DNA from: Polyangiales bacterium | GTDB taxonomy: Bacteria > Myxococcota_A > Polyangia > Polyangiales > Polyangiaceae | Assembly: GCA_038231275.1 (NCBI GenBank) | Contig: JBBRLQ010000011.1 | Location: 64,001-128,000 of the forward strand | Length of the DNA: 64,000 bases | Reading direction: 5' to 3' | In this document: positions 1 through 64,000 of the stretch, one piece after another | How the letters are laid out: the number at the start of each line of letters is the position of its first letter | Numbering within the stretch: the stretch's first letter is position 1 | Translations under genes and position numbers: made by a program | Notes under the pieces: generated by a model | The model's database searches: none | The model's input: only the letters and a program-made list of their open reading frames with translations | Told to the model about the DNA's origin: nothing

Positions 1-195
1 CACCGCGATCGGCGAGCCCGGATCCCAGATTCCGCGCCCGAGCGCTTCGCCCTTTTCGTCGACAAGCTGCACTTCCGCGCCCACCGGTCCCGCGTCGTCG
101 GCGCCTCGCGCCAGCGCTCCTCTCCAGACCCACGGATGCCCATGACGGACGGCGTCGGCACCGGCGCGCCGCAGCACGATCTCGGGGATGCGCAC
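1..195 (-). CDS. RlmI-like class I SAM-dependent rRNA methyltransferase, N-terminal PUA part (runs off window start)
   Basis: Not in ORF track; manual translation from GTG195: VRIPEIVLRRAGADAVRHGHPWVWRGAL...DEKGEALGRGIWDPGSPIAV; GHPWV motif typical of the RlmI/YccW N-terminus. Confidence 0.75.
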   Translation of the reverse strand, partial: MRIPEIVLRRAGADAVRHGHPWVWRGALARGADDAGPVGAEVQLVDEKGEALGRGIWDPGSPIAV

Positions 196-406
196 GGACT
201 TCACTCTAACGTCACGGCCTCGTCGTCGTCGCGGCCGATCGGAGTGCGATACGGTCGGAGGTACACTCACACTCGCTGTGCCAACCTGGCGCAATCACGG
301 GAACGTTTTGGGACATTGTCGTCGTGCGGCGATTGACGCGGCATGCTTCCATACGCTCAAATCCACGAATTCCCGGCGCGCACAGCCTTTGCTTTACGGC
401 CCCGTC

Positions 407-1825
407 ATGGCGGCACCGAACGGTCTCGAGAACGTATTTGTCGATGAAGGCACTGGCATCTGGCCATCAAACGGCAAAGAAGAAGAAGTCGGAAAGATCG
501 CTTCGTCTTCCGCCGCGCCACTAGCAAAGAGCGCGGAGGAGTCCCCGGTCGAAGGGGTTCACGGCGCGCCAGACGGCAGCAGCAGCAGCACTAGAAGAGC
601 CTCGAGAGGTCCGATGAGCAAGAAGGGGAAGCGGAAGAAGGGCAATACCGGGTCGCCGCCGCCGCGATCACGGCCGTCGCTGCCCGACGTGGGTGGTGCG
701 CCGAGCGCGCCGTCCTCCCGCGCCGCGGTCGCGGCGCCGAGCAGCTCCGTCTCGGTGTCGACTTCCGCATCGAGCTCCAGCGCGGCGACGCCGACGACGC
801 GCGCGCCAAGTCACACCGACGTGCTCGTGGGCACGACGTCGGAGTCCTCCGCCGCCGAAGCGCTCGCCGCGGCTCCCGCCCCCTCGGACGTCCCGCCGCG
901 TGACGACCATCAAGAGGAGTCGGGCCCGCGCATCGTCGCGTTCGCGTCGGAGAAGACGGACAAGATCGAGAAGATCGAAAAAGCGGGGAAGCCCGCGAAG
1001 GCGGAGGCGAAACCGCAGAAGGCCGAACCGAAACCCGAAAAGGCCGAGAAGTCCGCAAAGACGGACAAAGCCGAGAAGAAGCCGGCGTCCGCCGTGGAGC
1101 TCGATCACGAGAGCTTCTTCGAAGCCGGAGAGAAGGCCGACAAGGAGCACCGTGCCGTCGCGCGTGGCGTGATCCCCGTCGATCCGCACCACGAGGAAGA
1201 CCTCGCGCTCAAGCACAAGATGAGCCCCGCGGTCCGTGAGCGACGCGCGCGGTTCACGAAGTACGTGAAATGGGCGGTCGGTGCGTCGGCGATCGTCTGC
1301 CTCGCGGCGCTCGTTCGGGTCACCGTCGCGCGCGGCCAGCACGGCACCGAGAACCTCGCCGGCGGCTCGCAGGCGACGGAGATCGCACAGGCGGAGACCC
1401 TGGCGCCGCCGCCTCCCGTCCCGGAGCCGACCGTCGCCGCGACGCCGCCGACCCCCTCACCGGCGCCGACCGACACGGCGACCGCGCCCCCGACCGACAC
1501 CGCGACCCCGGCGCCGGCGGACACCGTGACCCCGGCCGCCGCTACGACCGCCGCCGCGGCCGCAGACACCCCCACCGATCCGGCCGCCGCCAAAGAAGAG
1601 AAGACCGCCGCCCGCAAGGCCCTCGAGCGCGGCGATCTGAAAGGCGCCATCGAGGCCGGCGAGCGCTCGGTCGCGTACGATCCGACCGACGGCGACGCGT
1701 GGCTCCTCCTCGGCGCCGCGTACCAGGAGAAGGGCAAAGGCGCGGACGCGAAGCGCGCCTTCACCGCGTGCCTCAAGCAAGGCAAGCGCGGCGCGGTCGG
1801 CGAGTGCGCCGCGATGCTGCGCTGA
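407..1825 (+). CDS. Single-pass membrane protein with low-complexity N-terminus, Pro/Thr/Ala linker and C-terminal TPR domain
   Basis: TM YVKWAVGASAIVCLAALVRV; C-terminal TPR (AWLLLGAAYQEKGKGADAKRAF); start uncertain (ATG407, or ATG614 with GAGAGGT). Confidence 0.7.
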   Translation: MAAPNGLENVFVDEGTGIWPSNGKEEEVGKIASSSAAPLAKSAEESPVEGVHGAPDGSSSSTRRASRGPMSKKGKRKKGNTGSPPPRSRPSLPDVGGAPSAPSSRAAVAAPSSSVSVSTSASSSSAATPTTRAPSHTDVLVGTTSESSAAEALAAAPAPSDVPPRDDHQEESGPRIVAFASEKTDKIEKIEKAGKPAKAEAKPQKAEPKPEKAEKSAKTDKAEKKPASAVELDHESFFEAGEKADKEHRAVARGVIPVDPHHEEDLALKHKMSPAVRERRARFTKYVKWAVGASAIVCLAALVRVTVARGQHGTENLAGGSQATEIAQAETLAPPPPVPEPTVAATPPTPSPAPTDTATAPPTDTATPAPADTVTPAAATTAAAAADTPTDPAAAKEEKTAARKALERGDLKGAIEAGERSVAYDPTDGDAWLLLGAAYQEKGKGADAKRAFTACLKQGKRGAVGECAAMLR

Positions 1826-1863
1826 CGCCGCGTTTTCGCGCTTTTTAAAACCTCGGCCGTGCG

Positions 1864-1892
1864 TTGACACACCTCCGCGCGAAAGCTAGACC
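1864..1892 (+). promoter_or_regulatory. sigma70-type promoter of prs, probably leaderless
   Basis: TTGACA(1864-69)-17nt-TAGACC(1887-92), 6 nt before GTG1899; no Shine-Dalgarno. Confidence 0.65.
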
Positions 1893-1898
1893 TCGCGC

Positions 1899-2843
1899 GT
1901 GTTCAAGAAGGTTTGTATCTTCTCGGGGAACGCCAACATCGCGCTCGCACAATCGATCGCGCATCACCTCGAGACGCCGCTGTCGAAGTGCAAGGTCACT
2001 CGCTTCAGCGATGGCGAATCCTTCGTCGAGGTGAACGAGAACGTGCGCGGGGTGGACGCCTTCGTCATCCAGCCGACGTGCAGCCCCGTGAACGACAACG
2101 TGATGGAGCTCCTGATCATGTGCGACGCGCTCCGTCGCGCGTCGGCGGGCTCGATCACCGCGGTCATCCCGTACTACGGCTACGCCCGCCAGGACCGCAA
2201 GGTCGCGCCGCGCACGCCCATCACGAGCAAGCTCGTCGCGGACCTCATCCAGGCGAGCGGTACCACGCGCGTCGTGTCGGTGGACTTGCACGCCGGGCAA
2301 ATCCAGGGGTTTTTCAACATCCCGTTCGATCACCTGTACGCGATGCCGGTGATGCTCGAGGACTACCTGAAGAAGAACTTCGACTCGTCCGCGGTCTTCG
2401 TCTCGCCGGACGCGGGCGGCGTCGAGCGTACGCGCGCCTACTCGAAGCGCCTGAACGCGACGATCGCGATCATCGACAAGCGCCGCGAGCGCGCGAACGT
2501 CAGCGAGGTCATGCACCTCATCGGCGAGGTCAAGGGCAAGGACTGCATCATCGTCGACGACATGATCGACACCGCGGGCACCCTCGCCGGCGCCGCGCGC
2601 GCCCTCCTCGACGAGGGCGCCAAGCGCATCGTCGCGGTCGCCACGCACGGCGTCTTCAGCGGCCCCGCCATCCAGCGCATCACCGACTCACCGCTGAGCG
2701 AGGTCGTCGTGACCGATACCATTCCGCTGAGTGATTCGGCCAAAGGGTGCAGCAAGATCAAGGTCGTCTCGATCGCGCGCCTCCTCGCCGAGGCCATCAA
2801 GCGCATTCACAGCTCGGACAGCGTCAGCAGCCTCTTCGCCTAG
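1899..2843 (+). CDS. prs: Ribose-phosphate pyrophosphokinase
   Basis: [43 protein letters not shown] motifs. Confidence 0.98.
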
Positions 2844-2989
2844 CGGAGTCCGCGTAGAGCTTCCGCCTAGAGGGTCCTCCTCTGGAGAATCCGCTACCGT
2901 CCAAGGCAACGCTCTGCTATGCGTTCGCCCCCCGTCCTTCTTGGCGGGTGTGGCTGCAGAATCCCTAGGTTTTTTTCGAGGAACTTCAA

Positions 2990-3775
2990 ATGACCTCCGC
3001 CGCTCCGACCAGCGCTCGCAACCCGAAGAACGACTCCACGACGATGCCGGGCCTCGTCGCCGCGCCGCGCACGGCGCATGGCAAGGGAGGCTCCCGCGCG
3101 CTTCGCAAGAGCGGGCAGGTTCCGGCGGTCGCGTACGGCAAAGGCCTGCCGACCACGTCGCTCGCGGTCTCGCCGAAGGAAATCCTCAGCATCCTCAAGT
3201 CGGAGCGCGGTCAGAACAACGTCATCAAGATGAAGGTCGAAGGCGGCAAAGTGGCCGACCTGCTCGTCATGATCAAGGACTACACGTACCACCCGGTCAC
3301 GCGCGATCTCGAGCACGTCGACTTCGTGCAGGTGAGCCTCGAGAAGGAAGTCCAGGTCGAGCTCCCGCTCGTCTTCACGGGCAAGCCGGTGGGCCTCACC
3401 GAGGGCGGCGTCATTCGTCAGGTCTACCGCACCATCCCGATCCGCTGCCTCCCCGACAAGATCCCCGTCAAGGTCGAGGTCGACATCGCGCACCTCGCGC
3501 TCGGCGAGCACATCGCGACGCGTGATCTGAAGCTCCCTGCGGGCGTCGTGGTTCGTCTGCCCGAAGAGCAGACGCTCATCGCGATCGTCACGCCGGAGAA
3601 GGATCGCTCGGCCGAAGAAGCGGCGGCGGTACCGGGCGCTCCGGGCGCGGCGGTTGCGGGCGCGGCTCCGGCTGCGGGCGCGGCTCCGGCTGCGGGCGGC
3701 AAGGACGCGAAGGCGGGCGCGGCTCCGGCCGCAGGCGCGGCGGCGGCTCCGGCCAAGGACGCCAAGAAGAAGTAA
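2990..3775 (+). CDS. rplY: 50S ribosomal protein L25/Ctc
   Basis: GKGGSRALRKSGQVPAVAYG, HPV..LEHVDF, Ctc beta domain, Ala-rich tail; between prs and pth. Confidence 0.96.
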   Translation: MTSAAPTSARNPKNDSTTMPGLVAAPRTAHGKGGSRALRKSGQVPAVAYGKGLPTTSLAVSPKEILSILKSERGQNNVIKMKVEGGKVADLLVMIKDYTYHPVTRDLEHVDFVQVSLEKEVQVELPLVFTGKPVGLTEGGVIRQVYRTIPIRCLPDKIPVKVEVDIAHLALGEHIATRDLKLPAGVVVRLPEEQTLIAIVTPEKDRSAEEAAAVPGAPGAAVAGAAPAAGAAPAAGGKDAKAGAAPAAGAAAAPAKDAKKK

Positions 3776-3832
3776 CCGTCTCACGCGGCTCGCTCGACCA
3801 CGAGCGACGCCGCGTCGAGCAGGGGCTCCTCC

Positions 3833-4420
3833 ATGCTCCTCATCGTTGGGCTGGGGAATCCCGGCAAGAAGTACGAGAAGAACCGGCACAACGTCGGGTT
3901 CATGGCCGTCGACGCGCTCGCGGCGAAGCTCGGCCTGCCCGACGTTCGCGAGAAGTTCAGCGGCGTGTGGACGAAAGGCGACGACGTCGCGGTCCTCAAG
4001 CCGATGACGTACATGAACTTGTCCGGCGACAGCATCCAGCCATGCGCGGCCTTCCTCAAGGTGGCGCCGGCGGACATCGTCGTCGTGCACGACGAGCTCG
4101 ATCTGCCGTTCGGCGACGTGCGCCTCAAGGCCGGGGGCGGTCACGCCGGGCACAACGGGCTTCGCAGCACGATCGAGCGCATGGGAACGCCGGACTTCCT
4201 CCGTGTGCGCATCGGCATCGGCCGTCCTCCGCCGGGTTTTCGCGGCGACGTCGCCGACTACGTGCTGCAAGACTTCGACGCGAGCGAAAGAGCGGAGCTC
4301 CCCGACGTGATCGTGCGCGCGCTCGCGGCGATCGAGAAGGTCGTCAAAGAGGGCGCGCAGGCGGCGATGAACGTCGTGAACCAGAAGGCGCCCCCGAGGA
4401 ACTCGCCGAAGAAGGGTTGA
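3833..4420 (+). CDS. pth: Peptidyl-tRNA hydrolase
   Basis: LIVGLGNPG, RHNVGF, KPMTYMNLSG, HDELD, GGHAGHNGLRS. Confidence 0.98.
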   Translation: MLLIVGLGNPGKKYEKNRHNVGFMAVDALAAKLGLPDVREKFSGVWTKGDDVAVLKPMTYMNLSGDSIQPCAAFLKVAPADIVVVHDELDLPFGDVRLKAGGGHAGHNGLRSTIERMGTPDFLRVRIGIGRPPPGFRGDVADYVLQDFDASERAELPDVIVRALAAIEKVVKEGAQAAMNVVNQKAPPRNSPKKG

Positions 4421-4517
4421 GCGCGGACACACGAAAGGGGGGATGTGGGACGCCACCATCTCGAAATGACGGGGAAAAGGGACGGAGCGCCACGGTTCCC
4501 GTAGAATCGATCGAGGG

Positions 4518-5918
4518 ATGGTACAGCCCGAGGTCACCTCCAGCTCGCTTCAGCCTGGCGTCATGGTGGCCGGCAAGTACCGCATCGAGGCCGAGCTCGG
4601 CCGCGGCGGCATGGGGTGCGTCTACCGCGCGCACCATCGCGCGCTCGCGCAGCCCGTAGCCATCAAAGTGCTCTTCGGGCGATCGCCCGCGGACGTCGCT
4701 CGGTTTGCCCGCGAGGCACGGGCGGCGGCGCGTCTTCAGAGCGAGCACGTCGTGCGCGTCTCCGACGTCGGTGTCGCCGATGGGGTGGGCCCCTACATGG
4801 TGATGGAGCTCCTCGAGGGCTCTGATCTAGGACGGCTCGTCGATCAACAGGGGCCGCTCGCCGTTCCGTTCGCCGTCGACGCGATCCTGCAGGCCATCGA
4901 CGCGCTCGCCGAGGCGCACGGGCTCGGCATCGTCCACAGAGATCTCAAGCCGCAGAATCTGTTCCTTGCGACGCGCTCCGACGGGACCTCGATCGTCAAG
5001 GTCCTCGACTTCGGGATCTCCAAGGCGAACGCGCTCGATGACGAGACGCAGAAGCTCACCGAGACGCGCGCGCTCATCGGCTCGCCGCACTACATGTCCC
5101 CCGAGCAGCTGCGCTCCGCGCACGACGTCGACGCGCGCGCCGACATTTGGTCCTTGGGCGTCGTCCTCTACGAGCTCCTCACGACGAAGACGCCGTTCGA
5201 TGGCCGCACCGTGGGAGCCGTCTTCGCGAGCATTCTCGAGAACACGCCGAGCCCCGTGACTGCGCTGCGGCCCGACGTGCCGCCCGCCGTGCAGGCTGCG
5301 ATCACGCGGTGCCTCCAGCGCGATCCCGAGCACCGGTACCCGCACATCGGAGAGCTCGCGCTGGAGCTCGCGCCGTACGGGAGCGGTCGAGAGGCGGCGA
5401 GCGTCGAGCGAGCGTCGTCCTTCGCGACGCGCGCGGGCGCGAGACTTCCGTCCGGATCGGGGATGCGCCCCGCCGCGACCGTGACGCCGAACCCGAGCGC
5501 GTCGGCCTGGACGCCTCCGCCCGCGAACCTGCGGGTTGCGCCGTCGCCGAATCGCGCACGCGCGCCGTGGCTGGCCGCGCTCGCGCTCGGCGGGGTCGTG
5601 ATCGGCGCGGTCGTGGTCCTCGGCGCGCTGGGCGCGCTCGGGAAAGGGAAGGGGACTCGATCCGTCCCGCCGGTCGCGTCGAGCCCGACGGTCGCCGCCG
5701 CGAACGACGATCTCGCGCCGCCGGTCTCGCCGATCCTCACGGCCGATCCCCCGCCGACCGGCGCGCCGCCGCCGTTCGCTTTGTCCGCGTCGTCTGCGCC
5801 CATCGCGGTCGCGCCGCCGCTGCGCCCCAAGCCTCCGCCGCGCCCCACTCCGTCGACTCCCGCGGTATCCTCTCCGGAGCCTCCGAGCACGGAGCCGGAC
5901 CTCGACCGCCGCCGATGA
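4518..5918 (+). CDS. Hanks-type Ser/Thr protein kinase with TM helix and Pro-rich periplasmic tail
   Basis: LGRGGMGCVY, VAIK, HRDLKPQN, DFG, GSPHYMSPEQ, DIWSLG; TM WLAALALGGVVIGAVVVLG. Confidence 0.95.
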   Translation: MVQPEVTSSSLQPGVMVAGKYRIEAELGRGGMGCVYRAHHRALAQPVAIKVLFGRSPADVARFAREARAAARLQSEHVVRVSDVGVADGVGPYMVMELLEGSDLGRLVDQQGPLAVPFAVDAILQAIDALAEAHGLGIVHRDLKPQNLFLATRSDGTSIVKVLDFGISKANALDDETQKLTETRALIGSPHYMSPEQLRSAHDVDARADIWSLGVVLYELLTTKTPFDGRTVGAVFASILENTPSPVTALRPDVPPAVQAAITRCLQRDPEHRYPHIGELALELAPYGSGREAASVERASSFATRAGARLPSGSGMRPAATVTPNPSASAWTPPPANLRVAPSPNRARAPWLAALALGGVVIGAVVVLGALGALGKGKGTRSVPPVASSPTVAAANDDLAPPVSPILTADPPPTGAPPPFALSASSAPIAVAPPLRPKPPPRPTPSTPAVSSPEPPSTEPDLDRRR

Positions 5919-6877
5919 CACGCGCCAGAGTCACGCGCCTCTTCCTCCTCGCTTCACTCCTCGCGCCCGCCGCGCGGGCGGAGCCGTCCGCGCAAGACAA
6001 GGCGCAGGCCGACGCGTTCTTCCGCGAGGGCCGCGCGCTCATGAACGACGGGAAATACGGGCTGGCATGCGGAAAGCTCGCCGAGAGCCAGCGCCTCGAT
6101 CCGGCGCCCGGCACGCTCGTGAACCTCGCTCTCTGCCACGAGAAGGACGGGCAAACCGCGAGCGCGTGGGCCGAGTTCAACGAGGTCGCCGAGCGGCCCG
6201 GCGACGACAAGGCGCGCGGCCCGTTCGCGCGAACGCACGCGCAGGAGCTGGAAAAAAGGCTCTCGCGCGTGCGCGTCAGGGTCGCGGCGGTGGCTCCGGA
6301 CGAGGCCGTCGCCATCGACGGCCGCACGCAAGGCGCCGGCGCGTGGGGATCCGCGTCGCCGCTCGATCCGGGCGAGCACACGGTGGTCGTATCGGCGCCC
6401 GGCAAGAAGAGCTGGCAGACTACGGTGCGCCTCGCGCAAGGCCCGGTCGTCGTGGACGTCGAGGTCCCAGCCCTCGAAGAGCTCCCGGTAGCGCGCCCGG
6501 TGATTCCGCCGGCGCCGCGTGACGTCCCGGAGAGCGCGCCGCCCGACGGTCGCGGCCAACGCACGGTGGGCTACGTCGTCGGCGGGGCGGGCGTCGTGGC
6601 GCTCGGCGTCGGCGTGGTCTTCGGCCTCCGCACGCTCGGCAAGAAGAGCGACGCCGACGCGCTCTGCCCAAACAACAAGTGCGCCGGGGATCCGCGCGTC
6701 GCCGATCTCGACGACGCCGCGAAATCCTCCGCGCTCATCTCGACGATCGCGGTCGGCGTCGGCGCGGTCGCGATCGCCGCCGGCCTCTACCTGGTCCTCG
6801 CCGCGCCCGTCGCAGGAGTGAAATCCGCGGCCGTCGCGATCTCGCCGACCGGCGCCTCGCTGATGGGGAGGTTCTGA
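5915..6877 (+). CDS. Exported TPR + PEGA-like domain protein
   Basis: ATGA overlap with kinase stop; signal peptide; TPR (AFFREGRALM...GTLVNLALCHEK); LDPGEHTVVVSAPG PEGA-like; two Gly-rich hydrophobic segments; ends GASLMGRF. Confidence 0.85.
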   Translation: MTRARVTRLFLLASLLAPAARAEPSAQDKAQADAFFREGRALMNDGKYGLACGKLAESQRLDPAPGTLVNLALCHEKDGQTASAWAEFNEVAERPGDDKARGPFARTHAQELEKRLSRVRVRVAAVAPDEAVAIDGRTQGAGAWGSASPLDPGEHTVVVSAPGKKSWQTTVRLAQGPVVVDVEVPALEELPVARPVIPPAPRDVPESAPPDGRGQRTVGYVVGGAGVVALGVGVVFGLRTLGKKSDADALCPNNKCAGDPRVADLDDAAKSSALISTIAVGVGAVAIAAGLYLVLAAPVAGVKSAAVAISPTGASLMGRF

Positions 6878-7489
6878 GTGCGCCGCCTCCTCGTCGTCGC
6901 CGCGACGCTCATCGCGCCGCTCTCGCTCACGGCGTGCGCGCTCGTCGCCGGGTTGAAAGATCGCGACGCGCCCGACGACGCAGGCACGACCGGCGACGCG
7001 ACCGTGGAGGCCTCTGCCGACGGCGCCGGCGCGGACGCGCCAGGCAACGACGGCGCAGGCGGCGACGCAGCGGGGGGTGATGGTTCTGGAGGCGACGCCG
7101 GACGGGACGCGGCCGGCGACGCCGCGGACGGAGGCGACGCAGCCGACGGGGCATGCGTTCAAAGCGCGACCACCGTGATGTGCGGCGTCGGCGGCGCGGT
7201 CGCGTGCGACGGCGGCAACGGCGGCGGATGCTGCGTCGAGGCGGGGACGTGCGGCTCCGTCACCGACTGTTTTGGGCACCACCTCACCTGCGACGGCCCC
7301 GAGGACTGCGCCGGGCAGAGCTGCTGCCCGCTCTCGTCAGGCAGCTTGGTCGGCACGATCTGCGGCAACTGCGGCCCCGGCGGCGCGACCTTGTGCCACT
7401 GCGCGTCCGACTGCGCCTCGGACGTCTCAATTTGCTGCCCGTTCCCCGACGCGCCCGCGTACTCCCGCTGCCGCGCGACCTGCCCCTGA
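6878..7489 (+). CDS. Cys-rich putative lipoprotein
   Basis: Lipobox LTAC, DAG-rich linker, Cys-rich C-terminal domain (CDGPEDCAGQSCC). Confidence 0.8.
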   Translation: MRRLLVVAATLIAPLSLTACALVAGLKDRDAPDDAGTTGDATVEASADGAGADAPGNDGAGGDAAGGDGSGGDAGRDAAGDAADGGDAADGACVQSATTVMCGVGGAVACDGGNGGGCCVEAGTCGSVTDCFGHHLTCDGPEDCAGQSCCPLSSGSLVGTICGNCGPGGATLCHCASDCASDVSICCPFPDAPAYSRCRATCP

Positions 7490-7586
7490 CCTGCTCCCCA
7501 ACCCCGCGAAAACGCAGCGCGAAAAAAGGTAGGAGCCGGGGCGCGCCTTTGTGCTAGAAAGCGCGCCCCCGGGAATTTTTCCGGGA

Positions 7587-7640
7587 TTCCTTGCTCGTGG
7601 GCAATCGTCCCACGGGCCAACGTTCAAAAGGAAGACCATG
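7587..7640 (+). promoter_or_regulatory. S6:S18 ribosomal protein leader (autoregulatory mRNA structure)
   Basis: TTCCTT(7587-92) can pair with SD AAGGAA(7628-33) and encloses hairpin GCTCGTGGG/CCCACGGGC, directly before rpsF ATG7638; upstream TGcTAGAAA extended -10 at 7552-60. Confidence 0.65.
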
Positions 7641-8240
7641 ACCGCAGAAGTCACGAACCCCGTCTCCGTGCGTGCAGGCGCCCCGGCGCTGCCGATGCGC
7701 GGCGTCGCGCAGAAGCTCAAGACCAAAGAATACGAGACCATCTACATCCTCCGCTCGGACGTCGACGCCGACGCCGCGGAGAAGGTGCAGGGCCGCTTCG
7801 CGGAGGTCATCGCCCGCGAGGGTGGACGCCTCCTCAAGGTGGAAGCGTGGGGCCGTCGCCGCCTCGCGTACCCCGTCGCGAAGCACAAGAAGGGCGTCTA
7901 CGTGTACGTGAAGTACGTCGGCAAGGGCGGCCTCGTCGCCGAGATCGAGCGTAACCTCAAGCTGTCGGACAGCGTCCTCAAGTTCCAGACCGTCCTCACG
8001 AACGAGGAGATCGCCGACGCTGGCGCGATCACCGTCGATCCCGAGGAGATCAAGTGGAACCGCCTCGAGCTGCCCGCCGAGGAAGACGAGAAGGAGTCCC
8101 GCGAGAAGGCCCTCGGCCTCATCGACCTCGGCCCCGACGCGCCCCGCGCGCCGCGCCGTGAGGAAGACGAGTTCGCCGACGAGCCCGAAGAAGATGCGGC
8201 GCCCAAGAGCGTCACCGCGCCTGAGGAGACCGAGTCATGA
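7638..8240 (+). CDS. rpsF: 30S ribosomal protein S6 (N- and acidic C-terminal extensions)
   Basis: [19 protein letters not shown]; start set to ATG7638 after AAGGAAG. Confidence 0.96.
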
Positions 8241-8539
8241 CGATGCGAAACCCCGCCATGATGGACGACGACAAGGACTTCGGCCGCACGCCGGACCTGA
8301 ACGCCGACGCCCCCGGCCGTCGCCGCGGTGGCAAGAAGCGCGTCTGCAAGTACTGCGCGGACAAGACCGTGCTCATCGACTACAAAGACCCGCAGGCGCT
8401 GAAGTACTTCATCAGCGAGCGCGGCAAGGTCGTCCCCCGCCGCATCAGCGGCAACTGCGCCCGCCACCAGCGCAAGGTCACGCTCGCGATCAAGCGCGCG
8501 CGCAACATCGCGCTCCTGCCCTTCACCGTTTCGGGTTGA
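8237..8539 (+). CDS. rpsR: 30S ribosomal protein S18 (Zn-binding C+ form)
   Basis: [35 protein letters not shown]. Confidence 0.98.
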
Positions 8540-8552
8540 GGAGAGACCAGTC

Positions 8553-9008
8553 ATGCCCGCCACGATTCAAGTCATCCTCCAGTCCGACGTCGCCAAGCTC
8601 GGCGAGTCGGGCGAGCTCGTGAAGGTCCGCCCTGGCTTCGCGCGCAACTTCCTCCTGCCCCGTCAGCTCGCCGTCCCGGCGACGACCGCGCAGATCAACC
8701 GCCTCAACCACGAGAAGGCCGTCGCCGTGGCGAAGGCCGAGAAGAACAAGAAGGAGATGAAGGACCTCGCTGCAAAGATCGAGGCCCTGAAAATCCAGAT
8801 CGCTCGCCCCGTCGGCGAGGACAACAAGCTCTTCGGCTCGGTCACGGCCAAAGACATCGAGAACGCGGTCAAGGCCGCCGGACTCGAGATCGATCGCAAG
8901 AAGATGCACCTCGCCGAGCCGATCAAGACGCTCGGAACCTTCGAGATCCCGGTGAAGCTCCTCACGGACGTCACCGCGGCCTTGAAGGTCGAGGTCACGA
9001 AGAAGTAG
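8553..9008 (+). CDS. rplI: 50S ribosomal protein L9
   Basis: LGESGELVKVRPGFARNFLLP, KLFGSVT, PIKTLG. Confidence 0.98.
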   Translation: MPATIQVILQSDVAKLGESGELVKVRPGFARNFLLPRQLAVPATTAQINRLNHEKAVAVAKAEKNKKEMKDLAAKIEALKIQIARPVGEDNKLFGSVTAKDIENAVKAAGLEIDRKKMHLAEPIKTLGTFEIPVKLLTDVTAALKVEVTKK

Positions 9009-9115
9009 GTGTAGAAGTACTCGTCGCGACTTCGCGTTCGTCACAAGATTGAGGCCCCGTCGGTCCACGGCACCTGCCGCGACCGATGGGGTCTCGTCAT
9101 TTGGAGGTTCTTCCT

Positions 9116-10591
<1,476 letters not shown>

Positions 10592-10639
10592 AGCGGTAGC
10601 GACCCACCCGCGGTTACTGTGCTCTAATTCCGCCGGTCG

Positions 10640-11797
10640 ATGCCCGCTCCTAGTCTCGCGTCTCTGACGAAAACCAAGCGCGTGCTGATCACCGTGGGGG
10701 CGGGCGGTGTCGGCAAGACGACGAGCGCGGCGGCCCTCGCCGTAGCGGCGGCGCGTGAGGGACGACGAGTGTTGTGCCTCACCATCGATCCGGCGCGGCG
10801 GCTCGCCGAATCGCTGGGCATCGCGAAGATGGATACGAACGGCCACGTCGTCGACAAGGCGCTCTTCGAGGCGGCCGGCGTCACGATGACCGGCTCGCTC
10901 ACCGCCATGATGCTCGACACGAAGCGCACCTTCGACGAGCTCGTCATCAAGTATTCGTCGACGCCGGAGAAGGCAGAGAGGCTCCTCTCGAACAAGCTCT
11001 ACACGTACGTCTCGACCTCGCTCGCGGGGACGCAGGAGTACATGGCGATGGAGAAGCTCGTCGCCGTCAAAGACGATCCCCAATACGATCTCGTCATCCT
11101 CGACACGCCGCCGACCGCGAACGCGCTGGATTTTCTCGATGCGCCGGAGCGCCTGATGGGCGCGCTCGACAGCGCGGCGATGAAGTGGTTCATCCAAGCG
11201 TTCGAGTCGAGCGGCAAGCTGTCGCTTAACCTCCTCGCAAAGTCGGCGGCGGTCATCCTCCGCGGCATCGGAAAAATCACCGGCGGCGGCTTCCTCGAGT
11301 CGATGGCGGAGTTCATCACCGAGCTGAACGATCTGTTCGGCGGCTTCAAACAGCGCGCGAAGATCGTACAGGCCGCACTACGCGCGCCCGACGTCTCGTT
11401 CGTCCTCGTGACGTCGCCGGCGCCGATGAGCATCCAAGAGGTGCTCTTCTTCTCGGAGCGCCTCGCCGAGCACCGGATGCCGCGCGGCGCGTTCGTCGTG
11501 AACCGCTTCCGCCTCCCGCCCGCACGCGCGGTGGAGGGCGTGACGGTTGCGCAGGCGAAGGACGCCCTGGCGAAGAGCGGCCTCGCACTAGAAGAGGAGG
11601 GCCCCGAGCGCCTCGTCCGCGCGCACCAGGATCAAGTGAAGCTCGCGCAACTCGACGCCCTCCACGTCGGCGCCCTCGCGCGCGAAGCGAAATCAGGCGG
11701 CGTCGCCATCGTGCGCGTGCCCGAGCTCGCGAGCGACGTGCACGATCTCCGGCTCCTCGCGCAGGTGGGGGAGATGCTGATGAAGGGCGGCGTCTAG
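10640..11797 (+). CDS. ArsA/Get3-family ATPase
   Basis: GAGGVGKTT, TIDPARRLAESLG, LDTPPT, VVNR. Confidence 0.92.
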   Translation: MPAPSLASLTKTKRVLITVGAGGVGKTTSAAALAVAAAREGRRVLCLTIDPARRLAESLGIAKMDTNGHVVDKALFEAAGVTMTGSLTAMMLDTKRTFDELVIKYSSTPEKAERLLSNKLYTYVSTSLAGTQEYMAMEKLVAVKDDPQYDLVILDTPPTANALDFLDAPERLMGALDSAAMKWFIQAFESSGKLSLNLLAKSAAVILRGIGKITGGGFLESMAEFITELNDLFGGFKQRAKIVQAALRAPDVSFVLVTSPAPMSIQEVLFFSERLAEHRMPRGAFVVNRFRLPPARAVEGVTVAQAKDALAKSGLALEEEGPERLVRAHQDQVKLAQLDALHVGALAREAKSGGVAIVRVPELASDVHDLRLLAQVGEMLMKGGV

Positions 11798-11802
11798 AGG
11801 CG

Positions 11803-13311
11803 CTAGAGCCGGCGTCGTTTGCCCGTCGAGGGCGGGCGGCGTTCGCTCTGTTGTTCCTCTTTCTTCTCGTCCCGCTTGCGCCTCGCCTTGTAGAAGATGC
11901 GCACCGGCGCGCCTTCGAAGCCGAAGTGTTTGCGCAGCTGGTTGACGACGAACCGCCGGTAGGAGAAGTGGATCGCGTCGGGCCAATTCGTGATCGCCAC
12001 GAACGTGGGCGGTGAGGTCTCGGCCTGCGTCACGTAGTAGAGGCGCGGCGCTTTGCCGCCTTGGGTCGGCGGCGGGTGGGTGTCGAGCACCTTCTCGAAG
12101 AAGCGGTTCAGCTCGCCGGTCGTGACGCGCTTCTTGTATGCGGTCCGCACCTGGTCGATGGTCTCGAGCAAGTCGCCGACGCCGCGCCCGGTCTTAACGC
12201 TGAGGCGAACGAACGGCACATACGTCGCGAAGGTGACCTTGTCGCGCGCGAGCTCCTCGGTGCGCTTGAGATCCTCTTTGCTCATCAAGTCGGTCTTGTT
12301 GAGCGCGATGATCATCGCGCAACCGCGATCTTGGGCGAGGCCCAGGATTTTTGCGTCCTGCTCGGCGACGCCTTCCTTCGCGTCGCACATGACCACGACC
12401 ACCTCGGCGCGCTCCATCGCGCGGATGGCCTGCATCACGCTCATCGACTCGATGTCGCTGCCCTCCTTGGTGACCTTGCCCTTCTTGCGGATGCCGGCGG
12501 TGTCGATGAAGACGTACTTCTTCTCGCCGCGCGAGATAAGCGCGTCGATCGAGTCGCGCGTCGTGCCGGGGCGCTCGTCCACCAGCATGCGATCTTCGCC
12601 GAGGAGGCGGTTCAAGAGGCTGGATTTCCCGGCGTTCGGGCGCCCGACGACGGCGACGCGCGCGACGTTGGGGTCGGGCGGCCCGCCGGGCTCGGCCTGC
12701 TTCGGGAGCGACGCCATGACGGCGGCCTCGAGATCGCCCATGCCGCGGCCGTGCAGCGCGCTCACGGGGAAGACGCGCTCGACGCCGAGGCGATAGAGCT
12801 CGGTCGCGTAGGCGTCGCCGGCCTGCGAGTCGACCTTGTTCGCGACGAAGAACGACGGTTTGGCCGCCTGCCGCAGGAGCTTCACGGCCGCGCGATCGGC
12901 GCTCGTGAGATCCGTGGTGCCATCCGTGACGAAGATGATCGCGTCGGCCTCGGCGATCGCGGCCTTCACGTGGCGCGCGATGCCGGTCTTCATCGGATCG
13001 GCGTCCTCCGGATCGAACCCGCCGGTGTCGATGAGCGTGTAGCCGCGGCCGAAGGCGCTCGTGTCGGCGTAGTGCCGGTCGCGCGTGACGCCCGGCTCGT
13101 CGTGCACGATCGCGAGGCGCTGCCGGGCGAGACGGTTGAAGAGCGTGGATTTGCCGACGTTGGGACGGCCGACGATCGCGACGAGCGGAAGCCCGCGCAG
13201 TCCGCCCGGCTGCTTCGGCGCCACCTTCTCGCGCTCGGTGTCACGCTCCTCTTGTTTGTCGCTCTTGGTGGCCCGCTTGTGGCCTCCGCGCTTGCCCGCG
13301 TCGCCGGTCAT
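11803..13311 (-). CDS. der: Ribosome biogenesis GTPase Der (EngA)
   Basis: Tandem G domains GRPNVGKSTLFN/GRPNAGKSSL, DTGG/DTAG, C-terminal KH-like domain. Confidence 0.97.
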   Translation of the reverse strand: MTGDAGKRGGHKRATKSDKQEERDTEREKVAPKQPGGLRGLPLVAIVGRPNVGKSTLFNRLARQRLAIVHDEPGVTRDRHYADTSAFGRGYTLIDTGGFDPEDADPMKTGIARHVKAAIAEADAIIFVTDGTTDLTSADRAAVKLLRQAAKPSFFVANKVDSQAGDAYATELYRLGVERVFPVSALHGRGMGDLEAAVMASLPKQAEPGGPPDPNVARVAVVGRPNAGKSSLLNRLLGEDRMLVDERPGTTRDSIDALISRGEKKYVFIDTAGIRKKGKVTKEGSDIESMSVMQAIRAMERAEVVVVMCDAKEGVAEQDAKILGLAQDRGCAMIIALNKTDLMSKEDLKRTEELARDKVTFATYVPFVRLSVKTGRGVGDLLETIDQVRTAYKKRVTTGELNRFFEKVLDTHPPPTQGGKAPRLYYVTQAETSPPTFVAITNWPDAIHFSYRRFVVNQLRKHFGFEGAPVRIFYKARRKRDEKKEEQQSERRPPSTGKRRRL

Positions 13312-14258
13312 CCTTCGTCTCCGTAGCCCATCTCTTTCAGTTGGGCGTCGCTCTCGTACCAGCGCGGGGTCACGCGCACCCAGAGCTCGAGGTGGACCTG
13401 CCGACCCACGAGCGCCTCGATGCGCTTGCGCGCCTCGATGCCGACCGCCTTGATGACGGCCCCCTTGTCGCCGATGACGATCTTCTTGTGCCCGTCGCGG
13501 TCGACGTGGATCGTGGCCGAGATGTGCGGTACGCGCGGCGTCTCGTCGAAGCGCTCGACGGTGACGGCGATGCCGTGCGGGACCTCGTCGCGCGTCTTGG
13601 CGAGGATCTGCTCGCGGACCATCTCGGAGACGAAGAAGCGGACGGGGCGATCGCTGAGCTCGTCGTCCGGGAAGATCTTCTCGCCTTCGGGGAGGAGCTT
13701 CTTCGTCTCCTCGATGAGGCGCGCGACGCCGCTGTCTTGCTTGCGCGCGCTCATCGGGACGATCGCCGCGAAGGGGTGCGCCTTTTCGTACCCGGCGAGG
13801 ATTGGAAAGAGCTTCGTCTTGTCCTTCACCTTGTCGGATTTGTTGAGGACGAGGATGACGGGGACCCCCTCCGGCACCTGGGCCAGGATGACCCGGTCGA
13901 CCTCGCGCATTTCGGCGCCGGATCCGGGGGCGAGATCGGTCATGAAGAATACGATCTCGCAGTCGCGCGTTGCATCCCGAGCAAGTTGATTCATGCGTGC
14001 GCCGAGCTTCGTGCGCGCGCGGTGCACTCCTGGGGTGTCGATGAAGACGAGCTGGGAATCCTCATCGGTGAAAATGCCGCGGATTTGGTCGCGGGTCGTC
14101 TGCGGGTGCGAGCTCGTGATCGCGATCCGCTCGCCCACCAGCGCGTTCAGGAGCGTGCTCTTGCCGACGTTGGGCCGGCCCAGGATCGCGATGCGCCCAG
14201 CGCGGAACGGCCCCTTTTTCTTGCGGGGTAAGGCGGCTTTTGGCGTGGGGGGCGGCAT
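13308..14258 (-). CDS. era: GTPase Era
   Basis: GRPNVGKSTLLN, PQTTR, DTPG, NKSD, EVPH, KIVIGDKG, LELWVRV. Confidence 0.97.
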   Translation of the reverse strand: MPPPTPKAALPRKKKGPFRAGRIAILGRPNVGKSTLLNALVGERIAITSSHPQTTRDQIRGIFTDEDSQLVFIDTPGVHRARTKLGARMNQLARDATRDCEIVFFMTDLAPGSGAEMREVDRVILAQVPEGVPVILVLNKSDKVKDKTKLFPILAGYEKAHPFAAIVPMSARKQDSGVARLIEETKKLLPEGEKIFPDDELSDRPVRFFVSEMVREQILAKTRDEVPHGIAVTVERFDETPRVPHISATIHVDRDGHKKIVIGDKGAVIKAVGIEARKRIEALVGRQVHLELWVRVTPRWYESDAQLKEMGYGDEG

Positions 14259-14353
14259 CGGGGGCGCACCTCTTTAGCACGTTGCGTCGCGGGATCGTTT
14301 GCTACTACTGTCCGGCCGCTTCTCCAGGGCGACCTTTCTTTTTGGGGACTTCC

Positions 14354-17236
14354 ATGTCGAACGACGAGAACGAAGCCAAACCAACCGACGACGCGCCGAA
14401 GGCCGAGGCACCCGCCGCCGAGGCCGCTTCCCCAGTCCCCCCCGCTTCCCCAGTCCCCCCCGCCGGGGACGAAGGCGAGGGGTGGCGGAGGCGCATCCCG
14501 CTTTTGCTCGCGATCGCGACCCCCATCCTCTTTTTCTTCGTGCTGCCCCCGCTCTACAAGAGCGGCCTCTGGGACCCCTACGAGCTGAACGTCGCCGATC
14601 TCGCGCGGCGCCTCGCGCTGAACGTCTACGGCGCGCAGAATTTGTGGCTGACCGGCGCCGACAACTCGATGCCGCACCTGAACGACCTCGGTCGCCCCGA
14701 GCTGCCGTTCGACTCGATCGCGCTGGGGTTCAAGGTCTTCGGTCTCCACGAGTGGGCCGGCCGTGCGCCGCTCGCGCTTTGGGGGACCGCGGGGGTCCTC
14801 TCCACGTACGCGTTCGTGGCGCGACTCGTCGACAAGCGCGCCGGCCTCTATGCCGCGGTCGCGCTGTCGAGCATGCCGCTCTTCTTCGTCGGTGCGCGCA
14901 CCATGCTGGGCGACGTCGTCACGATGGCCGCGATCGCCATGAGCTTCGGCGGCTTCACCGTCGCGGTCTTCGATCGTGACGCCGATGGTCCGACGCCGGC
15001 GATGCGTCGCCTGCCGTGGATCGCGCTCGGTGTGATCGGGCTCGTCGCCGGCTTCGAGAGCCGCGGCGGCATCTTGGGCCTCGCGGTTCCTCTCACCGCG
15101 GTGGGCCTGGCGTGGGGCGTGTCGTGGGCGAGCGGCGAGCGCCGCGTCGACGTGATCGGCGACATCGTCGGCGCGATCCTCCTCGTCGCCGGCGTCCGCG
15201 CGATGATCCAAGGTTACACGGCGATCGAGGCGGCCAAGCCGGGCACATTGAACATGTGGGTCGGCGCGATGATCAAGCCGCCCGCGAAGTACCCGACGTT
15301 CGACTATTTCGTCGGCCACCTCGGCCCTGCGCTCGCGCCGTGGAGCGCGTTCGCGCCGTTCGCGCTCGGTCGTCTCTTCCTCACGCCGCCCCATCGGAGC
15401 GGGTACCTGTTCCAGCGCGAGAGCTTCGTGCGCATGGCGCTCGTGTGCGGCACCGCCGTCGCCTTCGCGGCGCACGGCTGGCTCGCGACGAAGACCGATC
15501 TGATCGCCTTCTCCGCCCCCGCGCTCCTCGCCGCGGCGTGCGGCATCGCGATCCGCGACTACGAGCGCGGCGCGCACCCGTCGATCGCCGTCGGCGTCGG
15601 CACGGGCGTCTTTTTGGGCGTGTTTCACCACGATTTCCACGAGATTCCCGACAAGGCGTACCAGGCGTTCGCGGTTGTCGGCGCGCCCTTCCCCGAGAGC
15701 TTCAAGACGCAAGCGCTCCTCCTCTGGACGATCGCGCTCGTCGGCTTCGCGGGCGTCGCGTTCCTCACCTGGGTCGAACGCGAAGGGACGCGGAAGCCCT
15801 TCGATCCGGCCGGCTACCTAAAGGTGCTCAACGCCCTCCGTGACGCATGGGACGGTCTCCTCGCCCTCGCGTACTTCGCGATGGTCGCTGGGGCGTCGCT
15901 CGCAGGGCTCACCATTTGGGTCGGCGTGAAGACGCACGCCAAGTGGCTGCCCAGCCTGTCCCTCCAGATCCGTGACGGCGTGCTCAACGCGTGGTGGGTG
16001 ACGGCGTTCGTCCCGCTCGGGATCATCCTCGGCATCTACTTCGCGTGCGACGTGTGGCTCTGGGCCTTTGGCCGCGCGCAGCCGTTCACGTGGGCGTCGC
16101 TCACGCGCGGCTTCGAGCCGTTCGAGGAGCTGTGGGACCGCCTCCGCAAGGGCGGGGGCGACGCGGCGCAGAAGCAAGAGCGGCTCGTCGTGCTGGTCGT
16201 CCTCGTTCCGTTGATGGTTCTCGCGCTTCCCGGCGGCGTCATCGGTTACCTCTGGTCGCACGGCACCCGCCCGATCATCGCTGCCGCGCTCGGCGTTCCC
16301 GCGGGCGTCGCCGCGTTCCTCGTGATGGGGTTCATCGGCGATCTGCTCCGCGGCAGCCGCGCGGCGTTCTTCCCGCTCTTCGCGGCGGTGACCGGCATGG
16401 TCCTCTGCTTCTCGTACTACCCGGCGCTCGCCAACCAGCTTTCTCCGAAGGAAGTCTTCGAGAGCTACCAGCGCATCCACGAAGGCTCCGAGCCGCTCGC
16501 GCTCTTCGGCGTGGGCGGTCGCACGTCGGCGTACTACGCGGGCGGCGAGCCCAAGACGTTCAGCGACGCGCAGGGCGCCTTCACGTGGCTCATCGGCGAA
16601 CCCGGCGCCGGCCGCCGCTTTCTCGTCATGAAGACCGACGAGCTCGCGAAGCTCAATCAGATGTACCGCGACAAGGCCCCCGCCGGTCAGCGCGAGAACC
16701 TCCCAGTGCTCGACGGCCGCTCGAGCCAGATCGTCCTCGTCGGCTCGCGCCTCGCGTCTGGCGAGAAGAGCCAGAACCCGCTCGCCAAGGTCATCCTCAC
16801 CGGCCCACCCGCGAAGGTGCAGCACCGCCTCGACGTGGAGATGGAGGACAAGCTCTACGTCATCGGCTACGACCTCACCGATCCGACGGGCCGCCTCGTC
16901 GAGTCGGTCGCGCCCGGCCGCAAGTACCACTTCAAGACGTACTACAAGGTCCTCAATCCCATCACGACCGAGTGGGAGGCGTTCATCCACATCGACGGGT
17001 TCCATCGCCGGCACAACGGCGACCACAAGCCGATGGATGGCAAGTACCCGTTCCACCTGTGGCTGAAGGACGACGTCCTCCTGGACGACCACGAGTTCAG
17101 CCTGGAGCCGAATTTCACCCCCGGCGCGTACACCGTTTACTTCGGCCTCTTTGTGGGCGATACGCGGTTGAAAGTGACCAAGGGGCCCAGCGACGGGGAC
17201 AACCGCATCAACGGCGGCGCGCTCAACGTCCAGTGA
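14354..17236 (+). CDS. Large GT-C fold (ArnT/PMT, GT39/83-like) membrane glycosyltransferase with periplasmic C-terminal beta domain
   Basis: GLWDPYE motif after TM1, FGLHEWAGRAPLALWG, many TM helices, C-terminal FIHIDG..NGDHKP..GKYP..LW domain; start moved to ATG14354. Confidence 0.8.
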   Translation: MSNDENEAKPTDDAPKAEAPAAEAASPVPPASPVPPAGDEGEGWRRRIPLLLAIATPILFFFVLPPLYKSGLWDPYELNVADLARRLALNVYGAQNLWLTGADNSMPHLNDLGRPELPFDSIALGFKVFGLHEWAGRAPLALWGTAGVLSTYAFVARLVDKRAGLYAAVALSSMPLFFVGARTMLGDVVTMAAIAMSFGGFTVAVFDRDADGPTPAMRRLPWIALGVIGLVAGFESRGGILGLAVPLTAVGLAWGVSWASGERRVDVIGDIVGAILLVAGVRAMIQGYTAIEAAKPGTLNMWVGAMIKPPAKYPTFDYFVGHLGPALAPWSAFAPFALGRLFLTPPHRSGYLFQRESFVRMALVCGTAVAFAAHGWLATKTDLIAFSAPALLAAACGIAIRDYERGAHPSIAVGVGTGVFLGVFHHDFHEIPDKAYQAFAVVGAPFPESFKTQALLLWTIALVGFAGVAFLTWVEREGTRKPFDPAGYLKVLNALRDAWDGLLALAYFAMVAGASLAGLTIWVGVKTHAKWLPSLSLQIRDGVLNAWWVTAFVPLGIILGIYFACDVWLWAFGRAQPFTWASLTRGFEPFEELWDRLRKGGGDAAQKQERLVVLVVLVPLMVLALPGGVIGYLWSHGTRPIIAAALGVPAGVAAFLVMGFIGDLLRGSRAAFFPLFAAVTGMVLCFSYYPALANQLSPKEVFESYQRIHEGSEPLALFGVGGRTSAYYAGGEPKTFSDAQGAFTWLIGEPGAGRRFLVMKTDELAKLNQMYRDKAPAGQRENLPVLDGRSSQIVLVGSRLASGEKSQNPLAKVILTGPPAKVQHRLDVEMEDKLYVIGYDLTDPTGRLVESVAPGRKYHFKTYYKVLNPITTEWEAFIHIDGFHRRHNGDHKPMDGKYPFHLWLKDDVLLDDHEFSLEPNFTPGAYTVYFGLFVGDTRLKVTKGPSDGDNRINGGALNVQ

Positions 17237-17306
17237 GCGTCTCGAATCGGGCGTAGAAAACGCCACTTCGGGCCTTGCCTCGGCACTCAAAGAGGGGGAT
17301 AGGCAA

Positions 17307-17756
17307 ATGGGAATCATGGTGACGACGAAGGATGATCCGGCGCTCGAGGCCGCAGTCATGGACGCGACGATTGGGGCCTCGGACTCCGACGCGCCTCTCT
17401 CGGCAGACCGCCGCAACTCCGCCCGCTACGAAGTGAGCTGGTCGGTCGACTGCGTGGGGGACGACACGTTCCTCTTCGCGTCGATGGCGAACATCAGCGA
17501 GATGGGCATCTTCGTACTGACGACGGACCCGCTCGCGATCGGCACCAACATCATGCTCTCGTTCTCGCCGCCCGGTCACGAGCCGTTCAAGCTCGCCGGT
17601 CAGGTCACGTGGATCAACAAGGTCCGCCCGAACGGCGACAACCCCAACCCGGGGATGGGCGTCCGCTTCGTGAACCTGACGCCCGACGATCGCGAGCGCA
17701 TCGTCGAGGTCATCCGCGCGATTTGCTACCTCCGCCCCGGCAGCGCGCCGAGCTGA
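17307..17756 (+). CDS. Stand-alone PilZ domain protein (TIGR02266-like)
   Basis: RRNSARY (RxxxR) and NISEMG (N/DxSxxG) c-di-GMP motifs, PGMGVRF. Confidence 0.88.
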   Translation: MGIMVTTKDDPALEAAVMDATIGASDSDAPLSADRRNSARYEVSWSVDCVGDDTFLFASMANISEMGIFVLTTDPLAIGTNIMLSFSPPGHEPFKLAGQVTWINKVRPNGDNPNPGMGVRFVNLTPDDRERIVEVIRAICYLRPGSAPS

Positions 17757-17766
17757 GTTTTCGCCC

Positions 17767-19488
17767 TTACTTGGGAACGGGGAAGCGGCGTCCGACGATC
17801 CCGAACGGCGCCGCGGTGCCTTGGTCCGTCCAGCCGATCGCGATCGACGGGCTCGCGCCGCCGACGGCGACCACCGGCTCTGCGCGCGGGCGGCCGTCGG
17901 CGATGCTCGCCTGAAAGTCGCCGTTCTGGCCGTCCACGTTGTTGAAGAGGAAGCCGGACGCGCCGCCGAGGAGTCGACCTCGCACGTGGCGCGTCTGCGC
18001 GTCAAGCCACACGACGACGAAGGACCCTGCGGCGGCGTTCATGCCGGCGATCCGGGGAGTCAGCTGATCACCGGGGACGGTCGTGTTGATGGGCGCCGCC
18101 TGATCACCGGCCGCCTTCGCGGCGGCGGCGCTGTAACGCTGGCCCACGATGTCGGCGCCGTTCGCGCCCGCGTGATCGCTCCACACCACCGCGAAGCGCC
18201 CGTCGGAGAGCGCCGCGATCGCCGGGTGATCTTGCTGGCCCTGCGTGCTGTCATTCACGATGGTCTCGCTGCCGAACGCGTTTCCGTTCGCGTCGATCGA
18301 TCGCATCTTGATGTCGCCGGCGCCCTCCCACACGGCGATCCATCCGTTGGCGGTCGACGCGAGCTGCACGCCGCGGTTGCCCGATCCGCTCGAGATGTCC
18401 TGCTGCGGGCCGAGCGTTCCGGGAGTGCCGGGCTTGTACGTTCGCCCCGCGATTTTCTGGGCGCCGTCGTCCTGCCACGCGATGAAGAGCATCCCGTTCG
18501 GGCCTGCTGCCACTGCCGGCGCGGTCTGGATTCCCGCCTCACCCGTGTCGCCGGCGCCGTTCACCGAGACCGGCGCAGCGAACGCTTGCTGCGCGGTGAA
18601 CGATCCGTCCATCGAGCGGAGGTGGATGTCGGGCGTCGCGCTCGAGCCGCTGTTGTCGTCGAAGACGACGAAGTACTGCGAACCGATCACCGCCGCGCTG
18701 GGGAGCTGCTTCGCGCCGGGCTGCGGCTTGGCCGCTTGCGTCGGATCGTTGGGGATGTACGTCGACGACGGGAAGCCCGACAGCGGCGCGAACGTGTCGC
18801 TCATGACGCGCATCGAGATCTCGCTCTTCGAGGTCGAGAGCCCGTTCGGTGTCTTGTCGCCGAAGAACGCGAGGAGCCGGCCGCCGTCCCCGGCCTGCGC
18901 GGGCCACAGGAACGCGGGCGCCGACTTGTCGCCGGGGCCCCCGTCGGTCGACAAGAGCTGCTCGGTCGTGTGGCACTGCGCATCGCACGTCGGGTCGACC
19001 GGATCGCGCTCGCACTGCTCGGTCGAGTCGATCGTCTTGTTGCCGCAGACCGACGGCGGCACGTAGCGGATCATCACGATCTTGAGCGGGAGCGCGTCCT
19101 GATCGACGACGGCCTTCGTGCACCCGTCGGCCAGATCCGCGACCGTCGCCGACGAGGCCTGCGCTTGGAAGAGGCGCGCGGTGGCGCTCTTCGCGATCGA
19201 GAGCTGCCCGCAGAATTTTCCCCCAGTAGGGCAGGGACCGCCGGCCAGGCTCGTCCCGAGATCCGCCGTCGCGATCGGCTTCGGGGCGCCGGTGATCTTC
19301 CCGGTCGCCGCGTCGCAGTCGACGCCGTTCGCGAGGTCATAGACGCTGACGGTCACCTTCGTGACGCCGTCGAGGAGACCTTGTGGGAAGAGCAGGCTCG
19401 GCGCCGTCGAGATCGTGACCGGCTCATGGCCCGCGCTGCACGCGGCGACGGCGACGGCGACGACGAGGAGGTGACCGTGTGCGCGCAT
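17767..19488 (-). CDS. Lipoprotein with myxobacterial Cys-rich repeat and repeated VN..G.Q..PA beta-repeats
   Basis: Lipobox VAAC; CGNKTIDSTEQCE...CDAQC; repeats VNGAGDTGEAGIQTAPAV / VNDSTQGQQDHPAI / INTTVPGDQLTPRI. Confidence 0.75.
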   Translation of the reverse strand: MRAHGHLLVVAVAVAACSAGHEPVTISTAPSLLFPQGLLDGVTKVTVSVYDLANGVDCDAATGKITGAPKPIATADLGTSLAGGPCPTGGKFCGQLSIAKSATARLFQAQASSATVADLADGCTKAVVDQDALPLKIVMIRYVPPSVCGNKTIDSTEQCERDPVDPTCDAQCHTTEQLLSTDGGPGDKSAPAFLWPAQAGDGGRLLAFFGDKTPNGLSTSKSEISMRVMSDTFAPLSGFPSSTYIPNDPTQAAKPQPGAKQLPSAAVIGSQYFVVFDDNSGSSATPDIHLRSMDGSFTAQQAFAAPVSVNGAGDTGEAGIQTAPAVAAGPNGMLFIAWQDDGAQKIAGRTYKPGTPGTLGPQQDISSGSGNRGVQLASTANGWIAVWEGAGDIKMRSIDANGNAFGSETIVNDSTQGQQDHPAIAALSDGRFAVVWSDHAGANGADIVGQRYSAAAAKAAGDQAAPINTTVPGDQLTPRIAGMNAAAGSFVVVWLDAQTRHVRGRLLGGASGFLFNNVDGQNGDFQASIADGRPRAEPVVAVGGASPSIAIGWTDQGTAAPFGIVGRRFPVPK

Positions 19489-19514
19489 TTCCGCGCTTGC
19501 TTATAGCACGGCGG

Positions 19515-20141
19515 CTACCGCCCTCGGCGAAGCCACGGGATCTTGAAGATCGACGATCCGCCCGCGTCCGGCTCGGTGAGGATCTCGACGCCGGCCAGAT
19601 CGAGCGCTTCGACGAGCGCGAGCCGCGCCTTCTCGCCGCCGTCCACCCGCGCGCGCCGCACCTTCGCGCGCACGGCCTTGACGGCCACGCGCGCCGCCCA
19701 CTCGCCGAGCGCGTCCGCGTCTTCGTCGGGGGGCCCCGCCACGAACCCCATCGTGACCTTGTCGATCCGCACCGCGCAACGCGGAAAATCCCACGCCTTC
19801 ATCGCGTCCACGCGCGCCTTGTCGATCCGCGCGGCGGCGTACCCCTCCGCCAGCGACGCCCGCGCCGACACCAGCCACTCGCCGGTCGTCCCCGTCTCTT
19901 CGATCGCCCCATCCATCGTCGCCGCCGCGAGCGTCGGAGTGCCGCCATGCTCGGCGATGAGCCGCCCGAGCACCAAGCACGCATGAAACAAATCCGCATG
20001 CCCGTCACCCAGCAACCTCGTCACGACGAGCGCCCTCGCCGCATGCGTGGCGTCGATCGCCATATGGTCTTCGGGAACGAGCGCCCGCGCGTGGTCCCTT
20101 TTGGACCACCCCGCCGTCATCGCCTCGATCCGCGCTTCCAC
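19515..20141 (-). CDS. Hypothetical protein, possibly a degenerate RsbR/STAS-like protein
   Basis: Open frame with plausible coding content; start GTG20141 or ATG20120. Confidence 0.6.
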   Translation of the reverse strand: MEARIEAMTAGWSKRDHARALVPEDHMAIDATHAARALVVTRLLGDGHADLFHACLVLGRLIAEHGGTPTLAAATMDGAIEETGTTGEWLVSARASLAEGYAAARIDKARVDAMKAWDFPRCAVRIDKVTMGFVAGPPDEDADALGEWAARVAVKAVRAKVRRARVDGGEKARLALVEALDLAGVEILTEPDAGGSSIFKIPWLRRGR

Positions 20142-20331
20142 TCCTCTAGTGTGACACAGGCTTGGTCTGGTTTTGGGGGCACAGGGTGCAATGCTCGCTC
20201 GCTCGACTCCGCGCCTCGTCGGCGCTCCGCTCGACTCGCGATTCTCGATGAGCTTAGGGGGCGCCCGGTGGAGTGGCGCCACTCCCCCAGACCCCCAGCG
20301 GGAGGGCGATATTTGCCTCCCGTTGCACCAA

Positions 20332-21810
20332 CTAGAACGCCGAGTCCTTTTGGGGAGGCGGCGCGGGGGCTTGCTGTTGGCTGGGCTCGGGGGCCTTGCG
20401 GGGCTGCGGTTTCGCGGCCGCTTTGGGGCTCATCGCATCGAGCTCGCGTTGGGCGCGGGCGGCGTGGCTGGTGACGGTGAGGAGGCGGACGAGGCGCGCG
20501 CGGGCGGTCTCGAACTGGCCGAGCTGGCGGTAGCACTGGCCGCCCTCGAGGAGCGCGTCGTTGCCGTTGTTCGTGCCGGCTTGGCGGCCGACGATCGCGT
20601 CGTAGCGCATGAGGGACGCGCCGCAGCCGGAGCCGTCCCGCACGCTGCGCGCTCCCCAGAGCGCGGCGTTGTTGTCGCCGCTCGCGGCGAGCGCGTCGAA
20701 CTGTCGGGTCGCGTCGGTGAAGTTGCGTTGCGCGTAGGCCGCGCGCGCGGTGTCGAACGCCGACGGGCCCTGATCCACTTTCTTCGGCGCGCCGTCCTTC
20801 GTCGTGTCGCGAAGATCGCCGCCTTGCGCCTGCGCGAGCTGCGGCGCTTGCGCGGGAGCAGCGGCAGGCGGGGCAGGGGCGGCCGGGCTGGCCGTGATCG
20901 TCGTCGGAGCGGGGCGCGACGAGGCCCACGGATCCGCGTTGTCCGCGGCGGGCTTCGAGGCGCGCGCCGGAGGAGTCGTCGGTGCGTTGTTGGCGTAGCC
21001 GCCGTAGCCGCCGCCCCCACCGGGCGCGCCCGCCGCACGCGGCCGACCGTACGCCGAAGCGCCGCCGATGGCGCCCGCGTTGGACGGACCTGCGCCGCGC
21101 GTCGCGACCTTGTTCTTTTCTTCTTTTCCTTCCGCGTCGTCCATATCGAGCGCGCCGAGCGCGCCGCTCTTGTCCGCGCGCCCCTGACCCTTCGTGAGGC
21201 CGTCCATGAAGCCCTTCGATTCGTCTTCGGGCAGCGCCACCGCGGGAGTGGGCGCCGCGGTGGCCGTCGCCATCGCCACCGCGCTCGCGGACGACTGCGC
21301 CTCGCCCGCCTTCTTCGCGCCGTGCGCGGCGTTCGCGGCAGGCGTGTCGAGCGACTCTTCGCGATTGAGCGCGGCGATGCTCGCGGCCGGCGCGCCTTGT
21401 TCGGTCACCGTCATCGGCGCCGCCGCCATCGGGCTCGCCTTTCGACCGCCCTTCAAGAACACGACCGACGACCCGATCATGAGGAGGAAGACCGCGGCCA
21501 TCTGCGTCTGCGGGCGCATCGCCCAGCTCCCGGCGGCTGAGATGGCGCTCGCGAAGCGGCGACGGAACGGCACGACCTTCTGCGCCTCGCGCGTCGCGGC
21601 GAGGATGCGATCCTCGAGCGTGCCGGGCAGCTCCACCATCGGCACGCCGCCGGCGCTCACCATCACGCGGCGCGTCGCGCGGAGGCCACCGTAGATCGAC
21701 GCGCAGCGCGCGCAGCCCGCGACATGCCGCTTCACCGCGGCGCTCGTGAGCTCGTCGAGCTCGTCGTAGAGCTCGTCGATCATCTGGGTTTCGAACTTCT
21801 CGCAATCCAT
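20332..21810 (-). CDS. Zinc-binding (ZAS, zf-HC2) transmembrane anti-sigma factor with C-terminal TPR
   Basis: MDC...HVAGCARC (HxxxCxxC), TM MAAVFLLMIGSSVVFL, long linker, TPR-like end; downstream of ECF sigma. Confidence 0.88.
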   Translation of the reverse strand: MDCEKFETQMIDELYDELDELTSAAVKRHVAGCARCASIYGGLRATRRVMVSAGGVPMVELPGTLEDRILAATREAQKVVPFRRRFASAISAAGSWAMRPQTQMAAVFLLMIGSSVVFLKGGRKASPMAAAPMTVTEQGAPAASIAALNREESLDTPAANAAHGAKKAGEAQSSASAVAMATATAAPTPAVALPEDESKGFMDGLTKGQGRADKSGALGALDMDDAEGKEEKNKVATRGAGPSNAGAIGGASAYGRPRAAGAPGGGGGYGGYANNAPTTPPARASKPAADNADPWASSRPAPTTITASPAAPAPPAAAPAQAPQLAQAQGGDLRDTTKDGAPKKVDQGPSAFDTARAAYAQRNFTDATRQFDALAASGDNNAALWGARSVRDGSGCGASLMRYDAIVGRQAGTNNGNDALLEGGQCYRQLGQFETARARLVRLLTVTSHAARAQRELDAMSPKAAAKPQPRKAPEPSQQQAPAPPPQKDSAF

Positions 21811-21886
21811 GACTACCCTGAAAACCTAACCCTTCCTCTATCGTCTGCCACTTCTCTGCACGTCCAGCCCATCCGCTCTCACGCTC

Positions 21887-22501
21887 TCACCGAAGAGCCC
21901 TCGAGTACTCCTCGTACTCGGCGAGCGCCTCCTGCAGCCGTTCCAGCGCGTAGCGCATGCGGCTCTTCACGGTGTTTTCTGCGATGCCCGTCACCTCGGC
22001 GATCTCCTTGAACGGCAGCCCGGCGATCTCGCGCAAGAGGAACACCTCGCGCTGCTCGTCGGGGAGCGTCTCGAGCGCCTTGGCAATTCGCTCCTTGAGC
22101 TCACTGCTCGTCGCGTCGCGCTCGACGCTCGCCTTGCTGTCGGCCGTCTGCTCACCGAGCGTCGGGCCCCCTTCCTCCCCATCTCCGCCCCGCGAATCGT
22201 CCAGTGACGCGTGACGCCGAAGGGCGCGCTTGCGGAGCTGATCGATGCATAGGTTTCGCGTGATCGTGTAGACCCACGTGGTGAACCGAGCCTCGTGCTT
22301 GAAGTCCGCCGCGTTCTGCACCACGCGCACGAAGGCCTCCTGAACGACGTCCTCCGCGGCCGATTGAAGCCGCAGCTGTCGATAGGCGAAATTGTAGAGC
22401 GCCCCCTGATGCCGCCGGACGAGGGCGGTGAACGCCCCCTTGTCCCCCCTCTGGTAGCGGACCATGAGGGCTTCGTCGGAGATGTCGAACCGCGTCGTCA
22501 T
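21887..22501 (-). CDS. ECF RNA polymerase sigma factor
   Basis: DEALMVRYQRGDKGAF, AEDVVQEAF, FTTWVYTITRNLCID, LPDEQREVFLLRE..GLPFKEIA, TVKSRMRYA. Confidence 0.96.
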   Translation of the reverse strand: MTTRFDISDEALMVRYQRGDKGAFTALVRRHQGALYNFAYRQLRLQSAAEDVVQEAFVRVVQNAADFKHEARFTTWVYTITRNLCIDQLRKRALRRHASLDDSRGGDGEEGGPTLGEQTADSKASVERDATSSELKERIAKALETLPDEQREVFLLREIAGLPFKEIAEVTGIAENTVKSRMRYALERLQEALAEYEEYSRALR

Positions 22502-22571
22502 GAGGGCCTCGTTCGAGACAAACGAGGACGCATGCGGGCGCTGACACTGGGTGTCGCATTTTCTTGGGGAT

Positions 22572-22598
22572 ATAGACGCGCGACCTGCCCCAAAGTTC
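22572..22598 (-). promoter_or_regulatory. ECF-type (sigmaE/AlgU-like) promoter, probably autoregulatory
   Basis: Minus strand GAACTT(22598-93)-N16-TCTAT(22576-72), ~70 nt upstream of the sigma ATG. Confidence 0.65.
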
Positions 22599-22923
22599 TA
22601 TTGGGGTAGCGGCTGTGTTTTCCCGAACAAGTCTCTACGTCTACACCCCGGATGAGCCGGCGGCGTGGTTCGAGGACGGGACGATCTGGCCGTTTCCCCA
22701 TGGGGTCGAGCTCTGCAACGAGGACGTTACGGCGACGTTTTGCGAGGCTATGCCCCTCCCGCCGCTCGCACAACCTGTTTGAGGAGGGCCCTCTTCCGGG
22801 CGTTCGTCGACCCCTCGGCAAGATCTCGCCGCCTCTGGCCACCCGTAGGACCATGGCCACGCCGCAGCTTTGCCACACCGAGGGGTCAGGAGGCTTCTGC
22901 AAAACCCGACTTCATTTCGACGG

Positions 22924-22953
22924 TTGCAAGCTGTGAGCGCAGACGTCTAGACT
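22924..22953 (+). promoter_or_regulatory. Putative sigma70 promoter of the Glt-like operon
   Basis: TTGCAA(22924-29)-18nt-TAGACT(22948-53). Confidence 0.45.
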
Positions 22954-23044
22954 CGGTGCGCCAAACGGTAGCCTAAGCCGGTGCGAGCGTTCCCAGGTCC
23001 TGGCACGTCGCACCCAGTTGTTGTCTTCGAAAGGGGATCTCGAG

Positions 23045-23944
23045 ATGCGTCACGCGAATCTTGCAGCCATTGCGTTCGTGGCTTCACTGGCTTTCTCGTT
23101 CTCTGCCGTCGCACAGCAGAAGGACGCTGGAGCTCCGAAGCCCAGGAAGGACGCAGGCGCGCCCTCCTCCGCGGCGGCTGCGGCGTCTGCGCCGAGCACA
23201 CCGACCGCTGCCGGCGGTGACGGCGGCGCGCCCGCGATGCCGATGCCGGTCGCCGGCGGTCCGTCGACGCCTTCGGACAAGCCGGTGATGGACGGGCCGA
23301 CCTACGCGGTGCGCCTGCGCGATCTCGAAGCGCGCGTCGACGAGCTCAAGGATCAAATTCGCCGAAGCCACACGCGCCTCGCGCTCCTCTCGGACACGAT
23401 CCTCGGCGGCGGCGCCGCGGGCTCGCGCTCGGAGGTCCAGTTCATGAACGAGATGTCGAGCGCGTTCCGCCTGACGAAGGCGCTCTTCGTCATCGACGGC
23501 ACGGTGCAATACAACCGCGCCGACGACACCGGCGCGCTCGCCGATCAGAAAGAGATTCCGATCTTCAGCGGCTCGATCCCGCCGGGCGATCACACCGTGC
23601 AGGTCCTCCTCAACTTCCAGGGCAACGGCTACGGCGTCTTCACCTACCTCCGCGGCTACAAGTTCGAAGTGAAGTCGAGCCACTCGTTCACGTCGGTCGA
23701 GGGCAAGACGCTCACGCTGACCGCGACGGCGCTCGAGAAGGGCGGCGTCACGACCGCGCTCGAGCAGCGTCCTGCGATCGAGTGGCACGAGAAGGTGCAA
23801 GCGCTCGGCGCGGGCTCTGGTCCCTCGGCGCCCGTCGCGCCAGGCGGGGCTCCCGGCACGCCTGGCGCAAGTGGCAACGTCAGTACGACGCCGAGCTCGG
23901 CTGCCGGGTCCATGTCGGTCGGCGGTGGGGGAGAAAAGAAGTGA
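23045..23944 (+). CDS. Exported coiled-coil + beta-sandwich protein, first gene of the Glt-like cluster
   Basis: Signal peptide ...SAVA/QQ; coiled coil YAVRLRDLEARVDELKDQI; PPGDHTVQV..GNGYGVFTYLRGY; ATG23045 after AGGGG. Confidence 0.8.
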   Translation: MRHANLAAIAFVASLAFSFSAVAQQKDAGAPKPRKDAGAPSSAAAAASAPSTPTAAGGDGGAPAMPMPVAGGPSTPSDKPVMDGPTYAVRLRDLEARVDELKDQIRRSHTRLALLSDTILGGGAAGSRSEVQFMNEMSSAFRLTKALFVIDGTVQYNRADDTGALADQKEIPIFSGSIPPGDHTVQVLLNFQGNGYGVFTYLRGYKFEVKSSHSFTSVEGKTLTLTATALEKGGVTTALEQRPAIEWHEKVQALGAGSGPSAPVAPGGAPGTPGASGNVSTTPSSAAGSMSVGGGGEKK

Positions 23945-26331
23945 AGACACGATCGCTTGCCCAGCTTGGTGCGAGCGCGCTGGTCTTCTTGCTCGCCCCG
24001 CACGCGTGGGCTGGCTCCGACGACGACGCGAATCACGCCCAGCAAGAGGTCGTCGCCGTCGACCGCGAGAGCGGCTCGGTCCAGGCCGCCATCCAGAAGG
24101 CGGCGGCGCAGAAGATGACCGCCGAGCAGCGCCTCGCCAACGGCGAGATGCTGTACCGCACGAAGGACTACTCGCGCGCCGGCGTCGTCTTCAGCGAGAT
24201 CATGGAGGAGTACCCCGATACTCCGAACTACCCCGACGCGCTCTGGCTGCGCGGCGAGACGTACTACGCGACCAAGGAGTACCTGTCGGCGCGCCGCGAC
24301 TACCGCGCGCTCGTCGATCGCGGGAGCGAGGCGCGCTTCCAGCCGTACTTCGGTAAAGCGCTCGCGCGTCTCGTCGACGTGTCCCTCCGCATCGGCGACA
24401 TCAAGGGGCTCGACGAGGTCTTCGCGAAGCTGAATCAGGTCCCGCCGTCGCAGGTCGACGCCGGCCTCAACTACGCCAAGGGGAAGGCCTATTACGCGAC
24501 CAAGGACTACGGCAACGCGATGTCGTCCTTGCAAGCGGTGCAGCCGAACACGCCGTACACGCACCAAGCCCGCTATTTCCAAGGCCTCGTGCAGATGAAG
24601 CAGGCCAAACCGGGCGCGACGTCGATCGGCCTCGATGGCCGCCCGAAGACCCAGCCGGCCAACTACAAAACCGCGATCGAGCAGTTCAAGCTCGTGACCG
24701 ATCTGCCGCCGGACAGCGACGACCACAAGCACGTGATCGATCTCTCGTGGATGGCGATCGGCCGCCTCTTCTACGAGATGGAGCAGTACCAGCAGGCGAG
24801 CGAGGCCTACGCGAAGGTCGGGCGCGACTCGCCCGAGTTCGACACGATGCTCTACGAGCTCGCGTGGGTGTACGTCCGCCTGGGAGACGTGCAGCGTGCA
24901 GAGCGCGCGCTCGAGGTCCTCTCGATTGCCGATCCGTCGAGCCCGTACGTGGGCGACGGCTCGCTCCTCCGCGCAGATCTTCTCCTCCGCGCCGGCGCCT
25001 TCGACAAGGCGCTCACCCTCTACGAGGGCGTCCGCGCCCAGTACGAGCCGATGCGCACGAAGGTCGACGCGTTCATGGACCAGAACTCCGACGTCCGCGT
25101 CTTCTACGACAAGCTGAGCCAGCAGCAGCTCGATACGCTCGATCAAAGCGAGCAGCTCCCGCCGTTGGCAATCCGCTGGGCGCGCGAGGCCGAGGACGGC
25201 CCCATGGCGTTTGCCGTCATCGACGACGTCCTCCAGTGCAAGACGCTCATCCGGCAGAGTAACCAGCTGATCGACAAGCTCACCGCGCTGACCGAGGCCT
25301 CGAACCGCGTTCGCGCGTTTCCGGAGCTCGCGGCAGGTGAGGAGAAGGCGCTCGGCCTCATCAACCGCATCTCGCGCGCGCGCGTCGAGATCGCGACCGG
25401 GCTCGACTCCGAGGAGCCGGGCGAGCTGTCGGGCGAGATCGGCGGCGTGCGCAAGCAACGGCGCGATCTCATGGCGACCATGACCGGCCTTCCGATCCAA
25501 TCGAAGGACTTCATCGATCGCGAGCAGCAGGGCGTGAGGCAGTGGAATGTCGTGAGCCAGGAGCTCACGCGTCGAAACCTCGAGATTGATCAGCTGCAAG
25601 CCGTCATCAACGGCCTTCGCCGCTGGCTCAAAGAAGACTCGCAGCGCGGCGTCGCCCGCGACGCGGCCTCGATCGAGCGCTTCAACACGGAGCTCGTCGA
25701 GAACGAGAAGCTCCTGAAGCAGTACCAGGCGCAGGTCGTGGAGCTCCGTCGTCAGGTGGAGTTCGGGCGCTTCCAGATCGGCATCGGCGACGCGCGCTTC
25801 CAGGCCGACGCGATGGGGCGCGTCCAGTTCCGCGACGTCCTCGATCGCGAGGTCCAGCTCGCGGTCGGCGGTCAGGCAGGTGCGAACGCGCAGCGCTACG
25901 GACAGCGCGTCCAGACCGTTCTCATGCAGGCGCGCAACGTCGAGGACAAGCTCGTCGCCGCGTTCGCGCAGCTCGAGCAGCAAGTCGGAATGCGCATCGG
26001 TGAGGTGCGCGCCAAGATCGACGCCGAGCGCGCGAAGATGGTCGGCTTCCAGACCCAGCTCGACGGGCTCGACGGCGAAGCGCGCCAGCTCGTCGGCGAG
26101 GTCGCGCGCCGCAACTTCGGCTACGTGCGCGACAAGCTCCGCGGCATCGTCCTCCGCGCCGACGTCGGCATCACCGAGCAGGCGTGGGAGGTCCGCGAAG
26201 AGGAGCTCGATCGCGTGCACAACCTGCAAGCCGAGCGCGCGCGGGAAGAGCAGCTCCTCGACGAAGAGCTGCGCGAAGTTCTCGACGATTCGGGGGATTC
26301 GTCCAAGGCGGCCACGCCGCCGGGCAAGTGA
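23941..26331 (+). CDS. Exported TPR + long coiled-coil protein (GltC/NfsC-like architecture)
   Basis: GTGA overlap; signal peptide HAWA; TPRs (YPDALWLRGETYY, MLYELAWVYVR); C-terminal coiled coil ending ADVGITEQAW. Confidence 0.8.
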   Translation: MKTRSLAQLGASALVFLLAPHAWAGSDDDANHAQQEVVAVDRESGSVQAAIQKAAAQKMTAEQRLANGEMLYRTKDYSRAGVVFSEIMEEYPDTPNYPDALWLRGETYYATKEYLSARRDYRALVDRGSEARFQPYFGKALARLVDVSLRIGDIKGLDEVFAKLNQVPPSQVDAGLNYAKGKAYYATKDYGNAMSSLQAVQPNTPYTHQARYFQGLVQMKQAKPGATSIGLDGRPKTQPANYKTAIEQFKLVTDLPPDSDDHKHVIDLSWMAIGRLFYEMEQYQQASEAYAKVGRDSPEFDTMLYELAWVYVRLGDVQRAERALEVLSIADPSSPYVGDGSLLRADLLLRAGAFDKALTLYEGVRAQYEPMRTKVDAFMDQNSDVRVFYDKLSQQQLDTLDQSEQLPPLAIRWAREAEDGPMAFAVIDDVLQCKTLIRQSNQLIDKLTALTEASNRVRAFPELAAGEEKALGLINRISRARVEIATGLDSEEPGELSGEIGGVRKQRRDLMATMTGLPIQSKDFIDREQQGVRQWNVVSQELTRRNLEIDQLQAVINGLRRWLKEDSQRGVARDAASIERFNTELVENEKLLKQYQAQVVELRRQVEFGRFQIGIGDARFQADAMGRVQFRDVLDREVQLAVGGQAGANAQRYGQRVQTVLMQARNVEDKLVAAFAQLEQQVGMRIGEVRAKIDAERAKMVGFQTQLDGLDGEARQLVGEVARRNFGYVRDKLRGIVLRADVGITEQAWEVREEELDRVHNLQAERAREEQLLDEELREVLDDSGDSSKAATPPGK

Positions 26332-29300
26332 GCGGACAAGTGAAAGCATTCATGAGGACGAGAGCTTCCTGGGGCATGCGTGGGATCTTCGGAGGCAGCA
26401 TCGTCGTCCTGACGGCGGCGCTGACCTTGTCGAGCGTGTCGGCGCAGCCGCGTCGTCCGGCGGCAGGTGCTGCAGCGGGAGGCGCAGGGAAGGCGGACGC
26501 GGGGAAGGCCCCGGCGCGCCCCGGAGGTCGACCCACCGGACGCGCAGGCGCTGCCGACGCGGGCGCGCCGATCCCGGTCGGCGTCGCGAACGCGTCCGAT
26601 GCTGGCGCTTCGACCGCTACGAACGACGAGGCGGGCACATCGTACACGACGGCGCAGATGGACACCGCCGCGCCGCAAGCGAGCGCGCGCGTCATCACGC
26701 CGCCTCCCCCTCCTCCTACGCCGCAGCAGGTCGCCGCCCTCGATGCGCTCCGCGCCGAGACCGATGCCTACGAGCAAGGCGCCAAGGAGTACCGCGACAC
26801 CGTCACCACGATCATCAAGCTCCACTACGAGGCGAAGAAGAAGGAGGTCCTGTCGGGCCTCGACCACGAGATCACCGTCGAGAAGGCGGAGCTGAAGAAG
26901 GCCCGCGAGATCGCGATCAAGCGCCTCGAGGAGTTCGTCGCCAAGTACAGCGGCCCCAACGCGCAGCCCGAGGCCACGCCCGACGCGATGTACCGCCTCG
27001 CCGCCCTCTACGAAGAGCGCGCGCGCTCAGAGGACGCCGTCGAGCCGATCGAGATCGGCCTCAAGCCCGCGATCGTCCTCTACAAGCGCGTCATCACAGA
27101 GTTCCCGCAGTACCGCGAGCTTGCCGGCATCTACTACTTCCTCGGCCACGCCTACAACGACTCGAGCCGCATCAACGAGGCGCAGCAAGTCTGGCGCTCG
27201 CTCGTCTGCCACAACAAATTCCCGTACCCGACTCCTCCCGATCCGAAAAATCCCGAGGCCGACTCGATCACGCCGCTGCCTCAGGATCACGACGAGGCGT
27301 ACTGGACGACGTGGCTAGCGCAGCACAACGACGCCAAGCGCTTCAGGAAGGGCGCCGGCGCCGACACGATGTACATCGACCCGTACCCCGCCGACTGCGC
27401 GGGCATTCCGCAGCCCGGCCTCCGCGCCGGCGAAGAGCCGAAGTACGTGGCCGAGATCTGGTGGCAGATCGGAAACTGGGAGTTCGACCAGCTCGATCTC
27501 GGCGGCGGCGTCGCGAAGGACGAGCCGAACGCCGCCTACGACTTCAACCGCGCCGCCAGCGCCTACACCAAGGCGATGCAGTTCAAGAAGCCGCCGCTCT
27601 TCGGCGTCAGCCTCTACAAGTACGCGTGGACGCTCTTCAAGCAGCAGCGCTACGAGGCCGCGACGAAAGAGTTCGTCCGCCTCCTCGTTTACACCGACGA
27701 GCAGCAGAAGCTGACCGGCGATCCCGGCGCCGACTTCCGCTCCGAGGCGTACACGTACATCGCCGGCTCGCTCACGAACGTCGACTTCAAGGGACCTGAT
27801 CCCGACGAACCGTACATCCAGCGGCCGGACATCATCGACACCGAGCCAAAGCCCGACGTCGCGGAGAGGAAACTCCACGTCGCCGTCGACCGCGTGAAAG
27901 ATCCCACGATCATCCCCCAGGACAAGCCCTGGACGATCGAGATCTACAAGGCGCTCGCCGACGAGTTCCGGAGCCTCAACCAGTTCGTCAACGCGGTCGA
28001 GGTCTACGACACGATCCTGAAGAAGTGGCCGATGGATCCGACGGCGCCGGACGTGCAGAACGCCATCGCCGAGACGTACGACCAGATGAACTTCACGCGC
28101 AAGCCGGGCACGCCCGAGCACGACGCGAACGCCAGCAAGGCGCTCGAAGCGCGGACGAAGCTCGCGAACTACATCGGCAACACGCCGTGGGTCGACGCGA
28201 ACAAGGACAACCCCACGGCGCTCCACAACGCCGAGCGCCTCGTGCGCGGCGGCCTCCGTCAGGCGGCCGTCCAGCACACGAACAACGGCAAGGCCGCCCT
28301 CGTCGCCGCCAGCTCCACGGGAGACGTCGCGCGCCAGGTCGAGCAGCTCTCGCGCGCGCAGGCGGAGTACCGTCTCGCCGCGCTCGGCTGGCTCGGCTTC
28401 CTGAAGCAAGACGAGAACGCCCCCGACGCGTACGAGAGCCGCTACTGGCTCGCCGACGCGCGTCACCAGCAGGTGCGCATCTCGGTCGTCCTCCACCAGG
28501 TGTCGCCGAAGCAGTTCGGCGAGCCGACGCGCAAGGACATCGACGAGGCGAAGGCCGCGGCGGTCGACGTGCGCGACTCGAACGAGGACGACAAGTTCCT
28601 CGACAACGCGGCGCTCTTCGTCGTCGACGAGTCGGACATCGATCGCGACCTTTCGTACACGCGCTTTACCGAGTCGAACGGCTCGCAGGGCGTCGAGAAG
28701 CGCGGCGAGCTGCGCTTCGACTCCGACGGCCCCGACAAGAAGGTCGTCGTCGACAAGGTCCCGCCGGTGGTCCAGCTCTCGATCCAGGCGCGCGACGAGT
28801 ACACTTCGCGCGTCCCCGAGCGCCTCGACGTCGCCAAGAACGGGATCCAGTACCAGTACTACATCGGCGAGACCTACTTCCTCTACGGCCAGTTCGAGCT
28901 GGCGCGCCAGCGCTTCGAACCGATGTGGAAGGACCACTGCAAGAAGGACGAGTACGGCTACAAAGCGTGGGAGAAGCTCATCACGATGAGCAACGCCATG
29001 CGCGACGCCGAGCGCTCGCGCGGCCTCGCCGAGGCCGAGAAGTCCAACTCGTGCGCCGTCACCGCGGAGCAGACCGCAGGCGCCGGCACGATCATCAACC
29101 CGACCTTGCAAGAGGCGGCGTACGTCGACGCGCGCAAGAAGTTCGAGAAGGCGTGCGAGGCCCCCGTCGGCTCGCCGTGCAAGAACCCGAACGCGCCCGA
29201 GAAGAAGCCCCTCTGGCGTGACGCGGCGGCCGCATACGGCGTCGCCCTCCAGGACGCGCCGGGCCGCGACGAGGCGCCGGAAGCGGCGATGAACTCCGCC

Positions 29301-30770
29301 TACGCCTACAAGCAGGTCGGCGACTACAACAAGGCGATCGAGCTCTACAACAAGTTCATCGCCGAGTACGGCAGCGAAGATCGCCTGACCAAGCTCGAGA
29401 AGGGCGACCCGAAGTCGAAGACCGCGCCCGAGCCCAAGAAATACGCAGAGCGCGTCAAGTACTTGTATGATGCATACGACGCGCTCTCGACCACCTACTA
29501 CTCGTTCTTCAACTACCAGCGCGCCGCCGAGTCGTACGACAAGATGGCGACCAGCCCGCGCTTCGACGAGACGAAGCGCAAGGTCGCCGCGCGCAACGCC
29601 ATCGTCCTTTTTGCCAGCATGGGCCAGAGGGACAAGATGGTCAGCGAGTACAAGACGCTGAACGGCCTTCACCCGAACCCCGAGGAGAAGGCGAACGCCG
29701 ACTTCCTGGTTGCCAACTACGACTACACGCAGTGGGACAGCAAGGGCGGCGACACGGGCAGTAACCGCGCGGCGCGCCTCGCGGCGGACGGTTCGCTCCA
29801 GACCTTCTACATGCAGCACCGCACCAAGCCCGAGGCGTCCAAGTACGCGCTCATGGCGGCGTACCAGGTCGGGCACATGAAGAAGGTGGTCGGCGATCCC
29901 ACGTACCGCACGTGGTTCAAGACGATCATCTCTGCGTGGGCGTTCATGTCGAAGAACGGCACCGCGGTAAAGGGCGCGAACGGCGCGACGCAGGCGGAGG
30001 CGCTCCAGCCCCCGTTCGTGGACTACGCCGCCGAGGCCGAGTTCACGCTCCTCGACGAGGAGATCGCCGACAAGTTCGACAAGAGCCCGAACCGCGCGCG
30101 CTACTGCGGCAGCCTCGACGAGGTGCTCGGCAAGTTCGACAAGAACGGCGGGCGCATCAGCCAGGGCAAGTACAACGCCGACGCGCTCATCGCCGACAAG
30201 TACGACAAGGAGCTCGATCGCATCGCGCGCACGTACCCGTCCGTCGAGTGGACCCCCGCCGCCATCGCGCGTCAGGGCTCGCTCTACGACGGCCTCCGCA
30301 CCGGCCTCTACAACACGACGACGGCCGGCGGTAAGGACAACTGCTTCAAGCTCTTCACCGCCCAGCAGGAGAACGTCCTGAAGACGATGGAGAACAGCGG
30401 CCGCGAGGCTCTGCAGAACCAGGCCGACGAGATCCGCTCGCGCGCGAAGGAGGGCTGGCGCTCCAAGAAGGAGAGCGAGCTCGCCGGGACCGACACGCTC
30501 ATGGTCCGCAAGTACTCGCAGTCGGTGTACCTCGGCCGCCGCTACAACGTGCGGAACGCCTGGGTGAACCGCGCGATCTCGAAGCTTGCATACTACACGG
30601 ACATCATCGGCGACGCGAAGATGAAGGACTACGTCACGTCGACGACCGATCCGACCGACGCGAGCAAGAAGCTCGACTACAAGGACCAGATGTACCCGCA
30701 GTCGCGTCCTGGCCTCGGCGCAACGCCTCCGCCCAACGGCGGCGCGTTGCCGCTCCCGGTGGCGCCGTGA
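26328..30770 (+). CDS. Very large exported TPR protein, GltD/AgmU-like
   Basis: Signal peptide; TPDAMYRLAALYEE, IYYFLGHAY, SLYKYAWTLFK, EAPEAAMNSAYAY, WTPAAIARQG; precedes GltE/F/G-like genes; start within 26328-26376. Confidence 0.75.
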   Translation: MSGQVKAFMRTRASWGMRGIFGGSIVVLTAALTLSSVSAQPRRPAAGAAAGGAGKADAGKAPARPGGRPTGRAGAADAGAPIPVGVANASDAGASTATNDEAGTSYTTAQMDTAAPQASARVITPPPPPPTPQQVAALDALRAETDAYEQGAKEYRDTVTTIIKLHYEAKKKEVLSGLDHEITVEKAELKKAREIAIKRLEEFVAKYSGPNAQPEATPDAMYRLAALYEERARSEDAVEPIEIGLKPAIVLYKRVITEFPQYRELAGIYYFLGHAYNDSSRINEAQQVWRSLVCHNKFPYPTPPDPKNPEADSITPLPQDHDEAYWTTWLAQHNDAKRFRKGAGADTMYIDPYPADCAGIPQPGLRAGEEPKYVAEIWWQIGNWEFDQLDLGGGVAKDEPNAAYDFNRAASAYTKAMQFKKPPLFGVSLYKYAWTLFKQQRYEAATKEFVRLLVYTDEQQKLTGDPGADFRSEAYTYIAGSLTNVDFKGPDPDEPYIQRPDIIDTEPKPDVAERKLHVAVDRVKDPTIIPQDKPWTIEIYKALADEFRSLNQFVNAVEVYDTILKKWPMDPTAPDVQNAIAETYDQMNFTRKPGTPEHDANASKALEARTKLANYIGNTPWVDANKDNPTALHNAERLVRGGLRQAAVQHTNNGKAALVAASSTGDVARQVEQLSRAQAEYRLAALGWLGFLKQDENAPDAYESRYWLADARHQQVRISVVLHQVSPKQFGEPTRKDIDEAKAAAVDVRDSNEDDKFLDNAALFVVDESDIDRDLSYTRFTESNGSQGVEKRGELRFDSDGPDKKVVVDKVPPVVQLSIQARDEYTSRVPERLDVAKNGIQYQYYIGETYFLYGQFELARQRFEPMWKDHCKKDEYGYKAWEKLITMSNAMRDAERSRGLAEAEKSNSCAVTAEQTAGAGTIINPTLQEAAYVDARKKFEKACEAPVGSPCKNPNAPEKKPLWRDAAAAYGVALQDAPGRDEAPEAAMNSAYAYKQVGDYNKAIELYNKFIAEYGSEDRLTKLEKGDPKSKTAPEPKKYAERVKYLYDAYDALSTTYYSFFNYQRAAESYDKMATSPRFDETKRKVAARNAIVLFASMGQRDKMVSEYKTLNGLHPNPEEKANADFLVANYDYTQWDSKGGDTGSNRAARLAADGSLQTFYMQHRTKPEASKYALMAAYQVGHMKKVVGDPTYRTWFKTIISAWAFMSKNGTAVKGANGATQAEALQPPFVDYAAEAEFTLLDEEIADKFDKSPNRARYCGSLDEVLGKFDKNGGRISQGKYNADALIADKYDKELDRIARTYPSVEWTPAAIARQGSLYDGLRTGLYNTTTAGGKDNCFKLFTAQQENVLKTMENSGREALQNQADEIRSRAKEGWRSKKESELAGTDTLMVRKYSQSVYLGRRYNVRNAWVNRAISKLAYYTDIIGDAKMKDYVTSTTDPTDASKKLDYKDQMYPQSRPGLGATPPPNGGALPLPVAP

Positions 30771-32173
30771 GAGGCACGATGATGAAACGAGGCGCTACCA
30801 GGACCGTGTTGGTCCTCGCGGCCTTGGCGTCTGGCGGCGCGTACGCGTCACTGGGCGCCGGCTGCGGCGGTGACGACAAGAAGGTCGAGTACCCGAAGGC
30901 GACGAACGACGCGGGGACCGTCGACCAAGGCACCGCCGTCAACACCGACACCGGCCAGACCGTCGGCGTGACCGGTGGCCCCGACGCGCACTCCGATCTG
31001 ACGGGCGCCGCGAAGGTGTCGTACGACAAGGGCTTCCAGGCCTGGATCCGCGGAGATCTGGCGGGCGCGAAGGCGGGCTTCCAGGAGGCGGCGTCCTCAG
31101 CGCCCACTTCGGCGGCGCCGCACTACTCGCTGGGGTGCGTCTACGATCGCCAGGGCGAGTACTCGTCGGCGCAGCAGGAGTACCGGAAGGCGCTGGACAT
31201 CAAGAGCGACTACGAGCTCGCGATGGGCGGCTACGCGATGAGCCTCGCGACGAGCGGGCACGCGGGCGAGGCCGACACGTTCCTCGCCGACAAGCGCGCG
31301 AAGATGCCGAACTCGGCGCGCGTCGCCACCTACCTCGCCGAGGTCAAATCGATCGAGAAGGACTCGGGCAGCGCGCAGCAGATCGCGCAAGACGCGCTCC
31401 GCCTCGACCCGGACTACAAAGACGCGATGGTCACGATCGCGCGCGATCACTACCGCGCGCGCCGCATGGAGCTCGCGAAGTACGCCATCCAGGCCATCCT
31501 GGACGGCTTCGGCGACGTGAGCCCGCCGCGCGATCCGACGAACGCCGAAGCGCATTTGCTCCGCGGCCTCATCTACAAGGAGACCGGGTTCCGCCAGGGC
31601 GCGTTCAAGGATTTCGAGGCGGCGGTCGCCAAGCGCCCGGACATGGTCGAGGCGCTCATCCAGCTCGGCGTCATGAAGCTCGAGGCCGGCAACAGCGCCG
31701 AGGCCGTCCCGCTCCTCGAGGCCGCGACCAAGTTCGGACCCAAGAGCTCGCTCGCGCACTTGAACCTCGGCGACGGGTATCGCCTCGCGGGCCGCCCCGC
31801 CGACGCGAAGAAGGAGTTCGATCAAGCGCTGGCGATGGACTCGTCCCTCGCGGTCGCGCACTACGATCTCGGCCTCCTCTACCTCTTCTCGTCCAACATC
31901 CCCGGCACGACGGCGAAAGACCAGGTCGACACCGCCATCAAGGAGCTCAACACCTTCAAGACCATGCGCGGTCCGAAGGCGCCGCCGGGTCAAGCGGACG
32001 ACGTGGACGAGCTCATCAACCGCGCGAACGCGAAGAAGGCGGAGCTCAACTTGCCGCCCCCCGCCGCGCCGCCCCCGGCCGCTCCGCCTGCCGCTGCTGC
32101 TCCGGCCGCGGGCGCCCCCGCCGCGGGCGCGCCCAAGCCTGCCGGCAGTGGTATCGTGAGGGACATGCCATGA
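30767..32173 (+). CDS. TPR lipoprotein, GltE/AglT-like
   Basis: Lipobox LGAGC; multiple TPRs (AHLNLGDGYR, AHYDLGLLYL); Pro/Ala tail. Confidence 0.78.
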   Translation: MRGTMMKRGATRTVLVLAALASGGAYASLGAGCGGDDKKVEYPKATNDAGTVDQGTAVNTDTGQTVGVTGGPDAHSDLTGAAKVSYDKGFQAWIRGDLAGAKAGFQEAASSAPTSAAPHYSLGCVYDRQGEYSSAQQEYRKALDIKSDYELAMGGYAMSLATSGHAGEADTFLADKRAKMPNSARVATYLAEVKSIEKDSGSAQQIAQDALRLDPDYKDAMVTIARDHYRARRMELAKYAIQAILDGFGDVSPPRDPTNAEAHLLRGLIYKETGFRQGAFKDFEAAVAKRPDMVEALIQLGVMKLEAGNSAEAVPLLEAATKFGPKSSLAHLNLGDGYRLAGRPADAKKEFDQALAMDSSLAVAHYDLGLLYLFSSNIPGTTAKDQVDTAIKELNTFKTMRGPKAPPGQADDVDELINRANAKKAELNLPPPAAPPPAAPPAAAAPAAGAPAAGAPKPAGSGIVRDMP

Positions 32174-32412
32174 AGAAGCTCATCGTCGGAACTCTCGCAC
32201 TCGTCGCCATCGGTCTCGCGTCGCCGAACGCCGACGCCCAGGAAAAAAAGGGCGGCGTCATCACGATCGGCGAGGTCACGATCGTCGGGCGCGTCCAGAA
32301 ACCGATCGCGTCGGTGGATGTGAGCAAGATCCAACCAAAGCTCACTCTCGCCGAGCTCAGGCAACCGTTTCTGGATCGCATCGAGGAAGCGACGATGCAT
32401 GATCCTTTCTGA
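32170..32412 (+). CDS. Small exported protein, GltF/CglF-like (copy 1)
   Basis: ATGA overlap; 80 aa; signal peptide; EVTIVGRVQKP motif; ends DPF. Confidence 0.72.
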   Translation: MKKLIVGTLALVAIGLASPNADAQEKKGGVITIGEVTIVGRVQKPIASVDVSKIQPKLTLAELRQPFLDRIEEATMHDPF

Positions 32413-32557
32413 GCGCTAAAACGCGCTCAGAGAAGGATTCCTTTGTTTGGTGGGGCCGAAGGCCCCCTCATCGCTGCTCGCGATGAGCCTCCCCCCTTCG
32501 CCGAAAGGCGAAGCGCGCGGGGCGCGCGGCGGGCTTGGAGGTTAGATTTCGAGGACG

Positions 32558-32791
32558 ATGCAATTCGCGAAGACGATCGTGGTCGTTGGGGCGCTGATGG
32601 CCGTGGCGCCGGTGGCGGGGGCGGAGGACGCGACGCCGGGGCGGACGACCGTGAAGGTCGTTACGGTGGTCGGGAATCCGCGGCGGCCGAGCGTGACGAT
32701 CGAAGTGACGAAGCAGAAGCTGAACATACCGCTGCACGAGATGAAGCATCCGCTCGATGAGAAGGCCGTGACCTCGTCGGGACCGTTCTGA
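32558..32791 (+). CDS. Small exported protein, GltF/CglF-like (copy 2)
   Basis: GAGGA SD; 77 aa; signal peptide; VVTVVGNPRRP motif; ends GPF. Confidence 0.65.
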   Translation: MQFAKTIVVVGALMAVAPVAGAEDATPGRTTVKVVTVVGNPRRPSVTIEVTKQKLNIPLHEMKHPLDEKAVTSSGPF

Positions 32792-32827
32792 CGGATTCGC
32801 CGCCGGGTTTTCTGGTATCGGTCACGC

Positions 32828-33418
32828 GTGCTGCCGACCGTCGCGGCGATCGTCGTTCTCGCGTGCATTTGGGCGAGCCTTGCTCGACTGCGTCGCGCGA
32901 TCGCGCCGACGGCGATCGATCCGGCGCCGCTGATGGAAGCACTGCGCGGTGATGCGGGTCGCGAGCGGTACGCCGATCTCTGCGCGCAGATCGCCGAGGA
33001 TCCCGACGCCGACTGGGAGCGCGAGCTCGTGCACGCGTTCGAGAAGCGAGGCGACGAGCGCGTCGCGCGGATCAACGAGCTGCTCCTGGATCTCGATCAT
33101 CTGGTGACCTCCGGAGCCCGCGTCCCGCGCGTGTGCGCGAGCATCGCGGCGACGACGGGGTTCCTCCTCGCGTCGCTCGCGCTGAGGAGAGGCCTTGGGG
33201 TCGCGACCGATCTGCCGCTCGAGGTGCAGGACCTCGCGATTCACCAAGCTGTGCGCGATGGCATCGACGTCGCCGCGGTGGGGATATGTGGGGCTGTGTT
33301 CTGCGTCACGGTCGGGATGCGCGCCGCCAAGGCCGCCAAAGCGCGCCTCCGCGCGACCGATCAGCTCGTCGAACGGATGGAGGCGCTTGCCCCTCCGGAC
33401 CCTGCCGCAAGCACGTAA
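32828..33418 (+). CDS. Three-TM membrane protein, degenerate MotA/TolQ/ExbB (AglR)-like
   Basis: TM1, ~80 aa soluble loop, TM2 ASIAATTGFLLASL, TM3 GIDVAAVGICGAVFC, helical tail. Confidence 0.55.
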   Translation: MLPTVAAIVVLACIWASLARLRRAIAPTAIDPAPLMEALRGDAGRERYADLCAQIAEDPDADWERELVHAFEKRGDERVARINELLLDLDHLVTSGARVPRVCASIAATTGFLLASLALRRGLGVATDLPLEVQDLAIHQAVRDGIDVAAVGICGAVFCVTVGMRAAKAAKARLRATDQLVERMEALAPPDPAAST

Positions 33419-33571
33419 AATCCTCTTTCAGCACGCCCCCTTGCCCGTGCTACGCTCGCACCGTCGCGCCGTGCGCGGATTTGTTGGGAACTTATGCACG
33501 CTACGGCACTCTAAGCCGTCACACCTGAGTCCCGAGCTTTCGTACGCCGTTCTCTCTTGGAGCCCGCGAAC

Positions 33572-34969
33572 ATGAATCAGCCTCCCGGCATGCAGCAGAG
33601 TTCAGGTCGCCCCGGTCAGATGACCGCCGTCATGCGCGCCATGACGATGGCGACGGGCCCGAAGGTCCTGCGCATCGGCTTGGTGCACGGCGGTCGCGTC
33701 ATCGAAGAGCGCATCATCAAGCAGCGCACGACGGTGACCGTGGGCTCGAGCGAGAAGGCGATGTTCGTGGTTCCGGCGCAGTCGGTTCCGGCGCAGTTCA
33801 AGCTCTTCGAGCTCGTCGGCAGCGACTACTACCTGAACTTCGTCGACGGCATGACCGGCCGCGTCGCCCTCGCGACCGGCATCAGCGACATCACGGCGCT
33901 CAAGGGACAAGCGAAGCGCGTCGGCAACGCGTACCAGATTCGACTGACGGACGAGGCGCGCGGCAAGGTCGTCGTCGGCGAGACGACGTTCCTCTTCCAG
34001 TTCGTCGCGCCGCCGCCGATTCAGCCGCGCCCGCAGCTCCCGCTCGCCGTCAAAGGCGGCCTCGCGAGCCAGATCGACTGGACGCTCACGATCATCGCGG
34101 CGTTCAGCTTCATGCTGCACTTCGGCGTCATCGGCGCGATGTACTCGGACTGGATGGATCCGGTCCTCAACGAGGACATGACGATCGCCGGGCTCATCGA
34201 TCTCGCGAAGAACGTCCCGCCGCCCGTCGTCGAGGACGAGGCGAAGCCCGCCGACACCGGCCCCTCCGACAAGAACGACAAGCCCGCGCCCGCCGCCGCG
34301 AAGGCCGCCGCTCCGTCCTCCAAGCCTGGCGCCGTCAGCGACGCGAAGGCCGCGGCCCTCGCGCAGCAAGCCGAGGCGATGCAGATGCAGATGCTCGCCG
34401 CGTTCGGAGGAAACTCCGCGGTGCAGGGCGCGCTCAACCGAAGCGACATTCCGCCCGTTGATCTCTCCGGCGCGGCCGCGAGCGGTGCGGGTGTCAGCAA
34501 CACCGGCGGCAACCTCAACCTCGGCTCCGGCGGCGCGCCGGTGCAAGGCGGGCGCGGCGGCTCCGGCCTCGCCGGCATTGGCGGCTCGACGACCGGGGGC
34601 GCCAACACCGGCGCAGGCACCGGGCGCGACGTCGGCGGTCCGAAGGGCGACGCGCAGATCGGCGGCACGAGCGCGACGGTGCCCGTCAACAACGCCGAGC
34701 GCGTCGTCGCCGGCCTCCGCGCGAAGTTCCGGTCTTGTTACAACACCGGCCTCCAGTCCGATCCGACGATGCAGGGCGCGGTCACCATCTCCGCGAAGAT
34801 CGCGCCGAACGGCGAAGTGTCGTCCGCTGACATCGCGAGCAACAGCGGCCTCAGCGCATCGGTCGCGAGCTGCATCGCCCGCGCGGTCCGCAACGCAAAC
34901 TTCGACGCCCCCGGCGGCACGGGGTCGACGATCAACATCCCGGTCAAGTTCGTCCAGCAGGGCAAGTAG
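33572..34969 (+). CDS. GltG/PglI-like TonB/TolA-type energy transducer
   Basis: FHA-like N-terminal beta domain, TM with SxxxH (FSFMLHF), Gly-rich linker, TonB_C-like end (FRSCYNTGL..DPTMQGAV...VASCIARAV...INIPVKF); ATG33572 after GGAG. Confidence 0.82.
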   Translation: MNQPPGMQQSSGRPGQMTAVMRAMTMATGPKVLRIGLVHGGRVIEERIIKQRTTVTVGSSEKAMFVVPAQSVPAQFKLFELVGSDYYLNFVDGMTGRVALATGISDITALKGQAKRVGNAYQIRLTDEARGKVVVGETTFLFQFVAPPPIQPRPQLPLAVKGGLASQIDWTLTIIAAFSFMLHFGVIGAMYSDWMDPVLNEDMTIAGLIDLAKNVPPPVVEDEAKPADTGPSDKNDKPAPAAAKAAAPSSKPGAVSDAKAAALAQQAEAMQMQMLAAFGGNSAVQGALNRSDIPPVDLSGAAASGAGVSNTGGNLNLGSGGAPVQGGRGGSGLAGIGGSTTGGANTGAGTGRDVGGPKGDAQIGGTSATVPVNNAERVVAGLRAKFRSCYNTGLQSDPTMQGAVTISAKIAPNGEVSSADIASNSGLSASVASCIARAVRNANFDAPGGTGSTINIPVKFVQQGK

Positions 34970-35213
34970 CCGGACGACGGGCAGCAAGCTCTCGCGGAGA
35001 CCGACGGATCTGCCGTGCGGTCCTCGTGAATGCTTCCATGCGCCCCCGCAACGTACCGGACGGTGCGATCCGCATCCGATTCAGGCACGGCTCCGGCGGT
35101 CCGTTCGCGTCTTCGGGGGGTACGGGGTCCTCGCAGCGCGCTCGGTGTGAGGCAAATGGGGACAACTGCCCCGACTCCCGGAAATCACTAGGTAATTGGC
35201 TGATCTTCGATCA

Positions 35214-35242
35214 TTGACACGCCCCGTCACGCTCTATAGAGT
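35214..35242 (+). promoter_or_regulatory. Near-consensus sigma70 promoter of the barrel/OPX unit
   Basis: TTGACA(35214-19)-17nt-TAGAGT(35237-42). Confidence 0.65.
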
Positions 35243-35267
35243 CCGTAGGCTCGGAAGGGTAGATGCA

Positions 35268-35897
35268 ATGCGTCTTCGCCAAAACTTGAAGCATTTTAGG
35301 TGGGTCATCACAGTCGCCGTTCTCGCGTACGCCGTCTCGCCCGGTGGCGCCGGCGCACAGCCCGCGACGGCTCCGACTGGACCCGCCGGTGGTGGCGCAA
35401 CCGCCGCAGGATCGACGGATGCGCAGGTCGGCTTCCAGCGGAAGACGCAGCTCACCCCGCAGGAGCAGCTGGTCGAAGGCGACCGCTCGATCCAGCGCAT
35501 GGAGCAAGCCGCGGCTGGCGTCCGCAAGCAGCTTCAGGGGGCGCGCGAGGCGCGTGACGTCGTGAAGACGCTCTGCCTCAATGACAAGCTCTCGCAGATC
35601 GACGTCGCGACGCGCTCGGCGCGGGACCGCAAGTCGTCGCTGCAAGCCGCGGCGACGCGCAACGACACCGAGCTCTCGAACCACGAGTTCACGATCCTGA
35701 CGGTTCTCCGGCAGCGCGCGGAGCAGTTGACCGCAGAGGCGAACCAGTGCATCGGCGAGGAAGCGGCCTTCATCGGCGACACCAAGGTCACGACCACGGT
35801 GGACCCGACGCTCCCTGCCTCCGACGACACGCAGTTTCCCCCTACGGACCCCACGCTCATCAGTGGTCCGCCGCAGTGCACGAGCTGTGAACGCTGA
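35268..35897 (+). CDS. Exported helical/coiled-coil protein with Cys pair and C-terminal CxxC
   Basis: Signal peptide; TLCLNDKL...EANQCIGEE; ends CTSCER. Confidence 0.75.
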   Translation: MRLRQNLKHFRWVITVAVLAYAVSPGGAGAQPATAPTGPAGGGATAAGSTDAQVGFQRKTQLTPQEQLVEGDRSIQRMEQAAAGVRKQLQGAREARDVVKTLCLNDKLSQIDVATRSARDRKSSLQAAATRNDTELSNHEFTILTVLRQRAEQLTAEANQCIGEEAAFIGDTKVTTTVDPTLPASDDTQFPPTDPTLISGPPQCTSCER

Positions 35898-36040
35898 AGA
35901 TCGACTCCTCTAAAAACACGACGGGCTGAACCAAAACAGCAACCGGCGCGCGGGCGAAGAAGTCGCATCCCCGAGCTGCCACCAGAGGCGGGGCGTACCC
36001 GTCTACCACGACGAAGCGCGCGCACACTGGCGGACATGAG

Positions 36041-37489
36041 ATGAATCGTAGACTACGGAAGATTGGGGGAGCTTGGCGGGTGGGACTTCCACTCGCGGGG
36101 CTGCTGTTCGCGTCCTCGTTCACCCGAAGCGCCGACGCGCAGGAGTGGCTGAAGGACCGGCGGTTCGCGGAGGGTGCGGGGTATCGCGCGGGCGACCTGG
36201 AGCTCCACCCCGGCCTCGGCGGTGAAATCGGTTACGACTCGAACTGGTTCCTTCGGTCGGACAAGAATGCCGTGGGCATCGTCAATGGCCCCCCGGCCGT
36301 GCCCGTCACCAGCGGCGGCGTCCTCAGAGTGACCCCGTCGCTCTCGGTCTCGACCCTCGGTCCCCAGCGGAACACGCTGGCGCCTGGCGAGGGTCCCTCG
36401 GTTTCGTTCCGTGGCGGCATCGCGGCGACGTACCGGGAGTTCATCGGCGTCCAGGAGCTTCGCGATCAGCGCAATCTTTCGGGTCACGCCGACGCCCGTG
36501 TCGACATCCTGCCCGGACGGCCGTGGAGCTTTGGCATCCACGGGCTGTACGACCGCACCATCCAGCCGACCGTACTTGGGAACCCTGACCTCTCGTTCAA
36601 CCGAGACACGCTCGCGATTGGCGGCGAGATCATCGCGACCCCCAACAGCGGAACGCTCGACTGGCGGCTCGGCTACCAGATCCAGGGCGCGCTCTTCGAG
36701 AGCTCGAACGGCACTCCATTCAACAACGTTACGCACGTGATCAACACGAAGGGGCGCTGGAAGTTCCGGCCTCGCACGGCGTTCCTTTACGACGGAAGCA
36801 TCGGATTCGTCGGCTACACGCAGGCGCAGCGTGCGATCAACTCGCTCCACGATTCATCGCCCACGCGCGCGCGACTCGGCATGACGGGACTCATCACGCC
36901 GCGCCTCGCGATTCTTGGGATGGCGGGGTGGGGTGCGAGCTTCTATCGGCCCGGCGGAGATCCGCGGGTATCCCAATACGACAGCGTCATCGGGCAAGCA
37001 GAGCTCAAGTTCTTCCCGACGGCGAACGCCGCGGGTGGCGACGTGAGTGATGCGTCGCTCACGCTCTCCTCCATCGCGATTGGCTATGTGCGCGATTACC
37101 AGAACAGCTACTTCAGCGATTTTTACGGGAGCGACCGCGGCTACGCGAAGGTGGCCTATTTCTTCGCGGGGCGCGCGCTCATCTCTTTGGAAGGCGGCGT
37201 CGGCGCCATCGAGTACCCGGATGTTTACATCAACCCGGGCGGAGCCACCCCGGGCGGTGGTGGCGCGGGGGGCCTGGTCCACTCGAAGTTCACCGACGTG
37301 CGCCTCGACGGAACTCTGTTCGCCGAATACCGAGTGCTCGATTCGCTCGGCATTAACACGACGTTCAACTACATTCAGAACTTCAGCAACACCCAGTTCA
37401 ATGTCGATACCGGAAACGGGAACACCGGCGTCTACGACATGAGCTGGAAGCGCTTCCAGGCCTCGCTCGGCGTTCGCTGGTTCCTCTAG
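36041..37489 (+). CDS. Outer-membrane beta-barrel of polysaccharide export (EpsX/ExoB/Wzp-like)
   Basis: Signal peptide; ELHPGLGGEIGYDSN N-terminal motif; alternating strands; C-terminal SLGVRWFL; directly upstream of OPX genes. Confidence 0.8.
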   Translation: MNRRLRKIGGAWRVGLPLAGLLFASSFTRSADAQEWLKDRRFAEGAGYRAGDLELHPGLGGEIGYDSNWFLRSDKNAVGIVNGPPAVPVTSGGVLRVTPSLSVSTLGPQRNTLAPGEGPSVSFRGGIAATYREFIGVQELRDQRNLSGHADARVDILPGRPWSFGIHGLYDRTIQPTVLGNPDLSFNRDTLAIGGEIIATPNSGTLDWRLGYQIQGALFESSNGTPFNNVTHVINTKGRWKFRPRTAFLYDGSIGFVGYTQAQRAINSLHDSSPTRARLGMTGLITPRLAILGMAGWGASFYRPGGDPRVSQYDSVIGQAELKFFPTANAAGGDVSDASLTLSSIAIGYVRDYQNSYFSDFYGSDRGYAKVAYFFAGRALISLEGGVGAIEYPDVYINPGGATPGGGGAGGLVHSKFTDVRLDGTLFAEYRVLDSLGINTTFNYIQNFSNTQFNVDTGNGNTGVYDMSWKRFQASLGVRWFL

Positions 37490-37518
37490 AGGCCTCGCGG
37501 CGTCGTCGCGGAGAGTCG

Positions 37519-38121
37519 ATGGTTCGGGTCGTTCGCTTTGCGCTCCTGGCGCTCGTGCTCTGCGTGACGGTCGGGTGCCGTGGGTCGCGTCCGCCGCCGC
37601 CCAAGAACCTGCCTGCGGCGACGCAGAGCACCACCGTGGGGCCGGGTGACGTTTTCGAGGTCTATGTCCTCGGCGAGACGAACCTGCCGAAGGAGTACCG
37701 CGTCCAGCCGGACGGGACGATCGACTTTCCCTACATCGATCGGCTCTCCGTGACCGGCCTCGAGCCTCAGGACATCGTCAATCAGCTCAAGGCGAAGCTG
37801 ATCGAGAAGAAGATCCTGTCGAACCCGCAGGTCTCCCTGATCGTCAAACAGTACAACTCGAAGAAGGTCAGCGTCATCGGGCAGGTGGCGAAGCCCGGCA
37901 GCATCCCGTGGACCGAGGGCATGAAGCTCGTCGACGCCATCGGGCTCTCCGGGTGGTTCACGAACATCGCGGACAGCAACCACATCATCCTCACGCGCCA
38001 CATCGCCAAGGAGAAGACCGTCACGGTCACCGTGAGCGTCGACGCGATCACCGACGGCGCGCAGGCCGACATCCCGCTCCAGGCGGGGGACACGATCAAG
38101 GTCGAATCGCGCGTCTTCTGA
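37519..38121 (+). CDS. Short OPX (Wza-like) polysaccharide export lipoprotein, Poly_export + one SLBB, copy 1
   Basis: Lipobox TVGC; GPGDVFEVYV, RVQPDGTIDFPYI, VSVIGQVAKPG, LQAGDTIKV; no C-terminal OM helix. Confidence 0.92.
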   Translation: MVRVVRFALLALVLCVTVGCRGSRPPPPKNLPAATQSTTVGPGDVFEVYVLGETNLPKEYRVQPDGTIDFPYIDRLSVTGLEPQDIVNQLKAKLIEKKILSNPQVSLIVKQYNSKKVSVIGQVAKPGSIPWTEGMKLVDAIGLSGWFTNIADSNHIILTRHIAKEKTVTVTVSVDAITDGAQADIPLQAGDTIKVESRVF

Positions 38122-38162
38122 TTCGTTCGAACGCGCGAGGCCGCGCGCGCCACACATGGGGC

Positions 38163-38762
38163 GTGCGAACCACCTCTCTTGCCTCCGCCGCCCTCTTCGT
38201 CCTCACTGCCGCCTCCGGGTGCCGCGGCGCACGGCCAGGACCGCCCACCACGCTGCCCGCGGCGACGGCGAGCACCACGCTCGGCGCGGGGGACGTGTTC
38301 GAGGTGCACGTGCTCGGCGAGCAGAACCTGCCCAAGGAGTACCGAGTGCAGCCAGACGGGAGCATCGATTTTCCGTACATCGAGCGGCTCCAGGTGAGCG
38401 GGCTGGAGCCGCACGACGTCGTGCGCGTCCTCAAAGGCAAGCTCATCGAAAACAAGATCCTGACGGACCCTCAGGTGTCGCTGGTGGTGAAGCAGTACAA
38501 CTCGAAGAAAATCAGCGTCATCGGGCAGGTGGCGAAGCCGGGAAGCGTGCCGTGGACCGAGGGGATGCGCCTCGTCGACGCGCTAGGGCAGTCGGGGTGG
38601 TTCACGAACATCGCCGACAGCGATCACGTCGTCCTGACGCGTCGCAGCGGCGCGAAGACGGTGACCGCGAGGGTCAGCGTCGATGCGATCACCGACGGAG
38701 CGCAGTCCGACGTGCCGCTCCAGGCCGGCGACACGGTTAAAGTCGAGGCGCGCGTGTTTTAG
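38163..38762 (+). CDS. Short OPX polysaccharide export lipoprotein, copy 2
   Basis: GTG38163; lipobox ASGC; same motifs as copy 1. Confidence 0.9.
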   Translation: MRTTSLASAALFVLTAASGCRGARPGPPTTLPAATASTTLGAGDVFEVHVLGEQNLPKEYRVQPDGSIDFPYIERLQVSGLEPHDVVRVLKGKLIENKILTDPQVSLVVKQYNSKKISVIGQVAKPGSVPWTEGMRLVDALGQSGWFTNIADSDHVVLTRRSGAKTVTARVSVDAITDGAQSDVPLQAGDTVKVEARVF

Positions 38763-38862
38763 CAGGCGGGCCTTACGCCCCCTCGTCGCTTCGCGCCGAG
38801 CCTCCCCGCATCGCCTTCGGCGAAGTCGTGCTTCGCGCGACGGTGACCGGTAGAGTTGGGGC

Positions 38863-39861
38863 GTGCCGAAGATTCTGTTCGTTCATACCGGTGGCACCGT
38901 GATGATGCGCGCCAGCGAGGGTAGCGGCGCGCTGTCGCCGGACGTTTACGGTCGCGACCTCTTGGCGGAGCTGCCGACGTTGGGGCGCGTCGCCGACATC
39001 GAGACGCGGATTCTCTTCAACCTGGACTCCGGGGACATGCAGCCGGCCGATTGGGTCGTCCTCGCGCGCGAAGTTCACGGCGCGCTGTCCAGTGGGGACT
39101 ACGACGGCATCGTCGTCGTGCACGGAACGGACACGATGGCCTACACCGCGAGCGCGCTCGCGCTGATGCTGGGGACGCTGCCCAAGCCGGTCGTCTTTAC
39201 CGGCGCGCAGAGGCCGCTCATCGAGGCGCGCACGGACGCGCGCGAGAACCTGGTCGACGCGGCGCTCATCGCGACGCTGCCGGTCCCCGAGGTCACGATC
39301 GCGTTTGCGTCGCGCGCGCTCCGCGGGGCGAGGGCCACCAAGCGTGACGCGTGGGCGTTCGATGCGTTCGAGTCGCCCAACGCAGCGCCGCTCGTCGAGC
39401 TCGGGATCTCGATCGAGGTCGCGTCGCACGTCCGCGCGCCGGGAGCCCTCGCCGCGTTCGACGCCCGCCTCGAGCCGCGCGTCCTCGCGATCCGCGTATT
39501 TCCTGGCCTCGATCCCGCGCTCGTCCGCGGCGCCGTGCGCGCGGGCGTGAAGGGGCTCGTCCTCGAGGCGTACGGCTCCGGCAACTTTCCGCACCTCTCC
39601 GGATCGCTCATCGGGGCGTTCGCCGACGCGCGCGAGAAGGGGGTTCCGGTCCTCGTCGTCTCGCAGTGCCCGAACGGCTTTGTGGAGATGGGGCGTTACG
39701 CGGGCGGCGCGGCGGCGGAGGCGGCCGGGGCGATCTCGGGCGGCGACATGACGGTCGAGGCGGCGCTCGCGAAGCTCATGATCGGCCTCGCGCGGTTCCC
39801 CGACCCGTCCGATCTGCGCGGCTTTCTCCTCGCGGACGCTGTCGGAGAGCGCAGCGGATGA
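38863..39861 (+). CDS. L-asparaginase (type I, cytoplasmic)
   Basis: HTGGT, HGTDTMAYTAS, TGAQRP, AFESPN, DMTVEAALAKL. Confidence 0.93.
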   Translation: MPKILFVHTGGTVMMRASEGSGALSPDVYGRDLLAELPTLGRVADIETRILFNLDSGDMQPADWVVLAREVHGALSSGDYDGIVVVHGTDTMAYTASALALMLGTLPKPVVFTGAQRPLIEARTDARENLVDAALIATLPVPEVTIAFASRALRGARATKRDAWAFDAFESPNAAPLVELGISIEVASHVRAPGALAAFDARLEPRVLAIRVFPGLDPALVRGAVRAGVKGLVLEAYGSGNFPHLSGSLIGAFADAREKGVPVLVVSQCPNGFVEMGRYAGGAAAEAAGAISGGDMTVEAALAKLMIGLARFPDPSDLRGFLLADAVGERSG

Positions 39862-40745
39862 CGCGCGGGACGCTCCTCGATGCGATCGGGCGAACCCCCA
39901 TGGTTCGTCTCGCGCGGCTCTCGCCGAACGTCGCCGTGAAGCTCGAGCTGAAGAACCCCGGCGGCTCGATCAAGGACCGGCCCGCGCTCGCCATGGTGCG
40001 CGCGGCGGAGGCGGCGAAGCGGCTCGCGCCAGGCGCCACGATCGTGGAGGCCACGAGCGGCAACACCGGCATCTCGCTCGCGATGATCGCTGCGGTGCGC
40101 GGCTACGCCTGCGTGCTCGTGATGCCCGAGGACATGAGCCTCGCGCGCCGGCAGGTCATGCGCGCGTACGGCGCCGAGATTCTCCTTACCCCCGCGGCGG
40201 AGGGAATGGCCGGTGCCGTCGCGAAGGCGGAGACCGTCGCGCGCGAGACGCCGGGAGCGTTCATGCCGCGCCAGTTCGAAAACGAAGCCAACCCCGCCGC
40301 CCACGAGGCCACGACCGCGCTCGAGATCCTGGACGACGCCGGGGACCAGATCGCGGCGTTCGTCGCGGGCGTCGGCACCGGGGGCACCATCACCGGCGTG
40401 GGTCGCGCCTTGAAGCGCGCGCGGCCGAACGCTCTGGTCGTCGCCGTCGAGCCGAGCGCGAGCGCAGTCCTGGGCGGCGGCGCGCCCGGGAGGCATCGTC
40501 TCCAAGGCCTGGGGGCCGGCTTCGTCCCGAAGATCTTGGATCTGCGCGTCGTCGACGAAATCGTGCCCGTCACCGACGCCGCCGCCGAGAAGATGGCCCG
40601 GCGCTGCGCCCGCGAGGAGGGGATCCTCGTCGGGCCGTCCACCGGCGCGAACCTCCACGTCGCGTGCGAGGTCGCCCTGCGTGTGAAGGGGCTGGTCGTG
40701 ACGATCGCGTGCGACGGTGGCGAGCGATATTTCGCAGACAAATAG
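39858..40745 (+). CDS. cysK: Cysteine synthase
   Basis: ATGA overlap; IGRTPMVRL, NPGGSIKDR, EATSGNTG, GVGTGGT, QGLGAGF, CDGGERY. Confidence 0.9.
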   Translation: MTRGTLLDAIGRTPMVRLARLSPNVAVKLELKNPGGSIKDRPALAMVRAAEAAKRLAPGATIVEATSGNTGISLAMIAAVRGYACVLVMPEDMSLARRQVMRAYGAEILLTPAAEGMAGAVAKAETVARETPGAFMPRQFENEANPAAHEATTALEILDDAGDQIAAFVAGVGTGGTITGVGRALKRARPNALVVAVEPSASAVLGGGAPGRHRLQGLGAGFVPKILDLRVVDEIVPVTDAAAEKMARRCAREEGILVGPSTGANLHVACEVALRVKGLVVTIACDGGERYFADK

Positions 40746-40749
40746 GCGG

Positions 40750-41529
40750 TCACTCGCCCTTGAACTGCGCCTCGCGCTTCTGAGACCACGCCATGATGCC
40801 CTCGAGCACGTCGGCGGTCTTGAGGAGCTTGAGCTGCCCTTCGCGCTCGCGACGGAGCGCGCCCTCGAGGTCACCCCAGCTCGCGTAGAGCGCGCTCTTG
40901 ATCGCGGCGAAGGCGAGAGGCGGACCGCTCTCGAGCTCGCGCGCGATCTCCATCGCAGCTTCCCGCACCTCGCTGGGCGGGACGACCTTCACGACGAGTC
41001 CGAGTGACGCGAGCTCCGTCGCTTCGATCTTCTGCGCCAGCAGGATCATCTGCATCGCGCGCGCCGTGCCGACGAGCCGCGGCAACCAGAACGTTCCGCC
41101 GCCGTCGGGCATGAGGCCGATCTTGACGAACTTCTCCTGCACGTACGCCGTCGTGCTGGCGACGCGCAGATCGCATGCGAGGGCGAGATCGGCGCCGAAC
41201 CCCACGGCGGCCCCTTCGAGGAGCGCGAGTGTAGGCTTTGGGCAGCGGACGACGGCGCGCACGAGCGCGTGGTACTCGTCCATGTACGCGTCGAGCTTGT
41301 CCATCATGTCGGGATCGTCCATGAGGTTCCGGCGCAAGTCGGCGCCGGCGCAGAAGTGACCGCCCGCGCCCGTGAGCACGACGCATCGAACGTCTGCGCT
41401 CGTGGCCGCGTCGGTCAGAGCTTTGGTCAGCGCCTGGATGACGCCGCGGGTGAGGGCGTTCCGCGCATCGGGGCGGTTCAGGGTCACGATCCGCGTACGC
41501 GCGCTGTCTTCGATCAGGACTTCGCTCAT
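40750..41529 (-). CDS. Enoyl-CoA hydratase/isomerase family protein
   Basis: TLNRPDARNAL, FCAGADL, GAAVGFGADLALACD, IGLMPDGG. Confidence 0.93.
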   Translation of the reverse strand: MSEVLIEDSARTRIVTLNRPDARNALTRGVIQALTKALTDAATSADVRCVVLTGAGGHFCAGADLRRNLMDDPDMMDKLDAYMDEYHALVRAVVRCPKPTLALLEGAAVGFGADLALACDLRVASTTAYVQEKFVKIGLMPDGGGTFWLPRLVGTARAMQMILLAQKIEATELASLGLVVKVVPPSEVREAAMEIARELESGPPLAFAAIKSALYASWGDLEGALRREREGQLKLLKTADVLEGIMAWSQKREAQFKGE

Positions 41530-41550
41530 GGGCGCGCAGTCTACAACAGG

Positions 41551-42684
41551 CTAAACGCGTCGCAGGCCTTCGGGCGGCTTCCGATAGAAATCGGAGGCGA
41601 GGTACGCGCGAACGGCGCGCGTCACCAAGATCTTCACGACGGCGCCCAGTGGGACGGCGAGCAAGACCCCGAGGAAGCCGAAGAGGCTCGCGGCGGCCAT
41701 CATCGTCACGAGCACTTCGAGCGGCGCGAGGCCGACGCTGCGGCCGACGATGCGCGGCGTGATCACCATCCCGTCGAGCACCTGCACGCTGCCCATCACC
41801 ATGATGACGCCGAACACCGGACCAGGCCCGTGCCAGTCGAGGATCGACATCGCCGTCGCCAGGACGAGCCCGGTCGCGAAGCCGATGTACGGCACGAAGG
41901 CGAGCATCCCGGTGAGCACGCCGATCGGCACCGCGAGGCGGATGTCGACGAGGCGCAACCCCGTCGCGTAGAGCGCCGCGAGGACGATGTTCGCGGTGAG
42001 CTGGCCGCGCACGTAGCCGCCGAGCGTGCGGTGGATCTGCTTGGCCACGTCGGCGACCGGCGGGTGCCAGCGCCTCGGAACCAGCTCGCCGACGCGGCTC
42101 ACGATGCGATCGAAATCGATGAGCAGGTACAGCGCGAACACCGGAACGATGAGCGCGCTCAAGATGACGGCGACGTAGCTCAGCGTGCCGAAGAGGGCCG
42201 ACGACGCGGCGGCCGCCATGTTGGGGAACTGGCTCTGGAAGCGCGCGCCGAGCTCACGCCCTAGCTCGTTCATCGTATGGGGCAGCCGCACGTGGAACTG
42301 TTGCCAGATCCATGGATCGACCCGCAGCTCGAAGCGCTTGAACTGCTCGGGGAAATCAGCCGCCGCGACGCGCAGCTCGTCGAGCAGCAAGGGGATGCCA
42401 TACATCACGAGCACCGTGAGAAGGCTGAGGATGCCGACCATGACGAGCATCGCGCCGAGCGTGCGCGGGACCTTCACCGCCTCGAGCCGATCGACGAAGG
42501 GATCGAGCGCGTAGGCCAAAAGGAACGCGAGGAAGAGCGGGACCAAGACGCCGCGGAGCAGGTACGCGAGGCCGATCGCCAAGGCGACGCCGAGGACCAT
42601 CATCACGCGGCGGAACGTCAGCGTCGTCTGCGGCGCGCGGGGCGGCTCCGGCGGGGTCGGGTGCAGCGGAACGGCTTCGCTCAT
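41551..42684 (-). CDS. AI-2E family transporter
   Basis: LAYALDPFVDRL, GYVRGQL, FVPYIG, PRIVGRSVGL, GFLGVLLAVP. Confidence 0.93.
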   Translation of the reverse strand: MSEAVPLHPTPPEPPRAPQTTLTFRRVMMVLGVALAIGLAYLLRGVLVPLFLAFLLAYALDPFVDRLEAVKVPRTLGAMLVMVGILSLLTVLVMYGIPLLLDELRVAAADFPEQFKRFELRVDPWIWQQFHVRLPHTMNELGRELGARFQSQFPNMAAAASSALFGTLSYVAVILSALIVPVFALYLLIDFDRIVSRVGELVPRRWHPPVADVAKQIHRTLGGYVRGQLTANIVLAALYATGLRLVDIRLAVPIGVLTGMLAFVPYIGFATGLVLATAMSILDWHGPGPVFGVIMVMGSVQVLDGMVITPRIVGRSVGLAPLEVLVTMMAAASLFGFLGVLLAVPLGAVVKILVTRAVRAYLASDFYRKPPEGLRRV

Positions 42685-42725
42685 GGCGTCCGTCCACTCT
42701 ACCCGAACGTGCTACAGGCAGGGAC

Positions 42726-43613
42726 ATGACCGACGCAAGCGGCACCTTGGCGGCTCCCTTGCCCCGATTCGACGAGGACGCCCCGCGACCGGTGCCTCCG
42801 CTCGGCGAGCAGGACGGGACCACGATCACGCGCCTCGTCGGCATCATGCGGCGCCTCCTTGCGCCCGACGGGTGCCCGTGGGATCGCGAGCAGACGTACG
42901 AGACCCTCCGCAAATACACGCTCGAGGAGGCCTGCGAGGTCATCGACGCGATCGAAACGAACGATCGCAAGGCCCACGTCGAGGAGCTCGGCGATCTCCT
43001 CCTCCAGATCGTCTTCCAGGCGGAGCTCGCGCGCGCCGAGGGATCGTTCGCGCTCGACGACGTCGTGAGCGGCATCGTCGAGAAGCTCGTGCGCCGTCAT
43101 CCGCACGTCTTCGGCCACCTCGACGTCACGACCGCCGACGAGGTGCTCCGCAACTGGGAGAAGATCAAGGCGGCGGAGAAGAAGGGGCGCGGCATCCTCG
43201 GCGGTGTCCCGCGCAGCTTGCCGGCCCTCACGCGCGCGCAGCGCATCGGGGAGAAGGTCTCGCGCGTCGGCTTCGACTGGGAGGACCCACACGGGTCTCG
43301 CGCGAAGGTCGACGAAGAGATGGGCGAGCTCACGCGCGCCATCGCGAGCGGCGACAAGGCGCACGTCGAAGAGGAGCTCGGAGACGTGCTCTTCGCGCTC
43401 GTCAACCTCGCGCGGCACGTCGACGTCGACGCGGAGGGGGCCTTGCGTCGAACGATCGACAAGTTCACGCGCCGCTTCGCGCACGTCGAGAAGCGTGTCC
43501 ACGAGAAGCACGACGGCTGGGGCGATCCGACCGAGCCGGGGCACACGACGATTCCGCTCACCGTCCTCGACGGCTACTGGGAAGAGGCGAAGAAGGCCGA
43601 ACGGGGCGGCTGA
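42726..43613 (+). CDS. mazG: Nucleoside triphosphate pyrophosphohydrolase
   Basis: GCPWDREQT, EELGDLLLQIVF, KLVRRHPHVF, GFDW, EELGDVLF. Confidence 0.96.
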   Translation: MTDASGTLAAPLPRFDEDAPRPVPPLGEQDGTTITRLVGIMRRLLAPDGCPWDREQTYETLRKYTLEEACEVIDAIETNDRKAHVEELGDLLLQIVFQAELARAEGSFALDDVVSGIVEKLVRRHPHVFGHLDVTTADEVLRNWEKIKAAEKKGRGILGGVPRSLPALTRAQRIGEKVSRVGFDWEDPHGSRAKVDEEMGELTRAIASGDKAHVEEELGDVLFALVNLARHVDVDAEGALRRTIDKFTRRFAHVEKRVHEKHDGWGDPTEPGHTTIPLTVLDGYWEEAKKAERGG

Positions 43614-43651
43614 GGCCGAGCGGGGCGCCGTCTGCTAAGCTGCGCCGCCCC

Positions 43652-45484
43652 ATGAAACGCCTCGCCCACGCGCTCGCTTGCTCGGCCGTCGCCACGATCT
43701 TCGGCTGCGCCGACGCCCTTCCGCCGAAGCTCCCCCCGCCGACGACCGCGACGCCGCACGAGGCCCCGGTCGCCGCCGTGAAGGAGGAGCGCCCGAGCGG
43801 CGCGTTCGAGCCGGAGCTCTTCCGGACGGCGATCGCGCAGAGCCTCGAGGCGTATTTCGTCGCGCGACCGCAGCGCGCGTCGCGTGTGGGCGAGCACCGC
43901 TTCGACCCGCAGTGGCCCGACGTCAGCGAGGCCGGCAGCGCGCGCGTGGCCGACGACTTTCGCGTGCGCGCACAGGGCCTGCGGACCATCGCGGCGATCG
44001 CGCCGGAGACCGCGAGCCCGGCCGACGCCGAGACCGATCACCCGCGCCTCGACGCGACGCTGCTCGCCGACGCGCTCGAGGCCGACGCGTTCGAGGCCAA
44101 GATGATCCGGCCCATCGAGCGCGATCCGTCGTGGATCGTCGGTCTCGTCGGCGACGGCGTCTCCTCCCTCACGTCGCACGCCTACGCGCCTGCGCACGAT
44201 CGGCTCAACGCTCTGGACGAGCGCCTCGCGCAGGTGCCGGCGCTCCTCAAGACGGCGCGCGAGCGGCTGAAGACGCCGGTGCGCGCGGGGGTCGAGGTGA
44301 TGCAAGTCGGCGCCGGCGCGCTCGCGAAGTCCTTCCGCGACGGCTACGCCAACGTCGACACGAAGGATCTCGCCGGCGACGTCGCGCTCAAGGGGCGCCT
44401 CAAGAAGAACGCCGAGGCCGCGGCGACCGCCCTCGAGACGTACGCCGCCGACGTCGTGAAACAGTTCCCGCCGGCATCGTTGCAAAATACAGGCATCGGC
44501 GCGGAGGCATGGTCGACGCTGGCGAGGCTGCATGACGGCGTCACCGAGTCGCCCGCCGAGGTCCGGAGAATGGGTGAGGCGGAGATCGCGCGCCTCACCG
44601 CCGAGCTCGACAAGGTCCTCGCCGAGTCGGGCAAGCCCGGCGAGACGCGCGCCAAGCTCCTCGCCCGCATGCAGGAGGACACTCCGAAGCCCGACAAGGT
44701 GCTCGAGGACTATCGCGCCGCCAACAAGGGCGTCGAGGAGTGGCTCCGCAGTCACAAATTCGTGACGGTGCCGTGGGACAGGGCCAAGCTCGCCATCGTG
44801 CAGTCGCCGCCGCACAAGCGCGGAGTCTCGTTCGCGAGCCTCAACGCCGCCGGTCCGCTCGACGCGATCAGCGACGCGCAGTTCGAGGTGAACATCCCCG
44901 ACGCCTCGATGCCGCCCGAGCGCCGCGCAGGGCTCCTCCACTTTCACGCCCATGGCGCGCTCGAGAACGTCAGCATCCACGAAGCGATCCCCGGGCACTA
45001 CCTCCACGCGCTCCACATTCGCCAGACCAGCTCCAAGGTTCGCAAGGTCTTCTGGAGCAGCGTGACCGGGGAAGGGTGGGCGCACTACTGCGAGCAGGCG
45101 CTCCTCGACGAGGGGTACACGACGGGCGATCCGGTGCGCATGCGTGTCTTCTACCTTCGGTCTGCGCTCCAGCGCGCCGCGCGCGTGGTCGTCGACGTCG
45201 GCTTGAACGACGGCTCGCTCACCTTCGATCAGGCTTTGAAGGTCCTCGAAGAGAGCGCGCTGCTCTCGCCCGAGGCCGCCAAGATCGAGGCGCGGCGCGC
45301 CGTCGTGTGGCCGGCGAACATGTACTCGTACACCTATGGCAAGCTCGCGATCCTGAAGCTGCGCGATCGGGTGAAGGCCAAAGAGAAGGAGCGCTTCGAT
45401 CTCGTCTCGTTCCACGATCGACTCCTCTCGCTCGGCTCGGTCCCGATTCGCTACATCGGCCCGACCGCGTTCGGGGTGGAGTAG
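43652..45484 (+). CDS. DUF885 family lipoprotein
   Basis: Lipobox IFGC; HEAIPGHY, EGWAHYCE, RAARVVVDVGL, SYTYGKL, FHDRLL. Confidence 0.88.
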   Translation: MKRLAHALACSAVATIFGCADALPPKLPPPTTATPHEAPVAAVKEERPSGAFEPELFRTAIAQSLEAYFVARPQRASRVGEHRFDPQWPDVSEAGSARVADDFRVRAQGLRTIAAIAPETASPADAETDHPRLDATLLADALEADAFEAKMIRPIERDPSWIVGLVGDGVSSLTSHAYAPAHDRLNALDERLAQVPALLKTARERLKTPVRAGVEVMQVGAGALAKSFRDGYANVDTKDLAGDVALKGRLKKNAEAAATALETYAADVVKQFPPASLQNTGIGAEAWSTLARLHDGVTESPAEVRRMGEAEIARLTAELDKVLAESGKPGETRAKLLARMQEDTPKPDKVLEDYRAANKGVEEWLRSHKFVTVPWDRAKLAIVQSPPHKRGVSFASLNAAGPLDAISDAQFEVNIPDASMPPERRAGLLHFHAHGALENVSIHEAIPGHYLHALHIRQTSSKVRKVFWSSVTGEGWAHYCEQALLDEGYTTGDPVRMRVFYLRSALQRAARVVVDVGLNDGSLTFDQALKVLEESALLSPEAAKIEARRAVVWPANMYSYTYGKLAILKLRDRVKAKEKERFDLVSFHDRLLSLGSVPIRYIGPTAFGVE

Positions 45485-45487
45485 GCC

Positions 45488-46669
45488 GTGGCGACGCACA
45501 CGAAGATGGGGATCGGCCCTCTCGCGCGCACGCCCGAGGAGTGGGCGCAGGCGGTCCTCCCGCTCGGGGGTCGCTCGTTCCACGGCAAATCCGTCTTCAA
45601 GTGGCTCCATGGCCGGGGGATCACGTCGCCCGAGGAAATGACCGATCTGCCCAAGTCGCTCCGCGCAAAGCTCACGGAGGCCGGCGTCGGCCCGGTGCTC
45701 GAGATCGTCCAGGAGCGCCGCGCCCTCGACGACACGCGCAAGCTCCTCGTCAAGATGAAGGACGGCGCGACCGTGGAGACCGTGCTCATTCCGGCAGTGA
45801 CCGGTGGTCGTAGCGATCTGCCGAACCCGGTGGAAGAGGACGCCGACGCCGCCGCGGCGGTCGACGACGAAGAGGAGAGCCCCGAGCCGGTCGCCGATGG
45901 ACCGGTGCGCGTCACGCAGTGCATCTCCACGCAGGTCGGTTGCGCGATGGGTTGCGTCTTTTGCGCCAGCGGCGTCGCGGGCCTGAAGCGCCACATGAGC
46001 GCGGACGAGATCATCGCCCAGGTGATCCTCGGCCGCTCGCGCCTCGACGAGGGCGAGCAGCTTCGCAACGTCGTCTTCATGGGAATGGGCGAGCCGCTCC
46101 ACAACTACGACGCGACGACGCGCGTGCTCCGTCTCCTCACGAACGCCGACGGCATCGGCCTCTCGTCGCGGCGAATCACGATATCGACGAGCGGCCTCGT
46201 GCCGGAGATTGCGCGCCTCGGCGAGGACTTCGCGGGCCAGGTCGGCCTCGCGATCTCGCTCCACGCCGCCGACGACGAGACGCGCACGCGCCTCATGCCG
46301 ATCAACAAGAAATATCCCCTCGCGACGCTCATGACGGCGCTGCGCGCGTATCCGCTGCCCAAGCGACGGCGAATCACGATCGAGTACACGCTCGTGGCGG
46401 GAAAGAACGACGCGCCGGAGGAGGCGAAGAAGCTCGTGAAGTTGCTGCGCGGCCTCCAGGTGAAGATCAACCTGATCCCGATGAACCCGATCGAGACCTC
46501 CACGCTCGGGCCGCCGGACCTTGCGGGCGTCCTCGCGTTCCAGCGCATCCTCTGCGACGCCGGGTATTCGTGCTTCATCCGCCGTCGCCGCGGGGACGAG
46601 GTGGACGCGGCGTGCGGGCAGCTCGCGATCCTCGGGGCGAAGCGCAAGGTGAAGGTCGACCGGAGCTGA
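45488..46669 (+). CDS. rlmN: 23S rRNA (adenine-C2) methyltransferase, radical SAM
   Basis: CISTQVGCAMGCVFC, FMGMGEPL, ISTSG, ISLHA, AACGQL. Confidence 0.95.
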   Translation: MATHTKMGIGPLARTPEEWAQAVLPLGGRSFHGKSVFKWLHGRGITSPEEMTDLPKSLRAKLTEAGVGPVLEIVQERRALDDTRKLLVKMKDGATVETVLIPAVTGGRSDLPNPVEEDADAAAAVDDEEESPEPVADGPVRVTQCISTQVGCAMGCVFCASGVAGLKRHMSADEIIAQVILGRSRLDEGEQLRNVVFMGMGEPLHNYDATTRVLRLLTNADGIGLSSRRITISTSGLVPEIARLGEDFAGQVGLAISLHAADDETRTRLMPINKKYPLATLMTALRAYPLPKRRRITIEYTLVAGKNDAPEEAKKLVKLLRGLQVKINLIPMNPIETSTLGPPDLAGVLAFQRILCDAGYSCFIRRRRGDEVDAACGQLAILGAKRKVKVDRS

Positions 46670-46697
46670 CCGCGGAAGTTGCTCTATGCTCCGGCCG

Positions 46698-47300
46698 GTG
46701 AAGCGGCTCGGCGTCTCGTGGACCCTGATCGCGCTCGGCGTCCTGTCGGCGAGGGACGCGCGCGCCGCGGACGCGCCGTCGTCCTCGGCGGCCCAGGAGA
46801 CGAAGACCGGGTATGTGCAGCTCTTCGCGACGGCGTTCGTGGGCGATGGGCTGCGGTTCAATAACCCGTACCGCCTCGCGACGCCGCTGGGATCGAGCGC
46901 AGAGAGCGTCTCGCGGACGGCGGCGTACACCGACGTGGGGCTCGGCGCGACGCTCGGATCGCCGACGTGGCTCCAGCACGGCCTCGCGCTTCGCATGTCG
47001 TTCGCGCTCGAGGGAGTTCGCCAGGCGGTGCTCACGCCGGCCTACCAAGTCTGGCGACGATGGACGAGCTGGGCCGTTTATGGTCGCGCCGGCGTTCCGA
47101 TCGTCCTGTCCCCGACGACGACGTGGGGCCTCGAGACGGGCTTGGGATGCGTGTACTTTCCACGCGCGGGCATCGGCGTCGCGGCGGAGATCGTGGGCGA
47201 CGTCTTCTACGGCGCGGGCACGCGGGAGGTCGCGACGCCGGCCTACCCGATCGCAAGCGGCCAGCTCGGCGTGATCGTCGCGTACGAGGTGCTCCCGTGA
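46698..47300 (+). CDS. Exported beta-strand-rich protein (possible small OM barrel)
   Basis: Signal peptide ...ARA/AD; alternating Gly/aromatic strands; start GTG46698 (7 nt after TATGCT) or ATG46686. Confidence 0.65.
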   Translation: MKRLGVSWTLIALGVLSARDARAADAPSSSAAQETKTGYVQLFATAFVGDGLRFNNPYRLATPLGSSAESVSRTAAYTDVGLGATLGSPTWLQHGLALRMSFALEGVRQAVLTPAYQVWRRWTSWAVYGRAGVPIVLSPTTTWGLETGLGCVYFPRAGIGVAAEIVGDVFYGAGTREVATPAYPIASGQLGVIVAYEVLP

Positions 47301-47677
47301 TTCGGCGAAGCACGCTGGCGGTCGGCGCCGGGCTCTTCCTCGTGCTCGGCACCGGCCCTACCGTCGGCGACGTCGGCGGGTGCGGGCGTACGGCGACCGC
47401 GCTCGACGAGGCCGCGTTCGCGCACGGGCGCAAGGTGGTCGACTGCCGGCGCTGCGGAGACTGCGGTCTCTCGACGGCGCGATGCCAGCGCGCGTGCGAC
47501 CTGAAGGCCCCGGGCGATGCCGTCTTCCCCACGACGTGCCGCCCACTTCGTCACGATGGCGAGGTGTGCCTCGACGCCCTCCTCGCGGCGTCCTGCAGCG
47601 ACTACGCCTTCTACGTCGACGACGGGTCGCGCGCCGTCCCGAGCGAGTGCGAGTTCTGCCGCGAGGCCACGCCGTGA
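47297..47677 (+). CDS. Small Cys-rich exported protein/lipoprotein
   Basis: GTGA overlap; hydrophobic N-terminus, VGGC, CRRCGDC...CQRAC...CEFC. Confidence 0.65.
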   Translation: MIRRSTLAVGAGLFLVLGTGPTVGDVGGCGRTATALDEAAFAHGRKVVDCRRCGDCGLSTARCQRACDLKAPGDAVFPTTCRPLRHDGEVCLDALLAASCSDYAFYVDDGSRAVPSECEFCREATP

Positions 47678-48642
47678 GCGTCCTTCGCGCGCTGATGGTC
47701 TCGCTCGCGGCCCTCCCGCTCGGCTGCGCGATGGGCCGGCAGCTCGTCGCCGGCGACGCGGATTTTCGGGACTACCGTGCGTTTCGGATGGCCGCCGCCG
47801 AGGGGCCGCGCCTCTCCCGCGCCTCCGCGTACCTCGACGTGCATCCCCAAGGCGAGTGGGCCCCGGAGGTCCGAGCCGCGTTCGACGCCGAGGAGCCGGC
47901 GTTCTTCGAGCGGTGCCAAGCGTCGCGTGAGACCGCGCGAGAGTACCTCGTCGATCTGCCGAACGGCCCGCACGCCGCCGCGGCGATGGCGCTGCTCGTC
48001 GAGTACTCGATGAAGGTCGAGGACCTCGCCACCGCGCGCCTCCTCCGCGACGCGCGCCGCACCGAGGCGAAGCTCGAGGCAGCGGCCGGTCGCCGGCGCG
48101 CGGTGGGGGAGGCGATCCTCACGGCGACCGGCGCGCTCCTCGCCGAGGGCGTGTATGGTACACGCATCGAGGATTCGCCGGCCGCGCTCCGGCGCGTGCT
48201 GGGCGGCGAGGCGGCCGTCTCGTGGGGAACGACTCCCGCGCGGCGCGACGCCGACTACTTCTTCGTCATCCCGACCCCCGAAGGGCGACAAGAGCGCGTC
48301 GCGACCCTCACGGTCCGCGTGGTCCTCGACGCTGGCGTGATCGTCGAGGGAAGGATCGAGGGTCTCGATCTGTTCGTGCGGTGGGACGAGTCCGACCTCG
48401 TCCGGCCCCTCGATGCTTCCGCCCCCAACCATCGCTCCGAGGCCGCGTTTCACGCGCAAGAGCAGCTCACCGGCGCGCTCGAGGCTCGCCTGCCTGCCGC
48501 GCGCTGCGGCGAGCAGCGGCGTCCCGGCGAGCTCGTGCATCGGGCGTGCGACGGATGGACCGCCACGGTCGCCTGGGGTCAGGTCGAAGGCGAGCCCGAC
48601 GTGGTCTCGATCCGGGGCCCGGCGCTCCAGAAAATGCGGTAA
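47674..48642 (+). CDS. Hypothetical lipoprotein
   Basis: GTGA overlap; lipobox PLGC; two YL..PxG.(W/H)A..A motifs. Confidence 0.7.
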   Translation: MSVLRALMVSLAALPLGCAMGRQLVAGDADFRDYRAFRMAAAEGPRLSRASAYLDVHPQGEWAPEVRAAFDAEEPAFFERCQASRETAREYLVDLPNGPHAAAAMALLVEYSMKVEDLATARLLRDARRTEAKLEAAAGRRRAVGEAILTATGALLAEGVYGTRIEDSPAALRRVLGGEAAVSWGTTPARRDADYFFVIPTPEGRQERVATLTVRVVLDAGVIVEGRIEGLDLFVRWDESDLVRPLDASAPNHRSEAAFHAQEQLTGALEARLPAARCGEQRRPGELVHRACDGWTATVAWGQVEGEPDVVSIRGPALQKMR

Positions 48643-48657
48643 GAGGGTGGCCCGTCG

Positions 48658-49599
48658 ATGATCCCGTACATTCACGTCCCGGACCTGAAGCTCTTCGGCC
48701 TGACGCTGCACCCGTTCGGGCTCCTCGTCGCCACCGGGGTCATCATCGGCACCGCCCTCGCGACCCGCCGCGCGCGCAAGCGCGGCTTCGATCTCGACAA
48801 GCTGAACTCGTTCATCACGTGGATGCTCGTCGCCGGCTTCATCGGTGGCCATGTCTTGGACGAAATCTTCTACCACCCCGACGAGATCCTGAAGCGGCCC
48901 CACTCGCTCCTCATGCTGTGGGAGGGGCTGAGCTCCTTCGGCGGCTTCACGGGCGCCTTCATCGGCATCGTGCTGTGGAAGTACCTCGGTCCTCGCAACG
49001 TCAAGGTCGGTCCCATCAACGTGCCGTGGGTCTACGTCCGCACCGAGCGGCAGCCCATTCTTCCGTTCGCGGACTTGATCCTGTCGGTCTTTCCCGTGGC
49101 GTGGATCTTCGGGCGGAGCGGCTGCACAGTGGTCCACGATCATCCGGGCGCGTTCGCGGCGCCCGACGCGATGTTCGCGGTGGCGTACGGGCGCGGGCCG
49201 AGCACGCACTACGGGCCGATCGAGCTCATCATGGGCAACCGCCCCCAGTACGATCTCGGCCTCCTCGAGCTCATGTTCACGATCGTCCTGGCGGGGATGA
49301 TCGCGCTCACGTGGCGACGCAAGCTGCCGACGGGCACCTACGTCGTCGTCACAGCGCTCGCCTACGCGCCGGTCCGGTTCGCGATGGACTTTCTCCGCGT
49401 CCACGACATCGACGGCGCCGATCCACGCTACGGCGGCCTCACGCCCGCGCAGTGGGAGTGCACCGCGCTCTTCCTCTTCGGCCTCTACATGCTCTTCCAC
49501 GTGCGCCGCATCGTGAAGACGGGCAACGATCCGGCCCGCTTCATCATGGCACCGAAGGAGCCAGCGCCCGCGCCCGAAGGCGACGCCGCGTCGGCCTGA
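48658..49599 (+). CDS. lgt: Prolipoprotein diacylglyceryl transferase family
   Basis: HPFGLLVATG, GLSSFGG, IFGRSGC, RFAMDFLR, GLTPAQW. Confidence 0.85.
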   Translation: MIPYIHVPDLKLFGLTLHPFGLLVATGVIIGTALATRRARKRGFDLDKLNSFITWMLVAGFIGGHVLDEIFYHPDEILKRPHSLLMLWEGLSSFGGFTGAFIGIVLWKYLGPRNVKVGPINVPWVYVRTERQPILPFADLILSVFPVAWIFGRSGCTVVHDHPGAFAAPDAMFAVAYGRGPSTHYGPIELIMGNRPQYDLGLLELMFTIVLAGMIALTWRRKLPTGTYVVVTALAYAPVRFAMDFLRVHDIDGADPRYGGLTPAQWECTALFLFGLYMLFHVRRIVKTGNDPARFIMAPKEPAPAPEGDAASA

Positions 49600-49729
49600 C
49601 CACGCCCACCTCGCACCGAGCAATGGCGCCGGTGGCGAGCACGGCACGGCGTGGCACACACGAACCGCACGAATTCTGCGGTTTTCGCGAGAGACGGGGT
49701 GGGCACGTCGCTTGCTCTAGCGGGGGACG

Positions 49730-51004
49730 ATGCGACACGCACTCCCCACCTTCCTTGGCCTCGCCCTCGTCATCTCCGCGGTCGCCTGCAGCGGCTCGAA
49801 GTCCGCGTCGACCGCTGCGGTGGCGAACGGCGCTCCGCCCAGCACTCCTGCGTCCGTGAGCTGCGCAAGCTTCGCGAGCCCGACGGCCACCGCCAGCTCG
49901 CGCGCGCTCCTCTACTCGACCCTCACGGCAACGACGTGGACGAACACGTATTGCGGCTCCTCGTGTCTCTCGCTCACGCTCGGCCAGGGCGGTGGGTACA
50001 CGCTCTCGTTTCCGTCCGGCTACTACGGCGGAACGTCGATCGAGTCCCACGTCGATAGCGGCTCGTGGAACTTCGCGGTCATCGACTCCACGCGCGGCGT
50101 CGTGTGCCTCGACGGCGCGGTCGCGACGCCCACGCGTCCCGGCGGGCAGGCGAACTTGCCGAGCGTCCTTCACTTCGAGCTTCCGACGTCGGGCCGAGGC
50201 CAGCAGTTGCTCCGGATCGGTCCCTACGGCTTCACCGCCGGCGAATCGCAGTCGCGCACCAGCGCCGCCGCCGACGCGCTCCCCAACGTCGCCGTTTCGC
50301 CGGCCTTCGCGGCGCTCGCGGGCGCGACGTGGAGCAAGACCAACGCGTTCGATCCCACCACCGCCCCGCAGGCGTTCATCTTCGACGCGAGCGGCCGCTT
50401 CACCGCGACGTTCGGCGGAGGCGCGTGCACGCAATCGGGCACGATCTCGATCGATCGCGACACGATGCTCACGACGAGCGATCAGGGTCAGACATGCACG
50501 GGCAACAGCTACCCAGGCCGCGTCCCCAACCAGGTCGTGCCCGGCTTCTTCGACGATCTGCTCGTCCTCGGCCAGGGCTCGTACCGCCGCAGCGACGCGG
50601 CGGCAGGGAAGCCCAACGCGTTCGTCTTCGATCCGTACGGCCAGTCGGTGCGCGTCACCGGCACCTACGATGGCGCCCTCAAGGCCGGCGCGGCGACGAC
50701 GATCGCGCTCACCTTCGAGAACGCCGATCCGGCCCTGATCCGCACGCTCGGCACGTTTACGGCGACCATCCAGCCCGCGACGGTGAACTACGGCCAGGCC
50801 CAGACGGCGGGAAAGCTCGTGCCCCTCGGCAGCGTCGACCTCGCCGGCGTCACCCTCGGACCGGGCGAGAAGCACTACGCGACGATCGCCGTCACCCCGC
50901 CCGCCGCGGGCGACACCTTCGCGCTTCAGATGCGCGTCACGTTCGCCGACGTCACGAAGAAGTACGACGGCGAGCACACCTTCATGACCGCCGTGACGCA
51001 ATAG
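49730..51004 (+). CDS. Hypothetical lipoprotein, beta-rich
   Basis: Lipobox AVAC; Thr/Ser/Gly-rich; GGGGGA SD. Confidence 0.75.
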   Translation: MRHALPTFLGLALVISAVACSGSKSASTAAVANGAPPSTPASVSCASFASPTATASSRALLYSTLTATTWTNTYCGSSCLSLTLGQGGGYTLSFPSGYYGGTSIESHVDSGSWNFAVIDSTRGVVCLDGAVATPTRPGGQANLPSVLHFELPTSGRGQQLLRIGPYGFTAGESQSRTSAAADALPNVAVSPAFAALAGATWSKTNAFDPTTAPQAFIFDASGRFTATFGGGACTQSGTISIDRDTMLTTSDQGQTCTGNSYPGRVPNQVVPGFFDDLLVLGQGSYRRSDAAAGKPNAFVFDPYGQSVRVTGTYDGALKAGAATTIALTFENADPALIRTLGTFTATIQPATVNYGQAQTAGKLVPLGSVDLAGVTLGPGEKHYATIAVTPPAAGDTFALQMRVTFADVTKKYDGEHTFMTAVTQ

Positions 51005-51013
51005 CGCAGAGCC

Positions 51014-52585
51014 TCAGCGCGCGAGCTGCTCGCTCAGCGGGTCCTTCCACTCTGGGAGCATGTTGTCGTCGGTGATGACGCGCGCGGTCGTGACGCGCGC
51101 GAGGAGGCTCTCCTTCGACTCGAGGCCCTCGCGATCCGGCGGCTGCTCCTTGATCGTGTCGGCGAACTCGAGCAGCTCCGCCAGGCGGTTGCGATCGTGC
51201 TCCTCCGAGAGATCGAGCGCCGGCTCGCCGTGGATGCGGATGCCGAGGAGCAGCTCACGCCACTTGTCCTTGTCGAGGGCGAGCGGCTGATCGCTCACCG
51301 CCATGCAGTTGTAGACGCGCATCCCGAACGGGAAGACCGTGAGGCCGGTCTTCATCGCGTCTTCCGAATGGGTCGTGTTGTAGAAGAAGACGCCGCCGGG
51401 CTCGAGGTGCTGCCGCACGAGGCTCATGTACTCGACGGACAAGAGGTTGGTCGCGTGCCCGCGCCAGTGCCACGTCGTGTTCATGACGGCGAGATCGAAT
51501 TTGCGATCGGGGTGGCGCTGGATCCAGCGGCGGCCGTCGTCGATGACGATCTCGATGCGCGGATCGTCGAGCAACCACGCGACCTCGGGGCGCTCGCGGA
51601 TGATCTTCAAGTATCCGGGGTTGATCTCGACGATCGTGAGGTGACGGATGCCGGGGAGGCTCACCACGACCTGCGCCCACGAGCCCGACGCGAGGCCGAC
51701 CATGAGGGCGTCGTGGTACGAAGGGCGCATCGCGCCGAGGGCGTAGGTGCGGAAGATGCCGTTTCGATCGTATCGGACGCCGGCGTTGAAGATGCCGTCG
51801 TAGGCGCCGCCGCCAAAGACCTCGCCGCTGCCGGTGACGGTGATGACGCCGCTCTTGTTCTCGACGATCTCGGCGAAGCGAAAGCCGTCCGACAGCTCCT
51901 TCTTGTATTGGAGCTTCTCCCAGATTCGATCGAACGCGCGCGGGCTCGACGCCCACGTGCCTGCGCCCGCGGCCACCAGCGCCATCCACGCGCCGGCGCC
52001 CTGGAGGCCGCGCGCCTTGCCGGCGACGAGGAGGCCCGCCACGAGGACGAACCCGCTCATCGCGATCGCGAGCGACACCTTCTCGAGGGGCCACGCGTCG
52101 AGCAGCACGTAGCCGACGACGAGGCTGCCACACGCAGAGCCGACGATATTTGCAAGATACACGTACGAGAGGCGGGCGCCGGCGCGGTCGTCGGGCGCGA
52201 TGCCGAAGTGCGCGACCAGCGGCAGCGCGGCGCCGAGGAGCATCGCGGAGAGGGCCACCGGGAGGAGCGCGACCGTCCACGAGGTCGCGGTCGCCGCCCA
52301 CCCGAGGAAGGGGATGACCGAGAACGACAAGAGCTGCGCGAAGAAGACGAACGCGGCGAGCGAGCGGAGCTGCGCGGGATCGAACGTCGCCTGCTTGCGC
52401 TTGCAGTAGGCGCGGCTCGCGAGCGATCCGAACGCGATGCCGAGGAGGTAGAAGCCAAGGAGCAGGCCGAACGTCATCGGCGAGCCCTTGTTGACGAACG
52501 AGAAGACGCGGTACCAGAGAATCTCGTACGCGAGCGAGATGAGGCCGGCGAGCGCGGCGATCGTGGCGGCGAGAGCGAAGCTCAT
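51014..52585 (-). CDS. Membrane domain + spermidine-synthase-like methyltransferase fold protein
   Basis: ATG52585 overlaps upstream stop; SLAYEILWYR, YLANIVGSACG; VGLASGSWAQ, IVEINPGY, IDDGRRW, NLLSVEY, VITDDN. Confidence 0.85.
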   Translation of the reverse strand: MSFALAATIAALAGLISLAYEILWYRVFSFVNKGSPMTFGLLLGFYLLGIAFGSLASRAYCKRKQATFDPAQLRSLAAFVFFAQLLSFSVIPFLGWAATATSWTVALLPVALSAMLLGAALPLVAHFGIAPDDRAGARLSYVYLANIVGSACGSLVVGYVLLDAWPLEKVSLAIAMSGFVLVAGLLVAGKARGLQGAGAWMALVAAGAGTWASSPRAFDRIWEKLQYKKELSDGFRFAEIVENKSGVITVTGSGEVFGGGAYDGIFNAGVRYDRNGIFRTYALGAMRPSYHDALMVGLASGSWAQVVVSLPGIRHLTIVEINPGYLKIIRERPEVAWLLDDPRIEIVIDDGRRWIQRHPDRKFDLAVMNTTWHWRGHATNLLSVEYMSLVRQHLEPGGVFFYNTTHSEDAMKTGLTVFPFGMRVYNCMAVSDQPLALDKDKWRELLLGIRIHGEPALDLSEEHDRNRLAELLEFADTIKEQPPDREGLESKESLLARVTTARVITDDNMLPEWKDPLSEQLAR

Positions 52586-53268
52586 GCCGTCTCCCGCCCC
52601 TCGGTCGCTACCGCGGTGGAGGCCTCGGCGACGGCCTCGGTCGGAGCCGACGAGGGGGCTTCGCTCGGCGACGACGCGCGCGCCTCCGCGGACTTGCGAT
52701 GCGCGTGGTACGCGTAGATGAGGACGGCGACCGAGAAATTGATCCCGGCGGCGAGGCGCACCGTGCCGGCCTGTCCGAGGCTGCCCATCACGAACGTCGC
52801 GGCCGCGAGCGACGCGAGCGCCGAGCCGAGCGTGTTCACGAAGTAGAGCATTCCGACGCTGCGCCCGACGTTCCCGGAGGCGCGGACCTCGTGCGCGACG
52901 AGGAGGGGGAGGGTGCCGCCCATCAGCATCGTGGGGACGAGGACGAGCGCGAACGTCACGCACGCCGTCGCCGCCGGCGACAAATCGAGCGTCGCTGCGC
53001 CGACGCCGCGGAAGAGCGCGAGCGAGAACAATCCGAACGTCCCGATGCCTGCCTCGACGAGCGAGAAGAGGACCAGCACGGGCCTTCGCGAGTCCTTCGA
53101 CAGCGCGCCGCCCGCGAGGCTCCCGAAGCCGAGCCCCAGCATGAACGCGGTCACCACCATGGTGACCGACTCGATGTTGATGCCGTAGATGGCGAAGAGC
53201 GCGCGCTGCCAGACGAGCTGGTAGAGGAGCGCCGCAAACCCGGAGAGGAAGAATACCAGCCAGATCAA
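52582..53268 (-). CDS. Stand-alone membrane module of the fused MFS/spermidine synthase family
   Basis: FFLSGFAALLYQLVWQRAL, FMLGLGFGS, PTMLMGGTLP, LYFVNTLGSA; TTG start. Confidence 0.85.
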   Translation of the reverse strand: MIWLVFFLSGFAALLYQLVWQRALFAIYGINIESVTMVVTAFMLGLGFGSLAGGALSKDSRRPVLVLFSLVEAGIGTFGLFSLALFRGVGAATLDLSPAATACVTFALVLVPTMLMGGTLPLLVAHEVRASGNVGRSVGMLYFVNTLGSALASLAAATFVMGSLGQAGTVRLAAGINFSVAVLIYAYHAHRKSAEARASSPSEAPSSAPTEAVAEASTAVATEGRETA

Positions 53269-53280
53269 AGGAGCCGCAGA

Positions 53281-53859
53281 CTACTCCAGATCGGCCACAA
53301 GACTCAGCACGACGTGAGGGGGGAGCTCCACCTTCGCCCGGTAGGTCGGGTGGTCCACGGCGAGCGCGATTTCGCGTGATTCCTTCTTGCGCACGCGGTC
53401 CGCGAGGGCCTTTTCGAGCGGGAATTTGAGGTACAGGACCGCCGAGAGGTGGTCCTCGTGGACGCGCTCCGGGTCCCACTTGGCTGGGACGCGCTCCCCG
53501 TCGATGACGAGGTGGACGTGCTTCTCCATCCCGAGGCCCTTGGCCAGGAACTCGTCGCGCACGTCCTTGTCGTCGATCTCGATCATGATCGTCGCGCTGA
53601 GCTCGTCGTCGCCGGGGACGAGCTCGTTGTACGTCGCGATCTCGTGCTCGACCGAGGCCTTCTTGGTGATGCGCTCGGTGCGGAGCATCTCCTGGATTTG
53701 GTAGAGCGCGGTGTCGTGGTTCTCGAAGACGCAGCTGGCGCGGTCGCCGAGCTTCACGCGGCGCTGCTTCTTCTCCTCGATGATGCGCGAGCGGAAGCGC
53801 TCGCGGATCGCCTCGTACTCGCCGAGACCGAGGATTTCGCTGAGCTCGACGCGATGCAT
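53281..53859 (-). CDS. DUF3501 family protein
   Basis: YEAIRERFR..KKQRRV, FEN..T..YQIQEMLRTE, YNELVP, LSAVLYLKF, DHPTY; context. Confidence 0.9.
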   Translation of the reverse strand: MHRVELSEILGLGEYEAIRERFRSRIIEEKKQRRVKLGDRASCVFENHDTALYQIQEMLRTERITKKASVEHEIATYNELVPGDDELSATIMIEIDDKDVRDEFLAKGLGMEKHVHLVIDGERVPAKWDPERVHEDHLSAVLYLKFPLEKALADRVRKKESREIALAVDHPTYRAKVELPPHVVLSLVADLE

Positions 53860-53878
53860 GGCGGTTCTCCTTTCGTCG

Positions 53879-55204
53879 CTACTCGACGGCGACGCCGACG
53901 CCGTACGCGCGGGCGAGCGTCTCGATCGGGTGGAGAGGCTTCCTCCCCATCTCCTTCAGGATGCGCTGGCCGGCGAGCTGGCAGTCGGTGACGACGACCT
54001 CCGCCTCAACGCTGTCGATGCCGCGTACGAGCTTCTGCGCGTACTTGCGGCCCGCCTCGTAGAACTCGGCCTTCATCCCCCACGTGCCGTCGACCGCCGA
54101 GCATTGCTCGACGACCGTGACCTCCGTGTCGGGCAAGAGCGAGAGGACGCGGGCGCCGGGGAAGCCCATTTTCTGAGCGCGGAGGTGACACGGCGCGTGG
54201 TAGGCGACCTTGCCGAGCCCCTCTTTGAAGTCGCGCGAGAGCTTCTTCTCCTTGCGTAACCGATCGAGAAATTCCATCAAATCGAGCGTGTGCGCCGCGA
54301 CGCGCTCGGTGTCGGGTCCGGGGAGGAGATCGCGGTACTCCTTCTTGATGACGTACGAGCACGTCGGCTGCGGGACGACGATCGTGTGACCCTTGTCGAT
54401 CTCCGCGAGCAGGATCGCGATGTTGATCTTGGCCTTCGCGCGCGCCGCGTCGACGTCGCCGCCGTCGAGGTTCGGGATGCCGCAGCACACCTGGCCCTGC
54501 GGGCGAACGACCGCGAAGCCGTTCTTCTCGAGGACGCGCACCGCGTTGGCGCCGACGGAGGGGAAGTTGTAGTCGCACGTGCACGTCGAGAACATCGCGA
54601 CGGTGCCGGCGCTGCCCGAGCCCTCGAGCGGCTCGTGGCTATTTAGCCATTTTTCGAACGTGGTCGCTGCAAACGGCGGTAGCGGAAACTCGGCGGAGAT
54701 GCCGAGCACCTTCTCGTTGATCTTGCGCGTCAGCCGGTTCGCGTTGACGAGGTTCATCACCGGCGAAAAAATTCCGGACGCCGCCGCGCCGAGCTTGCCT
54801 GGCTCGCCGAGGATCGTGTCGGTGAGGGTGACGCCGTTGCGCTTCGCACGGTTGATCTTCTCGCGCGTGAGGAGGCGAGGGACGTCGATCATCCACTCGT
54901 GCCCTTCGTCTGGCGTGTACGGGCACTTGATGTAGCAGAGCTTGCACTGCCAGCAGTTGTCCGTGATGCTCGCGAAGTCCTTGTCGTTCAGCCGCTCGGC
55001 GCCGGTCGCTCCCGCGTCGATGTCGCGATCCACACGCCCGAACATGTCGGGGAACGACGGGCAATAGTTCACGCACATCCGGCAGCCGTGGCACACCTCG
55101 AAGACACGCCGCAGCTCCCCCTCGAGATCCTTCGCGTCGAAATAACGGGGATCGGTGGGTCTGGTGGCGGGAGGGGAAGCGGGCTTCGGATCGATCTTGG
55201 ACAT
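53879..55204 (-). CDS. Rubrerythrin-associated Fe-S oxidoreductase (GlpC/HdrD-like, CCG domains)
   Basis: [45 protein letters not shown]; start ATG55204. Confidence 0.9.
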
Positions 55205-55245
55205 CGGAGTCGGAGTCGGAGTCGGGGTCGGAGTCGGAGTCGGAG
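55204..55245. repeat. Hexanucleotide tandem repeat (TCGGAG)x7
   Basis: tcggag tcggag tcggag tcgggg tcggag tcggag tcggag. Confidence 0.95.
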
Positions 55246-55284
55246 AGCAGGTTGTGCTGCCCTCCGACCGTCCGACGTGCTCGT

Positions 55285-55710
55285 TCAGTTCTTCAGCAAC
55301 TCGAGCATCTTCGTGAAACGCCCCGCGTGGCTCTTCTCCGCCTTCGCGAGCGTCTCGAACCACTCGGCGATGTCGTCGAAGCCCTCGTCGCGCGCGGCCT
55401 TCGCCATGCTCGGGTACATCGACTCGTACTCGTGCGTCTCGCCCTTGATCGACGCCTGAAGGTTCTTCTCCGTGTTGCCGATCGGGAGGCCCGTCGCCGG
55501 ATCACCGACCTGTTTCAAGAAGTCGAGGTGGCCGTGCGCGTGGCCGGTCTCGCCGTCCGCGGTCTCCTTGAAGTTGCCGGCGATCTCCGGGAAGCCCTCG
55601 ACGTCCGCGACCTTTGCGAAATACAGGTAGCGGCGGTTCGCCTGCGACTCGCCGGCGAAGGCGTCCTTCAGGTTCTGGTGCGTCTTGGTTCCGTTCAGTG
55701 ACTTGGCCAT
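55285..55710 (-). CDS. Rubrerythrin (short form without rubredoxin domain)
   Basis: [42 protein letters not shown]. Confidence 0.95.
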
Positions 55711-55731
55711 GGCTGTCTCCTTTTCACAAAC

Positions 55732-56217
55732 TCAAGAAACGTTCTCTTCGCGCTCGGCCCGCGCGCACGCAGCGCACGAGCCTCGGTAGATTCGCTCGAC
55801 CGCGCGCACGCGGAAGCCGGGGGCCGCGCGGCCGAGGCGCTTCACGGCGGCCGGCGACGGGGCGAGCGATGGGGCCGGCACGTCTCCGATGGCGCCGCAC
55901 GCCTCGCACACGACGTGGTGGTGCGGTGTGGTGTTCGGATCGAAGCGCGCGGCCTGCCCGACGCGGAGCGTGCCGCTGAGCCCCGCGGCGGCGAGCGCGT
56001 CGAGCGTGTTGTAGACGGTCGCGAAGCTCATTTGCGGGAACTCCGGGCGCAGGCGATCGTAGAGCTCCTGCGCGGTCGGGTGCGTGGCGTCGCTCGCGAA
56101 GTGGCGGACGATCGCCTCGCGCTGCGCCGTGAGCTTGAGGCCGGCGCGCTTCAGGTCCCCGAGCATCTCGCGCGCGCGCGCGTCGATCTCGTGGGGGCTC
56201 GGCGCTCGCTTCGTCAT
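55732..56217 (-). CDS. Fur/PerR family transcriptional repressor
   Basis: LKLTAQR, HPTAQELY, SFATVYNTL, HHHVVCEACG, CAAC. Confidence 0.93.
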   Translation of the reverse strand: MTKRAPSPHEIDARAREMLGDLKRAGLKLTAQREAIVRHFASDATHPTAQELYDRLRPEFPQMSFATVYNTLDALAAAGLSGTLRVGQAARFDPNTTPHHHVVCEACGAIGDVPAPSLAPSPAAVKRLGRAAPGFRVRAVERIYRGSCAACARAEREENVS

Positions 56218-56226
56218 CGCGCAGAG

Positions 56227-56255
56227 AACGTAATGAGAAACTTTCTAAAGTGCAA
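56227..56255 (-). promoter_or_regulatory. sigma70 promoter with Per/Fur-box-like operator in the spacer
   Basis: TTGCAC(56255-50)-17nt-TACGTT(56232-27); 7-1-7 inverted repeat TGAGAAA-C-TTTCTAA at 56234-56248. Confidence 0.8.
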
Positions 56256-56286
56256 CGGTCGACGAACCGACGGAATTTCCCGCGGT

Positions 56287-58125
56287 TCAGCTCCGTTTTC
56301 GACCGCCGAGGACGGCGAGGCGGAAATACGACAGCTGGCTCTTCGCCGCTTGCGCGACCAGATCGAGCGCGTTCTTGTCGCGCGCGCCGGTTCGCCCGGC
56401 GAGCGCGCCGCCCTCGTAGAGCTCGCGCGTCTTGGCGCGCTGGAGCTTGCCGCTCGAGGTCTTGGGGAGCGCGCCCGGGACGACCACGACGACGTCGTCG
56501 AGCGTGAGCGCCATGCCCTCTTGCACCGCCTTGCGCACCGCCTGGCAGAGGGCCTGCGCCGCCTCCGGGCTGTTGGCCTCTTGGGCCTCGAACGCGACGA
56601 CCACGCGCTCGCGATCGCGGTCCGTGCCCCTCGGATCGCGCGCGCCGAACGCGATGACGTTCCCCTTGCGAACGCCCGGCACCTTGCCAGCCTCCCACTC
56701 CATGTCCTGCGGGTAGTAGTTGCGGCCGTTGAGGATGACGACCTCCTTCGAGCGCCCGCAGATGTAGACGCGCCCGTCGTGGACGAAGCCTAGGTCGCCG
56801 GTGCGGAGGAACGGGCCGGCGAAGGCGTCGCGCGTGCGCTCCGCGTCTTCCCAGTAACCCTTCATGACGCTGGGCCCGGCGATGCGGATCTCGCCGACCT
56901 TGCCGTCGGGCAGCGGGCGCTCGCTCGACGCGTCGTCGGCGTCGAAGATCCGGACGGTGTGATCCGGGAACTCGCGCCCGCACGACACGAGGCGAACGGC
57001 CCGCTCGTCGTCGCCCGTCACGATCTTCGCCTCGCTCTCGGCGTAGAGCACCTCCCCGTCGACGGCGAGCGTCTTCACGCCTTCGCCGAGCTCGCTGAAC
57101 GTGACGGCGAGCGAGGACTCGGCCATTCCGTACGACGGGAGCAGCGCCTCCTTCGCGAAGCCGACCGACGCGAAGGCCGCCGCGAATCTGTCGAGCGTCT
57201 CCGGCCGAATGGGCTCGGCCCCGCAGCCGGCGACGCGCCAGCTCGAGAGATCGAGGCCCGCAAGCTCCCTCTCACGGATGCGCTTCACGCAGAGCGCGTA
57301 GGCGAAATTGGGCCCAAACGCGATCGTCCCCTTGTGGCGCGAGATCGCCTGGAACCAGCTCACCGGCCGCTTCAGGAAGAGCAGCGGCGGCAAGAACACC
57401 ACTGGGACGCGGTGGAAGATTGGCGCCAGCACGAAGCCGATGAGCCCCATGTCGTGGTAGAGCGGCAGCCACGATACGCCGATATCGCCGTCACGCGCGT
57501 GGAGGCCGTCGTCCATGATGCACTTCACGTTGCGGGCGAGGTTCTCGTGCGTCAGCGCAACGCCTTTGGGGCGCGACGTCGAGCCGCTCGTGAACTGCAG
57601 GAACGCGAGATCGTCCATCCCGATTTTCTCGGGTTTGAGCGCCTCCATCGACTCGCGGATCCCTTCGATGGCGACGACCTCCTCGAGCGCCGGGCAGGCG
57701 GCCTGGACCGTCCCGAGGAGGCGCTTGATCTTGGAGCTCGTGACCAGCGCGCGCGCGCCGCTCTTGGCGACCACGTGCCGCGTGTTGTCGAGGTAGGCCT
57801 GAAGCTGCCCGAGGCCGAGGGGCGGGTAGATGGGGACCGGCACGATGCCCGCGCGGATCGCGCCGAAAAAGCAGAGGACGAAATCCTCGTTGGTCGGCAG
57901 GACGAGCGCGACGCGGTCACCCTTCTTGAGACCGAGGGCCTGGAGCGCGCCGCCATAGCGCGCGCTGGCGCGTTCGATCGCGGTGAAGGAGAACGACGCC
58001 TCGCTGGTGCCCGATCCGGGCGATGTGCCAGGGACGCCCTCCTCGGGGACGAAGCGAAAGCCTCGCGTGGGGTCGGCCTTGGCGGCCTCCTCGACGGCGT
58101 GAGCGAGCGTGATGAGCGCAGGCAT
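56287..58125 (-). CDS. Fatty acyl-AMP ligase (FAAL)
   Basis: AFLQFTSGSTSRPKG, SWLPLYHDMGLIG, PSYGMAE, FAAL insertion before LVSCG, RTGDLG, YYPQDME, LPKTSSGK. Confidence 0.92.
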   Translation of the reverse strand: MPALITLAHAVEEAAKADPTRGFRFVPEEGVPGTSPGSGTSEASFSFTAIERASARYGGALQALGLKKGDRVALVLPTNEDFVLCFFGAIRAGIVPVPIYPPLGLGQLQAYLDNTRHVVAKSGARALVTSSKIKRLLGTVQAACPALEEVVAIEGIRESMEALKPEKIGMDDLAFLQFTSGSTSRPKGVALTHENLARNVKCIMDDGLHARDGDIGVSWLPLYHDMGLIGFVLAPIFHRVPVVFLPPLLFLKRPVSWFQAISRHKGTIAFGPNFAYALCVKRIRERELAGLDLSSWRVAGCGAEPIRPETLDRFAAAFASVGFAKEALLPSYGMAESSLAVTFSELGEGVKTLAVDGEVLYAESEAKIVTGDDERAVRLVSCGREFPDHTVRIFDADDASSERPLPDGKVGEIRIAGPSVMKGYWEDAERTRDAFAGPFLRTGDLGFVHDGRVYICGRSKEVVILNGRNYYPQDMEWEAGKVPGVRKGNVIAFGARDPRGTDRDRERVVVAFEAQEANSPEAAQALCQAVRKAVQEGMALTLDDVVVVVPGALPKTSSGKLQRAKTRELYEGGALAGRTGARDKNALDLVAQAAKSQLSYFRLAVLGGRKRS

Positions 58126-58216
58126 CGTGGCCCGGGTTTAGCAGAGGCGCGGCCGGTCCACAAAATGGAGACTACGGCGTCGGTGTGACCAAAATGATGT
58201 AAAGAACGGGCCCTAG

Positions 58217-59482
58217 ATGACTCCTTCTTTTGTGCGCGCGGCGGGGTGCAAGGTCGCCCTTGCCGCGCTGGCCGCCCTCGCGGTCCTTCTTTTCTCGGAA
58301 TCGGCGCACGCGTACGCGTGGATGATTCGCCACGAATACACCGCGTGCGCACAGTGCCACGCCGATCCCTCGGGCGGCAGCCTTCTCACCTTGTATGGAC
58401 GCGCGCAGGGCGAGCTGCTCCTCCGCACGCCGTACCGGAAGCGCGCGGACGACGAGGAGGCCGGCAAGGTCGCGAACTTCCTGTTCGGCGCGTTCGATTT
58501 GCCGGAGTCGGTCCTCCTCGGCGCCGACGCGCGATCGCTCAGCCTCGCCCAGCGCACCAGCGCCGGCTCGCTCAAGGACGTGCGCTACCGGTTCTTCGAC
58601 GGCAAGCGGCCTCCCCTCATCATGCAGGCGGACGCGCAGGGTCAGGTGACGGTCGGGCGTTTCCGCGCGAACGCGAGCGCCGGCTACGCGTACGACGGCG
58701 CGCTCGCCGCGTCGCTCACGCGCGGTCAGGATCAGTCGGGCCGCGCCGTCTCGCGCGCGCACTGGCTTGGCGTGGATCTCGGCGAGGACAAGCAGTTTCT
58801 CCTTCGCGGCGGCCGCATCAACTTGCCGTTCGGCCTCCGACACATCGAGCACACGATGTGGGTCCGCTCCGCGACGCGCACCGACACCAACGCGGCGCAG
58901 GATCACGGCGTCGCCTTCTCGTACAGCGGCGCCGGTCTCCGCGCGGAGGTGATGGCGATCGCCGGCAACTTCCAGGTTCGCCCCGACGCGTTCCGCGATC
59001 GCGGATATGCGGGCTATGTCGAGCTCGCGCCGACGCAGAGGCTGACGGTCGGCGGCAGCAGCATGGTCGTGCACGCCGACGACGATCTGCGCCTCGGCAC
59101 GCCCATCTGGCGCCACGCGCACGGCGTCTTCGGGCGCTTCTCCCCGCTGCCGATGCTCGTCCTCCTCGCCGAGTCCGATCTGCTCGTGCAGTCCCAGCCC
59201 GTCGGCGCCATCAACTCGCACCGCACGCAAGTCGGCACCGCGAACCTCCTCCAAGCCGACGTCGAGCCGGTGCAAGGCGTCCACGTCATCGTGGCGGGCG
59301 AGCTCTACGATCAGGAGCCCGCACGCATCGGCCCGACGTTCGACGTCTGGGGCGGCGCGCAGTGGTTCTTCGCGCCGCACGCCGATTTCAGGCTCGATCT
59401 GGTCTACGAAGCGCGGCCCGTGTCGACCACCCTTACCGCGGGGGCGACGACCTTCCTCGCGCAGTTCCACGTGTACCTGTGA
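58217..59482 (+). CDS. Porin-like outer-membrane beta-barrel with N-terminal CxxCH
   Basis: Signal peptide AHA/Y; CAQCHADPSGG; LRGGRINLPFGLR; C-terminal AQFHVYL. Confidence 0.72.
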   Translation: MTPSFVRAAGCKVALAALAALAVLLFSESAHAYAWMIRHEYTACAQCHADPSGGSLLTLYGRAQGELLLRTPYRKRADDEEAGKVANFLFGAFDLPESVLLGADARSLSLAQRTSAGSLKDVRYRFFDGKRPPLIMQADAQGQVTVGRFRANASAGYAYDGALAASLTRGQDQSGRAVSRAHWLGVDLGEDKQFLLRGGRINLPFGLRHIEHTMWVRSATRTDTNAAQDHGVAFSYSGAGLRAEVMAIAGNFQVRPDAFRDRGYAGYVELAPTQRLTVGGSSMVVHADDDLRLGTPIWRHAHGVFGRFSPLPMLVLLAESDLLVQSQPVGAINSHRTQVGTANLLQADVEPVQGVHVIVAGELYDQEPARIGPTFDVWGGAQWFFAPHADFRLDLVYEARPVSTTLTAGATTFLAQFHVYL

Positions 59483-59490
59483 GGCCCACG

Positions 59491-60075
59491 ATGCAAATTC
59501 GTCGTCACAGGCTCGCTCCGGTTGCTCCCGTCGCGCTGGTCGCTCCGGTCGCCCTGGCCGCCGCGCTCCTGTCGTGGGCGTCGCCGTCGAGCGCGTCGTC
59601 GATTTTTCCGGGCGAGGTCCAGTCGCACCTCGGCCTCAAGACCATTCCGGTGTGCACGCTCTGCCACGCCAGCCTCTCGGGCGGCACCGGCACCGCGATC
59701 AAGCCCTTCGCCGTCACGCTGCGCGCCAACGGCGCCGTCGCCGGGAGCACGAGCTCGGTCGATGCCGCGCTCGACGCGATGGCGAGCAAGGGCACCGACA
59801 GCGACGGCGACTGCGTGGGCGACATCGACGAGCTCAAGGCCGGGACCGATCCCGACAACGGCGCCGACAACCCCGGCTCGTGCGACGGCGGCGCGCATGA
59901 CGGCGGTTCGAGCAGCGGAGCTCCCGCGATGCCGCTCACCCCCGAATACGGATGCGCCGCCGCGCCGCGCACCGACAGCTCGGGCTCTGGCGGACCCGCG
60001 CCGTTCGCGATCCTCGCCTCGCTCGGCGCGTGGGTCGTCCTCCGTCGCGGCCGCCGCGTGGAGCGCAGGCCGTGA
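59491..60075 (+). CDS. Exported CxxCH protein with Ca-binding DxDxD motif and MYXO-CTERM-like tail
   Basis: Signal peptide; CTLCHASLSGG; DSDGDCVGDIDELKAGTDP; EYGCAAAP...FAILASLGAWVVLRRGRR. Confidence 0.75.
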   Translation: MQIRRHRLAPVAPVALVAPVALAAALLSWASPSSASSIFPGEVQSHLGLKTIPVCTLCHASLSGGTGTAIKPFAVTLRANGAVAGSTSSVDAALDAMASKGTDSDGDCVGDIDELKAGTDPDNGADNPGSCDGGAHDGGSSSGAPAMPLTPEYGCAAAPRTDSSGSGGPAPFAILASLGAWVVLRRGRRVERRP

Positions 60076-60091
60076 ACCTCTCTCGGGCACC

Positions 60092-61027
60092 ATGGCCGAT
60101 CTGAAGGTCCGCGTCATTTTGAACCCGACCGCCGCGTCGGGGCGCGCCCTCGGCAAGGTCGCGGACATCGAGGCCGCGCTTCGGCGCTACGATCTCGCCT
60201 CGGAGATCGTGCTGACGCGCGCGCGCGGACACGCCGCCGAGCTCGCACGCGCGGCCGCCGCCGATGGGATCGACGTCGTCGCGATCGCGGGCGGCGACGG
60301 GACGATCAACGAGGTGATGCAAGCGTACGTCTCGCCCGACGGCGACGTCGTGTCAGGGCCCGATCTCGCGCTCGTCCCGTGCGGCACCGGCGGCGACTTC
60401 CGCCGGACCTTCGGCATGAGCGGCGCGCTCGACGAGGCCATCGCGCGAATTCGCCACGGCGCGCGCCGCCCCGTCGACCTCGGCATCCTGCGCTTCGTTT
60501 CCCACGCCGGCGGCGACGCGGTCCGCGCGTTCGTGAACATCGCGAGCTTCGGTTTGCCCGGTCAGGTCGTCGCCGTCGTGAACGAGACGCCGAAGTGGCT
60601 CGGTGGCCGCGCCTCGTTCCTCGCCGGGACGCTCCGCGCGATGGCCGGCTACAAGAACGCGAGCGTGCGCATCAAGGTCGACGGCGCGGCGTGGCACGAG
60701 GGCCCCGTCGCCACCGTCGCGATCGCCAACGGCCGCTACTTCGGCGGCGGCATGATGATCGCCCCCCACGCCGATCCGTCCGACGGACGCCTCGAGCTGG
60801 TGATGCTCGGCGATCTCTCGCGACGCGAGCTGCTCGGCCTCACCGGCAAGGTCTACCGCGGCGCGCACCTCGCGGCGGACGGCGTGCGCGTGACGAGCGG
60901 CGCCACAATAGAGGCAGAGGCGGTCCACCCTTGGGCCAGCGTCCTCGTCGACGTGGACGGCGAGCAGCCCGGAAAGCTCCCCCTCCGCGCGACGCTCGCG
61001 AAGGGCGCTCTCCTGTTTCGCGTCTAG
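60092..61027 (+). CDS. Diacylglycerol/lipid kinase family (YegS/DgkB-like)
   Basis: ILNPTAASG, AGGDGTINEV, PCGTGGDF, NGRYFGGGM, DVDGE. Confidence 0.92.
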   Translation: MADLKVRVILNPTAASGRALGKVADIEAALRRYDLASEIVLTRARGHAAELARAAAADGIDVVAIAGGDGTINEVMQAYVSPDGDVVSGPDLALVPCGTGGDFRRTFGMSGALDEAIARIRHGARRPVDLGILRFVSHAGGDAVRAFVNIASFGLPGQVVAVVNETPKWLGGRASFLAGTLRAMAGYKNASVRIKVDGAAWHEGPVATVAIANGRYFGGGMMIAPHADPSDGRLELVMLGDLSRRELLGLTGKVYRGAHLAADGVRVTSGATIEAEAVHPWASVLVDVDGEQPGKLPLRATLAKGALLFRV

Positions 61028-61113
61028 AGCAACGACTTCTGCTCTGATCCGGCACGAATTTTGGGAAATTACGGCCTTTGACAAACCGCGCACGGGTGCG
61101 AGATGATTTCCCC

Positions 61114-61377
61114 ATGCCGCTCATCGAGACCGAAGAGGCCGCCCGTCGCCTAGCACGCGCCATCGCGAGTGATCTTTCCCTCTACAACGAAGAGAAGATC
61201 GTCAACGGGGTGACCCACGACAACCTCTTCGAGACGCTCTCCGAGGAGATCGAGGAGGGCCGCGCGCTCTTCAAGCGGCGCGTGTCGCCGGAGCTCTATC
61301 CGAAGAACTATTACGACCGGGCGCTCGTCGACATCCTCGTCAAGGCCAAAGGACACATCAAGAGCAAGCTCTGGTAG
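61114..61377 (+). CDS. romX: RomX-like polarity protein (partner of RomR in the MglA GEF complex)
   Basis: 87 aa; RRLARAIASDLSLYNEEKI..DNLFE.L.EEIEEGR....RVS...KSKLW resembles M. xanthus RomX as I recall it; TTGACA-18-GATGAT-6-ATG upstream. Confidence 0.72.
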   Translation: MPLIETEEAARRLARAIASDLSLYNEEKIVNGVTHDNLFETLSEEIEEGRALFKRRVSPELYPKNYYDRALVDILVKAKGHIKSKLW

Positions 61378-61388
61378 CGCCGCCGCGG

Positions 61389-62351
61389 GTGGTGCTCGTC
61401 GTCCTTCGCGACGCGGCGGGGCAGCGGCTCGATCGCTTTCTGGCCGCGGCGATGACGGGGGCAGAGCTCGCGCCATCGCGAGCGGAGCTGCAGCGTTGGA
61501 TCGAGCTGGGGCGCGTCACGGTGGACGGCGCCGTGAAGCGCGCGTCCGACAAAGTTCGGGCGGGGTCCGAGGTCGTCGTCGTACCGGCGCCTCCACCGAA
61601 GACGGCGGCCGAGGGCGAGACGGGCATCGCCTTCGAGGTGCTCTACCAAGACGACGCGCTCCTCGTCGTCGACAAGCCGGCGGGCCTCGTCGTTCACCCT
61701 GCGAAGGGGCACGCGACGGGGACGCTCGTGAACGGCCTCCTGGGCATGGGCGTCTTCCGGAGCCTCGACGCGCTCGGCGACGATCGCCCGGGGATCGTGC
61801 ATCGCCTGGACAAGGGCACGAGCGGCGTCATGGTCGTGGCGAGGACGAGCGAGGCGCGCGAGGGCTTGAAAGAGCAGTTCGCCGCGCACACGATCGAGCG
61901 CGCATACGAGGCCATTTGCGTGGGCGACGTCGCGGCGCGGACGATCGCGACGCTCCACGGACGGCACCCCACCGATCGCGTGAAGTTCTCGTCGAAGGTG
62001 GCGAACGGCAAGCGCGCCGTCACCCACGTCGCGGTGATCGCGCGGCTCCACGACGGCCTCGCGACCCACGTGCGGTGCACCCTCGAGACCGGACGCACGC
62101 ACCAGATCCGCGTGCACCTCGCGGAGGCGGGGACGCCGGTCCTCGCCGATCCGCTGTACGGCAAGGCGCCGAAGTCGCCGCTCCTCCGCGAGATCGCCGA
62201 GGCGCTCGGTCATCAAGCCCTGCACGCGCGCGTGCTCGGCTTCGTGCACCCGATCAGCGATCGGAAGATGCGCTTCGAGGCTCCGCCGCCGGCGGACTTT
62301 GGGTCGGCGCTTTCTGCTCTCCAGCGAGCAGACCCGGATGCGCCCGCTTGA
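61389..62351 (+). CDS. RluA/RluD family pseudouridine synthase with S4 domain
   Basis: QRLDRFLA, VVDKPAGLVVHP, IVHRLDKGTSG, LETGRTHQIRVH, QALHA. Confidence 0.95.
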   Translation: MVLVVLRDAAGQRLDRFLAAAMTGAELAPSRAELQRWIELGRVTVDGAVKRASDKVRAGSEVVVVPAPPPKTAAEGETGIAFEVLYQDDALLVVDKPAGLVVHPAKGHATGTLVNGLLGMGVFRSLDALGDDRPGIVHRLDKGTSGVMVVARTSEAREGLKEQFAAHTIERAYEAICVGDVAARTIATLHGRHPTDRVKFSSKVANGKRAVTHVAVIARLHDGLATHVRCTLETGRTHQIRVHLAEAGTPVLADPLYGKAPKSPLLREIAEALGHQALHARVLGFVHPISDRKMRFEAPPPADFGSALSALQRADPDAPA

Positions 62352-63270
62352 GGAGCGACAGCGCGACGAAGCCGACCAGCACAGCGAACCATAGCGTCGC
62401 GAAGCGGACCAGGATCATCGCGGCGGTGCTCGCGGTCTCCGGCACCTTGCCGAGGTTCATGAGCTGCTCCTGGAGCGCCCCCTCGGTCACGCCGAGACCG
62501 CCCGGCACCGGCACCAGCGCCCCGGCCAGCGTGCTGGTCGCATAGAAAAACATGCAGAGTGCAACGCTCGTGGACTGTCCGAATCCCTGGAGAATGACCC
62601 ACAGGCTCAAGCACTCCAGCGACCACGCGACGATCGAGAGGAGCGTCGGCAGCACGAGGTTCTGCGGCTTCAGCATCGTCGCCAGGCTGTCGTACGACGC
62701 GTGGAGCTTGGGGCCGATCTTACCGAGCTTGCCCGGCAGCTTCTCGACGAGCCCGATGATCCCCATCGAGAGGCTACGCGAGGCGATGACGACGATGAGC
62801 GACGTCACGAGGAACGCGCCGACGCCCGCCCACAAGAGGCCACCCGAGAAGCCCAGCGACCCGACGACGATGAGGACGATGATGCCGATGAGATCCGTGA
62901 CGCGTTCGGCGATGACGATCGGGGCGGTCTTGGCGATGGGGACCCCGTGCGTCTCCTGGAGGACGAGCGACTTGAAGACCTCGCCGACCTTGCCGGGCGT
63001 CACGGTGAGGACGAAGCCGGAGAGGAACGTGAGGAAGCTGTCCCACTTGGGGATGCCGCGGATGGAGAGGCGGGCGAGGTAGAACTCCCACTTGAGGAAG
63101 CGGAGCACGTAGTTCCCGAACGCGAGCGCGCAGGCGGCGGCGAACGACCACCACTGGAACGTGCGGAGGACGCCCTCCATCTTGTCGACGCCGCGGTACA
63201 CGGCGAAGGCGCCGTAGACGGCGACGCCGAGGAGCATGACGACGAGGACGCGGCGGAGGTTCTGCTTCAC
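62254..63270 (-). CDS. Lysylphosphatidylglycerol synthase TM (flippase-like, UPF0104) protein
   Basis: GTG63270; NYVLRFLKW, TPGKVGEVFK, AERVTD, PGGLGVTEG, RFATLW. Confidence 0.88.
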   Translation of the reverse strand: MKQNLRRVLVVMLLGVAVYGAFAVYRGVDKMEGVLRTFQWWSFAAACALAFGNYVLRFLKWEFYLARLSIRGIPKWDSFLTFLSGFVLTVTPGKVGEVFKSLVLQETHGVPIAKTAPIVIAERVTDLIGIIVLIVVGSLGFSGGLLWAGVGAFLVTSLIVVIASRSLSMGIIGLVEKLPGKLGKIGPKLHASYDSLATMLKPQNLVLPTLLSIVAWSLECLSLWVILQGFGQSTSVALCMFFYATSTLAGALVPVPGGLGVTEGALQEQLMNLGKVPETASTAAMILVRFATLWFAVLVGFVALSLLKRAHPGLLAGEQKAPTQSPPAAEPRSASSDR

Positions 63271-63470
63271 GCGCGCTTCCTTCGGCGGAGGAGCCCTGCG
63301 CGGCGCGCAGCGTAGGCCGCGGCGAGGACCACGATCGCGGCGATCGCGACGAAGAACGCCCACCGCGGCGCCTCCCACACTCCGCGCGCGAGGCCGGGCT
63401 CGGGGCGGCGAACCGGCGCTTCGGTCGTCGCCGTGGTCGACGCGGCGTCGGCGGGCGCGGCGAAGGTCAT
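63267..63470 (-). CDS. Small membrane protein
   Basis: One TM (WAFFVAIAAIVVLAAAYA) and basic tail; stop overlaps next GTG; GAGG SD. Confidence 0.55.
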   Translation of the reverse strand: MTFAAPADAASTTATTEAPVRRPEPGLARGVWEAPRWAFFVAIAAIVVLAAAYAARRAGLLRRRKRA

Positions 63471-63593
63471 GGGCTGGCCTCGATCACGCGCCGACGTCTA
63501 GCACATCCGCACGCCAAAGCAGCAGGGCGGCAAAGCGATCATTCGCGGCGTTCGCTTTGACACGGCCGCGGTCGACGTGAAAACCTTCGAGGC

Positions 63594-64000
63594 CTGAGCA
63601 CCCCCACAATCCCCCAGCAGGACCAGGGCCGCGACCGCGTCGGCGAGCCCAAGAACGACGTCGAGCTCCTCGAGCTCGCCCACGGCGCCAGCAAGAAATT
63701 GCACGACGCCATCGGTGCGCGCGTCATCGGCCAGGAGCAGGTCATCGAGCTAATGCTCGTGGCGCTCCTGTCGCGCGGGCACGCGCTCCTCGTCGGCGTG
63801 CCGGGCCTCGCCAAGACGCTGCTCGTCGCCTCGCTCGCCGAAGCGCTGGACCTGTCCTTCGGTCGCGTGCAGTTTACGCCCGATCTCCTGCCCGCCGACA
63901 TCACCGGCACCGACGTGCTCCAAGAGGAGGACGACGGGCAGGGCGGGGTTCGGCGCCGCGTGCGGTTCCTCGCCGGCCCGATCTTCCACAGCCTGGTCCT
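63594..64000 (+). CDS. MoxR family AAA ATPase, N-terminal part (runs off window end)
   Basis: Manual translation: VIGQEQVIELMLVALLSRGHALLVGVPGLAKTLLV...FGRVQFTPDLLPADITG; start unclear (in-frame stop 63558-60; CTG63594 or TTG63699). Confidence 0.92.
   Translation, partial: MSTPTIPQQDQGRDRVGEPKNDVELLELAHGASKKLHDAIGARVIGQEQVIELMLVALLSRGHALLVGVPGLAKTLLVASLAEALDLSFGRVQFTPDLLPADITGTDVLQEEDDGQGGVRRRVRFLAGPIFHSLV

Follow-up and report, generated by a model that had tools for sequence, protein, structure and literature searches.

A Polyangia counterpart of the M. xanthus G4 Glt-like cluster adjoins a WzpB/WzaB-type translocon and may form an accessory device for a BPS-like polysaccharide

Twelve envelope genes, denoted P1 to P12, occupy positions 23045-38762 on the plus strand of the window, the 64-kb stretch of DNA analysed here. 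As judged by gene order, protein sizes and locus tags, the block is the Polyangia counterpart of the 'G4' paralog cluster of M. xanthus (MXAN_1919-1923). The explanation we favour, at a little under an even chance, is that a G4 Glt-like complex lies here beside a WzpB/WzaB-type translocon and would serve as an accessory, motor-coupled device for a BPS-like polysaccharide. Luciano et al. (2011) listed the Glt-like genes, under G4 for M. xanthus and under sce5940-5945 for Sorangium, and Saidi 2022 assigned the barrel and the OPX found in Labilithrix, Sorangium and Chondromyces to the WzpB type and to Class 3, respectively; the first-pass annotation was therefore too strong in calling the system undescribed. 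What is new is the adjacency of the Glt-like genes to P9, barrel and OPX in all 61 informative loci, the stator-subunit fold of P7, and an OPX that is without the WzcB-binding twin-arginine and has retained its C-terminal Phe. The conserved adjacency suggests a job for a Glt-like machine that was catalogued in 2011 without a function.

Genes were called from a GC3 frame plot and translated reading frames, and all twelve of the co-oriented envelope genes proposed earlier are present. The order P1 to P11 was found again in related genomes, and the block is far beyond chance. It had been described as one cluster of twelve; the conserved promoter ahead of P9 divides it instead into two transcription units. 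The first, P1–P8, comprises GltC-, GltD-, GltE- and GltF-like proteins with a TolQ/ExbB-fold protein and a GltG-like TonB-type transducer; the second, P9–P12, comprises an exported protein, a barrel of about 18 strands and two Class-3 OPX lipoproteins. The sigma70-type promoter (35214..35242, plus strand; TTGACA-N17-TAGAGT) lies in the P8–P9 spacer at the start of the second unit and matches 10 of 12 consensus positions in the scan. Of 71 loci, 67 have the pattern TTGACN-N16-18-TANNNT within the P8–P9 spacer (shuffles: mean 0.2, maximum 2 of 71; coding control: 0 of 47). Since the units have separate promoters, co-expression of both is not required. P1, P5, P6, P7, P9 and P10 belong to no Pfam or NCBIfam family.

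P1 (23045..23944, 299 aa) is an exported protein with a signal peptide and a beta-rich C-terminal part; it also has an Ala/Pro-rich stretch and a coiled-coil-like segment, which is heptad-like by eye, in agreement with the earlier description of P1 as a coiled-coil protein. Its stop overlaps the start of P2 by 4 bp, 44 of the 49 loci with a full upstream flank have a P1 homolog ahead of P2, and the nearest Atlas clusters are confined to Myxococcota, some being auto-named 'dihydrolipoamide acetyltransferase'. P2 (23941..26331, 796 aa) is a GltC-like periplasmic TPR protein with TPR Pfam matches and a long, helical and conserved C-terminal half. Among NCBIfam models GltC matches best, with 70.8 bits (cut-off 450), and the size and position of P2 agree with sce5945 (802 aa, a listed GltC homolog) and MXAN_1923 (809 aa). 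P3 (26352..30770, alternative start 26328) is a giant protein of 1472 aa with TPR matches only and no Glt model match even at E<=10; it is termed GltD-like because of its position, its size and the entry of sce5944 (1431 aa) among the GltD homologs of Luciano et al. 2011. P4 (30779..32173, 464 aa) is a GltE-like TPR lipoprotein whose signal peptide ends in ...LGAGC, with the Cys placed after it. It scores 76.7 bits with the GltE model (cut-off 225), which ranks below the generic TPR lipoproteins PilW and PrsT. P5 (32170..32412, 80 aa), the start of which overlaps the P4 stop by 4 bp, is a small exported protein, GltF-like by ortholog size: the Sorangium ortholog, at 82 aa, has the length of sce5942, a listed GltF homolog. 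In the 49 loci with a full upstream flank, P2 and P4 were each found in 47, and P3 and P5 each in 48. A second small exported protein, P6 (32558..32791, 77 aa), is a distant paralog of P5 (30% identity, pairwise E 4e-5) and was detected by tblastn in only 10 of 80 loci. The two large TPR proteins, TPR lipoprotein and two tiny exported proteins of the first-pass annotation are thereby recovered.

P7 (32828..33418, 196 aa) had been listed as a 3-TM protein; its inner-membrane character stands, and a predicted TolQ/ExbB/MotA (stator A-subunit) fold can now be added. The AF2 model, from 47 orthologs, has a pLDDT of 94.6, and its top Foldseek PDB matches are ExbB, MotA, TolQ and PomA, with best TM-scores of 0.70/0.64 (9avi) and 0.65 (8odt) at weak E-values of 0.02-0.07, none reaching <=1e-3. 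The sole PDB sequence match of the profile is MotA 6ysl (E 0.46), a MotA_ExbB sequence signature was not detected with Pfam or NCBIfam, and a Pendulispora homolog is named 'MotA/TolQ/ExbB proton channel domain-containing' in UniRef. Of 70 loci searched by HMM, 66 have a P7-type ORF in the interval from P5 to P8.

P8 (33572..34969, 465 aa) is a GltG-like TonB/TolA-type transducer: a cytoplasmic domain is followed by a single TM helix, and a low-complexity linker in the periplasm leads to an AgmX/PglI (TonB-C-like) end. It scores 108.5 bits with the NCBIfam GltG model (cut-off 650) and aligns to model positions 189-638 only, so the first FHA part is missing. The TonB_C end reported earlier holds as the AgmX/PglI C-terminal domain (myxo_SS_tail), at 60 bits against a cut-off of 40, but not as Pfam TonB_C itself (19.6 bits, cut-off 24.6); P8 also matches TonB chains in the PDB at E 0.0017. 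There is a single hydrophobic segment (172-190), and D169, S179 and H183 of the TM region are invariant in 42 orthologs, which bears out the SxxxH motif noted before. The family is large, with 502 representative clusters at E<=1e-30. A motor is favoured because of the TolQ/ExbB/MotA fold of P7 and the S-x3-H TM of P8, and a P7/P8 machine might use the proton-motive force.

The second unit opens with P9 (35268..35897, 209 aa), an exported, mostly helical protein with C103 and C161 invariant in 35 orthologs and with Atlas neighbours in Myxococcota-only 'secreted/hypothetical' clusters. P10 (36041..37489, 482 aa) is a WzpB-type outer-membrane beta-barrel of about 18 long strands (AF2: pLDDT 82.6, pTM 0.79); its Foldseek matches are generic outer-membrane barrels, AlgE and PgaA among them. 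The most conserved part is the first ~40 mature residues, residues 34-72 holding 12 of the 34 invariant columns. Both P9 and P10 were found in every one of the 61 loci whose sequence runs 5.2 kb or more past P8. P11 (37519..38121, 200 aa) is a Class-3 OPX lipoprotein, with Poly_export and one SLBB and no Wza_C helix, and P12 (38163..38762, 199 aa) is its tandem duplicate, 74% identical; in both, Poly_export and SLBB are above the Pfam cut-offs. Two OPX copies occur only in the window and in loci L001 and L039 (2 of 61 informative loci). The best PDB match of P11 is M. xanthus sWzaB (9N9A, 105.9 bits; P12, 89.9 bits), compared with 54 bits for E. coli Wza; the EpsY model gives 65 bits (cut-off 320). 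P11 ends in ...RVF, and the loop aligned to WzaB R106-R107 reads S-N. None of the 64 OPX copies has the WzcB-binding Arg-Arg of WzaB (Arg106-Arg107), and 58 of them retain the C-terminal Phe that docks to the porin. The earlier picture of an exported helical protein, a barrel and two OPX lipoproteins is upheld. We identify the unit as WzpB/WzaB-type because its OPX is closest to the WzaB structure and because the Labilithrix orthologs, at 484 and 214 aa, have the lengths of the WzpB-type and Class-3 OPX pair of Saidi 2022; the 484-aa protein equals in length Labilithrix_luteola_peg_7661, classed there as a homolog of MXAN_1916 (WzpB).

The loci compared, 80 in number and all from Polyangia, were picked by their likeness to P8, the 102 weaker relatives in the scan being left out; those with at least 5.2 kb of sequence downstream of P8 (n=61) are informative for adjacency. 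In 61 of 61, P9, barrel and OPX adjoin the Glt-like genes in the same orientation, and the barrel/OPX adjacency on which the first-pass annotation staked its reading is thus kept throughout. Asparaginase lies 3' of the OPX in 35 of 54 loci, and part of the adjacency may reflect inherited gene order; in 10 of the 54, however, the asparaginase/CysK neighbours are lost, other flanks are present and the block is intact. By locus tags, the adjacency also holds in M. xanthus, of the distant class Myxococcia, where G4 is two genes from wzpB/wzaB (MXAN_1916/1915) and the remaining BPS genes are 1.016 Mbp away. A Glt paralog near wzpB/wzaB had been correctly noted in the earlier reading, but under the label G3, which is nfs. 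A look at the genes beside the OPX, in the window and in 7 loci, revealed no Wzx/Wzy/Wzc or glycosyltransferase genes. The Glt-like set has no GltA/B/H/K-type outer-membrane proteins, in line with the earlier failure to see GltA/B/H porins; the block has no GltI/J or AglRQS genes, and the 64-kb window encodes no TolR/ExbD/AglQ/S-like protein.

The G4-type identity is supported by the Glt-type matches of P2, P4 and P8, the AgmX/PglI domain above its cut-off, and an order and sizes like those of sce5945-5940 and MXAN_1923-1919. Functional coupling of the Glt-like unit to the export pore is favoured because of the adjacency in all informative loci, its survival where the flanks have changed, the M. 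xanthus linkage, the lack of biosynthesis genes nearby, and an OPX that has lost Arg-Arg and kept Phe. If the published Agl-Glt model is carried over, the inner membrane would hold a P7 ring with P8 set against it. The linker and the TonB-like end of P8 would bind the proteins of GltD and GltF type, and P2, the GltC-like one, would reach the outer membrane. The partner there would be the porin/OPX translocon or its released polymer, replacing GltA/B/H/K. As Agl-Nfs does with the spore-coat polymer, the machine may position, pull, spread or release a BPS-like secreted polysaccharide, acting at or after the export pore as an accessory rather than as an essential part of it; the Wzx/Wzy pathway that makes the polymer would have its genes in another part of the genome. 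There is precedent both in Agl-Nfs, which handles a Wza-exported polymer, and in the AglR5QS-GltG, GltD, GltF and GltC architecture (Commun Biol 2025).

It is less likely, though still a serious alternative, that the two units are unrelated neighbours in an inherited order, G4 having some other envelope function and P9, porin and OPX being the orphan outer-membrane end of a Wzx/Wzy pathway. The separate, strongly conserved promoter of P9 and the general synteny that extends to asparaginase are in keeping with this, as is the description of a WzaB/WzpB/WzcB complex as sufficient for BPS export, in a paper that names no Glt, TonB or Nfs. A polar insertion in MXAN_1922 left motility unaffected 'at any appreciable level' (Luciano et al. 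2011, where the legend to Figure S5 refers to insets of soft-agar twitching), unlike BPS-pathway mutants, which show swarm-spreading defects; this too fits unrelated neighbours and counts against an essential role in BPS export. On the other hand, the adjacency persists amid different flanking genes and in distant Myxococcia, in the window as in M. xanthus the OPX/porin pair stays with G4 and not with biosynthesis genes, and an outer-membrane component is missing from the Glt-like unit itself.

A stronger form of coupling, in which P7/P8 act as TolQ-TolA or ExbB-TonB to open or drive the WzpB-type porin by proton-motive force and export depends on Glt, appears distinctly unlikely. It would account for the TonB-type TM motif and TonB-C-like end of P8, the fold of P7, and the conserved N-terminal ~40 residues of the porin as a possible docking segment; Class-3 OPX lack a gating loop of their own, their authors propose porin gating, and the title of a preprint gives these porins closed resting-state gates. 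Against it stand the polar MXAN_1922 mutant, a window without a TolR/ExbD-like proton-carrying partner, the binding of the GltG TonB-like end to GltD and GltF rather than to an outer-membrane barrel in the Agl-Glt model, and the fact that a TonB box was not identified. That the block is the canonical Agl-Glt gliding-motility machinery of the organism, to which the C-D-E-F-G gene order and Glt model matches might point, is highly improbable and was rejected, since scores are 4 to 6 times under the equivalog cut-offs, GltA/B/H/K, GltI/J and AglRQS genes are absent, a larger Glt-like cluster is listed separately for Sorangium (sce2906-2921, plus sce2991-2996; Luciano et al. 2011) and the M. xanthus G4 mutant glides without appreciable defect, all of which agrees with the earlier placement among Glt/Nfs-type paralogs outside the gliding set.

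Among known systems, G4 and sce5940-5945 share the gene order of the Glt-like unit, with closely matching sizes of 796/1472/464/80/465 aa in the window, 802/1431/449/82/511 in Sorangium and 809/1111/490/91/447 in M. xanthus, and both likewise have a WzpB-type barrel and Class-3 OPX just downstream. The window differs in its duplicated OPX, its second GltF-like gene and the TolQ-fold gene that, in 66 of 70 Polyangia loci as well, separates the GltF-like from the GltG-like genes; in M. xanthus no numbered gene lies between MXAN_1920 and MXAN_1919, the slot expected for P7, and sce5941 was left without a Glt assignment in 2011, when P1 and P9 were not counted as members. The WzaB-WzpB-WzcB system (Saidi 2022; Schwabe 2022; Mellouk 2026) has the same short OPX (Poly_export plus one SLBB) beside a ~18-strand barrel; in the window, the OPX is in tandem, its tail has a single Phe (R-V/L-F) rather than Phe-Phe, the Arg106-Arg107 PCP-binding motif is missing, and PCP, Wzx and Wzy genes are absent. 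TolQRA and ExbBD-TonB also place a TolQ/ExbB-fold gene beside a single-pass S-x3-H protein with an extended linker and TonB-C-like domain, as in P7-P8; here there is no TolR/ExbD subunit, P7 is without the MotA_ExbB signature, and the target is neither a TonB-dependent transporter nor Pal.

In the Agl-Glt model (Commun Biol 2025), the GltG-like protein has a pre-TM domain, long linker and TonB-C-like end, as does P8, AglR5 corresponds to a TolQ5-like ring, and a GltD-like pillar, GltE-like lipoprotein, GltF-like small protein and GltC-like connector are common to both; the window has no GltA/B/H/K/CglB, GltI/J or AglQ/S, and every equivalog score is below cut-off. In Agl-Nfs, a Glt paralog set of C, D, E, F and G types acts on a polysaccharide exported via a Wza-type exporter, and a TolQR-like motor drives the set by way of a GltG-type protein. 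Nfs has its own outer-membrane proteins NfsA, B and H and borrows AglRQS, and the tags of nfs (MXAN_3371-3378) and exoA/B (ExoA/ExoB = WzaS/WzpS; MXAN_3225/3226) are far apart, whereas the window dispenses with A/B/H-type proteins, has the OPX and porin adjacent, and carries a private TolQ-fold protein.

Twelve co-oriented envelope genes on the + strand had been marked at 23045-38762 in the first-pass annotation, and the GC3 frame plot and the translations bear out these coordinates. The first eight (P1-P8) make up a Glt-like unit and the last four (P9-P12) an export unit. P1 to P5 are spaced by stop/start overlaps of 4 bp or gaps of about 20 bp; larger intergenic gaps precede P6 (146 bp), P8 (154 bp), P9 (299 bp) and P10 (144 bp). 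The G+C content of the window is about 68%. Housekeeping genes (prs, L25, pth, S6/S18/L9, dnaB, der and era) flank the block upstream, and asparaginase and cysK flank it downstream. The called genes of the 64-kb window include no homologs of Wzx, Wzy, Wzc or TolR/ExbD, and Rfam and tRNA scans of the window gave no matches.

Immediately upstream of P1, and divergent from it, lies a pair consisting of an ECF sigma factor (21887-22501, - strand; PRK12513, 236.7 bits, over the cut-off) and a zf-HC2 anti-sigma factor (20332-21810, - strand). An ECF sigma factor is found directly upstream of P1 also in L007 and L015, both of the related loci from other genomes whose flank clearly extends that far, and it may regulate the P1-P8 operon. 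A weaker sigma70-like match, under the scan threshold, is seen at 22925-22953 (TTGCAA-N17-TAGACT), about 90 nt 5' of the P1 start. Elsewhere in the window, the region 14342-17756 codes for a membrane protein of 964 aa that contains a PMT_2 domain (ArnT-like glycosyltransferase) and, after it, for a protein with a PilZ domain (TIGR02266). PMT_2 proteins are encoded in the Chondromyces-type loci L079 and L075 as well, a few kb beyond the downstream end of the block. Two neighbouring ORFs at 51014-53268 (- strand) each give a match to the fused MFS/spermidine-synthase family, which in the second ORF is limited to the membrane part; they may represent a split or duplicated gene. A redox and lipid group follows at 53281-58125 (- strand), with a DUF3501 protein, a GlpC-like Fe-S protein, rubrerythrin, a PerR-like regulator and a fatty acyl-AMP ligase.

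The conservation of the block was surveyed through relatives of P8, its GltG-like transducer. One genome per species was scanned with a nine-sequence P8 alignment. This yielded 182 relatives, and the best 80 of the 182 were examined; these are all from Polyangia, including Labilithrix, Sorangium, Chondromyces, a MAG labelled Nannocystis and many Polyangiaceae MAGs. The loci were selected by P8 similarity; the 102 weaker relatives and the Myxococcia, M. xanthus among them, lie outside this set. In the P8 tree the window groups with locus L001, near Labilithrix. The adjacency of the Glt-like genes to the barrel and OPX genes is held throughout these Polyangia: P9, the barrel and an OPX gene were detected by tblastn, in the same orientation, in 61/61 loci with at least 5.2 kb of sequence downstream of P8. 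The upstream genes are nearly as constant in the 49 loci with a full flank (tblastn; P1 in 44, P2 in 47, P3 in 48, P4 in 47 and P5 in 48). In the MAG loci L044, L027 and L069, orthologs of P2 and P9 carry in-frame stops, which are probably assembly errors or pseudogenes; these rows were removed from the alignments.

The main rival explanation for this linkage is simple inheritance of gene order, the two operons being neighbours by descent only. Asparaginase follows the OPX gene in 35 of 54 loci, and CysK is found nearby in 25 of 54. Both genes are missing from ten loci of the Sorangium/Chondromyces type (P8 identity 51-56%), which show other neighbours with the whole block kept; because the block is retained among these different flanks, its linkage is more than general conservation of gene order. 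No polysaccharide biosynthesis genes were seen beside the OPX gene in the seven of these ten loci that were examined. The export unit also appears to be transcribed in its own right. The P8-P9 spacer contains a sigma70-type promoter match, and 67 of 71 loci have the pattern TTGACN-N16-18-TANNNT there, compared with a mean of 0.2 and a maximum of 2/71 in shuffled sequences and 0/47 in coding controls of the same length. The conserved pattern and the low controls therefore indicate that P9-P12 has its own conserved promoter.

The proteins of the first unit resemble the gliding proteins at a distance. P2, P3 and P4 are TPR proteins by Pfam. The best named NCBIfam match of P2 is GltC (70.8 bits, cut-off 450), P4 matches the GltE model (76.7 bits, cut-off 225) and P8 the GltG model (108.5 bits, cut-off 650). 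P3 gives only generic TPR matches, even at E<=10, and is called GltD-like from its position, its size and the listing of Sorangium sce5944 as a GltD homolog by Luciano et al. (2011). The scores below the cut-offs indicate that P2, P4 and P8 are paralogs of the gliding proteins and not the gliding set itself; the canonical gliding set is thus rejected as an identity for the cluster, its gene content being as unsuited as the Glt-model scores. The block has a single barrel, the WzpB-type P10, and no outer-membrane module of the GltA/B/H/K or NfsA/B/H type is found in it. P1 has only hypothetical clusters from Myxococcota as neighbours in the Atlas.

P8 carries an AgmX/PglI (TonB-C-like) C-terminal domain (NF033768, 60 bits, cut-off 40). 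Its residues 20-454 align only to positions 189-638 of the GltG model, which in the published Agl-Glt model comprise the membrane-proximal FHA domain, the TM helix, the linker and the TonB-C-like domain. There is one hydrophobic segment, at residues 172-190. The SxxxH motif that had been read in this helix is confirmed as S-x3-H, with S179 and H183 invariant across 42 orthologs, as is D169. The small exported proteins P5 and P6, both GltF-like, share 30% identity. They were considered as TolR-like candidates and rejected, being 80 and 77 aa long with cleavable-looking signal peptides and a hydrophobic segment that has no Asp. The second of the two genes, P6 (32558-32791), is detectable by tblastn in 10 of the 80 loci, and in several of these its homolog precedes rather than follows the P5 ortholog.

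P7, described earlier as a three-TM protein, can be further resolved to the fold of a stator A subunit. An AF2 model built from 47 orthologs (pLDDT 94.6) has TM1, a cytoplasmic helical domain and a TM2-TM3 hairpin, the architecture of the MotA/TolQ/ExbB A subunits. Foldseek matches in the PDB are nearly all ExbB, TolQ, MotA and PomA, with ranks 1-10 and most later ones being stator A subunits; TM-scores are 0.70/0.64 to Acinetobacter baumannii TolQ (9avi) and 0.65 to Escherichia coli TolQ (8odt), at weak E-values of 0.02-0.07, with none at <=1e-3. P7 has no match to a Pfam or NCBIfam family. A search of PDB sequences with the P7 profile gave one weak match, to MotA 6ysl (E 0.46), and a homolog in Pendulispora is named 'MotA/TolQ/ExbB proton channel domain-containing' in UniRef; these two hints, weak but independent, agree with the stator-fold reading. 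With an HMM of the P7 family, 66 of 70 loci are seen to have the gene in the interval that separates the GltF-like from the GltG-like gene; in two of the four loci without a match there is no space for it. Compared with an AglRQS-type motor, which consists of a TolQ and two TolR-like proteins, the called genes of the window supply the TolQ-fold protein alone, with no TolR/ExbD/MotB-type partner bearing a proton-binding Asp among them; a motor may be encoded elsewhere. Longer, fused forms were not found in a search of P7 relatives, which is weak evidence.

In the export unit, P11 (200 aa) and P12 (199 aa) are OPX lipoproteins with a Cys after the signal peptide. By Pfam, Poly_export and a single SLBB domain fill each protein, with no Wza_C helix. 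The two are 74% identical, and the best solved relative of both is 9N9A (105.9 and 89.9 bits, respectively), which the depositing paper describes as M. xanthus sWzaB; the EpsY (WzaX) model gives 65 bits only against a cut-off of 320. The tandem duplication at 37519-38762 recurs in L001 (14039-15253) and in L039 (14006-15192), two of the 61 informative loci. Since the copies in the window are closer to each other than to either copy in L039, the duplications look independent or homogenised.

The AF2 model of P10 (pLDDT 82.6) is an outer-membrane barrel with about 18 long strands and has Foldseek matches to generic barrels including AlgE and PgaA. P10 belongs to no sequence family, and a PDB sequence search at E<=1 gave no match. 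The most conserved part of the protein is the N-terminal segment of about 40 mature residues (approximately 31-72; 36131-36256), which holds 12 of the 34 invariant columns and is modelled with moderate confidence (pLDDT 55-71); it could be a docking or plug segment. P9 is exported and belongs to a family confined to Myxococcota, with invariant cysteines and only hypothetical clusters in the Atlas.

According to Mellouk et al. (2026), WzaB binds the porin WzpB through its C-terminal Phe203-Phe204 and the co-polymerase WzcB through Arg106-Arg107. In HMMER alignments to 9N9A, the place of Arg106-Arg107 is taken by S-N in P11 and T-D in P12, and Arg-Arg, a motif defined in M. xanthus WzaB, occurs at the aligned place in none of the 64 OPX copies of this block. 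A C-terminus of the form [R/K]-[V/L/I/A]-F is present in 58 of the 64 copies, with a single Phe compared with the Phe203-Phe204 of WzaB. From these alignments the porin-docking end looks to have been kept and the known loop for docking the co-polymerase (PCP) not.

The link to M. xanthus is drawn from published locus tags and lengths, and from the WzpB-type class of the barrel. In Luciano et al. (2011), the paralog cluster G3 is nfs (MXAN_3371-3378), G4 is MXAN_1919-1923 and G5 is MXAN_1327-1331, and the function of G4 and G5 is stated to be unknown. WzpB is MXAN_1916 and WzaB is MXAN_1915; therefore it is G4, not G3, that lies two genes away from wzpB/wzaB, and the first-pass annotation, which placed G3 there, was wrong on this point. 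In Islam et al. (2020), mxan_1915 is called 'orphan-like', at 1.016 Mbp from the other genes for the biosurfactant polysaccharide (BPS). In Sandaracinus, by contrast, wzaB is reported to adjoin the BPS genes, and these genes are also reported to be upregulated in late development. Saidi et al. (2022) give Labilithrix_luteola_peg_7661 (484 aa) as a homolog of MXAN_1916 (WzpB), beside the Class-3 OPX peg_7662 (214 aa, 'LIPO'), and list analogous pairs in Sorangium and Chondromyces. In our L. luteola locus (L034), the P10 and P11 orthologs are exactly 484 and 214 aa long; they fit these entries, and the P10/OPX pair is therefore of the WzpB/WzaB type by the published classification.

A working model for the assembly can be inferred by analogy with the Agl-Glt and Agl-Nfs machines. 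P8 would act against a ring of P7 in the inner membrane, with its linker and TonB-like end binding the GltD-like and GltF-like proteins, and the GltC-like P2 would span to the outer membrane. There its partner would be the WzpB/WzaB-type translocon, P9 or the exported polymer, the sole candidates encoded here. The machine may be pictured as an accessory to the pore, handling a BPS-like polymer either there or once it has passed through. An essential role in export is opposed by published phenotypes, since a polar MXAN_1922 mutant was reported to show no appreciable motility defect (Luciano et al., 2011), whereas BPS mutants spread poorly. A broader proposal, which we regard as rather unlikely, is that the G4-type clusters form a third class of Glt-like machine by function, with a polysaccharide translocon as its outer-membrane end. 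The GltG-like TonB-type transducer, served by a TolQ-fold ring of its own, would be coupled through the TPR scaffold to the WzpB/WzaB-type porin and OPX, and the device would use membrane energy to move, gate or pay out a polymer of the biosurfactant type. On this proposal the OPX proteins of Polyangia have lost the PCP-binding motif, and the Glt-like scaffold might take the place of the usual contact with Wzc or add to it. If this third-class proposal were true, wzaB and wzpB would lie 1 Mbp from the other BPS genes of M. xanthus because they were kept with their machine and not with the biosynthetic genes.

No paper on the link between G4 and wzaB/wzpB was found in literature searches and text look-ups, whose scope did not extend to a possibly relevant 2015 review of the link between surface motility and capsular biogenesis, and MXAN_1917-1921 and MXAN_1923 are mentioned in no searchable paper besides the supplement of Luciano et al. 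(2011). Within the same literature we did not find it in print that the linkage of G4 to WzpB/WzaB is conserved, that P7 has a stator fold, that P1 and P9 belong to the conserved block, that the export unit has a conserved promoter of its own or that the Arg-Arg loop is missing. The conserved genetic link provides a specific hypothesis, open to testing in M. xanthus, and it would join Glt-type motors with Class-3 OPX export, two active fields that are unconnected in searchable papers. The TolQ-fold P7 and the OPX proteins without the Wzc-binding motif suggest that there is more than one way of building an envelope-spanning connection.

The kinds of component and the cluster itself are already known and catalogued. 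Agl-Glt and Agl-Nfs are the only surface motors of this class to have been studied. For Sorangium, Luciano et al. (2011) give sce5945 (802 aa) as GltC-like, sce5944 (1431 aa) as GltD-like, sce5943 (449 aa) as GltE-like, sce5942 (82 aa) as GltF-like and sce5940 (511 aa) as GltG-like, with sce5941 left without assignment. Two Sorangium loci in our set (L064 and L065) contain the orthologs of P1-P5 and P8-P11 in order, together with a P7-like ORF detected by HMM, and their lengths fit this table. The window proteins of 796, 1472, 464, 80, 196 and 465 aa match sce5945-5940 gene for gene, and M. xanthus MXAN_1923-1919 (809, 1111, 490, 91 and 447 aa) follow the same order as the window.
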